Assembly (NCBI RefSeq): GCF_964213995.1
Contig: NW_027590293.1
Coordinates: 1 to 64,000, forward strand
Length of the DNA stretch: 64,000 bases
Reading direction: 5' to 3'
From: Mustelus asterias
Taxonomy: Eukaryota
The notes beneath the pieces were generated by a model. It searched no databases and was not told the DNA's origin. It worked only from the letters and a program-made list of their open reading frames with translations. Within the stretch, counting starts at the first letter, position 1; each line of letters opens with the position of its first letter. Positions 1 through 64,000 of the stretch are shown here, one piece after another. The translations under genes were made by a program, and so were the position numbers.

Positions 1-407
1 TTGACATTTTATGAAGACTTTATTAGATGGTGATGTTTTACAAAACAAGCCCTGAAATCAGAGATTGGTGTAAAACTGCAATCGGTTCCTGACTGAAAGT
101 GAAGTTTCCAGTCTGAAAATGTCTTTGATTTGAAGTTTCCGAGTGTTTATGTGATATTCCTGAGTTTTCCCAGGTAAGGCAGTGACAACAAAACTGGCAT
201 TGACCCATTAACAGATTAAAATGACCGAGACTTCACAGAGGCTCAGAAAGGTCAGGAGAGGGATGATAGAGAAATTGTCATTCACCAAAGGCGTGGGAAG
301 TTTGTCAAAGTATTAATTTCCTTTTTAACTCATAATAAATCCAATGTACTGTTTGGAACCACATCCAGGGTTAGGGTGAGGTATTAGTTAAGGTGAGATA
401 TTAGGGA

Positions 408-472
408 GGGTGAGGTGTTGGTTCGAGTGAGGTGTTGGTTCGAGTGAGGTGTTGGTTCGAGTGAAGTGTTCG
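408..472. repeat. 17-bp tandem repeat (gagtgaggtgttggttc) x~3.5
   Basis: Directly visible repeated unit. Confidence 0.85.
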
Positions 473-1120
473 GGTTCGGATTCGGGGTGTAGGTTGGGAT
501 CTTGCTGTTTGGAGCTGATCATGCAGATAAAGATTGAGATGTTGCTGTGTCTGTGTCTGATTCCAGTAAGGTATATATTGTCTGTTTTAGGACCATATTC
601 TTGTTTCCCAAACGTTAAGTAACAGATATTTGTTTGTGGGGTTGTTTGATTTGGAACAGTACACTTGGCTGTTCAGGTTTATACAATATCATGGTTGTTC
701 TTTTTTTGTAGTTGATGAAAATTATGATAATTTTCTTATTATATGTTAATTGTGTTCTTAAATAAGATTTGACATTGTTTATAATGGGATTGTGAAAATC
801 ACATTGTGTTGTTCCCATGTGATTCTGTGGTTTATGAGAGCAGGTCTTCCTGTGTTCGGATATTCTGTTGGTTTCAGGATGTTTCAGTGTTTACATGTCC
901 TACAATCTCCTTGAATTCAATGTTGTTTTTCATCAGTCCCTGATGTGGAAATCAAATTCTGTCTTCAACCCTCAGTAAATGGGTGCACTGTGTTTGTGTG
1001 TGTGTGGCTGTGTGAGAGTGTCAGGTTGTGTGTGTCGTTGTGGGGGGTTGTCTGTCCCTATCTCTCTCTGTCTGTGTTGGTTTGAAGGAACCTTCGCTAA
1101 CTGGTGTCTGGTGTTTTCTT

Positions 1121-1437
1121 CATAGAATCCCGACAGTACAGGAGGAGGCCATTCAGCCCATCGAGCCTGCACTGACAACAATCCCACCCTATCCCCGTAA
1201 CCTCACATCTATTTACCCAGCCATTCTCCCTGAAATTAGGGTCAATTTAGCATGGCCAATCAACCTAACCAGCACATCTTTGGACTGTGGGAGGAGACCG
1301 GAGCATCCAGAGGAAACCCACACAGACACGGGGAGAATGCACAAACTCCACACAGACATTGATCAAGCCAGGAATCGAACCCGGGTCCCTGGCGCTGTGA
1401 TGCAGCAGTGCTAACTACTGTGCCACCGTGCTGCCCT
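1121..1437 (-). mobile_element. HE1-like tRNA-derived V-SINE
   Basis: Reverse complement has tRNA-like head (gggcagcacggtggcacagtagttagc...gggttcgattcc), V-domain (tgtggagtttgtgcattctccccgtgtctgtgtgggtttcc) and CR1-type tail (gattctatg). Confidence 0.85.
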
Positions 1438-1869
1438 TGTGTTAGTATGTCTTGTGTTAGTTTAAACACTGCAGTTTGGAGAGGGGAGGCTGGAGATGGG
1501 GAGTAGATTGTAAGGATGGTGGGGTCAAGACATTGTTTTTTGACAAGGGTGTACTGGTGGCAAATTCGAAAGAGAGACAGTACCTGAGAGAATCGTTGAC
1601 AATGTCCGGGGACACAGGGAAATAGGAGATCAGTAGTTTAGTGGGAGATTTAGTGGGAATAGAGTCAATGGAGCAGGAGGTGGGGCTCATGGGCAAAATG
1701 AGTCCTAAGAAGCCATGAGGGGAGACGGGAGGGAAACTAGAGAAAGATGTGGGTTCAGGCCTCAGGAAAGGGTGAAATTTAGAGAGAGTTTGGCCTTGTG
1801 GAAGGGAGAGGCAGCTGATCAGATTGTCTCAATCTTAGTGACAAAGAAGCTCCATGAAATCCTCATACT

Positions 1870-2125
1870 CCACCTGTCTGCGTGGGTTTCCCCGGGTGAT
1901 CTAGTTTCCTCCCACAGTCCAAAGATGCGTGGGTTAAATGGATTGGCCATGTTAAATTGCCTCTTAGTGTCCAAAATGTGTATCTTAGAGGGATTAGCCA
2001 TGGTAGACTTGCGGGGTTACGGGTATTGGGCAGGGGTGGGTGTGGACTTGGGTAAGAAGCTCTTTTGGAGAGTTGGTGCAGACTCCAAGGGCCAAATGGC
2101 CTCCTTCTGCACTGTAGGGATTCTT
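1870..2125 (+). mobile_element. HE1-like SINE, 5'-truncated
   Basis: V-domain ctgcgtgggtttccc...cccacagtccaaagatg and tail aatggcctccttctgcactgtagggattc. Confidence 0.75.
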
Positions 2126-2388
2126 ACATATGTTCGAACAGTCTAACTTGTTGGAGATGAGGATTGAGGAGACGGGAGTGGGAGATCCCTTCAAAAGGAT
2201 CTGAATTGCGTGAGAGATATCAAAAAGATTCAACACAATGCGTATATTCAACACAAAACTGATTTATTTGACTTTTAGTGAGAATATTAGCCCCTATAAG
2301 TGGCTGGGCTCTATTACCAATGTAAACAGACCCTAATGAACATGGTTCAGTCCTGAATGTCACTGACAGCAAAGTTCAATCACTACAG

Positions 2389-3510
2389 TTACTTGTGAAG
2401 TCTCTGGTGTCTGAGCAGGTGCGATGAAGTCATGAATCTCTTCCCACATTCAGAGCAGGTGAACGGTCTCTCCCCGGTGTGAATTCTCTGGTGTACAGTG
2501 AGTTGAGAAGATTGCCTGAACCCAGTCCCACAGTGAGAGCACCTGAATGGTCTCTCCTCAGTGTGAACACGTTGATGGAACATCAGTTCCCCAGAACTTT
2601 TATAGCACTTCCCACAGTCTGGGCATTTAAAAGGTCTGTCGTCAGTGTGAACTCGCTGGTGTGTCAGCAGAATGGTTGATGTAGTAAATCCCTTCCCACA
2701 CTCACAGCAGGTGAATGGCCTCACCGCAGAGTGAACTCTCTGATGTTTCAGCAGGCCAGATGACTGAGTGAATCCTTTCCCACACACAGAGCAGGTAAAC
2801 AGCCTTTCCCCAGAGTGGATTCGCTGGTGTTTCAGCAGGTCTGATGACTGGGTGAATCCCTTCCCACAGTTGGAGCAGGTGAACGGCCTCTCCCCAGTGT
2901 GAATTCGCTGATGTACAGTGAGCACAGATGATCGTCTGAACCCAGTCCCACAGTGAGAGCACCTGAATGGTCTCTCCCCTGTGTGAACTCGCTGATGTAC
3001 AATGAGTTGAGATGATCGTCTGAACCCAGTCCCACAGTGAGAGCACCTGAACGGTTTCTCATCAGTGTGAAGACGTTGATGGGACATCAGTACGCCAGAA
3101 CTTTTAAAACACCTCCCACAGGCTGGACATTTAAAAGGTCTTTCGTCAGTGTGAACTCGCTGGTGACTCAACAGTTCGGCTGAAATACTGAATCCTTTCC
3201 CACACTCGGAGCAGGTGAATGGTCTCTCGCTGGAGTGAACTCGCTGGTGTTTGGAAAGGTCGGACGACTGAATGAATCCCTTCCCACACACAGAACAGGT
3301 GAAAGGCCTCTCCCCAGTGTGGCTGCGCCGATGCGTTTCCAGTTTGGACGGAGAAATGAATCCTTTCCCACAGTCCTCACATTTCCATGGTTTCTCCTTA
3401 GTTTGACTGCACTTGTGGTTTGACAGGCCAGGTGATTGGCTGAAGCCTTGTGCACACACACAACATGTGTACAGCTTCTCTCCACTGCGAATGGTGCTTT
3501 TTCCTTCCAT
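2389..3510 (-). CDS. Tandem C2H2 zinc-finger protein ZNF-1, 373 aa, 13 fingers (first degenerate), no effector domain
   Basis: Uninterrupted ORF with CxxC...HxxxH repeats and HTGERPF linkers; MEGKST start; AATAAA on minus strand at ~2264-2269. Confidence 0.9.
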
Positions 3511-3719
3511 GTTTAAAATCTGATGATATTCAGTTCAGAATAAATTGAGCGACTCTGTCCAACACTGATGTTATCTTTTGTTCGAGCTTCTGGACTGCAA
3601 TTCCCCTGTGAAATTGATTTAAAACACAAAAAAAGGGAGTGAGAGAAAACCATTAAAACACAAAGGCAGATTTTGAAATTGAGCTGAATGAATCTGGTAA
3701 TTTGTGGGTCCGGCTCTTG

Positions 3720-4145
3720 GAAAAAGTGGTTGAGGCAGAGTCCTTGAATAAGTTTAAGGCAGAACTGGATAGATTCTTGATAAGCAAGGGGGTGGAAGGT
3801 TATCGGGAGTAGGCAGGAATGTGAAGTTGAGGTGAAACTTAGATCAGCCACAGGGTGGAGCAGATTCGAGGGACCAAGTGGCCTATTCCTGCTCCTAATT
3901 TGTATGTAAAAAGTACAGGAGATGTAAGGAAGAATGCTTTTACACAGCAAGTGGCAATGACCTGAAACCTGCTGCCTACGAGTTGGGTGGAAATGGACAC
4001 GATGAATAATTTCAAAATGAAATTGGATAGACACTAGAGGGAAATAAAGCTGCGAAGATATGAGGATTGAGCAGAGGAATGGGACTGACTGGCTTGCTGT
4101 AGACAGCTTGCATGGATCCAATGGGCTGAATGGCCTCTGCACTGG
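3720..4145 (+). mobile_element. Two CR1-type LINE 3' end fragments
   Basis: Typical CR1 3' sequence (tttaaggcagaactggatagattcttg...ggcctattcctgctcc) followed by a second degraded tail. Confidence 0.65.
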
Positions 4146-4289
4146 AATGGCACTTTCCTGTAATCTCACCGAATTTAACCCTGGGAGTTCAGATATCACT
4201 CAGGTACATCTGTTCTACACTCTCTCCAGGGCCATTATGTCCTGTTGCCCGGAACTGAGCACAGTTCTCCAGATGTGGTCTAACCAGGG

Positions 4290-4835
4290 TTTGTGAATCT
4301 CGGGGCCTTTCCAGTCACACTGAAACCCGAAACCAGGTCGGTGGTGACGTTCACGAAGGGTCATAGGTTCAAGGTGAGGGGGGCGGGGAGGAGGTTTAAC
4401 ATGGATATCAGAAGGACGTATTTTACACAGAGGGTGGTGGGGGCCTGGAATGCGCTGCTGGGCAAGGTGGTGGAGGCGGACACACTGGGAACGTTTAAGA
4501 CTTATCTAGACAGCCACATGAACAGAGTGGGAATGGAGAGATACATAAGAATGGTCTAGTTTGGACCAGGGAGCGGCACGGGCTTGGAGGGCCGAAGGGC
4601 CTGTTCCTGTGCTGTATTGTTCTTTGTTCTCTCACCGACACAATCGACAAACCTGTTACCTTCCACTTTCAGATGCTGCTGATATTCAGGTCCTGATGTA
4701 TTGAGTGACGTCATCAGATCACAATGTGATGTTTGATTTGAGTTTCCCATATGTCAATTCTCCACTTCCAGCACTCTGTAAATTTACAGAAACCATCACA
4801 GTCAGTCCAGGATAGAAATTCACAACATTCTCTCC
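4290..4835 (-). pseudogene. Truncated ZNF terminal-exon leader remnant, split by a CR1 fragment
   Basis: Minus strand tttacag|agtgctgg acceptor followed by NSNQTSHCDLMTSLNTSGPEYQ, homologous to the leaders of the other ZNF loci; no finger array follows. Confidence 0.55.
4330..4630 (+). mobile_element. CR1/HER1-like LINE 3' end
   Basis: Encodes YFTQRVVGAWNALLGKVVEADTLGTFKTYLDSHM (CR1 ORF2 C-terminus) plus gggccgaagggcctgttcctgtgctgtattgttc tail. Confidence 0.85.
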
Positions 4836-5109
4836 TCTGAGTTGCCAATTGTGATTAAATGTTTTCCTGGAGGTTTTATCACATCTTTTCTATTGTGCTC
4901 ATCCTCCAACCATTAATCAGTCCACACATCCATCCCCACTGCCTTCCTGGGCCAATTGGAAAGCAAAAAAGACTCCTCACCCTACAGCATAATGATTGAC
5001 AGTCAGGCAAACAACTTTTATCCATTTTCAATATTTTTATTTCCAGTGAAGAAGTTCAAAGGAAAATGACAACAAAAGATATATTTTTAAATGTCCTGAA
5101 TGTTTTAGA

Positions 5110-5600
5110 GACTGAGGTTTGAATCCCACTACAGCAGATGCTGAAATTTGAATTCAATAAAAATCTGGAATTGAAAGTCTAATGATGACCATGAAACCAT
5201 TGTCGATCGTTGTAAAAAGCCAACTGTTTCACTAATGTCCTTGAGCCAAGGAAATCTGCTGCCTGACCTGGTCAGGTCTATCTGTGATTCCAGATCCACA
5301 GCAGTGTGTTTGACTCTTAAAATGCCCCGTGAAGTGCACTCAGTTCAAGGGCAAATAAAGATGGGCAATAGATGCTGGCCCAGCCAGTGGCAGCCACATT
5401 CCCTGGATGCATTGGGAAACAAATCTCCCATCCTTAACTGGTCTGGTCTAAATATGACTCCAAACTACAGAGATGTGGTTGACTCTTAAAATTCCCTGTG
5501 AGATGCTCTGGCAAGCTACTCAGTTGAAGGACAATTGGGGATGGACAATAAATACTGGTCCAGCCAGCGGCTCCCACATTCCCTGAATGAATAAAAAAAA
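5110..5600 (+). mobile_element. tRNA-derived SINE family B with duplicated 3' part
   Basis: gtttgaatccc B-box remnant, core ttcactaatgtcc...ggaaatctgc, A-rich end; related copies at 32135, 38590, 51800, 63420. Confidence 0.7.
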
Positions 5601-5629
5601 TTCCTGGAGACTCCAGTCGAATCCGGGAG

Positions 5630-6000
5630 AGTTGGTAACCGGGCCAGGCTCACAGCGCATGCGCCCTGCTTATATTGTTCCTGTAAAGATGGCGGCCGCT
5701 GACCCGGGCCTGGAGCCGCTCAGCTCCAACTCTATTCAGTACCAATTGAAGCGGGACCGGGAACATTTTATTCTGGATTGAAGACTCTAGGGGGTATTTA
5801 TGAAGCCTCCCAGCCCACTCCGCTGCTTCTATCCCTCCCCGGTCACCCAGCGGCTCCATCACTGAACCTCACTCCATTGTTTCTTTTCGGCTCCTCGCAG
5901 CGCCAGTCACAGCCCGGACTGCGCATGCTCCGGTCTGAGCCAGGTACCGCGTTTGCGCAAGGCGGTGCTGTAATGTGGATAGGGCACATTCTCACCCGCA
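5630..6000. promoter_or_regulatory. CpG-rich promoter P1 (NRF1 + YY1 module)
   Basis: GCGCATGCGC at 5655-5664, AAGATGGCGGC at 5686-5696, TGCGCATGCT at ~5920; locally CpG-rich, upstream of ZNF-1. Confidence 0.7.
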
Positions 6001-6154
6001 GAGAATGTTGGGTAATCACCCCGCCATTCACACTGGTTTTGATAAAAAGAAAATATGGTTTGCGATCTGAATATGATTGGTACCATTGGGCCACAAAAAC
6101 AAATGTATTAAATCGATTGATATGGAACGAAGGACTGATATAGTCACTAAGGAC

Positions 6155-6582
6155 TGAGGTGGCACAGTTGCAAGCGCTGCTGTCTCACAGCACCAGGGAA
6201 CCAGGTTCAATTCCGGCCTTGGGTCACTGTCTGTGTGGACTTTGCATGTTCTCCCTGTGTCTGTGCGGGTTTCTTCCGGGTGCTCTGGTTTCCTCCCACA
6301 GTCCAAAGATGTGCAGGTTAGGTTAATTGGCTCTGCTAAAATGCCCCTTAGTGTCAGGGGGATTAGCAGGGTGGATAATTGGGGTTATGGGGATAGTGCA
6401 TGGGTAGGATTGTTGTCGGTGTGGGCTTATGGATGATATTGGAATAGTGTAGATTAGAGGGGCTTTAGATTGGTACCACTGGTCGGCGCAACATCGAGGG
6501 ACGAAGGGCCTGTACTGCACTCTAATGTTCTATGTCCTATGAATGGCCTCCTTCTGCACGGTAGGGATTCTATGATTCTATG
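6155..6582 (+). mobile_element. HE1-like SINE with a CR1 tail fragment nested at ~6430-6540
   Basis: tRNA head, V-domain, gattctatgattctatga tail. Confidence 0.8.
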
Positions 6583-7009
6583 AGCATAGGCTCTCCACTA
6601 AAGTTCGGTTCTGGGTCTGATTGACAACAGAACAAACATCTACAGTTAGAAGTGAACACATCGGGATCTCAGCAGGTTTTCCCCATAGACAGAACAGTTA
6701 AACTGCCCCTCGCCAATAAGAATGCTGACATTGGATCAAATGCTTTGAGCTTTTAAAGTCAGAGTATTAGCCACTGAGGAAAACTAAGGAAATCCCTTTG
6801 CACATGTGAAGTGTCTGAGTGTTGTCCCTCTAGTCTAACTGTGTTGTTCTATCAGTAAATGAGACGACTGAGTGAATCCATTTCCACATTCAACTGGGAA
6901 ATAATCTTTTGATCATGGGATTTTACCCAAAGGTTTACAGGTCCGACGGTAATCTCACACCTTCTGATGATGTGTTCAGCATTCTTTGTGCTCTCCAGTC
7001 AAAGACAAG

Positions 7010-7200
7010 TAAAATATTGCAGATGCTGGAAATCAAAATGTAAAATTCTGGAAATACTCAGCAGATCTAGTAGCATCTGTAGAGCAAGAAACAGAGTTTG
7101 CATTTTAGGCCCATGACCATTCAACACCCAGGCCTGAAAATTAGCACACTTTCTCCAACCAGAGATAGGCTATTATTTCCAGCATTTTCTGTTTTTATTT
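7010..7200. repeat. Short palindromic repeat family P (cagatgctgg...ccagcattttctg), degraded
   Basis: Inverted arms tgctggaaat / atttccagca; homologous to copies at 12590, 21290, 24830, 26095, 42610, 56370, 60620. Confidence 0.6.
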
Positions 7201-7939
7201 CTCATCTGTCTGAGAGTGGAAACATCTTGCACTTGTCTACTGTGTCGAACCTTTTCATAATCTTAAAGGATCAGATCATCCTCACTCTCTTTTCCAGAGA
7301 AAATATTTACAGACCGTCCAGTCTTTCTTGCTGGGTATAACTGCCTGTTCAGGCATCTTTCTAGTCTATTTTCTTGCATCTTCTCCAGTCCTTCCAGACC
7401 CATCTTATAATATGGAGACTGGAGACATCAGCTAATCTGAGCAGCAAACTCACTATTGTCCCCAAATCCCTGCATGTTGAAGTATTTTAGCCATTTTCCA
7501 ATCAGCTGAATATGAGATGGGATGGAATAAACAGATTCAACAAGTCAGTCTGTAACACTGTGGAGCATCTCCAACTTGCCTCTTCCCCTTACTATTAAAC
7601 AGTTGATTTTTTTCCCTCTTAATCTGTCAGTTATGGCATTAAGAATAAAGGGCTGAATGGCCTATTTCTGCTCCTATTTCATACGTCTGTATGTATGTTA
7701 GTATTGAACGGGAAACTAGAGGAACAATGAGAGCTTGAAATGAGGAATGATGTGAGGAAGCTCCTTTGGAGCAGAAACACTGAGCTGGACTTGTTGTGTC
7801 CAATGGCCTGTTTTGCCTCCGGTGTCATTTCACTCCTGAAGGGTCTGCTTTGAACTTTTAGACAATGCCACCGATTCCTAGACTGTCAAACCAGCAGAAA
7901 TAATTTATATTTACCCTCTGTTCCTCTTCATGTGTTTTA

Positions 7940-8110
7940 TTCTTTTACTGTCACTGTTAATCACACCCAGAACTGAACCATGTTCATTCTGGTAATTGGA
8001 GTTTATTTCTATTGATTATTAATATCTCTGTAACTGGGCTGGAGTTTAATATCTTGATGTCAGTTAAATAAATCAACTTTGTTTCAAACACAGTGTGTCA
8101 AGTACTTGAT
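7940..8110 (+). pseudogene. Orphan ZNF 3' UTR without coding sequence
   Basis: ttaatcacacccagaactgaaccatgttcattctg...gtaactgggctggagtttaatat...aaataaatc matches the 3' UTRs of ZNF-1, -9 and -10; no fingers upstream on this strand. Confidence 0.6.
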
Positions 8111-8834
8111 TTCTCCAGGATTAATTGATTGATTAATTGATGTCCTGTTACCGACCGTTCTGTTTTTGGATCTTTTCTCCTTTCTGACTCTAGATTATTT
8201 CAGTTCTCATACCTTCAGTTGCTCTCATGGACAAGTCCCAGGTCCTCGTACCTTCCAGAGTGTCTCTCCCAGCCTAGAGATTCAGGGAAGTTTCAGTATT
8301 AAAAACAGAAAATGCTGGAGTTAGTAATCCATACTTTTCCAAGTATCAGTTGATTGTGTCCCAGATTATTGGTTTCATTTACCCCACCGCTGATGTTAAG
8401 CTGATTGTTCTGTAATTGCTGTGTTTTTGAACAGAGATGTAACATTTACAATCTCTGTCCTTTGTCACCACTACTCTGTAAGGATTGTAAGATTGTAGTC
8501 AGAGCTCCACAAGCTCCATGTGAAGGACAGTGTGTGTCAGAGTGCAGCAGTCCCTCAATGTCAGACTGCAGTGTCAGCCTAGATAATGTGCTCAGCTTGA
8601 TGAGTATTTCCTGTTGTTATTGATGTGGATCATTCAGAAACAATGGACTCTGATGATGTCATCCAGTCCTGCTGCGATGATGTCATAGAGACTATTACAT
8701 CACAGCGGAGCCTTCGTGGTGAAAACAGTTTTGTTCCAGACGGCAGCAAGTTCATTACTGATAGATCTGGAAATGAGAATACTGGGAATGAAAGCACCCC
8801 AAGGTATTTCAGAGGAGTTTCATGAAGAAAAAAA

Positions 8835-9170
8835 TGACAATGGTTAGCACTGCTGCCTCGTAGCACTAGGGACCCAGGTTTAATTCAGGCCTTGGGTGAC
8901 TATCTGTCTGGAGTTTGAACACTCTCCCCATGTCTGTGTGGGTTTCCTCTGAGTGCTTGGATTTCCTCTCACAGTCCAAAGATGTGCAGGTTAGGTTGAT
9001 TGGCTATGCTAAATTGCCCCTTAGTGTCCCAAGTTGTGCAGGTTAGATGGATTAGAAATGGTAAATGTGTTACAGGAATAGGGTGAGGGCCTGGGTATGA
9101 TTCCCTTTCAGAATATTGGTACAGACTCGATAGGCCAAATGGCCTCTTCTGCATTGTAGGGATTCTATGA
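8835..9170 (+). mobile_element. HE1-like SINE
   Basis: tggttagcactgctgcctc head, V-domain, gattctatga tail. Confidence 0.8.
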
Positions 9171-9199
9171 GTGACAGAGCATAATATTAGGATGGATGG

Positions 9200-10110
9200 A
9201 CAAAAGCCTGATTGAGAGGCAGATCCTGAATTACGAGAGAGAGATGGACAGTTTAGGGAGGGTATTTCAGAGTTTCACACTCAGACCCTGCCACCAATGG
9301 TGGTGTAATTAAAATGTGGAGATGCAGGCATTGGACTGGGGTAAGGACAGTCAGAAGTCAGTTGTCAGAAGTCAGTAAGAAGGTGTTGTGAGACTTCTTA
9401 CGGTGTAATTAAAACCATGGATGCGCAAGAGGCCTGAATGAGAAGAGTGCAGATATCTGGGGGACAAGCTAAATTGCCCCTTAGTGTCCCAAGGTGTGCA
9501 GGTTAGGGGGATTAGCAGGGTAAATACTTGGGGTTATGGGAAACAGTTCTGGATGGGGTTGCCCTGAGTGTCAGGGGGATTATGTGAGGTTACAAGGATA
9601 GGACCTGGGTGGGATTGTTATCAGTGCAGACTTGATGGGCCGAATGGGCTCCTTCTGCATTTCAGGGATTCTATTCTATGATCTCAGGGAATTGTGAAAC
9701 TGGAGATTACTGAGATAGAGAGGGATAAGGTCATGGAGGAATTTGAAAATAAGGATGTGAATTTTAAAATCGAGGCATGACTTGACTTAAAGCCGGTGTA
9801 GGTCAGGAAGCAGGGCAGGGGGTGGGGGGAGATGGGTGAATGGGATTTGGTGTGAGAAAGCCGGCAGGCAGCAGAGTTTTGGATGATCTCACGTTTCCAT
9901 GTGGGAGTGGGGTGAATGTGAGAGGCTGCTCAGAAATGTACTGGAATCATCAAGTGTAAAGGAAACACAGGCATGGGTGAGGGTTTCAGCAGCAGATGAG
10001 CTGGGGTGGGGTGGAGATTGCTGACATTATGGAGATTGAAATATCTGGTATTAGTGATGGTGTGGATATGTGGTCAGAAACTCATCCTGTTGTTAAATCT
10101 GACACCAAGA
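9200..10110 (-). mobile_element. Degraded L2-like LINE with nested HE1 (~9465-9680) and Penelope (~9325-9400) fragments
   Basis: Purine-rich L2-type antisense sequence (gcagcagagttttggatgatctc...); nested pieces recognised by similarity to other copies here. Confidence 0.5.
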
Positions 10111-10253
10111 TCTGAATTTTTCATCTGTCGGGCACACTCACACGGGAGAGCCTGGAAGTGGGTGCAATCGGCCCCGGAATGTGATTTCAGACTGGCTGGC
10201 CAATTAACAAGCAGTCAGTGTGAAATGCACGCTGGGAAAGGCTCAGTGCTGCC

Positions 10254-10312
10254 GGGGAGGGAGGGAAGGGGACGGGGAGGGAGGGAAGGGGACGGGGAGG
10301 GAGGGAAGGGGA
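10254..10312. repeat. G-rich 20-bp tandem repeat (ggggagggagggaaggggac) x3
   Basis: Directly visible; G-runs compatible with a G-quadruplex. Confidence 0.75.
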
Positions 10313-10681
10313 TGGGCACTGAGGAAAGCGAGGGTGCTGTTGGCATTTCCAATACGCTCCCTCAGGGGGACAGCTGCTGCGGAGCCTGTCTCTCAGCTAC
10401 TGACCTGTAAAAAATAAACTGTGATGGAGCTCCTCACACTTGTTGGAGGTGAGGATGGCAGAGATGGGGAGAGGGAGAACCCTTCAAAAGGAATTAACTT
10501 CTGTTCGTGATGTTAAAAAGACACAACACACTGTGTTTAACACAAAGCTGATATATTTGTCTCTTATCCAGAATATTTACACCTATAACCAGCCTGGTGT
10601 TTATTAACATCAGCAGGACTAGACTCCAGTGAATGATATTCAGTCCTGCAGGTGATTAACAGCAAAACCCAATCACTATAG

Positions 10682-11719
10682 TTACTTGTGGCCTTGCTGG
10701 TGTCTCAGCAGATGGGATGACTGAGTGAATCCCCTCCCACACACAGAGCAGGAGAACGGTTTCTCCCCGGTGTGAATGCGCCGGTGTTTCAGCAGATTGG
10801 ATGAGTGATTGAATCCCTTCCCACACACAGAGCAGGTGAGCGGCCTCTCCCCAGTGTGAATTCTCTGGTGTACGGTGAGCTGAGATGATTTCCTGAACCC
10901 AGTCCCACAACGAGAGCATCTGAACGGTCTCTCGTCAGCGTGAATACGTTGATGGGTCACCAGTTCCCCAGAACTTTTAAAGCACTTCCCACAATCCAGG
11001 CATTTAAATGGTCTCTCGTCAGAGTGAACCCGTTGATGGGATGTCAGTTCCACAGAACTTTTAAAGCACTTCTCACAGTTCAGGCATTTAAAAGGTCTCT
11101 CATCAGTGTGAACTCGCTGATGTTTCAGTAGGTGAGATGACTGAGTGAATCCCTTCCCACACACAGAGCAGGTAAATGGTTTCTCCCCAGTGTGGATTCG
11201 CTGGTGTTTCAGCAGATCAGATAACTGAATGAATCCATTCCCACACTCGGAGCAGGTAAATGATCTCTCTCCAGTGTGAATTCGCTGATGTGTCATCAGG
11301 TGGGATGACTGAGTGAATCCCTTCCAACACACAGAGCAGGTGAATGGCCTTTCCCCAGTGTGACCACGTTGGTGTCCTAACAGATTGGATAACTGAGTGA
11401 ATCCCTTCCCACAATCAGAACATGTGAATGGTCTCTCCCCATTGTGATCTCGCTGGTGTTTTAGCAGACTGGATGACTGAGTGAATCCCTTCCCACACTG
11501 AGGGCAGGTGAATGGTCTCTCCCCAATGTGACTGCGTCGATGAGTTTCCAGGTCAGATGGATAACTAAACGCTTTCCCACAATCCCCACATTTCCACAGC
11601 TTCTCCCCAGTGTGACTGTGCTTGTGTCTCGACAGGCCAGATGATCGACTGAAGCCTCGTCCACACACACAACACGTGTATGGTTTCGCCTCACTGTGAA
11701 CAGTGCTTTTTCCTTCCAT
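10682..11719 (-). CDS. Tandem C2H2 zinc-finger protein ZNF-2, 345 aa, 12 fingers
   Basis: Intact [11 protein letters not shown] start, HTGERPF linkers; acceptor tttcacag at ~11829. Confidence 0.9.
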
Positions 11720-12879
11720 GTTTAATATTCAATGATATTCAAGTTACGATAAATGATACACCTCTGTCAGCTCCTGGTGTGATGTTTGGTTTCAGTTTCC
11801 TGACTGTAAATCCTCCTCTTCTAAAACCCTGTGAAATTGATTTAAAACAAAAAAACAGGAGTGAGAGAGAACCCACAAAAACACAAAGGCAGCTTGTGAA
11901 ATTGAGCTGAATGAATCTGGTCATTTGTCTGATACTAATGAACAGTGCTGGATTATCATAAAAACCCAACTGATTCACTAATGTCCATCAGGGAAAGGAA
12001 CCTACCACCCAGTCTGGGTCTGTACAGACTCAGGCCTCTACTTAAGGAGAGTACAAGACAGTGGGAGAGAATGGGGAGTAATGCAAGAGGTGAGGTTGTG
12101 GGGGGATGGGGGAGGCGCTGGTGATGGCAGGAGGAGAGGGATTTTACACATCTATAACTCAGCTGGAGCTTTGACAGAATCTCCCAAACCCTCAACTTCC
12201 ACCACCTGGAAGGACCAGGATCACAAGTGTGAATGAACACCTCGAAATTCACCTTCAAGTCTCACACACTTGGGGATTTTCACAGTAACTTCATCGCAGT
12301 GTTAATATAAACCTACTCGTGACATGATAAACTTTTTTTAAAAACTTTAAACACACTGTCCTGACTTGTCTGCCATCCAGTCCTGGATGAACAGATATTT
12401 TATATATTGGGAAGACTGAAGCCATCGGTTTCAGTCTTTGCTACAAACTTCACTCCCCAGCCACCGACTCCATCTCTCTCCCTGATAATTGTCCGAAGCT
12501 GAACATGATTGTTCACAACCATGGTGACATGTTTCACCTCAGGAATTAGGAGTCGGCCATTCGGTCCATCAGGTCTTTCACTTCTGTCACTGTTTCAAGT
12601 CTGGATGACCCTTCTCCAAACAGTCATTCAGACTCGAAACGTTGGCTCTATTCTCTCTCCAAAGATGCTGTCAGACATGCTGAGATTTTCCAGCACTTTG
12701 TTTTTGTTAAACATTCACTTGATTGCAGTTTGCTGTGGGTAAATCCTCCCCTTCTAACCCATGTAAAATAAGTTTCCAAAACCTATCACTCTCAGTCCAG
12801 GATAGAAATTCACAACATTGTGTCTGCCTGCTTTCGGCTCAGGATTACTTAAGCTGGGACACATTTTCATTGGAAGCAG

Positions 12880-13215
12880 ATGAGAAAATGTTCACCAGGC
12901 TGACTCCTGTGATGAGGGGGTTTGGCTTCTGAGGAAAGGTGGAACAGGTTGGGTCTTTACCCATTGGAATTCAGAAGAATGAGAGGTGATCTTGGCGAAG
13001 CATATTAGATCCTGGGGGAGCTTGACCGGGTAGATTCTGAGAGGATGTTTCCCCTCATGGGGTAATATCCAATTATGGAACAGTTAAAAAATAAGAGGTC
13101 TCTCAGTTTACACCATGAGGAGAAACGTATTCTCTATGAAGATCATTAGTCTTTGGAAATCCCTTCTCCACTAAGTAGGAGGCTTGGTCATTGAATACAT
13201 TTAAGGCTGTGTTAA
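12880..13215 (+). mobile_element. CR1-type LINE 3' fragment (degraded)
   Basis: ttcaccaggctgactcctg...agaagaatgagaggtgatc, CR1 ORF2 C-terminal coding remnants. Confidence 0.65.
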
Positions 13216-13940
13216 GTTCATAAGATATTGGAGCAGAATTAGGCCATTTGGCCCATCGAGTCCGCTCCGCCATTCGACCATGGCTGATATGCTCCTCATT
13301 CCCATTTTCCTGCCTTCTCCCCGTAACCAGTTAAAAATCTGTCTAACTCCTCCTTAAATTTACTCCCTGTCCCAGCATCCAATGCACTTCGGGGTAGCGA
13401 ATTCCAGATTCACAACCCTTTGGGAGAAGTAGTTTCTCCTCAACTCTGTTTTAAATTCGCTACCCCTTATCCTAAGACTATGACCTCTTGTCCTAGAATG
13501 CCCCACAAGAGGAAGCATCCACTCCATGTCTACTTTATCCATACCTTTTATCATCTTGTGTACCTCAATTTGATCTCCCCTCATTCTTCTAAATTCCAGA
13601 GAGTATCGGCCTATCTCTCTTCATACGACAAACCCGACATCTCTGGAATCAATCTGGTGAACCTCCTCTGAACTGCCTCCAATGCCACTACATCTTTCCT
13701 CAAATAAAGGGACCAAAACTGTGCACAATACTCCAGGTGCGGCCTCACCAATGCCTTGTATAGTTCCTTACATTTATATTCTAATCCTTTAGCTATAAAT
13801 GCCAACATTCCATTCACTTTCTTTATAATCTGCTGTACCTGCATGCTAGTTTTCTGTGACTGGTGAACGAGGACACCTAGATCCTTCTGCACTGGAGCAC
13901 CCCAAAGTCGCTCCCCATTTAGATAATAAATCGCCTTCCC
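13216..13940 (-). mobile_element. CR1/HER1-like LINE 3' portion
   Basis: ORFs DLGVLVHQSQK...LVRPHLEYCAQFWS and RGHSLRIRGSEFKTELRRNYFSQRVVN. Confidence 0.9.
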
Positions 13941-14269
13941 AACACTCCAGCCCAGACAACATGCTGGTGACTCTCCTCTGCACTCTTTCTAGTACAATCA
14001 CATCCTTCCTATAGTGTTCCTCAGTGTTACGTTCTGTCTGATTCTGTCAGTTGATGTTTCTGAGATTCACCTTGGGACACTCTCCTACATTAAGGTCTGA
14101 TATAAATCAAAGTTATTTTTAAATCACATTGTAACAGACTGGGGAAGTCAGGATTAAAACAATATCTACGTAAATGGAGTTTGGTCACAGATCAGCCGTG
14201 ACCCCAGTCAATAAGAGAACAGGCTCAAGGGGGATAAATGATTTCCTCCTGTTCCCAAGAAACTTGGGC

Positions 14270-14875
14270 TCAAACACCAGCTGATGACTGGAAAGTGATG
14301 GGAGACCTGGGGGGGGAAAAACACTTCACCAGAAACCAGCACTGGAGCAGAGTTAGAGAGTGGGAGAGGCCCGGGGGGGGGAGAGAGAGAGAGAGAGAGA
14401 GAAACAACACAGGAAATGGAGTAGCTCATTCAGCCTTTTGAGTCTGCTCTGTCATTCAGTTAGACTCTGGCTGATTAATTAGTCTTTCTGAACTTGAAGA
14501 ACAAATACCTGAACAGTTAACTCCAGCTGGTTATAGGGTTATTAACAGCAGCAGAAACACACCACAGCTGAATGAAACACCAGCTGATAAATGGAAAGCC
14601 TGTTCCTGTGCTGTACTTTTCTTTGTTCTTAACTGGGGAGAAGACACTTCACCAGGAACCAGCGATGGAGCAGAGTTAAAGAGTAGGACAGTCCTGTGGA
14701 CAGACTACTCAGGAAATGGAATAGGTTGTTCAGCCCTTCAAGTCTGCCCTGTTATTCAATTAGACCCTGGTTGATCCATTTGTCTATCTGAACTTGAACA
14801 AATATCTGAATTGTTAACTCAAGCTGGTTACAGCAGTTATTAACAGCAGCAGAAACACACCATAGCTATCAGAAT
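14270..14875. repeat. ~300-bp imperfect tandem duplication downstream of ZNF-3
   Basis: aaacaccagctgat...acacttcacca...caggaaatgga...ttaacagcagcagaaacacacca occurs twice. Confidence 0.75.
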
Positions 14876-14908
14876 GAAAATGAGTCAGTGCAGGATGTGA
14901 TTACCTGT

Positions 14909-15336
14909 TCAATAACTGGGGAATCTGCCTCCAGAAGACTTGTGAACTCGCTGGTGTCTCATTAGGTTTTGTGACTGAGTGAATCTGTTCCCACACATGG
15001 AGCAGGTGAACGGCCTTTCCCCAGTGTGAGCACGCTTGTGTTTCAGCAGGTGAGATGAACTGCTGAATCCCTTCATACACACAGAGCAGGTGAATGGCCG
15101 CTCCCCAGTGTGAAGTCGCTGATGAGTGCGAAGGTTGAACATTCGACTAAAACTCTTCCCACACACGGTGCAGATGAACAGACTCTTCCCAGTGTGACTG
15201 CGCTGATGTGCTTCCAGCTGGGATGGAGAACTGAATTCCTTCCCACAGTCCTCACATTCCCATGGGTTCTCTATGGTGTAGATGTCCTCGTGTCTCTCCA
15301 GGTTGGATGATTTAATGTGTGTATATTTCAAATATC
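14909..15336 (-). pseudogene. ZNF-3, 4-finger C2H2 ORF lacking its family start codon (probable pseudogene)
   Basis: Four intact fingers; family accATGgagaaacc start reads accATAgagaacc; leader deleted right after acceptor ttttacag|gatatt at 15336. Confidence 0.55.
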
Positions 15337-16049
15337 CTGTAAAAGGAGTTTAGAAACATCATCACTGTCAGTACGGGATTGAAATTCAGAACAGACATTT
15401 CTACTTTCTGTGGAACATAGTTTCCTCACTTGTTCCTGTAAAGCAGTAAATCCTCATCCTGAACACTTTCCCACCTCCCTGTCCTGCAACCAACTCCCAC
15501 ATTGAACAACCATCTCATATTTCAATGATTGTCCCGTGTTTGAGTCCAGTGTGCCAGGCTGCATGGCGCATGGGTGCTGTTTCACCCATAAGATGGATCT
15601 GTGCAGCACCCTCTTCCAACTGTTCTGGCTGCCAACCAGCCCGTGTCCACCCACACAGTTCCAGCAGCACCGCGCACAATACTGCTCACCTGCTCCAACA
15701 GACTCATGAAGGATGTCCTTTCATTTTCTCTGAGAGAGTTGGTCAGCCTGGCAAACCCAGTGTGAAATATCTTCACAAATCTTTTCTCCCACCATCTATT
15801 CTGGCTGGGTTCAGTTCTCTTTTGTACAGAGTGAAAATAAAATCAAACAATTATTTTCTCTCCTGGTCACTGCAGGGAGTTGCAGCTTTTTACTGGGGGT
15901 GTTGGGGCCTCCAGCGGGTGTTTGTGAATCCTCCCCGCCCACCTCCCAGGGTTTCATTCCTTCCCAGATCAGAGTCCTCATTGATTTGAGGCCAAAGTGT
16001 AACCTCTCATTTATTGTCCCCCTCCCCCATCCTCTGATGTGAACCATCC

Positions 16050-16670
16050 TCCAGTGGCTGAGCCAGGATGGGGCCGTTAACCTGGGCCTGTTCCCGGGAG
16101 GGAGGGAGAAGCCCCGCAGCTGCAAACCAGGGAGCTGACAATGATTCTGAAGGGTTTGCGGATCCACAAAGTGTTTCCAAATCCTCCCAGCCACCGCCTA
16201 ACGCTGACTCCGCTTCTCCGGGACAAACAAGCGCCAAGGACAGCAATGACACTGCGCATGCTCCCGCATCACAATGCCCGGGTCTGATTGACGGCAGCTC
16301 CGGACCAATAGGAAGAGGGGGCGAGGCTGGAGGACCGAGCGGGAACGGCTGGTCCTCCAACCAATCGGAGTGAATGAGGGGCGGGAACTGAAACATGCGC
16401 AGTGCGGGTAATGGCGACGGACGGATGGTTTTAATTTGGAAGCGAGATCAATACGAGGTAGAGGGCGGCGCGCGGGGAATGATAAATGTGGCGGGTGGGT
16501 GGAGAGACTTTGTAAACATGTTGTTCAAACCCAAACCCCGGAAATGAACTTCCCGGTCCCCCCCTTTGTACCAAATGGAGCGGCAGGTTGTAGTGTTAGA
16601 CCCGGGCTGACTGCCGCCATTGAGGCTGCATGTGGGAGGCCGGCAGGGATTGTGATCGGAGAGCGAAGCC
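16050..16670. promoter_or_regulatory. CpG-rich promoter P2 (NRF1-like, 2x CCAAT, GC boxes, YY1-like)
   Basis: actgcgcatgctc ~16251, ccaata ~16305, ccaatc ~16361, ggggcggg ~16378, catgcgcagtgcg ~16394, gccgccatt ~16613; paralogous to P5. Confidence 0.75.
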
Positions 16671-16671
16671 C

Positions 16672-17006
16672 TGACGTCACAATGGAATGGGTGAGGGTGT
16701 GACATCACAATGGAATGGGTGAGAGTGTGACGTCACAATGGAATGGGTGGGAGTGTGAGGTCACAATGGAATGGGTGAGGGTGTGACGTCACAATGGAAT
16801 GGGTGAGAGTGTGACGTCACAATGGAATGGGTGAGAGTGTGACGTCACAATGGAATGGGTGAGAGTGTGACGTCACAATGGAATGGGTGAGAGTGTGACA
16901 TCACAATGGAATGGGTGAGAGTGTGACGTCACAATGGAATGGGTGAGGGTGTGATGTCACAATGGAATGGGTGAGGGTGTGATGTCACAATGGAATGGGT
17001 GAGGGT
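16672..17006. repeat. 28-bp minisatellite x12, each unit carrying a CRE (TGACGTCA or variant)
   Basis: Unit tgacgtcacaatggaatgggtgagagtg; 7 perfect CREs, 2 TGACATCA, 2 TGATGTCA, 1 TGAGGTCA. Confidence 0.95.
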
Positions 17007-17054
17007 TCCAGATGAGCTGAGACTGGGCTGGAGTCGGGCGATGTCACTGACATG

Positions 17055-17350
17055 TGGCCCGGTGGCACAGTGGTTAGTGCAGCTGCCTAACAGCGCCAGG
17101 GACCCGGGTTCAATTCCAGCCTCGGGTCGCTGTCTGTGCAGAGTTTCTACATTCTCCCCGTGTCTGTGTGGGTTTCCTCCGGGTGTTCCGGTTTCCTTCC
17201 ACAGTCCAAAGATGTGCCGGTTAGACGGATTGGCCACGATAAATTGCCACTTGGTATCAGGGGGATTAACAGGTAAATATGTGGATAGGGCCTGGATGGG
17301 ATTTTTGTCAGTGCAGGCTCGATGGGCTGAATGGCCTCCTTCTACACTGT
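17055..17350 (+). mobile_element. HE1-like SINE
   Basis: ggtggcacagtggttagtg A-box, gggttcaattcc B-box, V-domain. Confidence 0.85.
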
Positions 17351-17781
17351 ATTTTATTATTCATTATTATTAATTAATTACTATTAATGCTTCTATAAAT
17401 GAAGGTGGTCTTGATGATGATGTGGACATGTGGCTGGAAGCTCACCTTGGGATGAACTATTTCACACTGGTTGTGAACAGGCTGGTTCAGCCTCAACCAG
17501 TTGCCAGGAGGAGAGATAAAGTTGTTGGCAAGGGAGTGGAGTTTGTAGTGGGGACTGAACACAATGGGTTCAGTCTTCCCAGTATTTATATGAAATAAAT
17601 TTCTGTTCTTTCAGTACTGGATGTCAGACAAGTCAGGATGGTGTGTGAGTTGGAGAGGAACTTGGAGCTGATGGTGTTCACAGGGTTTGGAAATTCTGTC
17701 AAAGTTCCTGTTGAGTTGTAGATGTATAAAATCTCTCTCCTCCCCTCCGGTCTCTCCTACTTGTCTCTGTTTCCACTCAGA

Positions 17782-18172
17782 GTGTGGAGATGCCTGCGTT
17801 GGACTGGGGTAAGCACAGTAAGAAGTCTCACAACACCAAGTTAAAATCCAACAGGTTAATTTGGTAACATAACCCACAGGCTTTCGGAGCGCTGCTCCTT
17901 CATCAGGTGAGTGGGAGTTCTGTTCACAAACAGGGCATCTAAAGACACAAACTCAATTTTCAAGATAATGGTTGGAATGCGAGTCTTTACAGGTAATCAA
18001 GTCTTAAAGGTACAGACAATGTGAGTGGAGAGAGGGTTAAGCACAGGTTAAAGAGATGTGTATTGTCTCCAACCAGGACAGTTAGTGAGATTTTGCAAGC
18101 CCAGGCAAGTTGTGGGGGTTACAGATAGTGTGACATGTCCCAAGATCCCGGTTGAGGCCATCCTCATGTGTG
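17782..18172 (-). mobile_element. Penelope-like element 3' end (ORF end + pLTR with hammerhead-like core)
   Basis: Reverse complement encodes ...HEDGLNRDLG and resembles 24040-24399; CTGATGAAGGAGCAGCGCTCCGAAA at ~17882-17906. Confidence 0.8.
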
Positions 18173-18419
18173 ATTGACAGATCCATGCTCACTGCTTCCT
18201 GCCCTGGAGGCAGAGAGCTGAAAATTTCCATGCCAGCTGCCAGACAGATAAATGTCCACATTACTGGAGTAAAAATGTGTGGAATATACAGACCAAATTC
18301 ACTTCATTCCCTTCAGTTGCTGCAAGTCCCCAATTTCCCCCAGAATGAGAAAAGAAATGGAAAGGGGGAAACATTGATTTCCTCCCAGATGTTGTCCAGA
18401 GGAGGGAGTTTCACTCTGA

Positions 18420-18860
18420 AGCTCATTGGCCAACTTCTGCATTGTGACGTCACAATGGAGCCCTGCCTGAATCAGCCAATAGGAGTCACTCTGCTCCGCG
18501 GTGATGTCTCCGGGTTCCAGTGCGCAGGCCCGGGCGCGCGGACCCGGGAGCCCCGCCCCCACCCATTGTTCCCCTCCCCTTACACCTCCTTGAGTCAAGG
18601 TTTCCAGGCAACCGGCTGGCGGCTCCGGCCAGAACAAGAAGCCGCTCGGTGAGCTCCCCCTCCCCCTGGCCCAGGACTTCACATGTGCGAGGGAGAGGGG
18701 AAGCTGCGCATGTGCAGGGGAGAACCCACCCTCTGATCTTCATGCTGAGGTGTTGACCAATGGGAAGAGTTGGAGGACCGGAAGGATTCTGGTCTTCCGG
18801 CCAATCTGAGCACAGGCTTTGTGTGAATGAAGATTGATCTTCAGACTGACTGATACTTCC
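18420..18860. promoter_or_regulatory. CpG-rich, likely bidirectional promoter P3 with 18-bp CRE palindrome
   Basis: cattgtgacgtcacaatg perfect palindrome 18440-18457, CCAAT boxes, tgcgcatgtgc; flanked by inverted copies of one module (18297-18370 vs 18899-18973); putative donor ct|gtgagt at ~18878. Confidence 0.75.
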
Positions 18861-19519
18861 TCCTGTCGCTAATATCTGTGAGTAAAACACTTTCTTTTCT
18901 CCCCCTTACCATTTCTTTTCTCATTCTGGGGGAAATTGGGGACTTGCAGCAACTGAAGGGAAAGGAAGTGAATCCAGGGAGGGTGCAGACTCTGGAAAGG
19001 TTGGCCCAGGTCTCTCTCTCTCTCTTAAACCAGAAAATGATCCATTTCTGCCCACTGTTTGCTGTAAGCCAATCTTCTATCCACGCCAATATGTCATCCC
19101 CACAGCATGAATTTTTATTTGCTGCAATAACCTTTGATGTGGCAACTCATCAAATGTCTTCTGGAAATCTAAGGACAGCACATCCACCGGTTTCCCTTTA
19201 TCCAATTCCCGATGGGGAATTTTAGAAAATTGAACAACACATCAACTATCTCACTCTGTTAAGACTCGAGAATGAAGCCCAGCAGGACCCGAGGACTCAT
19301 CAGCCCACAGCTCCAACAGTTTGCTGAGGACCACTTCCCTGGGAATTGTGCTTTTTCAGAGTTCATCCCACACTTCTGTTTTCTGATTTCCAGTTGTTTC
19401 TGAGTTTTAACTGTATCCTCTCTTGTGAACACCGAGGCAAAATACTTGTTCAATTCATCTCCCAGCTCCTTATTTTTCATTCTCAATTCCTGGACTCACT
19501 TTCTATTAGACAGTTAAGA

Positions 19520-21290
19520 AATGAGGTGGAGCAAGTGACTGAAGTGTCAGTCAGGGAGCACTATTGGGAGCAACAATAGTTTCAAAATAGTTCTGGAAAA
19601 AGATAGGACAGGTCCACAGGTCAAGGCCCTAAACTGGAGCAGGGCCACTTTTGTGGGCATTAGGCAGGATCTCGCAGATGTCGATTAGGTGAGTTTGTTT
19701 GAAGGGAAAGGAATGACTGGCAAATGGGAGGTTTTAAAAGTGTGATAAAGAGTCCAGGGGCAGTATATTCCTGTCAGGATGAAGGGAAAGAATGGTAAAT
19801 TTAGGGATCCCTAGCTGACAAGGGACATTGAGGCTCTGGTCAGGTAAAAGAAGGAAGCATACATTGGGTTTAGACAATCGGGGACAAGTGAATCACTCGA
19901 TGACTCTTAAAAGTGTAAGAGAACACTTAAGAGGGTATGATATGGATCTGGCAGGTAAAGTTAAAGGAAATTTAACTTTAACACAGTCCAAAGATGTGCG
20001 GGTTAGGTTGATTGGCCATGATAAAATTGCCCCTTAGTGTCCTGAGATGAGTCGGTTAGAGGGATTAGCGGGTAAATATGTCGGGATATGGGGGTAGGGC
20101 CTGGGTGGGATTGTGGTCGGTGCAGATTCAATGGGCCGAATGGCCTCTTTCTGCACTGTAGGGATTCTATGAAAATACCAAGAGGTTCTATCGCGATACT
20201 AACAGTAAAATTGTGGCGAGAGAGAGAGAATAGGTCCCCTTAAAAATCAGCATGGCCATCTGAGGATGGAGTCACAGGAGATGGGTGCGATTTTTAATGA
20301 ATATTTCTCCTTGGTGTTTCCTGAGGAGAACATGATGGATGCTGAAGAAATAAGAGAAAGAAGCTGTGATGTCTTGGACCACATGCATATTACTAGGGAG
20401 GAGGTATCTGCAGCCTTAAAGTGCATTAAGGTGGATAAATCCCCTGGGTCTGATCAAGTATATCTTCAGATCTTGTGGGAGGCTCAGGAAGGAATTACAG
20501 AGCCCCTGGCAGAGATATTTGTTTCATCTCTTTCTACTGGTGAAGTTCTGGAAGAATAGAACACGCTAATGTTGTTCTGTTGTTTAAGAAGCGTAGCAAA
20601 GAGAAGCCTGGGAATTATAGGCCGGTAGTCTGACATCAGTGGTGGGTAAGTTACTGGAGGGGATTGTGAAGGACAGAATCTACCAACATTTGGATTCTGA
20701 CGGTGTGATTAGGGATAGTCAGCACCGCTTTGTGCACGGGAAGTCATGTCTGACAAATCTTTGATTGTTTTCCGAAGAGGTAATCCAGAGGATGGATGAG
20801 CAGGGCCACTTTTGTGGGCATTAGGCAGGATCGAGCAGATGTTGATTAGGTGAGTTTGTTTGAAGGGAAAGGAATGACTGGCAAATGGGAGGTTTTAAAA
20901 GTGTGATATCAAGAATCCAGGGCAGTATATTCCTGTTAAGATGCAGGGAAAGAATGGTAAATTTAGGGATCTCTGGCAGACAAGGGACATTGAGGCTCTG
21001 GTCGGGTAAAAGAAGGAAGCATACATTGGGTTTAAAGATTAAAGAAAATTCCAAGAGGTTCTATAGCTATATTAAGAGTAAAAGGGTGGCTAGAGAGAGA
21101 ATAGATCCCCTTAAAAATCAGTATGGCCATCTGTGTGTGGAGCCACAGGAGATGGGTGAGATTTTTAATGAATACTTCTCCTCTGTGTTTACTGCGGAGA
21201 GCACCATGGGTGCGAAAGAAATAAGGGAAACAAGTGATGATGTCTTGGGCACACGCATGTTACTTGGGAGGAGGTATCTGCAGCCTTATA
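19520..21290 (+). mobile_element. Degraded CR1-type LINE ORF2 middle with internal tandem duplication and nested HE1 (19982-20171)
   Basis: Fragments KENSKRFYSYIKSKRVARERIDPL, FNEYFSSVFT, LKCIKVDKSPG; 19637-19873 repeated at 20798-21033. Confidence 0.8.
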
Positions 21291-21476
21291 AAAGCAAATT
21301 ACTGCGGATGCTGGAATCTGAAACCAAGAGAGAAAATGCTGGAAAATCTCTGCAGGTCTGGCAGCATCTGTAAGGAGAGAAAAGAGCTGATGTTTCTTGT
21401 CCAGATGACCCTTTGTCAAAGCTCTGAAACATCAGTTCTTTTCTCTCCATACAGATGCTGCCAGACCTGCTGAGAA
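21290..21476. repeat. Palindromic repeat family P
   Basis: gcaggtctggcagcatctgta...gatgtttc and gaaacatcag...tacagatgctgccagacctgc are inverted arms. Confidence 0.75.
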
Positions 21477-21961
21477 TGGGGAGAGAGTGTGTGGAATGGA
21501 GATTTACAGCTTCTGGGGAATGAGAGAGGAAAGAATGTTCCATAGAAATTGTCTGTTCTGAATTTCTATCCTGTACTGACACTGATGACTTTTGGAAACT
21601 CATTTTACAGGATATTGAAAGAGGAATCACAGGTTGAAATCTCAAACGTCACGTCTCGATCTGACAGAGTCTTATTCCTTGGGAGCTGAATATCATCGGA
21701 CTTTGAATCCAGAAGGAGAAATGATTGTCCGGTCTGTTGATTTGAAAAGATTTCAAACATCAGTGTGACTGGAAAAGCACCAACACACTGTCACACTCGA
21801 GTGAGAGTGTTCCAATGCACTGACTAAAGAGCTTTAACCAGTTACACAGCCTGAATAAATATCACACCATTCACAGCGGGGAGAGACTGTAATCTTGTTC
21901 TGTGTGTGGACAAAGTTTCAACTAATTGTCCACCCAAGAGAGTGGCAAGGACACCTGCACC

Positions 21962-22552
21962 ATGGAGAAACCGTGGAAATGTGCGGACTGTGGGAAGAGA
22001 TACGGATACCCATCTGAGCTCGAAGCGCATTGGCGCAGCCACACTGGGGAGAGGCCGTTCACCTGCTCTCAGTGTGGGGAGGGATTCAGTGATTCATCCG
22101 GCCAGCAAAGACACCAGCGAGTTCACACTGGGGAGAGACCGTTCACCTGCTCTCAGTGTGGGCAGGGATTCACTCAGTCATCCAACCTGCGGACTCACCA
22201 GCGAGTTCACACTGGGGAGAGACCATTCACTTGTTCTCAGTGTGGGAAGGGATTCAGTAATTCATCAGGCCTGCGAAGACACCAGCGAGTTCACACTGGG
22301 GAGAGACCATTTACCTGCTCTCAGTGTGGGAATGGATTCACTCAGTTATCCAGTCTGCGGACACACGAGCGAGTTCACACTGGGGAGAAACCATTTATGT
22401 GCTCTCAGTGTGGGAAGGGATTCACTGACCTCTCAAACCTCTGCACACACCAGCGAGTTCACACTGGGGAGAGGCCATTCACCTGCTCTGTGTGTGGGAA
22501 GAGATTCAGAGTTTCATCCCACCTGCTGAGACACCAACAAGTTCATGAGTGA
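21962..22552 (+). CDS. Tandem C2H2 zinc-finger protein ZNF-4, 7 fingers
   Basis: accATGg Kozak start MEKPWKC; intact ORF to TGA; acceptor ttttacag|gatatt at 21610. Confidence 0.88.
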
Positions 22553-23530
22553 TTCCAGGGGTTGGATTCTGCTGTTATTGTTTCTGCTCTCAATTACATC
22601 CAGGATTGCATTTTGTTCATTCTCACAGTTGGTCAATGGGGAGGGTCGGAGGGTTTCTTTCTGTTGGACTGGTCGGTCTCACAACTTTGCCTCCAGTGGG
22701 CTGATGCTCCTTGAGTCTTGTTGCGAATACCTGGTTTCAAATTTCACATGGATCACAGAGCGACAGAGTGTGAGGAAGTTCAGAGATATTTAGTCAGCAT
22801 TTCTGTTTGAAACCCCCCCCAAACGCCCATCCAATTTCCTTTGTAATTGTTTATGTCTCCACTTCCTCCACCCTCGTAGGCAGTGAGTTCCAGGTCATTA
22901 CCATTCGCTGCATCAAAATATTCTTCCTCACATCACCCCCCCCTCCCCTCAACTGCATCTCTGATCCAAAACCTTAAATCTGTCTCCCCCTCATCCTTGT
23001 CCCATCAGCTAATGGGAACAGCTTTTCTTTGTCCACCTTATCTAAACCTGTCAGAATCTTGTCACCTCCATCAAATCTCCCCTCAACCTCCTTTGCTCCA
23101 AGGGGAACAACCCCAGCCTGACATTGACAATAAAGAACAAACTAACAGAATATGTTAATACCTGAAATCAAATGGGAATGTTTAATTTCTGTTTTAAAGA
23201 TATTGTGAATATATTGTCCTGGACAATAAAGAAATTGGAATAACTCACCTTGGGTGTGGTTGAATGGAATATATCAATCTGGTATCCACCTACATTCTCC
23301 CTCTCTAACAGCATTGTGGGTGTACTGACACCTGAGGCATTGTAGCAGTTCAAGAAGGCAGAGTTGGGTTGACCATGGCCGAGGAAGCTACAGACAGCCA
23401 CATATTCTGTTATAATCGAAGGACTGCCGATTGAATGTGAGGCATTATGGGACTGGACTATCTTGACCATATTCCTGTAACTTCTCAGTTTCTGCAATCA
23501 TGAACCATTAAAGCTGCTTAGCAGGGTCCT

Positions 23531-24399
23531 TGATGAAGACGAACATCTCGCCAAGGCCATCCCCACACCCCCACTTCTTGCCTTCAAACAACCGCACAAC
23601 CTCAAACAGACCATTGTCCGCAGCAAACTACCCAGCCTTCAGGAGAACAGTGACCAAGACACCACACAACCCTGCCACAGCAACCTCTGCAAGACGTGCC
23701 GGATCATCGACACAGATGCCATCATCTCACGTGAGAACACCATCCACCAGGTACACGGTACATACTCTTGCAACTCGGCCAACATTGTCTACCTGATACG
23801 CTGCAAGAAAGGATGTCCCGAGGCATGGTACATTGGGGAAACTATGCAGACGCTGCGACAACGGATGAATGAACACCGCTCGACAATCACCAGGCAAGAC
23901 TGTTCTCTTCCTGTTGGGGAACACTTCAGCGGTCACGGGCATTCGGCCTCTGATATTCGGGTAAGCGTTCTCCAAGGCGGCCTTCGCGATACACGACAGC
24001 GCAGAGTCGCTGAGCAGAAACTGATAGCCAAGTTCCGCACACACAAGGACGGCCTCAACCGGGATATTGGGTTCATGTCACACTATCTGTAACCCCCACA
24101 GTTGCGTGGACCTGCAGAGTTTCACTGGCTGTCTTGTCTGGAGACAATACACATCTTTTTAGCCTGTCTTGATGCTCTCTCCACTCCCATTGTTTTGTTT
24201 CTTAAAGACTGGATTGGTTGTAAGTATTTGCATTCCAACCATTATTCATGTAAATTGAGTCTGTGTCTTTATAAGTTCTGTTTGTGAACAGAATTCCCAC
24301 TCACCTGAAGAAGGGGCTTAGAGCCTCGAAAGCTTGTGTGGCTTTTGCTACCAAATAAACCTGTTGGACTTTAACCTGGTGTTGTTAAACTTCTTACTG
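23531..24399 (+). mobile_element. 5'-truncated Penelope-like retroelement with GIY-YIG endonuclease ORF (23532-24092) and pLTR
   Basis: Open frame ...PCHSNLCKTC...VYLIRCKKGCPEAWYIGETMQTLRQRMNEHR...GLNRDIG; 12-bp TSD tagcagggtcct at 23519-23530 and 24400-24411. Confidence 0.9.
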
Positions 24400-24829
24400 T
24401 AGCAGGGTCCTGACAGAGGACCTGGTGAGAATATTTACTCAGAATGAGTTAGAATTAAACTTATTCCAGGACCAGCTGGTGTTCAGCGGCTGAGATTCCT
24501 GAATCTGTAAAAAAGGGGTCCGACCAATCAACAAACAGTGGTAGGTAGTTGGTTAAGAAGTTAAAAAGCATTCTGAGGCATTGCTTAACCTATCGTCAAT
24601 TTGTGATCAGAACTGTGAGGGACTTGTGACCCGATAGTCGGTGAAGTGATGGTATTCTCCAAGTAGCACTGGTCTGAAAAGCAGATCTCTGAGAGTAGAT
24701 TTTAACAGTTATAATCCTATCCACGCATGGCCAGTGAAAAACCAGAGCTCGAGTGGGGACTGGACAAGTCTCTTACCTGCCATTTGGAAACTAAGAACAA
24801 GAAGCTTATAGATAAAATGATTAGAGAAT

Positions 24830-25000
24830 AGAAACAACGTTTCAATTCTGGATGACACTTTGTAAGAAGCTCTTATGAAGGATCATCCAGACTCAAAACA
24901 TTGGCTCTATTCTGTCTCCAAAGATGCTGTCAGACCTGTTGAGATCTTCCAGCATTTTCTGTTTTCGTTTCAGATTCCAGCATCCGCAGTATTTTACTTT
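24830..25000. repeat. Palindromic repeat family P (copy of 60620-60795)
   Basis: aacgtttcaattctggatgacactt...atgaaggatcatccagactcaaaacattgg...agatgctgtcagacc. Confidence 0.7.
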
Positions 25001-27824
25001 TATGATAATTTGATTTGGTCTGATTGGAATCCCCACGACCCTCCCGCAAAACAGAGGGAGTGGTGGCAAAGGGAGAAAAAGGGTAAGGATGATAAAGTCT
25101 GGGTTCTGATTCTCCGAGCCCATGTAGAATCAACAAAATGAGTGAACCAGTTTATAAAGAATAGAAGTTACCCATCCCTAACAAAAACTGATCAAATTAA
25201 AATAATTAGGTTGATGAATATAACAAAAAAATTAATGTATGAAGTTTAACATCAAGTTTGTTTGTTGTTAGGGAAGTTTTTAAAACTTGTGTAAAGTGAT
25301 GTAATTGTGTGCCAAGTTTTTGCTGCTCACTCCCCACCCCTTTAGGTTCTGTAGAAAAGTTAACCCTTTCAGCAGACAGTTGATTTGTTTTTAAATCACC
25401 CGAAAACTCATGTCTATCTTAGTTCATAATTGAAGATTTATGGGAATTGGCTAAGATGGGCTTTCAGCATTTTTAAAGTATAAAAAAGTGGTCTTGAGAA
25501 GCCAATTTGGTAGAGAGAGGTGGAGGGAGATATGTTTACAGAGAGGTGTTGAGAGCTGTTGGTTTTACAAGTTATCCATGTTTTTGGAGCGGTCACTTCA
25601 TGTCCTGGTCTGAGAGGGATGGAGAGACGTCTGTTCAATTGTTAAAGTTAAACTTTCTCTATTAACTGTTAATCGACACTTTGCTTTTTATCTTTCTGAC
25701 TTGTTACATTTTTAATGGTTAACAAACTTTCTGATTTCACCATTTAAAGCTTTCTTTCTTGCCACATGGTTAAGTCACTGGAACCCGGTGTGATTTACGA
25801 TTAGGGAGGTTATTGTAAACAAGAGAACCCTCATAAATCTTCATTCACATAAATCAATGTTCTTACAAATGGAATGTTATCCTTTATTACGAAAGAAATT
25901 GAACAGAGAAGTAAAGATGTTCTGCTTCAGTTGTACAGGGCGTTGCTGAGACTGCATCTTGAACACTGAGTGCAGCTTTGTCTCCTATTTAAGAAATGAT
26001 ACAAATGCATTGAAAGTGGTTCAGAGCAGGTTTAATAGATTGCTTCCCAATTCTTGACCCTCACGGGATGAATTTTGTCTGATTTTCTTTGTTTTCAGCT
26101 CTGATAAAGGGTCATCCTGACTCAAAATGTTGCCTCCATTCTCTCTTTACAGATGCTGTCAGACTTGCTGAGATTGTCCAGCATTTCCTGTGTCTGTTTC
26201 AGATTCCAGCAACAGCAGAATTTTGCCTTCATACCAATTCTTTTGGATAAGGACATCAAAAGTATTGGGTGTAGAACGAGAATGTGGAACTCAACACAAA
26301 AAGATCAGCCATGATCTAAATAAATGCTGGAGCAGACTCAAAGGGCCAAATGGCTACTTCTGCTCTGATGTTGAATGTTGGTCACAAATTCCTGAGGATT
26401 GTGTAACAAGGCTGGAAGATTCGCCTTGCTTGTGTTCGTGGGAAAATGTCCAGGAGAACCATCACTGTGAAGGACAGCTCTGGGATTAAAGGTTGCCAGA
26501 CTGGAAAAGGAAATAAACACTCGGGGAGTGAAGAATCACTTTGGACTGGTTTTTGGAAACTTTTGGAGACAGAGTAAAATATAACTGTTGAGTGGGATAT
26601 TTGATTGTGTTAAGAGTAAAAGGGCAAAGTTCAATTTTACAGTTTAAGGGCAATGTTCCCTACAAAGAACAGTATTTAGTCATTGTTGCTTCCAGTTTGT
26701 TGGAATAAATGTCAAAAAACTTGAAGTTTTGTCATGTGATTCTTTAATTTATTCACTGGGTTTAAATTCACTTTTTTAATTATTGAATGCCACAGAAATT
26801 CTAACAGTTCATTTAAAGCCACAAGTTTTGATTTCCCATTTGAGCCTGGGGTACCTTTCTGTCTCTCTATTGCTCGTGTTAATGACAGCCAGCCGACGGA
26901 GCTGAGGGCTGAATTTAGCTGAGAATAATGGGGCCTACGCCCCAGTTGGGAAACTGCCATGGGCGTCGCACTAATAGAGAGACAGGAAGGTGCTGGAGGA
27001 CTGAGTGGGAAATGGGCCTCCAACCAATTGTTATATCGGTCACTCAGAGCTAAAGAGAAACCCGTCTCTTTAAATACAGATACAGGGAAGAGGCTGCACT
27101 GAAATCTGCCCTTCTAACCTGCACAGAAGCAGGAGGCTGAGATTGACAGGCTGTAGGAGGAGTCCATTCAGCCCATTGTGCCTCTGCTATCTCTTTGAAA
27201 GGACTCTGATTCATCCAACTGCTCTGTTCTTTCCCCACAGCCCTGCAAATTCTTCCCTTTCAAGTCTTTAACGTTTGGAAAGATTCTATTGAATCTGCTT
27301 TCAGGCAGATCAGAACACCTCGCTGTGTCAAAAAATAAAATCTCATCTCCCCCTCTGGCTCCTTTGCCAATTACCTTAGAGGGATCACTTTCTGTTAAAG
27401 AGACTGCCAACACCTCTCACCCACTTTCCCTAAAGTGCATCAATATAATCAGAAAAAATCCAGCAAAATCATATATTTTTACTGATAAAAGTTTATTAAT
27501 GAAACAGAACATAGTTAAAACAAACAGAAAATGACTTGAGGATCAAAGACAACCAGAGTAAAAGGATGTTCACAATGTTCTGGACACAACTGGTTTCTCT
27601 TCAGCTCCTCTGTACCCTGTTCCCTGCCCTCTTTGTGGAACACCTCCGCTCAGTCCACAAGCATGACCCTGACCTTCCGCTTGCTTGCCATTAGAATTCA
27701 CCACTGGCCAGTCCAGCAGAAAGAAACCCTTCAACCCTCCCACTTCACCAACTGTCAGAATGAACATGGTTCAGTCCTGGATGTGACTAACAGCAGCAAC
27801 AACAGCAGAATCCAACCCCTGTCA

Positions 27825-28583
27825 TCACCTGTGAACTCGCTGGTGTCTCTGTAGGTGGGATAACTGAGTGAATGCATTCCCACACACGCAGCAGGTGAAT
27901 GGCCTCTCCCCGGTGTGAACTCGCTGGTGTACCCGCAGTGTGAACGATGTTCTAAATCTCTTTGTGCAGTGAGAGCAGCTGAACGGTCTCTCCTCAGTGT
28001 GACTGCACTGGTGGGACTTCAGATCTCCAGCGAGTTTGAAGCTGTTCCCACAGTTGGAGCATTTAAAGGGTCTCTCATTGCTGTGAGTGACTTTGTGTGC
28101 GCACAGACTGGATAAATGAGTGAATTCCTTCTCACACACAGAGCAGGTAAATGGTCTCTCCCCAGTGTGAATTCGTTGGTGTATCCGCAGTTTGGATGAC
28201 ATTTTAAACCTCTTTGTGCAGTGAAAGCAGCTGAACGGTCTCTCCTCAGTGTGAATGCGCTGGTGGGATACCAGTTCACCAGAGCTTTTGAATCTGCTCC
28301 CACAGTCAGAGCATTTAAAGGGTCTCTCCTGGGTGTGAGTGACTTTGTGTGCACATAGGCTGGATAAATGAGCGAATCCCTCCCCACAGTCAGAGCACCT
28401 GAATGGCCTCTCCCCTGTGTGAACTCGTTGGTGTCTCTGCAGATTAGGTAAGTGAGTGAATCGCTTCCCACACACAAAGCAGGTGAATGGCCTCTCCCCA
28501 GTGTGACTGCGTTGATGAATTTCCAGCTGAGATGGGGATATGAATTCCTTCCCACAGTCTCCACATTTCCACGGTTTCTCCAT
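27825..28583 (-). CDS. Tandem C2H2 zinc-finger protein ZNF-5, 9 fingers
   Basis: accATGg start MEKPWKC, intact ORF; acceptor attacag at ~28924; upstream small-exon module at 29147-29190. Confidence 0.88.
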
Positions 28584-29369
28584 GGTGCTGATGTCCTTGT
28601 AACTCTCCAAGTTAAACAATCAGTTAAATCTCACACAGAACACACGTTCAGTCTCTCCCCGCTGTGAATGCTGCAATGTATTTTCAGGCTGTGTAACTGG
28701 TTAAAGCTCTTTCCACAGTCATTACACTGGAATGCGCTCACTTGGGTGTGGCATGTTTCAGTGCTTTTCCACTCTCACTCACGCTTAAAATCTTTTGAAG
28801 ATGACAGAACAGAGATTCAAAGGTAGATGATATTCAGGTTCTATCAAATTGAGTGACTTTGTCAGTTCTTGACATGACGTTTGGCTTGAGATTTTTGACT
28901 GTAAATCCTCACCTCCTGATAGCCTGTAATATAAATTTACAACAGACATCACAGTTAGTATAAGATAGAAATTCAGAACACATCATTTTAGTTTCTATAA
29001 CGCATTCTTTCCTCGCTTATTCCCCAAAAGCTGTAAATCTCCATCCCACACACTCTCCCTCCATTCTCACTCTGCTGTATCTAATATTCACCCTCCCAAT
29101 TCTCCTGAAGGTGCTGATTGAGGCTGATTGACAGATCCATGCTCACTGCTTCCTGTCCTGGACACAGAGAGCTGAAAATCTCCATGCAGGCTGCCAGACA
29201 GATATATGTCTAAACGACTGAACTAAAAATGTATAGAATATACAGACTGGATTCACTTCCTTTTCCTTCAGTTGCTGCAAGTCAGCAATTTCCCCCAGAA
29301 TGAGAAAAGAAATGGAAAGGGAGAAACATTGATTTCCTCCCTGATGTTGTCCAGAGGAGGAAGTTTCAC

Positions 29370-29830
29370 TCTGAAGCTCATTGGCCAACTTCCGCATTGT
29401 GACATCACAATGGAGCCCTGCCTGAATCAGCCAATAGGAATCACTCTGCTCCGCGGTGACGTCTCTGGATTCCAGTGCGCAGGCCCGGGCGCGCAAACCC
29501 GGGAGCCCCGCCCCCACCCATTGTTCCCCTCCCCCTGCACCTCCTCGAGCCAAGGTTTCCAGACAACCGGCTGGCGGCTCCGGCCAATGCGAGAAGCCGC
29601 TCAGTGATCTCCCCCTCCCCCCTCTCTCTCCTGCGGCTGCTGCTCCAAAAAGAGATCGAGAGCGACCGCTGGCGGCAGCCGCACTGCGCCTGCTCCGGAC
29701 AGCTCGGCTCAGCAGCACTCTCTGCGCCTGCTCCGGACAGCTCGGCTCAGCAGCGCTCTCTGCGCCTGCGTGCTGGGCTGCCAGCAGAGGGAGTGGGGGA
29801 GGGGACTTTGCAAAATCTCTTCCCATCATT
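29370..29830. promoter_or_regulatory. CpG-rich, likely bidirectional promoter P4 (paralog of P3)
   Basis: 29125-29610 aligns with 18172-18665; CRE decayed to TGACATCA; 38-bp tandem duplication with tgcgcctgc motifs at 29683-29770. Confidence 0.75.
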
Positions 29831-29879
29831 TTCTTCCAAGTCCCGCAGTTTGATTTGAAACAGAACAGCTTCTGTTTGT

Positions 29880-30084
29880 AACTTCACCACAGACTCAAAC
29901 TTCACCACAGACTCAAACTTCACCACAGACTCAAACTTCACCACAGACTCAAACTTCACCACAGACTCAAACTTCACCACAGACTCAAACTTCACCACAG
30001 ACTCAAACTTCACCACAGACTCAAACTTCACCACAGACTCAAACTTCACCACAGACTCCAACTTCACACACAGACTCAAACTTC
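29880..30084. repeat. 18-bp minisatellite x~11 (aacttcaccacagactca)
   Basis: Nearly perfect units; gives the spurious (KFESVV)n ORF. Confidence 0.95.
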
Positions 30085-30509
30085 ATCCTCTGGACAACAT
30101 CTGTGAGGAAAACACTTTCTTTCTCCCCCTGGGAATTAGAGAGACAGAAATACTCTGGAACTGGAATTAGAGCTAAATATACTGAGGGGGAAATGTTTGT
30201 GATTCTGTGGAACCTGTTTTTATTGTCTGAGTTTTTAAAGTGTAATTTATCTTGTCTATTCAAATACCGTTTCTCTCTTTGCATGATTTAGTGATGCTGA
30301 TTTTAGATAAATTTCTAAAGTAAAAGTTTTTTAAATGTGAAACGGTGTCCTTCAATATTCCATTGGAATTTTCTGGAAATATGTTTACTTTTTAGGTTAA
30401 TAACGACAGACATATGTCTTCTGTTGATAGAAGGTACATCTCGGTATATTTTTGTTTCAGTAAGAAGATTCATGTATTGTTAGTTTTATTCTTGTTATAT
30501 AATATAAAA

Positions 30510-30832
30510 TCACAGAATCCCGACAGTACAGAAGGATGCCATTCAGCCCATCGAGCCTGCACTGACAACAATCCCACCCAAGCCCTATCCCCGTCACCCC
30601 AAATATTTACCCTGCAAATGCCCCTGAAACTAGGGTCAATTTAGCATGGCCAATCAACCTAACCCGTACATCTTTGGAGTGTGGGGGTAAACCGGAGCAC
30701 ACGGAGGAAACCCACGCAGACACGTGGAGAATGTCCAAACTCCGCACAGACAGTGACCCAAACCAGGAATCAAACCCGGGTCCCTGGAGCTGTGAGGCCA
30801 CAGTGCTAACCACTGTGCTACCGTGCTGCCCT
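30510..30832 (-). mobile_element. HE1-like SINE
   Basis: Full head, V-domain and tail on minus strand. Confidence 0.85.
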
Positions 30833-31229
30833 GCATATGTAGCTTTGTTATACATTTCCAGTCAAAGTGACATTCCAGTTCAGAAGGAATCAATTTGAAA
30901 TCTTGAGTCCATGTCAACTGTTTTTTGGAGAAATTCACTCAGTCCCATTCACCCTCTCTATCCCCTTAACCCTGCATATTAACTTCCTCATTGTCCATTT
31001 GATCTTATTTTGAACGCATTCGCCTTCACTTCCACCATCCTTACCGACCTCTTGCTGTCTAAATAAAGGTTTCTCAAATCCCCCTCCCACCATCTGTCTC
31101 ATTAAGAAATGCTATACTGTCTACCACACATTTTTAGTCCAGTTATATGACCACAGAAATGAGACTTGTCCATCCTGAATTTCTATCCTGTACTGACAGT
31201 GATGACAACGAGACACATGCAGATAGACA

Positions 31230-32055
<826 letters not shown>

Positions 32056-32134
32056 TTACAGGGACTGGATTCTGCTGTTATTGCTGCTGTTATTCACATC
32101 CAGAACTGAACCATGTTCACTCTGACAGTTTTGT

Positions 32135-32492
32135 TTTTATTCAGTGTGGGACATGGGTGTCGCTGGTCAGCATTTATTGCCCACCTCTCGTTGCCCTTGA
32201 GAGGGCAGTTGAGTGTCAGTCACATTGCTGTGGCTCTGGAGTCATCGTCGGCCAGACCAGGTAAGAATGGCAGATTTCCTTCCCTAAAGGACATTAGTGA
32301 ACCAGATGGGTTTTTTTCTGACAATCGACAATAGTTTCATGGTCATCAGTAGATTCCTAATTCTAGATATTTTTTATTGAAGTCAAATTCCACCATCTGT
32401 CATGGTGGGATTTGAACCTGGGTGCCCAGAACTTTAGCTGCGTTTCTGGATTACTAGTCTAGCGATAGTACCACGGGGCCATCGCCTCCCCA
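32135..32492 (-). mobile_element. tRNA-derived SINE family B
   Basis: Reverse complement head ggggaggcgatggccccgtggtactatcgc...ggttcaaatccc and the same core as 5110. Confidence 0.75.
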
Positions 32493-33409
32493 AAGTGGGA
32501 CCATCGGAGGGTTTCTTTCTGCTGGACTGACCGGTCTCATGACTTTGCTTCCAGTGGGCTGATGCTCTTTGAGCTGCTCCGCCATTCAATATGATCATGG
32601 CTGTTATTAATATGTACAGCAAATTGTAATATTCTAAATAGGATATTCAGATGGTGATACATTTTCATTTCTTCCTGAGGAAGAGGTTTGTGTCTATCTG
32701 ATCATTCATGTTTTAGAAATAAATTTTTAGTTTGAGAATTAGTATTTTTTAACGAAAGATAAATGAAAAACCTGGGTTGAGAATCTGACAAAAACACCTG
32801 AGGGAACTCGCAGTCTCAAGGCGTGGCCCATGTTTGTTTAAAAAGTCAAAACTGGAAGGGTAAGAACTGTAAAAGGGCAGCTGGACTGTTCCTCTCTGAG
32901 TCACAGTGAGACATTTCTAATTAAATACACAGAGGGAATTCCCTAAGTTTTGACATGTTCATTCAAAAAGATTGCAAATAATTTGATTCAGAAAAAACAA
33001 CCAAGGGTTATTTGATTATTGTGGATACTGAAAATTACATTTCTGGATTGTGAAAAGCAGCTGGAAGTAGCACAATTAATGCAAGATTTGGGACATTTAG
33101 ATCTTTACTGACCAGAATGTAGCAACTAATGCTGTAAAAAGGGGGCTGGGCTCAGCCTCTTCAGCTGGAGATCTGGAGACATTGGATCTGACACTTAATG
33201 TCCTGTCTTTATTAGGCAGTGACTTCTTCTAGCAGACTCAGGGTTACATGTTTGGTTTTGAAACTACAAGTTAATTAATTTAAACATCTATTGGATATGC
33301 TAACTGGTCTCCGTTACCATGGAGATAAGTGATTCAGAGTGGAACCTTGGTTGGAATTCTGGGTGGTTCTCACAGAAACCAGGCAGTCTGCAGTGAGCTT
33401 GCAAACCGT

Positions 33410-34175
33410 CAGCTGTGGGACCAGAAGCTGTGAACCAGCTGTGGGAGCGGGAGCTGTGAGCCACGAGCCAGCTGTGGGAGCGGGAGCTGTGAACCAGCTG
33501 TGGGAGCAGGAGCTGTGGGAGCAGGAGCTGTGAACCAGCTGTGGGAGCAGGAGCTGTGAAACCGCTGTGGGAGCGGGAGCTGTGAACCAGCTGTGGGAGC
33601 AGGAGCTGTGAACCAGCTGTGGGAGCAGGAGCTGTGGGAGCAGGAGCTGTGAACCAGCTGTGGGAGCAGGAGCTGTGAACCAGCTGTGTGGGAGCAGGAG
33701 CTGTGAACCAGCTGTGGGAGCAGGAGCTGTGAACCAGCTGTGGGAGCGGGAGCTGTGAACCAGCTGTGGGAACAGGAGCTGTGGGAGCAGGAGCTGTAAC
33801 CAGCTGTGGGAGTGGGAGCTGTGAACCAGCTGTGGGAGTGGGAGCTGTGAACCAGCTGTGGGAGTGGGAGCTGTGAGCCGCGAGCCAGCTGTGGGACCGG
33901 GAGCTGTGAACCAGCTGTGGGAGCAGGAGCTGTCAAACCACTGTGGGAGCAGGAGCTGTGAACCAGCTGTGGGAGCGGGGGCTGTGAACCAGCTGTGGGA
34001 GCGGGAGCTGTGAACCAGCTGTGGGAACAGGAGCTGTGGGAGCAGGAGCTGTAACCAGCTGTGGGAGTGGGAGCTGTGAACCAGCTGTGGGAGTGGGAGC
34101 TGTGAACCAGCTGTGGGAGTGGGAGCTGTGAACCAGCTGTGGGAGCGGGAGCTGTGAACCAGCTGTGGGAGCCGC
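33410..34175. repeat. ~26-bp minisatellite with 13-15 bp subunits (gagctgtgaaccagctgtgggagcag), over 20 CAGCTG E-boxes
   Basis: Directly visible; yields low-complexity spurious ORFs. Confidence 0.95.
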
Positions 34176-34659
34176 AGCCGAGAAGGTCATTAGGAACCAG
34201 GGATGTTCTCAATGTTTAAATCCCTCAGCAAGAAGGCAGTAAAGTCCATGCTTGGATTGAGGAGTCCATGTTTTGAGTCAATTCTGAAATCTCAAAGGAA
34301 AGTTGGAGAGTTATTTGGCCGAAAGCTAATAGAAGGATCCTCATGAAATCTTGGAGTCTGGAGAATAGCTGGAATATGGAAAGTTTGATTTTGTTTAAAA
34401 GCCTGGAATCTTGTGATGAGTGTTTGGATTTCTCATTGAACGTTAATATTCTCAACCCGAATTATAACAACACACACAATATTTCAAAACTATTTGAAAA
34501 ATATGGTCTTTATTTTGTACAAAGTATTACATTATAAGACACTCCTCTTCTAGGATCTACAGTAATTTCTTAGCTCGAGCACTAGTGAAACAATCAATCA
34601 GACAATAAATGAATAAAAATTGTACTAATTGTCGTCCCTTCTGAATCAGGAGGGTTATC

Positions 34660-35515
34660 CCCAGCACAGAGGGTCATTTGGAATTTTTCCCGCAGACCAA
34701 TTAACAGGGATTATATTCTCCAACCATCTGAAGTGAATTCTTTACATGAACCGTCCAGGCCAGTGCAGGTATCAACTTGCAGTTTGGCTGATCAGCTCAG
34801 ATTTTCTGCAGTATTTCATCGATCACCGAGTGCTTCCTTTCACAGAGTCCATCTTTCAGCTGCTGTGTTCCTGACCAGAATGTTCATGTGTTCACACACG
34901 TCTCAAAACTCATCATTCAGAAACTGAGCTGGTGCCACAAAGTCTGACCATGTTTCATAGGCACCCATCGGATCATCTTTCTTGTAAATCAGATCAATGA
35001 AACCTAATAAAAGATCCAAACCTTGATCAGTAGCCCACTGATGGACATCCAGCTCAAAAAATACTTTGCTTCTGATTTTCCTTGTGTTAGGAAGTGACAA
35101 TGCCAAGGCCAGATCTTGTTTCCTCCTTGATCGGGATGTAACCCGTGTCCACATCGCCACTTCATTCTTCCACTGGTTGTATGGTTCAGACTCCGAGAGC
35201 ATCAGCAGGTAATCAGACTCTGACAATTCCCACTGCCTTTCAGTCATTTCTCACAAAAGCTGCTGGGATTGGAAGCTTCTGTCTGAAATATACTTTCCTT
35301 TATTTTCCAAACTTCACCATTAGACAAACATTCCCTGTTACCATGTTATAATCCCAACAGTCTTATAGTGAAGGAAGAAATTGGAGCTAATCTTGACTTG
35401 GAATATAATTAACTCCTAACTCTTTATACATACTTTCTTCATACAACTCCTATAATTATCCAATCAATGCCCTCTATCTACATATTTAAACAGAATTGAT
35501 ACAATTAACGCCCAT
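34660..35515 (-). mobile_element. Internally deleted Copia-type (GalEa-like) LTR retrotransposon remnant
   Basis: Minus strand: LTR-like end ...taaca (35344) then PBS-like tggtaacag; gag-like YNQWKNEVAMWTRVT...KQDLALALSLP joined to integrase-like NDEF*DVCEHMNILVRNTAAE / GLCERKHSVIDEILQKI / ALAWTVHVKNSLQMVGEYNPC*LVCGKN. Confidence 0.65.
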
Positions 35516-35519
35516 AGTC

Positions 35520-35802
35520 AGGGCAGGGACCCGGGTTCAATTCTGGCCTCGGGTCACTGTCTGTGTGGAGTTTGCACATTGTCCCCATGTTTGCGTGGGT
35601 TTATTCTGGGTGCTCTGGTTTCCTCCCACATTCCAAAGATGTGCGGGTTAGGTTGATTGGCCATGCTAACTTGCCCCTTTGTGTCAGGAGATTAGCAGGG
35701 TAAATATGTAGGGTTATGGGAGTGGAGCCTGGGTGGCATTGTGGTCGGTGCAAACTCGATGGGCCAAGTGACCTCCTTCTGCAATGTAGGGATTCTATGA
35801 TT
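35520..35802 (+). mobile_element. HE1-like SINE
   Basis: B-box gggttcaattc, V-domain, tail. Confidence 0.8.
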
Positions 35803-35814
35803 AAAAAAAGGTCT

Positions 35815-36333
35815 CTAATCGGTGTGAAAATGCTGGTGTGTCAGCAAGTTGGATGACTGATTTAAACTTTCCCTGAACTCAAAGCAGGGGAATGGCCTCT
35901 CCTCAATGTGGACTTGCTGGTGTCACAGCAGATTGGATGAATCAATGAATCTCTTCTCACACACAAAACACATTAATGGTCTCTCTCCAGTATGAATACA
36001 TTGGTGCATCAGCAAGTTGGATAACTGAGCGGATTCCTTCCCACACTCAGAGCAGGTCAGTGGCCTCTCACCAGTGTGACCACATTGGTATTTCAGCTGA
36101 CTGGATGACTCAGTGAATCTTTCCCAAGGAGCAGGTGAATGGCATCTCCCTGTTGTGAACTCACTGGTGTGTCAGCAGGTTGGATGACTGAGTGAATCCC
36201 TTCCCACACACGGATCAGGTGAATGGCCCCTCCCCAGTGTGAACTCGCTGATGTGTCAGCAAATGAGATGACCGTGTGAATCTCTTCCCACACTCAGCGC
36301 AGGTGAACAGCCTCTTCCTGGTGTGACTGCGGT
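35815..36333 (-). pseudogene. ZNF-7 pseudogene (about 6 degraded fingers), 5' end cut by Penelope fragment
   Basis: Finger and linker motifs with deletions and stops; leader and acceptor remnants at 36600-36700, exon modules at ~36915 and ~38050-38205. Confidence 0.8.
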
Positions 36334-36472
36334 GACTCACCTGAAGAAGGGGCTTGGAGCTCCGAAAGCTTGTGTGGCTTTTGCTACCAAATAAACCTGT
36401 TGGACTTTAACCTGGTGTTGTTAAACTTCTTACTGTGTTTACCCCAGTCCAACACCGGCATCTCCACATCAT
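36334..36472 (+). mobile_element. Penelope pLTR fragment with hammerhead-like core
   Basis: Near-identical to 24299-24400; CTGAAGAAGGGGCTTGGAGCTCCGAAAGCTT. Confidence 0.8.
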
Positions 36473-37074
36473 GAGAACCTTCTGAAGCAGACAGAACACC
36501 ATTTCTTTATCCACGCTTTCTTCATACACACTCATATAATGGTCCAATCCATGCCCTCCATCTGTACATACTTCAATTCAATTCTAGACTGAATGACCAA
36601 TGACATTCAGGTCCCTTTGAATTGAGTGAATGTGTCAGGTCTTGATGTGATGTTTGGTTTTGAGATTTCTGTCTGCAAATCTTCTCCTTCTCAAAACCTG
36701 TAGAAGGAATTTACAAAAGTCATCCCTGTCAGTATGGGAACAAAATTCAGAATACACAATTTCATTTTTAGTTGCACATTCTTTCTGGACTTGTTCACCA
36801 AAAGCTGTGAATCTCAATCTCATACATTATCTCTACCCTCAAACTGCTGTACCTCATATATACCCTCCCAATTCTTGTGAAGATGCTGATTGTTCCTGAC
36901 TGACAGACCCATGCTCACTGCTTCCTGACCTGGAGAACTAAAAACTTTGATGCAGACTGCGAGACTAAATGCAAACACATAGGTACAGATTCTGGAGGAA
37001 AACATGTGTTTAATAAACACTGCTGCATTACTTGATCAGAGATTGTCAGAGAGGACTTGATCAGAGAGGTCGGG

Positions 37075-37468
37075 AATGTAGCTCAATCCATCACGCAACC
37101 CAGTCTCCCATCCATTGACTCTGTCTACACTTCCCGCCACCTCAGCAAAGCAGCCACCGTAATTAAAGACCCCACGCATCCCGGACATTCTCTCTTCCAC
37201 TACTTCCGTCGGGAAAAAGTTACAAAAGTGTGAGGTCACGTACCAACTGACTCAAGAACAGCTTCTTCCCTGCTGTCATTAGACTTTTGAATGGACCTAC
37301 CTTGCATTAAGTTGACCTTTCTCTCAACCCTAGCTATGACTGTAACACTACACTCTCTCATTTCCTTCTCTATAAATGGTATGTTTTGTCTGTATAGCGC
37401 GCAAGAAACAACACTTCTCACTGTATACTGAGACATGTGACAATAATAAACAAAATCAAATCAAAAAA
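37075..37468 (+). mobile_element. Rex1/Babar-like LINE 3' end
   Basis: Encodes LKNSFFPAVIRLLN-type terminus; aataaa and (aaatc)n tail; related copy on minus strand at 41520-41880. Confidence 0.6.
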
Positions 37469-38589
37469 TATTTACGACCATTTCATTAATAACTTTATTA
37501 AGGTACGGAGTGTTCACAAACACAAACTCGCTGCTTATGAGAATGGTGGAATTAGAGATGATCCAAGATTTCAACTGAACTGGCTGGACAATTGGAGGAA
37601 ATAATCTTGTGAGATACAGGGGTACAGAGGGAGAATGGGACTGACTGGATTGCTCTACAGAGAGTCAGCACGGACTCGAATGGACATATTCTGTGCTGTA
37701 ATGGATCAATGACTGGAAAGGTATGTCACTACAGTGCTATATTACAAACTTGAAATAACAATAAATGAAATTTATCACAGAACCATAAATAATATATCTA
37801 ATAGGTACCTAAAAGCAAAACTGGACATAACTCTGTGCTACATAAAATTAGTGTCCCACAAAGAATCATAAATTTACACCAGATTACACCAAAAATACAC
37901 ATACCTGTCATACCTTATTACATTGTCCCCTTCAATGTCAGCCATTTCCTGGGGAAACCAGCCCTTTAATCATGAACATTAGGAAACAGACCATCCTTTT
38001 AACCAGACAAATAAATGTGTCAAGCTGAGGGAGCAAAGGATGTCAATGTCTTTAAGAGAGAGAGAGAGACCTGGGCCAACCTTTCCAGAGTCTGCAGCCT
38101 CCCTGGATTCACTTCCTTTCCCTTCAGTTGCTGCAAGTCCCCAATTTCCCCCAGAATGAGAAAAGAAATGGAAAGGGGGATAAAAGAAAGTGTTTTACTC
38201 ACAGATGTGGCTGAGAGACTGTGAGTGCGCGAGAGAGAGAGAGACTGTGACTGGCTGCACTCAGTAAAACCATTGTCCTACAGAATGCAGGCTCCGTCTA
38301 ACTCATCCCATCAAACTCTGCTGTATCTTGTCGTTAGTTGAAGTTTCACAAAATGTATTCTAAAAGCAAACTGCATCCATGTTATAATTCAAAATACATG
38401 TTTTAAATGAGGAATACTTGTTATTCAGTTAGAGCTGTCTTTTATAATGACAGCTCTCGTCAGGGCTTTAAGATCATTCACTCTTAAGTCAGTATTGTGT
38501 TAAAGTTCTCAAACATTGTTTTCTATTAGCCTAATTTAGCCCCACTACTCACAGTCTCCACATTTCCGTGGTTTCTCCCCAATGTAACT

Positions 38590-38925
38590 TTTTTTATTCA
38601 TTCATGGGATCTGGGGGTCGTTGGCTGGCCAGCATTTATCGCCTATCCCTAGTAGCCCGAGGGCAGTTGAGAGTCAACCACATTGCTGCGGACCTGGAGT
38701 CACATGTAGGCCAGAACAGGACATTACGGAAGGAAATCTGCCCAACAACTTTTTCAACAATCAGCAATGGTTTCAAGGCCATCAGTAGATTCATAGTTCC
38801 AGATTTTTCTTATTGAATTCAAATTCCACCATCTGCCTTGGATTTGAACCCAGGTCCCCAGAACATCAGGTGAGTTTCTGGATTAATAGTCCAGCGATAA
38901 TACCACGAGGCCATCGCCTCCCCCT
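38590..38925 (-). mobile_element. tRNA-derived SINE family B
   Basis: Same head and core as 32135 and 63420. Confidence 0.7.
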
Positions 38926-39182
38926 CGACTGTGATTGTGAACAGTGGTGTCCTTTCATGTTCAAAATTCTCTGCTTTTCTGGTTATGATAAATTGTGCGA
39001 CTCCATCCAATCCTAATCTGATGTTTTGTGTGAGTTTCCTGACCCCTAATCCACCTCTTCTAAGACCAATTATGTTAACACCTATTAACAGAGCTGGAGC
39101 TATTTTTCAATTCAGCAGAAAAAGATCCAAATGAACATGGTTCAGTCTGAATATGGATGACAGCAAAATCCAATCACAATAG

Positions 39183-39854
39183 TTACTTGTGAATTCGCTG
39201 GTGTCTCAGCAGCCTGGATGAGGTAATGAATCCCTTCCCACACTGGGAACAAGTGAACGGCCTTTCCCCAGTATGAACCCGTTCATGATTTATCAGCGTG
39301 GATGACTGCTTGAATCCTTTCCCACACACAGAGCAGGTGAACGGCCTCTCCCCAGTGTGAATCCGCTGGTGTTTCCGAAGGTGAGATGAGTGAGTAAATC
39401 CCTTCCCACACTGGGAGCAGGTGAATGGTCTCTCCCCAGTGTGAACTCGCTGGTGTTTCAGCAGATTGGCTGAGTGAGTGAATCCCTTCCCACACTGAGA
39501 GCAGGTGAACGGCTTCTCCCCAGTGTGAATTCGCTCGTGTAATGCTAGTTTGGATGATTGATTGAATCCCTTCCCACACACAGAGCAGGTGAATGGCCTC
39601 TCCTCAGTGTGAATTCGCTGGTGTACTGCTAGGTTGGATGACTGATTGAATCCCTTCCCAGACACAGAGCAGGTGAACGGTCTCTCTCCAGTGTGAATTC
39701 GTTGGTGTTTCAGCAGCTGGGATGAGGTAGCGAATCCCTTCCCACACCGGGAGCAGGTGAATGGCTTCTCCCCAGTGTGGCTGCGTCGATGAGTTTCCAG
39801 CTGTGATGGAAAATCGAATCCCTTCCCACAGTCCCCACATTTCCATGCCATCAT
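39183..39854 (-). CDS. Tandem C2H2 zinc-finger protein ZNF-8, 8 fingers (one Cys->Ser); upstream family ATG (39968) is followed by an in-frame TGA
   Basis: MEENCTVHS* then open frame; internal MMAWKCGDC start available; may be a pseudogene. Confidence 0.65.
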
Positions 39855-40429
39855 CCGTTTGTGACTGCAATAACAGTCCAAAAGGCCCGATGAGTGATTG
39901 AAGTCTTGTCGACACACAGAACATGCGTACAGTGTCTCTCAACTGTGAACAGTGCAATTTTCTTCCATGTTCAAAATACTACAACATTCAGGTTCTCATA
40001 AATTGGTGCTGGCTCCATCAGATTCTGATGTGATATTCGGTTTCAGTTTCCCAGCTGCAAATCCTCCTCTTCTGAAAACCTGTGAACTTGATTTAAAACA
40101 GGAAAAAGGGAATGAGAGAGAACCCACAAAAAACAAGTCCATCAGTGAGAGTGCAGGATAGAAATCCCCCCCATTCTCTCCTCCTGCTCCAGGGTCAGTA
40201 AAGTGAGTTAAAGATGATTCTCATTAACAAACCCATTGCTGCATTTCCTTCCTGAAGCCACATTTGTCCACTGGGGCCTGGCCCCGGGAGAAAGCGCTGC
40301 AGCTGCCGTTGTGTTGGGTGTTGAGGCGGTGCCGCTAGTTCCTTATTGGGGGTGTTGAAGCCTCCACTGGGTGTGTGGAGCCTCCCCTCCCACCCACTGC
40401 CCCTAACGCTGCCTCCGCTTATCCGCCTC

Positions 40430-40930
40430 CTTCCCGCCTGACTATCAGACAAACAAGCGCCTGTCCCTGGACATGAGCCGCACTGCGCATGCTCAACGTC
40501 ACAATGCCCGGGGACTGATTGACGGCAGCTCTGGGCCAATAGACAAAGGGGGCGGGCCGGGAGGACCGAGCTGGAGCGAATGGTCCTCCAACCAATCGGA
40601 GTGAATGAGGGGCGGGATGTTAAGCATGCGCAGTAGCGCTGTAATGGCGACAGACAGACGGTTTTTATTCGAATCCACAAACGGTACAAGGAAAATTGCG
40701 GAACGCGGGGACGGTGGATCTGGCGGGTGGGTGAAGAGTGTTTGTAAACATGTTGTTCAGGCCCAACTTCCAAAAAAGGACTTTCTGTTTCGCGCCGAGC
40801 GGGGCCCAAAGTCCAATGTTCGGCTCGGGTTAACGGCCACCATCTTTATTGGGGGCAATGAGCAGCAGGGCTCATGCGTTCCGCCATCTTTGTAAGGGGC
40901 AAAGGTGTCATTGAGTGGGAGGAGCTTGTT
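40430..40930. promoter_or_regulatory. CpG-rich promoter P5 between divergent ZNF-8 and ZNF-9 (paralog of P2)
   Basis: actgcgcatgctc, ccaatag, ccaatc, ggggcggg, gcatgcgcag, ccgccatcttt in the same order as P2. Confidence 0.75.
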
Positions 40931-41104
40931 CCCCATTGTTCAGAATGGAGACAACTTGTCCATCAACCCTCTGCCCCGGGTAATCTGACCCTGTTTTACA
41001 CAGAGCCAGATGTTTAATTGATCAGGCAAAGTGGCAGCATAACAAGGAAAGGAAGCAAATTCTGCTCTCCGGATCCCACTAACTATTTTAAATTTTAATG
41101 CTTA

Positions 41105-41372
41105 TCCATTAGTCACAAGCAAGGCTTATATTAACACTGCAATGAAGGTACTGTGAAATTCCCCTCGTCGCCACACTCTGACACCTGTTCAGGTTAATGC
41201 ACCCTAACCAGCACATCTTTCAGAATGTGGGAGGAAACTGGAGCACCCAGGGGAAACCTACGGAGATGCGGGGAGAATGTGCAATCTCCACACAGACATT
41301 GACCCAAGCTGGGAATTGAACCCGGGTCCCTGGCGCTGTAAAGCAGCAGTGCTAACCACTGTGCTACTGTGC
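41105..41372 (-). mobile_element. HE1-like SINE with an alternative 3' tail
   Basis: HE1 head and V-domain joined to a tail (ttagtcacaag...acactgcaatgaag) also seen alone at ~55010-55070. Confidence 0.65.
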
Positions 41373-41519
41373 TATTCAGAGGTCCTGCCCCATATGTCCA
41401 AAGATCTGCGGTTCATTTCAGTCTCATGAAGACCCGTGGCAGAAACTCTCGACGCTGAGTAGACATCATCCTCAAATTGAGGAACAGATAACAGCAACTG
41501 GCAATGCGCAACAGGGCAT

Positions 41520-41880
41520 GATTTTGATTTAATTGGATTTATTATTGTCACATGTACTGGGATACAGTGGAAACTATTTTTTCTTGTGCTATATGAGCAA
41601 AACATACCGTTCATAGAGTACATAGGGAGAAGGAAAGGAGAGGGTGCAGAACGTAGTGTTACAGTTGTCGCAACGGTGTAGAGAAAGATCAACTTAATAT
41701 CCCATTCAAAATCTGATGGCAGCAGGGAAAAAGCTGGTCTTGAGGCAGTTGGTACATGATCTGACTTTTTGTATCTTTTTCCTGACAGAAGAAGGTGGAA
41801 GAGAGTATGTCCAGGTATTTGGGGGCCTTGATTATGCTGGCTGCTTTTCTGAGGCAGTGGGAAATGTAGATGGAGTCAAT
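41520..41880 (-). mobile_element. Rex1/Babar-like LINE 3' end
   Basis: Reverse complement similar to 37075-37468. Confidence 0.55.
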
Positions 41881-42228
41881 AGAACAAAATCTGACAGAGT
41901 CACTGTATTCATCAAAACCTAAATGAACGTATGTCTGTGGAAAAGATTCAAACATGTGTGTGACTGGAAATGGGGAAAAGCAATGTCATGGAGGGATTTG
42001 AAAAGAAAGATGAGAATTTTGAACTGAGTTGCTGCTGAAACGGGAGCCTGTGTAAGTCAGTGAGTCACTGAGATTCAGTGCAGAGATTTGGATAAACTCA
42101 AGTTTATCACAGGTTGAATGGAGGCTGGTCAGGATGTGAAAAATCGTCAAGTCTAGAGGTTATAAATGAATGAACGAGAGTTTCAGGAACATGTATTTGG
42201 ACCAAGTCGAGTGATGGGAATTAGATTT

Positions 42229-42566
42229 AGGGCGGCACGGTGGCACAGTGGTTAGCGCTGTTGCCTCACAGCTCTAGGGACCTGGGTTCAGTTCCCGACT
42301 TGGGTGACTGTCTGTGTGAAATTTGCACATTCTCCCTGTGTCTGCATGGGTTTCCTCCGGGTGCTCCAGTTTCCTCCCACAGTCCAGAGGTGTGGATTAG
42401 GTTGATTTTCCATGCTAAATTGCCCTTTAGTTTCCTGGGGTGCGTAGGTTCGAGGGATTAGTGGGGTAAATATGTGGGGTTACGGGGATGGGCTGAGGTG
42501 GGATTGCTGTCAGTGCAGACTTGATGGGCTGAATGGCCTCCTTCGGCGCTGTAGGGTTTCTATGAG
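42229..42566 (+). mobile_element. HE1-like SINE, full length
   Basis: gggcggcacggtggcacagtggttagc head, V-domain, tttctatga tail. Confidence 0.85.
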
Positions 42567-43415
42567 ATAGAAACTCATTCTTGGAGGTGGCAGAGATAAA
42601 TGGTCAGAAACTCAGCTGGCAGGTCTGAAGAAGAGTTATAGGGACTCAGAACATTAACTCTGTTTCTTTCTCCACAGATGCTGCCAGACCTGCTGAGTTT
42701 ATGCAGCATTTTCTGTTTTTATTTCAGTTTTTGCTTTTATTTTAGTGAAATAATTTTCGATTGTTGCAAACAGTCTGGTTCAGCCTCAGACTGTTGTCAG
42801 GGAGAGGGATGGAGTCAGTGGGTATGGAGTAGAGTTTGTAGTCGGGTCTTCATCGTCCCAATATTTAAATAGAGGAAATTTTTGTTAATCCAGTGCTGGA
42901 TGTCAGACAAGTCAGGATGGTGTGTGACCTGAATGGGAACTTGGAGTTGATGCTGTCCACATACACTTGCTATCCTGATTCTTTGAGGTGCCAGAGGCTG
43001 AGAGTCGGGGAAATTCTCTCAAAGTTCTGGCAGAGGTTTAGATATATACAATCCATCACCTTCACTCATTCTGCTCCCAGCTCTCTGTCTCTCTTCTCTT
43101 GAGATCCGGACTATGTGAAAAGTTCACTTCCCTGAAGGATATTAGTGAATCAGTTGGTTTTTTATAACAATTTAGCAGCTTTCATGGTCACATTTTCCTC
43201 GTGCCGGCCCCACAAATTACCAGATTCATTCAGCTCAATTTCACAACCTGCCTTTGTGTTTTTGTGGGTTCTCTCTCACTCCCTTTTTTCTGTTTTGAAT
43301 CAGTTTCACAGAGTATTGGAAAGGTTCGCAGGCAGGAAAGTCAAACCAATCACCACATCAAAATCTGACAGAGTCACTCGATTCATCAGGACTTGAATAT
43401 CATCGGCCTTTGAAA

Positions 43416-45101
43416 ATGGAAGCAAAAAGAACCGTTCACGCCAGGGAGAAACCGTGGAAATGTGGGGAATGTGGGAGGGGATTCAGATCCCCATCTGAGC
43501 TTCAGATCCCCTTCTGACCCTGTGGATTACAGGGTCAAAGGTAGGGTTCTGAAGACTGTGGAGGAACAGAGAGATCTTGGGGTCCATATCCACAGATCTC
43601 TAAAGGTTGCCACTCAAGTGGATAGAGCTGTGAAGAAGGCCTATAGTGTGTTAGCTTTTATTAACAGGGGGTTGGAGTATAAGAGCCGTGGGGTTATGCT
43701 GCAACTGTACAGGACCTTGGTGAGACCACATTTGGAATATTGTGTGCAGTTCTGGTCACCTCACTATAAGAAGGATGTGGAAGCGCTGGAAAGAGTGCAG
43801 AGGAGATTTACCAGGATGCTGCCTGGTTTGGAGGGTAGGTCTTATGAGGAAAAGTTGAAGGAGCTCGGGCTGTTCTCTCTGGAGCGGAGGAGGCTGAGGG
43901 GAGACTTAATAGAGGTTTATAAAATGATGAAGGGGATAGATAGAGTGAATGTTCAAAGACTATTTCCTCGGGTGGATGGAGCTGTTACAAGGGGGCATAA
44001 CTATAGGGTTCATGGTGGGAAATATAGGAAGGATATCAGAGGTCGGTTCTTTACGCAGAGAGTGGTTGGGGTGTGGAATGGACTGCCTGCAGTGATAGTG
44101 GAGTCAGACACTTTAGGAACATTTCAGTGGTTATTGGATAGGCACATGGAGCACACCAGGATGATAGGGAGTGGGATAGCTTGATCTTGGTTTCAGATAA
44201 AGCTCGGCACAACATCGTGGGCCGAAGGGCCTGTTCTGTGCTGTACTGTTCTATTTTCTATGTTATATGAGCTGGAAATTCATTGGCGCAGACACACCGG
44301 GGAGAGACCATTCATCTGCTCCAATTGTGGGAAGCAATTCATTCAATTAATTTGCCTTCAGAGACACCAGCGACTTCACACCGGGGAGAGGCCGTTCACC
44401 TGCTGAAACACCGGCAGGTTCACGAAGACAAGAGAGAGTTTAAATGCTCCGACTGTGAGAAGAGCTTTAAAAACCCACACGCACTGAGGGAGCACCAGCT
44501 CATTCACACTGGGGACGCACCGTTCAGCTGCTCACTGTGTGGGAAGAGGTTCAGGACATCTCCCCACCTTCAGACACACCAACGAGTTCACACTGACAAG
44601 AGACCTTTCAAATGTCCAGAGTGTGAGAAGTATTTCAAAGGTTCTGGGGATCTGCAGTACCATCAATGTGTTCACACTGAGGATAAACCATTCAGGTGCT
44701 CTCACTGCAGTACTGGGTTCAAGCAAGCATCTCACCTCACTGTACACCAGCGCACTCACACTGGGGAGAAGCCGTTCATCTGCTGCAAATGTGGGAAGGG
44801 ATTCGCTCAGTCCTCCAACCTGCTGACGCACCAACAAATTCACACTGAGGTGAGGCCGTTCACCTGTTCTGAGTGTGAAAAGGGATTTGCACGATCATCC
44901 CATCTGCTGACACACCAGCGCATTCACACTGGGGAGAGGCCGTTCACCTGCTCCGAGTGCGGGAAGAGATTTACCAAATCATCTGCACTGCAGACACACC
45001 AGCGAGTTCACACTGGGGAGAAACCCTTCACTTGCTCCATGTGTAGGAAGAGATTTAATCGATCATCCAACTTGGTGAAACACCAGAGAGTTCACAATTG
45101 A
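43416..45101 (+). pseudogene. ZNF-9, disrupted by a CR1 insertion in finger 1 and a frameshifting deletion in finger 3; about 8 downstream fingers still in open frame
   Basis: MEAKRTVHAREKPWKCGECGRGFRSPSE | LINE | [15 protein letters not shown]...FTC* ; open frame continues to 45101. Confidence 0.85.
43518..44267 (+). mobile_element. Young CR1/HER1-like LINE 3' portion inserted in ZNF-9 coding sequence
   Basis: Open ORF2 C-terminus (DLGVHIHRSLK...LVRPHLEYCVQFWSPHYKKD...FFTQRVVGVWNGLP); tgagct on both sides; near-identical to 52470-52917. Confidence 0.92.
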
Positions 45102-45274
45102 CTGCACTGCTCTGATTCTGCTGTTGTTCATCAGATTCAGGACTGAACCTTGTTCATCATGACACTGGGGAAGTGTTGATGATGTTACTGCTAAGTACAG
45201 TAACTGGGCTGGAGCTGACAGAACTTGAATTCATATAGCACCTTTCACAACCTCAGGACATCTCTGTGTACAGT

Positions 45275-45452
45275 CAGCCTCCACAAACAGCAATGTGACA
45301 ATGAGCAGTGATCTGTTTGCAGTGAGATTGGGTGAGGGGGAATATTGGTCTCACCAGGGTGAGCTCCCTGTCCTTCTTCCAAATAGAAGCCATGTGATCT
45401 TTCATCTCTGCCTGACAGAGCAGATGGGGCCCTTGGTTTAACATCCTCATAT
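45275..45452 (-). mobile_element. Deu-domain SINE fragment (SacSINE1/AmnSINE1-like)
   Basis: Reverse complement gatgttaaaccaagggccccatctgc...aaagatcacatggcttctatttggaagaaggacaggg matches my recollection of the Deu core; another piece at ~8540-8600. Confidence 0.6.
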
Positions 45453-45782
45453 TAGTGAAGTGAAGAGCCTTAATTCTGAGACAATTGAAGAATAAGCAAT
45501 TAAACAATAGTTGTCCTTGTCAGACTGGTAATATAACCTGTAACACAAAGGTTGTAATTGTTTATTATTATAAATAATATGATTTTAAGTACACTGGTCA
45601 TAAGTCATGAGAACTGTCAAATTATGTTTTCCAGTCAATCTAGAAAGATAAGGTCGAGCTCACAAAACATTTATGGCTTTGACAAGTTATATTAAGTTGG
45701 GGAATGAATGGGACCTCACTCAAGCTATGATTCTATGATTCTTCTAAGCTGTCTCATTTATTGTTCTAAGACATCAGGAGAT

Positions 45783-46512
45783 AACAAAGAACAGTACAGC
45801 ACAGGAAACAGGCCCTTCGGCCCTCCAAGTCTGTGCCGCTCATTGGTCCAACTAGACCAATCGTTTGTATCCCTCCATTCCCAGACTGCTCATGTGACTA
45901 TCCAGGTAAGTCTTAAACGATGCCAGCATGTCTGCCTCCACCACCCTACTTGGCAGCGCATTCCAGGCCGCCACCACCCTCTGTGTAAAAAACGTCCCTC
46001 TGATATCTGAATTATACTTCGCCCCTCTCAGCTTGAGCCCGTGACCCCTCGTGATCGTCACCTCAAACCAGGGAAAAATCTTCCCACTGTTCACCCTATC
46101 TATCCCCTTCATAATTTTGTATACCTCTATTAGATCTCCCCTCATTCTCCGTCTTTCCAAGGAGAACAAGCCCAGTTTACCCAATCTCTCCTCATAGCTA
46201 AGACCTTCCATACCAGGCAACATCCTGGTAAACTTTTTCTGCCCTCTCTCTAAAGCCTCCACGTCCCTCTGGTAGTGCGGCGACCAGAACCGGACACAGT
46301 GCTCCAAATGTGGCCTAACCAGCGTTCTATACAGCTGCAACATCATACTCCAGCTTTTATACTCTACACCCCGTCCTATAAAGGCAAGCATACCATATGC
46401 CTTCTTCACCGCCTTCTCCACCTGTGCTGCCACCTTCAAGGGTTTGTGGACTTGCACACCTAGGTCCCTCTGTGTTTCTATACTCTTGATGGCTCTGCCA
46501 TTTATTGTATAA
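45783..46512 (-). mobile_element. CR1/HER1-like LINE 3' portion
   Basis: ORF 45852-46457 is the CR1 ORF2 C-terminus; gttctttgtt tail. Confidence 0.9.
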
Positions 46513-49500
46513 ATGGATGCTAGTAGGTGTCAGGGGCCAATCAGACAGTTAAGTTAATCAAATATAGTTCAACACTGAAGCTAATTTGAGCAAACGAGAG
46601 TTGAGGGGGTAAAAATAAAGGTTTTGAGTAGCCACTCTGTTAACATGTTATCCACCTTGTCTGATTATCATTTCACGTCTTTGGCCTGATCAACCGAGGA
46701 AAGTTTTGAGAAGTCTGCTTCATTGTTAAAGATAAGCTTTCTCCTTTCTGCCAATTACTGTTAATTCGAACTTTGTTTTTTATCTTTCTAACTTTTTAAC
46801 CTTTTAATGGTTAATAAATCTTCTGATTTTACCAATTAAAATGTTCATTCTGGCTAGATAGATAAATCTTTATTGAAAATTGGGGATTTATTGCAAACAA
46901 CCTCTACCCGATAAATCAACTTCAAAGTGCAAATACTCCCTGGATTTGGTGTCTCGGTGTAAGTGGTCCCTGGATTTTGTGTTTCTGTGTAAATGGTCCT
47001 TAGACTTGGTATCTCAGTACAAGTGGGCCCCGCACTGCTTTCAGTCCAACTGTCTATATTCCATCTTTCATTGATTTCAATGTAATGGAAACTGGGAGTT
47101 GGAACCTGTCAGCATTTGAAAGATATTCACAAATAATTGGAGGATTTCTTACATTTGGGATCTTTCTCTGTTCTGTCCTCTCGAGGTGTTAGATAACAGA
47201 CTTCACCCTGTGAATATCCAGCTGGCGTATTGGGCCCCTGGTGTGTTTCCTTGTTTATATTGTTGACTCTAAATATTGAATCTTGTGGTTTCAGACCTCA
47301 AATAATCAAACTCCCAACAGCAGATTGTCTTTTACTGACTTTATTAACAGCACTGCAATAATAGACAGAATATAGTTACTTGTTCGGAGAACAGAGATAA
47401 TATCATAAGTTCAGAGCTCTCTATCCTGAGAAGCCATTCAGTTGTGACAAATTGCTACAGAAAAGTCAATGATAAAACTACACAGATCACCCCACATTGA
47501 CCTAGGTTCCAGAAATGACAACAGCACACTGTTCCCAAGACAATCCTGCAAAGATTTCCTGGCTCACAGCTGGGGGCTTGTGCCAAATTTAGCAGAGATT
47601 TTCTGTAAGACCTGGGTTCCCTCAACTTAAATATAAGACTTAACGTCAATTACAATTGTTGGACTCAGTTGGAAGAGGTGATCGAAAAGGGACTTTCATT
47701 TCTAACTAGCTACAGGACCAAACTTAGTACAAATATTGTTCCAAGCTTTACAGAATTTACTAAGTTAATCACATAAGTACAAAATGTAAAACTTAACAAA
47801 GGCAGTGGAAGCAGTCAGTTCACTTTGTAACGCTGGCTCACAACTTCCAGCCAACTGCAGCACTGTCTCTTGTCCTGTTGATTGTTGTCTATCTTCTTCC
47901 TGCTCAGCTTCTCTGAGCTGTGAACTGGGCAGCTGAAAGCTGATGGTTATTAACCCTTTCTAGACACAGCCCCTGTGCACGATCAATGGTGTTCCTGAAC
48001 TCTGGTTCACCATGATCAGTCCCTGATTGATTTAGGTGGTGTGTAATCATTGATTGGTTTCTCAGTGGTGATGGTCATCTACTGACCATTTCCTGCAATT
48101 TCCCGACTGGCCGTCTAATGTGTCAGTTACTTCCGGAGTCTGCCCCACATGATAGCCTTTCCTGTCATTTCACTAAATTTTATGGCTTTGTACTGAGATA
48201 ATAGGGGCATAAAGATATCTTCTTTGTCCACTTATTTGAAATATGCTAGTTTATGGTGTCAAATCCCAATGGTTAACATTTGGGCTCAAATGTCTAATTG
48301 ATGTGTAGAAATCCTGTACAGTTCTCATTGGGGCAGGTGACTATCAGTATATCTTGGTTAAAGAAACTGCTTGCTGGTTTTTGTAGTGGCTGCCAGTTAA
48401 TTAAAAGGACACAAAGTGACACACAGACTTAAACTAATACAGAAATTACAAAGTGACTTCAGATCTGAAATCCAAAGAAAGGGGGCATCAAATCAGTGTG
48501 TAAAAGATGAGATAGCAAGATACACATATAAATACAACATAATACATTCAATTGATAAACGTTCAAAAGTAATGAGTCAGAATAACTACTGTGTTATGAA
48601 AACTAAACTGAAACCTTTAATTTTTCAACCCAAAGATGGTTATAAAGTGTGAAGGAAAGTGACTGCTTCTTTTAAGATATTACAAGTTCTTGTGCCTGCC
48701 GCACAGTCTGTTCTAAAACTCATACGATGGACAATGAGTAGACTTCTTGTTAGTACAACCAATATTTATTTAGAACACACAATCAATAATCACCCACCCA
48801 ACCAACAATAAGTTATCTTACAGAAAATACGAAAGTTCAAGCCCAATACAAGACCTTGACTTAACTTTGCGTGACTGGCAAGGACCCAAGCAGATATTGG
48901 TCTTTATCTGTGCGCTGGTCTCGGTCGTCCTCTGCATAGTCGGGTCCTTTGGTCTGGTCTGGTACTCTGGCTCTGGTCTTCCTTCCTTCTCGGGTGTGGT
49001 GGCTCTCTTCATGCTGGTCGTCGTTGGCAATGGTCACTGTTGTTGTAGCTCGTTCGTGGGGTCAGAGAGAGAGAGAGCTTCTGTTGTGCAGAAGCTTTTA
49101 TCCCTCCCTGGTTTCGTGTCCTTTTAGGGCGGTCTCCTGATTCTTGTCAATCAATCGATCAGGGCTTGATCACCCTGATTGATAAGAGTCCAATCAGGTG
49201 CTGCCACACCGATCTCTGGGTGTGTACCCAACGGCCATGCCTGTAGGTGCTGGAGGCACATAGGTCACATACCTCCCTCCCAAATAAGGGGTTACGGTAA
49301 ACAAGTATGTTTGACCAGAAAGGGTCCATTGTCTTTGGGATGGCCTATTTCCTGTGTATTCACTCGTCTGGGTTGCAGCCTGTTTATCTCTGTCTTTTAG
49401 GCTGCAGCCTGTCATTTTAGTTCTTGCCCAATTGTCCCAGAGTGCTTTACAAATTGTCATTTTAGATGGCCCGTTTGGCCACAAAGTTAAAAGGTTAAAC

Positions 49501-49526
49501 TAATGACACAATGCCATAAACTAATG

Positions 49527-49740
49527 ACAGTAAGAAGTCTCACAACACCAGGTTAAAGTCCAACAGGTTTATTTGGTAGCAAATACCATAAGCTTTCGGA
49601 GCACTGCTCCTTCGTCAGATGGAGTGGATATCTGTTCTCCAACAGTGCACAGACACAGAAATCAAGTTACAGAATACTAATTAGAATGCGAATCTCTAAA
49701 GCCAGCCAGGTCTTAAAGGTACAGATAATGTGGGTGGAGG
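49527..49740 (-). mobile_element. Penelope pLTR fragment with hammerhead-like core
   Basis: Similar to 17815-18030; reverse complement CTGACGAAGGAGCAGTGCTCCGAAAGCTT. Confidence 0.8.
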
Positions 49741-49741
49741 G

Positions 49742-50904
49742 TCTTGACAGGTTGATGTGGAAAGGATGTTTCCTCTTGTTTGAGAGTCTAGAGCGAGAGG
49801 TCCTTGTTTAAAAATAAGGGTTCGCCCATTTAAAACGGAGATGAGGTGAAATATTTTCTTTCAGAGGGTCATGAACCTCTGGAACACTCTTCTGAAAAGG
49901 CGGTGGAAGCAGAATCTTTGAATATTTTTAAGGCAGATGTAGATAGATTCTTGGCAAGCAAGTGGGTGATAGATTATTGGGGGGTTGGCAGGATACAGAT
50001 TTAAGGTTACTATCAGATCAGCCCTGATCTGATTAAATGGTGGAGCAGACTCAAGGGGCCAAATAGCCGAATCCTGCTCCTTGTTCCTGTGAGACTAATG
50101 ACTAATAAACATAAACTAATGACACAGTACTGAAGGCTTGAAACTTCACAGCTGGTTTCTTCACACAATATGGCCTCTAACTCAATATAACTGTTATTGT
50201 CAATGGCTGAGGGGTTAACAGTTCCAGACCTCAGCTCATCCAGAGTTGATGGGATCCACAGGACTCTGTAATTAAAGTATAAAAGTGTAGCTTTACACCG
50301 GCCTAGGGTCATGTGATATATTTCACTTCTCAAATAAGGATGCAGCTACAGACAAAGCTGGTTACATGATACTAACGTATTACAATTAAGCAGAATATCA
50401 CAGCAGATTAATTGATTAATACACTTCAATTACTTGATCATTACACATAACTAAGCTACAAACTATTAAATATGACCATTCCTACAGTCGAACAGTCCAG
50501 TCAAGCAGCAGGCTGACACAGTCATACTTTGAATCATATCTTACTGCCAATGTCTCACAGGAACAAGGAGCAGGATTCGGCTATTTGGCCCCTTGAGTCT
50601 GCTCCACCATTTAATCAGATCAGGGCTGATCTGATAATAACTTTAAATCTGCATCCTGCCTACCCCCAATAATCTATCACCCACTTGCTTGCCAAGAATG
50701 TATCTACATCTGCCTTAAAAATATTCAAAGACTCTGCTTCCACTGTCTTTTCAGAAGAGTGTTCCAGAGGTTCACGACCCTCTGAAAGAAAATATTTCAC
50801 CTCATCTCCGTTTTAAATGTGCGAACCCTTATTTTTAAACAGGGACCTCTAGCTCTAGATTCTCACACAAGAGGAAACATCCTCTCCACATCAACCTGTC
50901 AAGA
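49742..50904. repeat. ~355-bp inverted repeat of a CR1 3' end (49742-50095 vs 50552-50904)
   Basis: About 15 mismatches counted by eye; the right copy continues into a longer CR1 to ~51710. Confidence 0.9.
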
Positions 50905-51224
50905 ACCTTCAGGATCTTCTATGTTTCGATCAAATTGATCTTACTCTTCTAAACTCCAGCAGACACAAACCTAGCCTGTCCAAGCTTTACCCATAATCCA
51001 CACATTTCCAGCATTAGTCTGGTCAATCGACTGCTTCCAATGTATTTACATCCTTGCTTAAACAAGATGACCAATACTGTACACCGTACTCCAGATGTGG
51101 TCTCACTGGTGCTCTGGATAACTGAAGCATAACCTCCATATTTATGTAATCAATTCCCCTCACAAATGATAACTTTCCTAATTACTTGCTTTACCTGCTT
51201 ACTAGCTTTTTGTGATTCATGCAA

Positions 51225-51618
51225 AAAACAAAGAACAGCACAGGAACAGGCCCTTCGGCCAACGCTGATCACATTGTCCTAGCGAGACCAACCACTTATA
51301 TCCCTCTATTTCCCATCTGTTCATGTGTCTATCCAGATAAGTCTTAAATGTCGCTAATGTATCTGCCTCAACCACCTCACTTGGCAGTGCATTCCAGGCC
51401 CCCACCACCCTCTGTGTAAAAAGACTTCCCCCAACATCTCCACTGAACCTTTCCCCCTTATCTTGAACTTGTTCCCCTTGTAATTGTCATTTCTTCCCTG
51501 GGAAAAAGCTCCCAACTGTTCACCCTATCCACACCCCTCATAATTTTATAAACGTCTATCAGGTCACACCTCAGCCTCCGTCTTTCCAGGGAGAACAATC
51601 CCAGTTTATTCAATCTCT
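51225..51618 (-). mobile_element. CR1-like LINE 3' end nested in an older CR1
   Basis: VGAWNALPSEVVEADTLATFKTYLDRHM. Confidence 0.8.
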
Positions 51619-51799
51619 AGAACACCCAGATCCCTCTGCATCTCAGAGCTCTACAATCTCTCACCATTTAGATAATCTGCTTCCCTTTTATCCTTCCTGC
51701 CAAAATGTGCTGTCCTACCAGCAGTTCAGACCTGAGTAGAGGGAGCAGCACAGAGGTGGACAGTGCAAGTGAGTCATCCTGGGAGTCCTCAACTTGAAA

Positions 51800-52157
51800 T
51801 TCTTTTTTATTCATTCATGGGAAATGGGCATTGCTGGATGGCCAGCATTTATGGTCCAGTCCTTGTTGCCCTTGAACTGAGTGACTTGCGAGGCCATTTC
51901 AGAGGGAGTCACATGTAGGCCAGACCGGGTAAGGAGAGCAGATTTCCTTCCCTAAAGGGCATTAGTGAACCAGATGGGTTTTTTACGATAATCAACAATG
52001 GTTTTATGGTCATCAGTAAATTCTTAATTCCAGATTTTTTATTGAATTCAAATTCCACCAACTGATGTGGCAGGATTCGAAACCCGGTCCCCAAATCATT
52101 AGCTGAGTTTCTGGATTAATAGTTCAGCAATAATACCACCAGTCATCACCTCCCCTA
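51800..52157 (-). mobile_element. tRNA-derived SINE family B
   Basis: Same core and head as 63420. Confidence 0.7.
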
Positions 52158-52469
52158 GTTCAACATGGAGTGTAGGAGAACAAGTCAGGAGCAGCACTGG
52201 GCACCCTAAAACTGAGATTCCAACCTGGTTACTCTGTAACATGAGACTATAAACATGCTAAACAGCAGAAGCAGCATGTTCCAGGCAGGGCCAAGCGATC
52301 CCACAAACAACGGATCAGATCAAAGCTGCAGTCCCCCCACATCCAGTCGTGAATGGTGGGGGACAATTAAACAAATCACAGAGAGAGAAAGCTCCACAAA
52401 TATCACCATCCTCAATGATTGGGGCAACAGTGGATCAGTGCAAACAACTGTGATTTATCTTTTGTGATC

Positions 52470-52917
52470 GCCTGGTTTGGAGGGTAGGTCATATGAGGAA
52501 AGGTTGAGGGAGCTAGGGCTGTTCTCTCTGGAGCGGAGGAGGCTGAGGGGAGACTTAATAGAGGTGTATAAAATGATGAAGGGGATAGATAGAGTGAACG
52601 TTCAAAGGCTATTTCCTCGGGTGGATGGAGCTATTACAAGGGGGCATAACTATAGGGTTCGTGGTGGGAGATACAGGACGGATATCAGAGGTAGGTTCTT
52701 TACGCAGAGAGTGGTTGGGGTGTGGAATGGACTGCCTGCAGTGATAGTGGAGTCAGACACTTTAGAAACATTTAAGCGGTTATTGGATAGGCACATGGAG
52801 CACACCAGGATGATAGGGAGTGGGATAGCTTGATCTTGGTTTCAGATAAAGCTCGGCACAACATCGTGGGCCGAAGGGCCTGTTCTGTGCTGTACTGTTC
52901 TATGTTCTATGTTCTAT
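52470..52917 (+). mobile_element. Young CR1/HER1-like LINE 3' end
   Basis: ORF 52477-52833 nearly identical to the copy in ZNF-9; (gttctat)n tail. Confidence 0.9.
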
Positions 52918-53300
52918 CGCGGATGTGTTACTGATACCTTCCCTGGATTCCGATGCCAGGAAAGATGCTCTGGAAAGTATGGGGAGCTGGGACTTGCCCA
53001 GGAGAGTAACTGAAGGTCTGAGAACTGAAATAATATAGAGTTAGAAAGGAGAAAAGGCCACAGAAATGCAACAAGACATTGATTAATCTGTTCTTATCCT
53101 GGAGAAATGAAGATGCCGGCTTTGTGTCTTCAACAATATTAGTTCAGTTGACATTTATCCAGAGTATTAAACTCCAGCCCAGTTATAGCGATCACTAACA
53201 TCAGCAAAAACAAACTCCAACTGTCAGAATGAACACGGTTCAGTCCTGGATGTGATTAACAGCCGCAATAACAACAGAATCCAACCCCTGCAGACACTTG

Positions 53301-54270
53301 TCAATTTAGAAGATGGGTTGACTGAGTGAATCCCATCTCACACTCAGAGAAGGTGAATGGTCTCTCTCCATTGTGAGTGTGTTGGTGTCTCAGCAGGTGG
53401 GATGAGTGAGAAAATCCCTTCCCGCACTCAGAGCAAGTGAACGGTTTCTCCCCGGTGTGAATGTGCTGGTGTGTTCGCAGGTTGGATGAGCGAGTGAATC
53501 CCTTTCCACAGTCAGAGCAGGTGAACGGTCTCTCCCTGGTCTGAACTTGCTGGTGTCTCAGCAGAACACTTGAGGCCTTAAAGCTCTTCTCACATTCAGA
53601 ACATTTGAAAGGTTTCTTATCTGAGTGAACAAGTTGGTGTGATCTGAGGCTGGTTAAATAAATGAATCCTTTTCCACACAAGGAACAAGTGAATGACCTC
53701 TCCCCAGTGTGAACTCGCTGATGTTTCTGGAGGCTGGATAACAGAGTGAATCCCTTCCCACACACTGTACATCTGAATGGCCTCTCCTTGTTGTGAACTC
53801 GCTAGTGTATCAGCAGATCACTTGTGGTTTTATAACTCTTCTCACATTCGGAATATGTGAACCAGTCGGTGTGTAGCGAGGTGGGATGATCGTGTAAATC
53901 CCTTCCCACACACAGAGCAGGTGAACGGCCTTTCCCCAGTGTGAGTGCGTTTGTGTTCAATGAGATTCTGTGATCGCTTAAATAACTTCCCACAGTAAGA
54001 GCAGCAGAACTGTTTCTCGGTGTGAATAGATTGGTGCGTGACCAGGTCCTCAGGGCTTTTAGAGTTGGGATCACCGTCAGCATGGTTAAAAAGCCTCTCT
54101 TCAATGTGAACTTGCTGGTGGGCCAGCAGGTGGGATGACTGAATGAATCCTTTCCCGCACATGGAGCAGGTGAATGGTCTCTCCCCAGTGTGACTGCGCT
54201 GATGCATTTCCAGCAGCGATGGGTAACTGAATCCCTTCCCACAGTCCCCACATTTCCATGGTTTCTCCAT
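53301..54270 (-). pseudogene. ZNF-10 pseudogene (about 11 fingers)
   Basis: MEKPWKC start; frameshift at ~53850, TAG at 53802-53804, degenerate third finger, truncated last finger. Confidence 0.85.
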
Positions 54271-55734
54271 GGTGCAGGTGTTCTTGTCTGGTCAAGCCTT
54301 GTCCACACACAACATGTGTATTGCTTCGAAGTAAGGCTATTAAGGGTTATGGGACAAGGCAGAAAATTTGATTGTCATATCATATCAGCCGTGATCTCAT
54401 TGAATGGAGGAGCAGACTCAATGAGTCCAATGGCCTAATTCTGATCCTAGTTCTCATGGTCTTATTGTTCTCTGCTGTGAATGGTGTGATGTTTTTTTCA
54501 GGCTGTGTAACTGGTCAAAGCTCTTTCCAGTCAGTTCACTCTCACTCAGGTCTGTGTCTCGGTGCTTTTCCAGTCACACTCATGTTTGAAATTGTTCCCC
54601 ACCGCCAGAACAGACAAACATTTCTCCTTCCACATTTAAAGGTCGATGATATTCAGTTTCTGATGAATTGAGTGACTCTGTCAGATCTTGATGTAATGTT
54701 TGGTTTCAGTTTCCCATCTGCAATTCATCGTCCTCGTGGACCTTGTAAAAGACATTGACAGAGTCAGTATCACTGCCAGCACAGGACAGAAATTCACAAC
54801 AAACAATTCTAGTTTCCACGGAATATTATTTCAAATCTTGTTTCCCCAAATCTTGTGAACCAATCGAACTTCCATCTGAACTAAACCAGAACTTTGTTTC
54901 CAGTGTTTGTGAGACACTCTGTACCCTGAGTTGTGGAAGATATCGAGTGTTCCAGTCGACACTGTCTGCTCCCTCTCCAGGACCACACGAGCACGGACAA
55001 GAAAGTTAAAGTTTATTTTTATTAGTCACAAGTAAGGCTGACAGTAACACTGTAATGAAGTTACTGTGAAACCACAGAAGAGGGGCCCACAGCCAAGTTA
55101 CCCTCTGCTGAACTACAAATTACTGTTTTAACCAGCCCCAAGAACAGGTCCAGGAAAAGATCCTCTGACCTCCCCAGTCTCCTCCACACTGGGCAGCCAA
55201 CGAACAGGAGCGTGGGGCAGAACAGAAGTATAACTAAAAGTGGAGAAGCAGCTCATTCAGGGGCTGCAACCTCTCACACTGAATATGTACATGGCTCACG
55301 GATTTCTCGAGGCTGCAAATTAATTTAAAGAGGAAAAAACAGTGATAAACACAAAGGCAGGTTGTGAAATTGAGCTGAATGAATCTGGTCATTTGTGGAG
55401 CCGGCACAAGGAAGAAGTGACTCCGGAAGCTGCTGGATTGTGATTAAAAACCCAAATGGTTTGTTAATGTCCTTCAATGCAGGAAACCTGTCACCCATCC
55501 AGATCGACACAAAAATTCAGCCTCAATGGGAGGAGAAAGATAGAGATGAAACAGGGAGGGAATGAACGGTAAGGACTTTATACATCCACAACTGGACAAG
55601 AACTGACAGAACCTGCCAAACCACAACCTTCACCAACTCAAAGGATGCAGGAAAATTCACCTCCAAATGTCGTTTTCAATCTCAAGTCTCAAAACAACTT
55701 GTAATCCTGAGGTAACCTGTATCCTCCTGCATTT

Positions 55735-55935
55735 AAGGGGCAATTTAGCATAGCTAATCCACCTAACCTGTACACCTTTGGGGTGTGGGAGGAAACCGGA
55801 GCACCTGAAGGAAACTCATGCAGTCACAGAGAGAACGTGCAAACTCCACACAGACAGTCACCCAAAGCTGGAATCGAACCCGGGTCCCTGGTGCTGTGAG
55901 ACAGCAGTGCTGACCACTGTGCCACCCTGTGCCAC
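55735..55935 (-). mobile_element. HE1-like SINE 5' half
   Basis: Head and V-domain. Confidence 0.75.
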
Positions 55936-56167
55936 TGTACTGCGTTGCTCGGAAATAAGTTTTAGAATTTTGGCCGAGTGATAGCGAAGGCAAAGCAGTA
56001 AACTACCAAGTCAGAATAGTGCGTGATTCTGAAGAGTAAATGCAGGTAGTGGGGTTTCTGTGCACAAACTGCCCTTATCCATGTTGGAGGAGAGGTTTGT
56101 AGTTTTGGAAGGTGCTGTCAAAGGAGGTTTAGCCAATTGCTGGTAATTCTAGTAATGTCCATGTTCC

Positions 56168-56230
56168 AGTTGTGAACTCGCTGGTGCCTCAGCAGAGTGG
56201 ATGAACGACTGAATCCGTTCCCACACACTG
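56168..56230 (-). pseudogene. Isolated single zinc-finger remnant
   Basis: Reverse complement encodes VCGNGFSRSSTLLRHQRVH. Confidence 0.6.
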
Positions 56231-56771
56231 AAAAATTTGAAATTTTTCTAAATGTAAATTTAATGAAAATCCCCGACAGAACTACTTTTTCCTTACTTGA
56301 AACACAGCTTTAAATGGTCCGTTTGTTTCTAGAGTCGGTTCCATGAGCAACGCCTTCAACTAAACAAAATCGAAACACTGCAGCTGCTGGAAATCTGAAA
56401 TGAAAAGAGAAAACGTTGTAAATACTCATCAGGTTAGACAGCATCAATGGAGACAGAAACAGAATTAATGTTTGCAGTCACTGATGCTCCTCGAATAAAA
56501 CACAGACCAATAGCTGCTGTTTAATGGGGCCATGGATCCTACAATCCCATGTGCCCCAGAAACCACTCTATCCATCACACACATTTCCCATTATGACATT
56601 TCTGTGTCAAGAGGATGCGCTGTTTAAAAGTTGTCAAGTTCCATTTTTGCGTGTTCATGTTCATGAAAGATACAGTTCGACTTCCCCCTCATTATGTATC
56701 AATTTCAGATACTTCGGTTGAGAATTTCCATTCCCCCACTTTCTGTTGGATAATGAATGCCTTGAGTACTT

Positions 56772-57097
56772 AGAAATCATAGAAACCCTACAGTGCAGAA
56801 AGAGGCCATTCAGCCCATCGAGTCTGCACCAACCACAATCCTACCCAGGCCCTACCCCCATATTCCTACATATTTTACCCGCTAATCCCTCTAACCTACG
56901 CATCTCAGGACACTAACGGGCAATTTTTAGAATGGCCAATCATCCTAACCTGCACATCTTTGGACTGTGGGAAGAAACCCACACAGACACGAGGAGAATG
57001 TGCAAACTCCACACAGACAGTGACCCGATCCGGGATTCGAACCCAGGTCCATTGGAGCTGTGAAGCAGCAGTGCTAACCACTGTGCTATTGTGCCGC
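56772..57097 (-). mobile_element. HE1-like SINE
   Basis: Head, V-domain, tttctatga tail. Confidence 0.85.
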
Positions 57098-57259
57098 ATA
57101 GGTTACAGTATAATTTGATTCCTAATGTTATTGACTGCACCCGTATCCCTAATTTTCACATCGCAGCAGAAAAGGCTCACCGTTCCTAAATGAGGAATTT
57201 CTATGGCGTGCGCTTTACCCAACATTCCTCGCGGTGGGGAATGTTCCCTATCCACAGCA

Positions 57260-57630
57260 CGGGAGAGAGGTGCACATGCGCAGTCAGGCCGTGTTTGGCG
57301 CATGTGCAGCGTGGATGATGGCAATGGGGAGAGACGTTCCTCTGTCTCATCAGCAACCGGTAAGGATGCGTAGACATGGAGGGAGGATTGGAACCGGCAG
57401 ATGGACGGAGAGGGTTTCTAAATATCTGGTGAAGGTCTCAAACCTCTAATAGTAATCCGCAAGTCCCGTGTTTGCAGCTTCAGGTCTTTTTCTCGAGACG
57501 AGACTCAGGTTAACAGCCGCCATCTTGATTTAGCAGGGAGCAGAGCGCATGCGCTGGTGTCTTGGTGACGCAACAGTGAGTGGGCGGGGCTTCGGCGTTT
57601 TCTGCTCCCAACCGGGTCCTAGTGACCGGA
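57260..57630. promoter_or_regulatory. CpG-rich promoter P6 between divergent ZNF-10 and ZNF-11
   Basis: gcacatgcgcag ~57272, GCCGCCATCTT 57516-57526, GCGCATGCGC 57545-57554, gggcgggg ~57582. Confidence 0.75.
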
Positions 57631-58457
57631 AAGCATTGAAAACTGAGCAACAGGTTTTCAACACCCACTCCTAGGGAAAAATGGAGTATGAAAGTAAGCT
57701 GGCAGGGACATAAAAACTGACTGTAAAAATTTCTATAGATATATAAAGAGAAAATGATTGACAAAATGTTAGAAATGGGAGAATTCATCACGGGGAATAA
57801 AGGGCCGAAGGGCCTGTTCCTGTGCTGTATTGTTCTTTGTTTGAGGGCCGAAGGGCCTGTACTGCGCTGTAATGTTCTATGTTCTGTGTTCTATGGATCT
57901 GTCAATCAGCCTCAACCAGCACCTTCAGGAGAATTGGGAGGGTGAATATTAGATACAGCAGAGTGAGAATGGAGGGAGAGTGTGTGGGATGGAGATTCAC
58001 AGCTTTTGGGGAATGAGAGAGGAAAGAATGTTCCAGAGAAACTAGAATTGTCCTGAATTTCTATCCTGTGCTGACACTGATCACTTTTGTAAATTCTTTT
58101 TACAGGATATTGGAAGGGGAGGATTTGCAGACAAATTTCAAACCAAACGTCACATCAACATCTGACATCCTCACTCAATTCATCGGGACCTGAATATTTC
58201 GACCTTTGTTTCTCAAAGGAGAAATGTTTCTCTGTTCTGTGCTTCAAAAACTTTAATCATTTGTGTGACTTGAAAAGCACCGAGACACATACACAGCTGA
58301 GTGAGAGTGTTCCAGTGCACTGAGTGTGGAAAGAGCTTTAACCAGTTACATTGCCTGAAAATACATCGCAGCATTCACAGTGGGAGAGACTGTACCTGTG
58401 TTCTGTGTGAGATTTAACTGATTGTTTAACCTGGAGAGTCACAAGGACACCTGCACC

Positions 58458-59192
58458 ATGGAGAAACCGTGGAAATGTGGGGACTGTGGGAAGGGATTCA
58501 TTTCCCCATCTCAGCTGGAAGCTCATCGACGCAGTCACACTGGGGAGAGACCATTCACTTGCTGTGTGTGTGGCAAGGGATTCAGTCAGTTATCGAATCT
58601 GCGGACACACCAGCGAGTTCACACTGGGGAGAGGCCGTTCACCTGCTCTCAGTGTGGGGAGGGATTCACTCGGTTATCCAGCCTGCAGACTCATCAGCGA
58701 GTTCACACTGGGGAGAGGCCATTCACCTGCTCTCAGTGTGGGAAGAGATTCACTCAGACATCCCACCTGCAAACGCACCAGCGAGTTCACACTGGGGAGA
58801 GACCGTTCACCTGCTCTGTGTGTAGGAAGGGATTCACTGACTTATCCAGCCTGCGGGGACACCAGCGAATTCACACTGGGGAGAGACCATTCACCTGCTC
58901 TCAGTGTGGGGACGGATTCACTCAGTCATCCGCCCTGCGGAGACACCAGCGAGTTCACACTGGGGAGAAGCTGTTCACTTGCTCTCAGTGTTTAAAGGGA
59001 TTCACTCAATTATCCCACCTGCAGACACACCAGCGAGTTCACACTGGGGAGAGGCCATTCACCTGCTCTCAGTGTGGGAAGGGATTCACTCAGTCATCCA
59101 GCCTGCGGAGACACCAGCGAGTTCACACTGGGGGAGGCCATTCATCTGCTCTCAGTGTGGGAAGAGTTTCAGAACTTCATCCCACCTGCTGA
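58458..59192 (+). CDS. Tandem C2H2 zinc-finger protein ZNF-11, 8 fingers plus a ninth lost by frameshift (paralog of ZNF-4)
   Basis: accATGg MEKPWKC start; last linker reads actgggggaggcca (2 nt short), ninth finger ends at 59215 in another frame. Confidence 0.8.
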
Positions 59193-60619
59193 GACACCAA
59201 CCAATTCACAAATGATTCCAGGGGTTGGATTCTGCTGTCATTGTTTCTGCTCTCAGTTACATCCAGGACTGCATTTTGTTCATTTTCCCAGTTGGTCAAT
59301 GGGGAGGGTCGGAGGGGTTCTTTCTGCTGGACTGGCCGGTCTCACGACTTTGCCTCCAGTGGGCTGAGTCTTGTTGCGAATACCTGGTTTCAAATTTCAC
59401 ACGGATCACAGAGTGACCGGGCGATCGGAAGTTAAGACATGTTGAGTCAGCATTTCTAATTGAAACACCGCCTGAATGCCAATCGAATTTCCTTTGCAAT
59501 AGTTTGTTGTCTCCACTTCCTCCACCCTCGTAGGCAGCGAGTTCCAGAACATTACCATTCGCTGCATCAAAATATTCTCCCTCACATTCCCCCCCCTGCA
59601 TCTCTGACCCAAAACCTTAAATCTGTGTCCCCCTCGTCCTTGTCTCATCAGCTAATGGGAACAGCTTTTTTTTGTCCACCTTATCTAAACCTGTCAGAAT
59701 CTTGTCCACCTCTATCAAATCTCCCTCAACCTCCTTTGTTCCAAGGAGAACCCCAGCCTGACATTGACAATAAGGAACAAACTAATAGAATATGTTAATG
59801 CCTGAAATCAAATGGGAATGTTTAATTTCTGATTTAAAGATATTGTGAATATATTGTCCTGGACAATCAAGGAATTTGAACAACTCACCTTGGGTGTGGT
59901 TGAATGGAATAGACAATCTGGTATCCACCTTCATTCTGGTGATAGTATGGAATGTGTAGCTGGAAATCCCTCTCTAACAGGACTGTGGGTGTACTTACAC
60001 CTCAGGCATTGTAGCAGTTCAAGAAGGCAGTGTTGGGGTTGACAATGGCCGAGGCAGCTACATACAGCCACATATTCTGTTATAATTGAAGGACTGCAGA
60101 TTGAATATGAAGCATTATGGGACTGGACTATCTTGACCACATTCCTGTGGCTGCTCAGTTTCTGCAATCACGGACCATTAAAGCTGCTTAGCAGGGCCCC
60201 GATAGAGGACGTGGTGGGAATATTTACTCAGAATGAGTTAGAATTAAACTTATTCCAAAACACCGGCTGGTGTTCAGCAGCTGATATACCCGAATTTGTA
60301 AAAAGAGGGTCTGACCAATCAACAAACCATGGTAGGGAGTCGGTTAAGAAGTGAAGAAGCGTTCTCAGGCATTGTTTAAATTATTTCATCATAAATTTGT
60401 GATAAGAACTGTGAGGGACTTGTGACCCGATAGTCGGCGAGGTGACGGTATACTCCAAGTAGCACTGGACTGAAAAGCAGACCTCTGAGCGTAGATTATA
60501 ATGGTTATAATCCTACCCAAGCATGGTCAGTGAAAAATCAGAGCTCAAGTGGGGACCGGAGAGGTCTCTTACCTGCCATTTGGAAACTAAGAACAAGAAA
60601 CATATTGATAAAATAATTA

Positions 60620-60795
60620 GAGAATAGAGCCAACGTTTTGAGTCTGAATGACACTTCGTAAGAGCTCTTATGAAGGGACATCTTGATTCGAAATATTGGC
60701 TCTATTCTCTCTCCACAGATGCTATCAGACCCGCTGAGATTTTCCAGCATTTTCTGGGTTTTTTTCAGATTCCAGCATCCACAGTATTTCACTTT
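60620..60795. repeat. Palindromic repeat family P
   Basis: agagccaacgttttgagtctgaatgacacttcgtaagag|ctcttatgaagggacatcttgattcgaaatattggctct, symmetric about aagagctctt. Confidence 0.75.
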
Positions 60796-61249
60796 TATGA
60801 TAAAATGATTTGGTCTGATTGGGATCCCCACGACCCTCCCGCGTTGTTCTGACTCTACCAGCTGGGCTGTGGAATTAATTGGATAGATCTTCCAGAGAGC
60901 CAGCACAGACTTAATGGGCCAAATGATTTCTATTTATGCTGTATCATTCTCTAAAACAGTGAATATTCAGTATCAGGGACAGAGAGAAGAACCAGTGACT
61001 GTGTGATTGAACCCAGCCAGAATCAGCACCATAAAGGGAGGAGTGAGAGGGAAACGGTGTGAAAGCTTTGAAACCATTGCATGGTCCTGCAGCAGAACTT
61101 TGAGAAATGGAGCACAGGAGATCACCAATTCTCAATATTTCATTAATTTACCTCAAATGCGAACAATGTTATTATGAATTAATTGTATGAGGTTTCAATG
61201 GCGGTTATTACCCAGCATTCGCTGCGGGTGTGAAAGTGCCCTACTCACT

Positions 61250-61600
61250 CCACAGGAGCCCAGTGCGCAGGCGCAGCGTTGTATCTGGGGCATGCGCAGT
61301 GTCACTTTGCTCGGAGCCCTGCGAGTGCGGGAGACGCTTGTTTCAAGGGGTGAGAATCGGTGGGGCGGCGGAGGAATGGAGCCGGGAGTCGGGGTGGGGA
61401 GGAAACAGAGGCTTCACAAACATCTGCTGTAGGCCGCAAGGCCTGAATAAGAGCCTTCCGGTCCCGGGTTTGCAGCTCCGGGGATTTTATCCGGGATCAG
61501 GCCCAGTGCCGCGGCCGCCATCTTTGTTTAGAGGTGAGCAGAGCGCATGCGCGGCCAGTGGGCGGAGCTTCAGGATTTGGGTGACCAGGAGAGACAATGT
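61250..61600. promoter_or_regulatory. CpG-rich promoter P7 (NRF1 + YY1 module), probably for a ZNF gene beyond the window end
   Basis: tgcgcaggcgca, gcatgcgcag, GCCGCCATCTT 61515-61525, GCGCATGCGC 61543-61552, gggcggag; candidate exon ~62739-62841 and ZNF intron module gcaccttcaggagaattggg at ~63950. Confidence 0.7.
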
Positions 61601-62271
61601 TTGAGTCATTGACTGACAGGCCGGGTTCATGGATGCTGCCTTTCCCGGGGGAAGGTGCTGCAGGGGGAATGTGCGGCCATTCGAAGAACAGAACAAAAAC
61701 ATGATCAAAATTAGGAGCAGGAGGAGGCATCTAGACCCATCGAGGCTGCTCTGCCATTCAGTAAACACATGGCTTAACTCAATTTTCCTCCAGCCCCAAC
61801 CTCTCTAACTCGTCACCTCCTGGTCGGTAAAATTGTATATAACACAGCTTTAAATATACTCAATAAGCCGGCCTCTATTGTTCAATGAGGGAGAGAACTT
61901 CACAGCTTACTGAACTTCTGAGAGAAGCAATTTCTCCTCATCTCTGTCTTAGATCATTATTTTTAAATTGTTCTCGCAGTTCCAGATTCCCTGTTGAGGG
62001 GTAAACCCTTTCAGCATTCACTCTGTCAAGCACCCTCAGAATCTCATATGTTTCAGTAAGATCTCATCTCATTGATCTAAAATCCAATGAGCAGAGGGTG
62101 TACCCTGCCTAACCTTTCCTCATAAAACAGACCCCTTCATGCCCAAAATCAGCGAGTGAACCTTGTCTGAATTGCTTCCAATGTAAGTATATTCCATCTT
62201 AAGTAATCTTATGCGAGAAAACAGGAGGGGAGAATGTTATGGATTTATATTCAGGACTGACAAATGACTGT

Positions 62272-62620
62272 TGGGGGTGACACAGTGGTTAGCACTTCTG
62301 TCTCATAGCGCCAGAGACCCGGTTCAATTCCAGCCTCGGGTGATTGTCTGTATGGAGTTTGCACATTCTCCCTCTGTCCATGTGGGTTTCCTCTGGGTGC
62401 TCTGGTTTCCTCCCACACTCCAAAGATGTGCAGGTTAGGTTGATCGACAGTGCTAAATTGTCCCTTTGTGTCCCAAGATGAGGGGGAAGGAAAGGGGAGG
62501 ATTAGTGATGTACGTATATCAGGTTACAGGGATAGGGCCTGAGTAAAGGTGCTCTGTTAGAAACTTGGTGCAGACTCAATGGCCTAAAAGGCCTCCTTCT
62601 GCACTACAGAAATTCTGTGA
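62272..62620 (+). mobile_element. HE1-like SINE
   Basis: Head, V-domain, tail. Confidence 0.8.
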
Positions 62621-63419
62621 TTTTGGAATCTCCTTGGTTAGAAGAAGAGGTTTTTCAAGCAATCTCAAACCCCCAAAAAATGTGTATCTCTTAATTTCAA
62701 GCCACAATTAACACATGACTCTTGTAATCTTTTGCAGGGAGTTAGAATATTTGAAGATTGCAATTTTTCTCTGATTCCAGTGCTTCTGACATCTTTCCAG
62801 CCGCAGGTTTTAAATTAGAAAACAGTGAAATTGTTTCAGAGGTGAGTATTGTTGAACATTTACCTATAATTTTGAATTTTCGTGCTGTGCTCTGTTATCT
62901 GTACTCTGGTTCCACGTCTCTGGGGCTGGTGTGACTCCGTTACTGTGGATCTGAATCCATGTCCATCCATTGCTTTGTTTCAGCTCTGCCCTCCCTGATC
63001 ACCTCTCTGTCATTGTCAGTTCAGAGAAGGATCTGCAGGCTGATACCTGGGATGAAGGTGTTGTTCTGTGAGGAAAGGTTGGGCCTGTACTGACTGGAGT
63101 TTAGAGGTGACCATAGTATTGACATCAGATTGTGAGGTAGTGATTAGTATAGATGAAGAGAGGATGTTTCCAATGTTGGGGATTCCAGAATTAGTCGGCA
63201 GATTGTCAAAATAAAGGCTCCCCCATTTCTGATGGCGATGAGGAGAAATGTCTTCCCTCAGAGGGCCGTTAGTCTTTGCAATTCTCTTCCCCAAAGAGCA
63301 GTGGAGGCTGCATCATTAAATATACTCAAAATACAGAGATTTTTGATCGAAAAGGGAGTCAAGGGTGACAGGAAGAAAAGTGGAGTTAAGATCACAATCA
63401 GATCAGCCATGACCTTGAT

Positions 63420-63860
63420 GGGGAGACGATGGCCTTGTGGTATTATTGCTGGACTATTAATTCAGAAACTCAGCTAATGTTCTGGGGAACCGGGTTTGAA
63501 TCCTGTCATAGAATCATAGAAATCCTACAGTACAGAAGGAGGCCATTCAGCCCATCGAGTCTGCACCGACAACAATCCCACCCCATAGCAGCTGGCGGAA
63601 TTTGAATTCAATTAAAAATATCTGGAATTAAGAAATTACTGATGACCATGAAACCCTTGTCGATTGTCGGAAAAACCTATCTGGTTCACTGATGTCCTTC
63701 AGGGAATGAAATCTGCCATCCTTAACTGGTCTGGCCTTCATGTGACTCCAAAGCCACCACAATGTGGTTGACTCTCAACTGCCCTTCAAGGGCAACGAGG
63801 GATGGGTAATAAATGCTGGCCAGCCAGCAACATCCATGTCCCATGAATTAATTTTTAAAA
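63420..63860 (+). mobile_element. tRNA-derived SINE family B, full length, with HE1 tail nested at ~63512-63582
   Basis: A-box tggccttgtgg, B-box gggtttgaatcc; nested piece flanked by catag on both sides. Confidence 0.75.
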
Positions 63861-64000
63861 TTCAATTGAGCAGCTTGGTGGGCTGAATTTCTAACTATTT
63901 CTTATGATCTGTCAGGAACATGAAATGGTGAGTGTCGATCAGCATTAATTAGCACCTTCAGGAGAATTGGGTAGTTTATATTATAGAACTCATAGAAACC

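What the first reader, a model, noticed from the sequence alone, without database searches (positions are those of the whole stretch)
14909..59215. Cluster built from repeated head-to-head pairs of effector-less C2H2 ZNF genes around CpG promoters
Seen: four minus/plus pairs (ZNF-3/4, 5/6, 8/9, 10/11) each flank CpG-rich segments, and ZNF-1 has only an orphan plus-strand 3' UTR where its partner would be. The proteins are finger arrays only, with no KRAB, SCAN or BTB domain visible. Known: tetrapod KRAB-ZNF clusters evolve by birth-and-death, often use bidirectional promoters and target TEs, and KRAB-ZNF expansions are not described for sharks. Inference: this is an independent chondrichthyan ZNF expansion whose duplication unit is a divergent gene pair, possibly a KRAB-free TE-recognition system. 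In most pairs at least one member is disrupted.
Basis: partly seen in the sequence, partly recalled or inferred. Interest (0 to 1): 0.75.

Follow-up and report, generated by a model that had tools for sequence, protein, structure and literature searches.

The report
Shark zinc-finger genes sharing two-way promoters
This is a slice of a very large shark family of genes predicted to make bare DNA-reading zinc-finger proteins; back-to-back genes often share one likely two-way switch, but the family is copied in multi-gene blocks that swap partners, not pair by pair, and a role against jumping genes is untested.

Summary
The eleven C2H2 arrays, four minus/plus pairs, CpG modules and orphan 3' UTR are real. 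No KRAB, SCAN, BTB or ZAD was found, and an in-frame stop separates acceptor from fingers in 95 of 104 arrays. The central inference fails: the pair is not the duplication unit. Four pairs among eleven genes is chance-level (P=0.10). Outside the window and its copies, head-to-head adjacencies are 34 against 29.6 expected (P=0.08). Two nine-gene blocks of the window recur at 92-98% identity, and close paralogs keep their divergent partner no more often than other neighbours (28 of 69 versus 28 of 61). Promoter sharing is supported by sequence: 34 of 45 divergent gaps hold one promoter-like module, 40 of 41 convergent gaps none. Transcription direction is untested. The family has roughly 5,600 arrays here; shark ZNF expansions are already counted in the supplement of PMC10547256. 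Finger frameworks are conserved and contact residues change fast (dN/dS 1.14, CI 0.68-1.61), which fits but does not show transposon targeting. The scan noted this family and its shared promoters on other DNA of this genome.

The parts
374..52471 (.). Nine-gene block (ZNF-1 to ZNF-9) duplicated as a whole, inverted, on G000:C106
   Evidence: collinear matches at 92-98%
10295..56771 (.). Nine-gene block (ZNF-2 to ZNF-10) duplicated on G000:C128; beyond P6 that copy has a different plus-strand partner than ZNF-11
2389..3510 (-). ZNF-1, intact 373-aa ORF, 12 fingers, type A start
5620..5980 (.). P1, promoter-like module (NRF1-like and YY1-like motifs, labels recalled), oriented to ZNF-1
7954..8298 (+). 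Orphan ZNF 3' UTR; the finger array of this former partner of ZNF-1 is gone
   Evidence: (75% to the ZNF-10 3' UTR)
10682..11719 (-). ZNF-2, intact 345-aa ORF, 12 fingers, type A; exon starts at 11828; no promoter module between it and ZNF-3, so it would be served by P2
14909..15340 (-). ZNF-3, truncated type B exon, 4 fingers, usual start codon absent
15890..16680 (.). P2, family A promoter module; 1771 first-look candidates in the genome, the best 40 at 96-100%
16672..17003 (.). 28-bp minisatellite, 11.9 copies, beside P2
18297..19009 (.). P3, family B module with two outward-pointing, inverted copies (82%) of one predicted leader exon
   Evidence: a Scyliorhinus gene model joins the right arm to a ZNF-exon leader
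21962..22552 (+). ZNF-4, intact 196-aa ORF, 7 fingers, type B; exon starts at 21611
27825..28583 (-). ZNF-5, intact 252-aa ORF, 9 fingers plus a relic leader finger
29247..29800 (.). P4, family B module, the only module between ZNF-5 and ZNF-6
31342..32082 (+). ZNF-6, pseudogene (frameshifts, stops)
35800..36330 (-). ZNF-7, pseudogene with an insertion in its exon
39183..39854 (-). ZNF-8, type A; stop after the usual start, downstream Met opens 223 aa with 7 canonical fingers
40448..40930 (.). P5, family A+E module, the only module between ZNF-8 and ZNF-9
43312..45098 (+). ZNF-9, type A, split by a young LINE piece (about 43521-44260; CR1-like label recalled) and frameshifted; its copies on C128 and C106 keep an open frame
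53304..54270 (-). ZNF-10, type B, frameshifted after four fingers
57230..57640 (.). P6, family D module, the only module between ZNF-10 and ZNF-11
58458..59192 (+). ZNF-11, type B, 244 aa, 8 fingers; a late frameshift loses the ninth
61150..61620 (.). P7, family F module pointing to the next plus-strand array beyond the window (G000:C261:66388)

Best explanation
The window is part of a birth-and-death cluster of shark genes predicted to encode bare C2H2 finger arrays, copied in multi-gene blocks and reshuffled so that a few families of likely two-way promoter modules serve whichever finger exons flank them. Shown: arrays, module placement, multi-gene duplicates, partner swapping, absence of a detectable effector domain, purifying selection on the finger framework. 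Inferred: each module drives short non-coding leader exons that splice to a terminal finger exon on one or both sides; old inverted duplications (the twin arms of P3) made some modules two-way; unequal recombination between the many near-identical repeats makes the blocks and swaps. Least certain (about 0.4): the proteins act as sequence-specific occupiers of repeat or transposon DNA, repressing by competition or through a partner that binds the fingers, which would explain the fast contact residues.
For: Blocks of nine genes recur at 92-98%; six places match the P3 arm at 99% or more, more than two haplotypes could give. Homology from a close paralog reaches the divergent neighbour in 28 of 69 traces, the convergent in 28 of 61, tandem in 17 of 34 and 18 of 39; 26 of 103 upstream traces end before the gene's own module. 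Modules: one in 34 of 45 divergent gaps, none in 40 of 41 convergent gaps; without the window and its copies 26 of 34 divergent gaps have one module against 11.7 expected if each gene brought its own. B leader arms point at a same-strand array in 57 of 60 cases and 9 of 12 twin-arm modules have a sense array on both sides. Gene models of other sharks join D/E/F-type modules to finger exons in both orientations (P0023, P0035 one way; P0011, P0033 the other). In-frame stop between acceptor and first finger in 95 of 104 arrays; 61 of 76 intact ORFs end one residue after the last His. dN/dS core 0.04, other 0.62, contact 1.14.
Against: No stranded RNA, start site or splice junction was obtained. 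Head-to-head adjacency is in mild excess in the full sample (45 against 37.5, P=0.011; 38 against 32.2, P=0.03 with the window's copies removed), so pairing is favoured somewhat. The one-module count merges elements under 500 bp apart. The D/E/F-type module has a sense array on its main side in 29 of 29 cases but on the other side in only 13 of 28, so many copies look one-way. The other-shark proteins are computer gene models whose RNA support I did not see. Contact dN/dS is not significantly above 1 (CI 0.68-1.61; 0.78, CI 0.26-1.42), and the low core value is partly built in because Cys/His were required. Half the arrays are broken (77 of 153). Some homology chains probably run through shared repeats.
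Confidence: 0.68

Rival explanations
1. The duplication unit is a divergent gene pair around its shared promoter.
For: Mild excess of head-to-head adjacency; twin-arm B modules show that some pairs arose by an old inverted duplication; one pair (the ZNF-10 family with its C128-type partner) recurs on C71 with little flanking sequence.
Against: 60 of 146 adjacencies are same-strand where a pair unit predicts near strict alternation. Paralogs at 93% or more keep the divergent partner in 16 of 70 comparisons, the convergent neighbour in 24 of 55 (ordered pairs, not independent). The window's own duplicates are nine-gene blocks, and ZNF-10 has another partner in its C128 copy.
Confidence: 0.08
2. 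The modules are mostly one-way promoters; the second gene of a pair is a passenger left by inversion and is silent or only read by leaky antisense transcription.
For: Second side occupied in 13 of 28 D/E/F-type modules, and in only 1 of 8 of the F subtype (subtypes sorted by eye); both members intact in only 9 of 45 pairs.
Against: Twin leader arms in 12 B modules; 7 of 8 D-subtype modules have sense arrays on both sides; 9 of 45 both-intact is about what independent decay at the overall rate gives; gene models of other sharks use both orientations.
Confidence: 0.2
3. The expansion is largely a neutral by-product of a recombination-prone region; only a few genes matter and most proteins do nothing.
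For: Half the arrays are broken; arrays without a module upstream are intact as often as others (10 of 20 against 19 of 35 and 34 of 68); no expression shown.
Against: Non-contact dN/dS of 0.62 (CI 0.47-0.76) and linker 0.13 indicate protein-level constraint; 7 of 15 old dispersed copies at about 72-76% identity keep ORFs of 7-10 fingers.
Confidence: 0.2
4. The proteins are not bare: an unrecognised short acidic N-terminal segment, or a spliced C-terminal tail, is the effector in the functional subset.
For: The leader of the finger exon is a decayed coding segment (about 40 acidic/polar residues plus relic fingers), open in a few copies and in several shark gene models.
Against: Stop between acceptor and fingers in 95 of 104 arrays; leader lengths vary out of frame among 43 B copies; no Pfam effector match; the N-termini upstream of the segment differ between models.
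Confidence: 0.12

Closest known systems
Young mouse KRAB-ZFP clusters (PMC11952569; passages read)
   Same: Expansion by large segmental duplications of multi-gene blocks (3-7 genes there), partial duplications, recombination between repeats.
   Different: No KRAB domain here; blocks of nine genes seen; family about ten times larger by my estimate; shared promoter modules.
Cyprinid FiNZ-ZNFs and metazoan tandem ZNF expansions (PMC10547256; abstract, first ninth of the text, passages and supplement rows seen)
   Same: Lineage-specific, clustered tandem C2H2 genes outside tetrapods with fast contact residues; its supplement counts 475-3586 ZNF ORFs in the eight cartilaginous fish rows seen.
   Different: FiNZ genes carry a conserved N-terminal domain and have knockdown evidence for TE repression; here the N-terminal segment is mostly dead and there is no functional evidence.
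Vertebrate bidirectional CpG-island promoters (PMC3082894; passages read)
   Same: Head-to-head genes on one CpG-rich element with NRF1, NF-Y, YY1 and GABPA-type motifs.
   Different: Here a few module families are present in well over a thousand copies and exchange partners; divergent transcription is inferred, not measured.

Membership tests
KRAB-ZNF (KZFP) | KRAB exon spliced in frame upstream of the finger exon | tested here: not met
   No KRAB in 168 upstream frames, control detected; in-frame stop in 95 of 104 finger exons
KRAB-ZNF (KZFP) | Single terminal exon with a tandem C2H2 array and TGEKP-type linkers | tested here: met
KRAB-ZNF (KZFP) | Clustered birth-and-death by segmental duplication | tested here: met
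KRAB-ZNF (KZFP) | Binding to transposable elements and TRIM28-dependent silencing | not testable with these tools
   No binding or knockdown data
FiNZ-ZNF | Conserved N-terminal FiNZ domain | tested here: inconclusive
   No FiNZ profile was available; but in 95 of 104 arrays no upstream domain can be in frame
FiNZ-ZNF / arms-race ZNFs | Positive selection on DNA-contact residues | tested here: inconclusive
   dN/dS 1.14 (0.68-1.61) over 24 pairs; 0.78 (0.26-1.42) over 11 pairs
SCAN-, BTB- or ZAD-ZNF | SCAN, BTB or zf-AD domain N-terminal to the fingers | tested here: not met
   (no positive control given for these three)
Bidirectional promoter | One CpG-rich element between divergent genes with NRF1/NF-Y/YY1-type motifs | tested here: met
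   motif patterns recalled
Bidirectional promoter | Two start sites on opposite strands within about 1 kb | not testable with these tools
   Only unstranded contigs of guessed RNA runs were available
Retrocopy-driven gene family | Intron loss and poly(A) tail in dispersed copies | tested here: not met
   None of 15 dispersed copies showed a spliced leader; those with an intact 5' part keep the acceptor

The most novel reading that the evidence does not exclude
Sharks run a KRAB-free genome-surveillance system of thousands of bare finger proteins in which a handful of two-way promoter modules act as sockets: recombination plugs new finger exons onto either side, or in series as alternative last exons (as ZNF-3 and ZNF-2 behind P2), so that new DNA specificities are expressed at once and repress repeats without an effector domain.
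Probability: 0.22. Interest if true: 0.78.

Novelty: new variant of a known kind. Interest (0 to 1): 0.42.

Why it matters
Tandem ZNF expansions track transposon load across animals, but the studied vertebrate cases carry an effector domain. A family of thousands of apparently domain-free finger genes would test whether DNA binding alone can drive such an expansion. The shared modules also give a few common targets for measuring or knocking down the whole family. The pair-as-unit idea, which was the most unusual claim, does not hold.

Tried and rejected
RNA: no holder on record as RNA was listed. Contigs of four guessed-RNA runs laid on 15290-21960 cover both flanks of P2, the P3 arms and the ZNF-4 leader, but they are unstranded, come from other organisms, and the listed joints were all repeat-derived; no evidence either way. 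KRAB search of the own genome: no match, but the control rang nowhere, so it is not used. Retrocopies as a route to splice junctions: none among 15 dispersed copies. Rfam: no match in the window at gathering scores. A peptide pattern for the relic N-terminal segment found nothing and was replaced by an acceptor-anchored scan. Readthrough or recoding of the conserved leader stops was considered and rejected because leader lengths shift frame among 43 copies. Allelic duplication as the source of the near-identical blocks was rejected as the main cause. Gap lengths do not separate divergent from tandem gaps (P=0.31). The CpG peak at 23526-24400 is a GIY-YIG-bearing repeat, not a promoter. Literature: seven searches listed no paper describing this shark family's gene structure or promoters; most subscription papers are outside the library, and three supplement files of PMC10547256 were not searched.
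Full report
Observation. The window holds 85 C2H2 fingers in 11 arrays, strand order - - - + - + - - + - +. The four head-to-head pairs, the CpG-rich segments between them and the orphan plus-strand 3' UTR upstream of ZNF-1 are as described. ZNF-1, -2, -4 and -5 are intact; ZNF-8 keeps seven fingers behind a downstream Met; ZNF-11 loses its last finger; ZNF-3 lacks the usual start; ZNF-6, -7, -9 and -10 are broken. Four pairs among seven minus and four plus genes is not unusual by itself (P=0.10).

Context. The window is the start of G000:C261 in a 3.68-Gb genome. The closest named proteins come from sharks, with one skate relative. A 22-base start motif of the family occurs 2641 times, 1321 forward and 1320 reverse. 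In 1,464,000 sampled bases from seven regions there are 153 arrays and 72 motif hits, which scales to roughly 5,600 arrays (a rough figure). Clusters are patchy: 4 of 20 spot samples along C71 held arrays. The supplement of PMC10547256 already counts 475 to 3586 ZNF ORFs in cartilaginous fishes, while its main text does not mention sharks. [quoted passage not shown]

Gene anatomy. Each gene is a terminal exon (acceptor, leader, finger array, 3' UTR) of type A or B. An acceptor could be placed for 104 of 153 arrays; in 95 of these a stop lies in frame between acceptor and first finger, so an upstream exon cannot add a domain. The leader is a decayed coding segment of about 40 residues plus relic fingers; it is open in a few copies and in some gene models of other sharks, but what lies upstream of it differs between models. 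Pfam found no KRAB, SCAN, BTB or ZAD in 168 of 171 upstream frames and did find KRAB in a control. 61 of 76 intact ORFs stop one residue after the last His. The proteins are thus predicted to be bare arrays of 3-18 fingers.

Promoters. A few module families (A, B, C, D/F, E) with NRF1-, CCAAT-, GC-box- and YY1-like motifs recur (motif labels recalled; PMC3082894 lists these factors for bidirectional promoters, passages). They are absent from 40 of 41 convergent gaps; of 45 divergent gaps 34 have one, 7 two and 4 none; of 60 tandem gaps 35 have one, 5 two and 20 none. With the window and its two copies left out, 26 of 34 divergent gaps have one module against 11.7 expected if each gene brought its own (elements under 500 bp apart are merged). 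P3 carries two inverted copies of one predicted leader exon; such arms point at a same-strand array in 57 of 60 cases, and 9 of 12 twin-arm modules have sense arrays on both sides. A Scyliorhinus gene model joins this arm to a finger-exon leader. For D/E/F-type modules the main side faces a sense array in 29 of 29 cases and the other side in 13 of 28, with 7 of 8 in the D subtype and 1 of 8 in the F subtype. Gene models from Pristiophorus and Heterodontus use the main direction and models from Heterodontus and Mustelus the other. Shared two-way modules are therefore likely for a subset; no transcript shows it.

Duplication unit. If pairs were the unit, strands would alternate. Of 146 adjacencies 45 are head-to-head, 41 tail-to-tail and 60 same-strand; shuffling gives 37.5 head-to-head (P=0.011) and the maximum is 67. 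Without the window's copies it is 38 against 32.2 (P=0.03), and without the window too, 34 against 29.6 (P=0.08). Window 374-52471 recurs on C106 and 10295-56771 on C128, nine arrays each, at 92-98%. Paralogs at 93% or more keep the divergent partner in 16 of 70 comparisons, the convergent neighbour in 24 of 55, tandem neighbours in 16 of 26 and 10 of 35. On a spanning tree of 53 of 111 close pairs, traced both ways, homology reaches the divergent neighbour in 28 of 69, the convergent in 28 of 61, tandem in 17 of 34 and 18 of 39; 26 of 103 upstream traces end before the gene's own module (a few chains probably run through shared repeats). Pairs ride inside larger blocks and change partners. 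This is the mode described for young mouse KZFP clusters (PMC11952569, passages).

Selection and decay. 76 of 153 arrays are intact; of 45 pairs 9 have both members intact, 25 one and 11 none, about what independent decay gives, so damage in pairs is not special. Over 24 disjoint paralog pairs dN/dS is 0.04 at core, 0.62 at other and 1.14 (0.68-1.61) at contact positions, and 13 of 24 pairs differ in finger number; a stricter set of 11 pairs gives 0.78 (0.26-1.42). This is the pattern of diversifying DNA-binding families, without proof of positive selection. Seven of 15 old dispersed copies keep long ORFs. Arrays with no module upstream are intact in 10 of 20 cases; ZNF-2 is one, which suggests alternative last exons but is untested.

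Verdict. A real, very large, little-described shark family of predicted finger-only genes with shared promoter modules, expanded by multi-gene segmental duplication. The pair-as-unit claim is refuted; bidirectional transcription is likely for some module types; transposon recognition is plausible by analogy only. Earlier notes of this scan describe the same family and promoters on other DNA of this genome; they are leads, not support.

Noticed in passing
window 10682-16680: Intact ZNF-2 has no promoter module of its own and lies behind truncated ZNF-3; the ZNF-3/ZNF-2 tandem recurs at four places in the sample. Possible alternative last exons from P2.
   Followed up: partly
window 21611-21962 and paralogs: The type B leader keeps a stop codon inside a relic finger in 21 of the 22 copies that matched a strict pattern, within a short palindrome, also in old dispersed copies.
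   Followed up: partly
G000:C261 about 94300-94505 (L004) and G000:C128 about 27000-27173: A copy of promoter module A abuts a short open frame that I recall as Tx1 ORF1-like; earlier notes report Tx1 elements targeting these leader exons. Label not checked.
   Followed up: no
window 23526-24400: Young repeat with a GIY-YIG domain (Penelope-like label recalled), copies at 89-98% in the sample, absent from the C106 and C128 copies of the block.
   Followed up: partly
window 16672-17003, 29880-30085, 33410-34172: Minisatellites of 28, 18 and 26 bp; the 28-bp unit beside P2 carries a CRE-like motif (label recalled).
   Followed up: no
L065 (G000:C106 about 948000-949300): A type A gene whose relic N-terminal segment is still open up to the fingers; a Mustelus gene model of the same subfamily joins it to a short upstream exon.
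   Followed up: partly
L170, L171, L172: Three nearly identical decayed family members on separate 1-1.4 Mb contigs C31, C34, C65.
   Followed up: no
G000:C261 197558-203559: About 6 kb tandem array with a 36-bp period inside the cluster.
   Followed up: no
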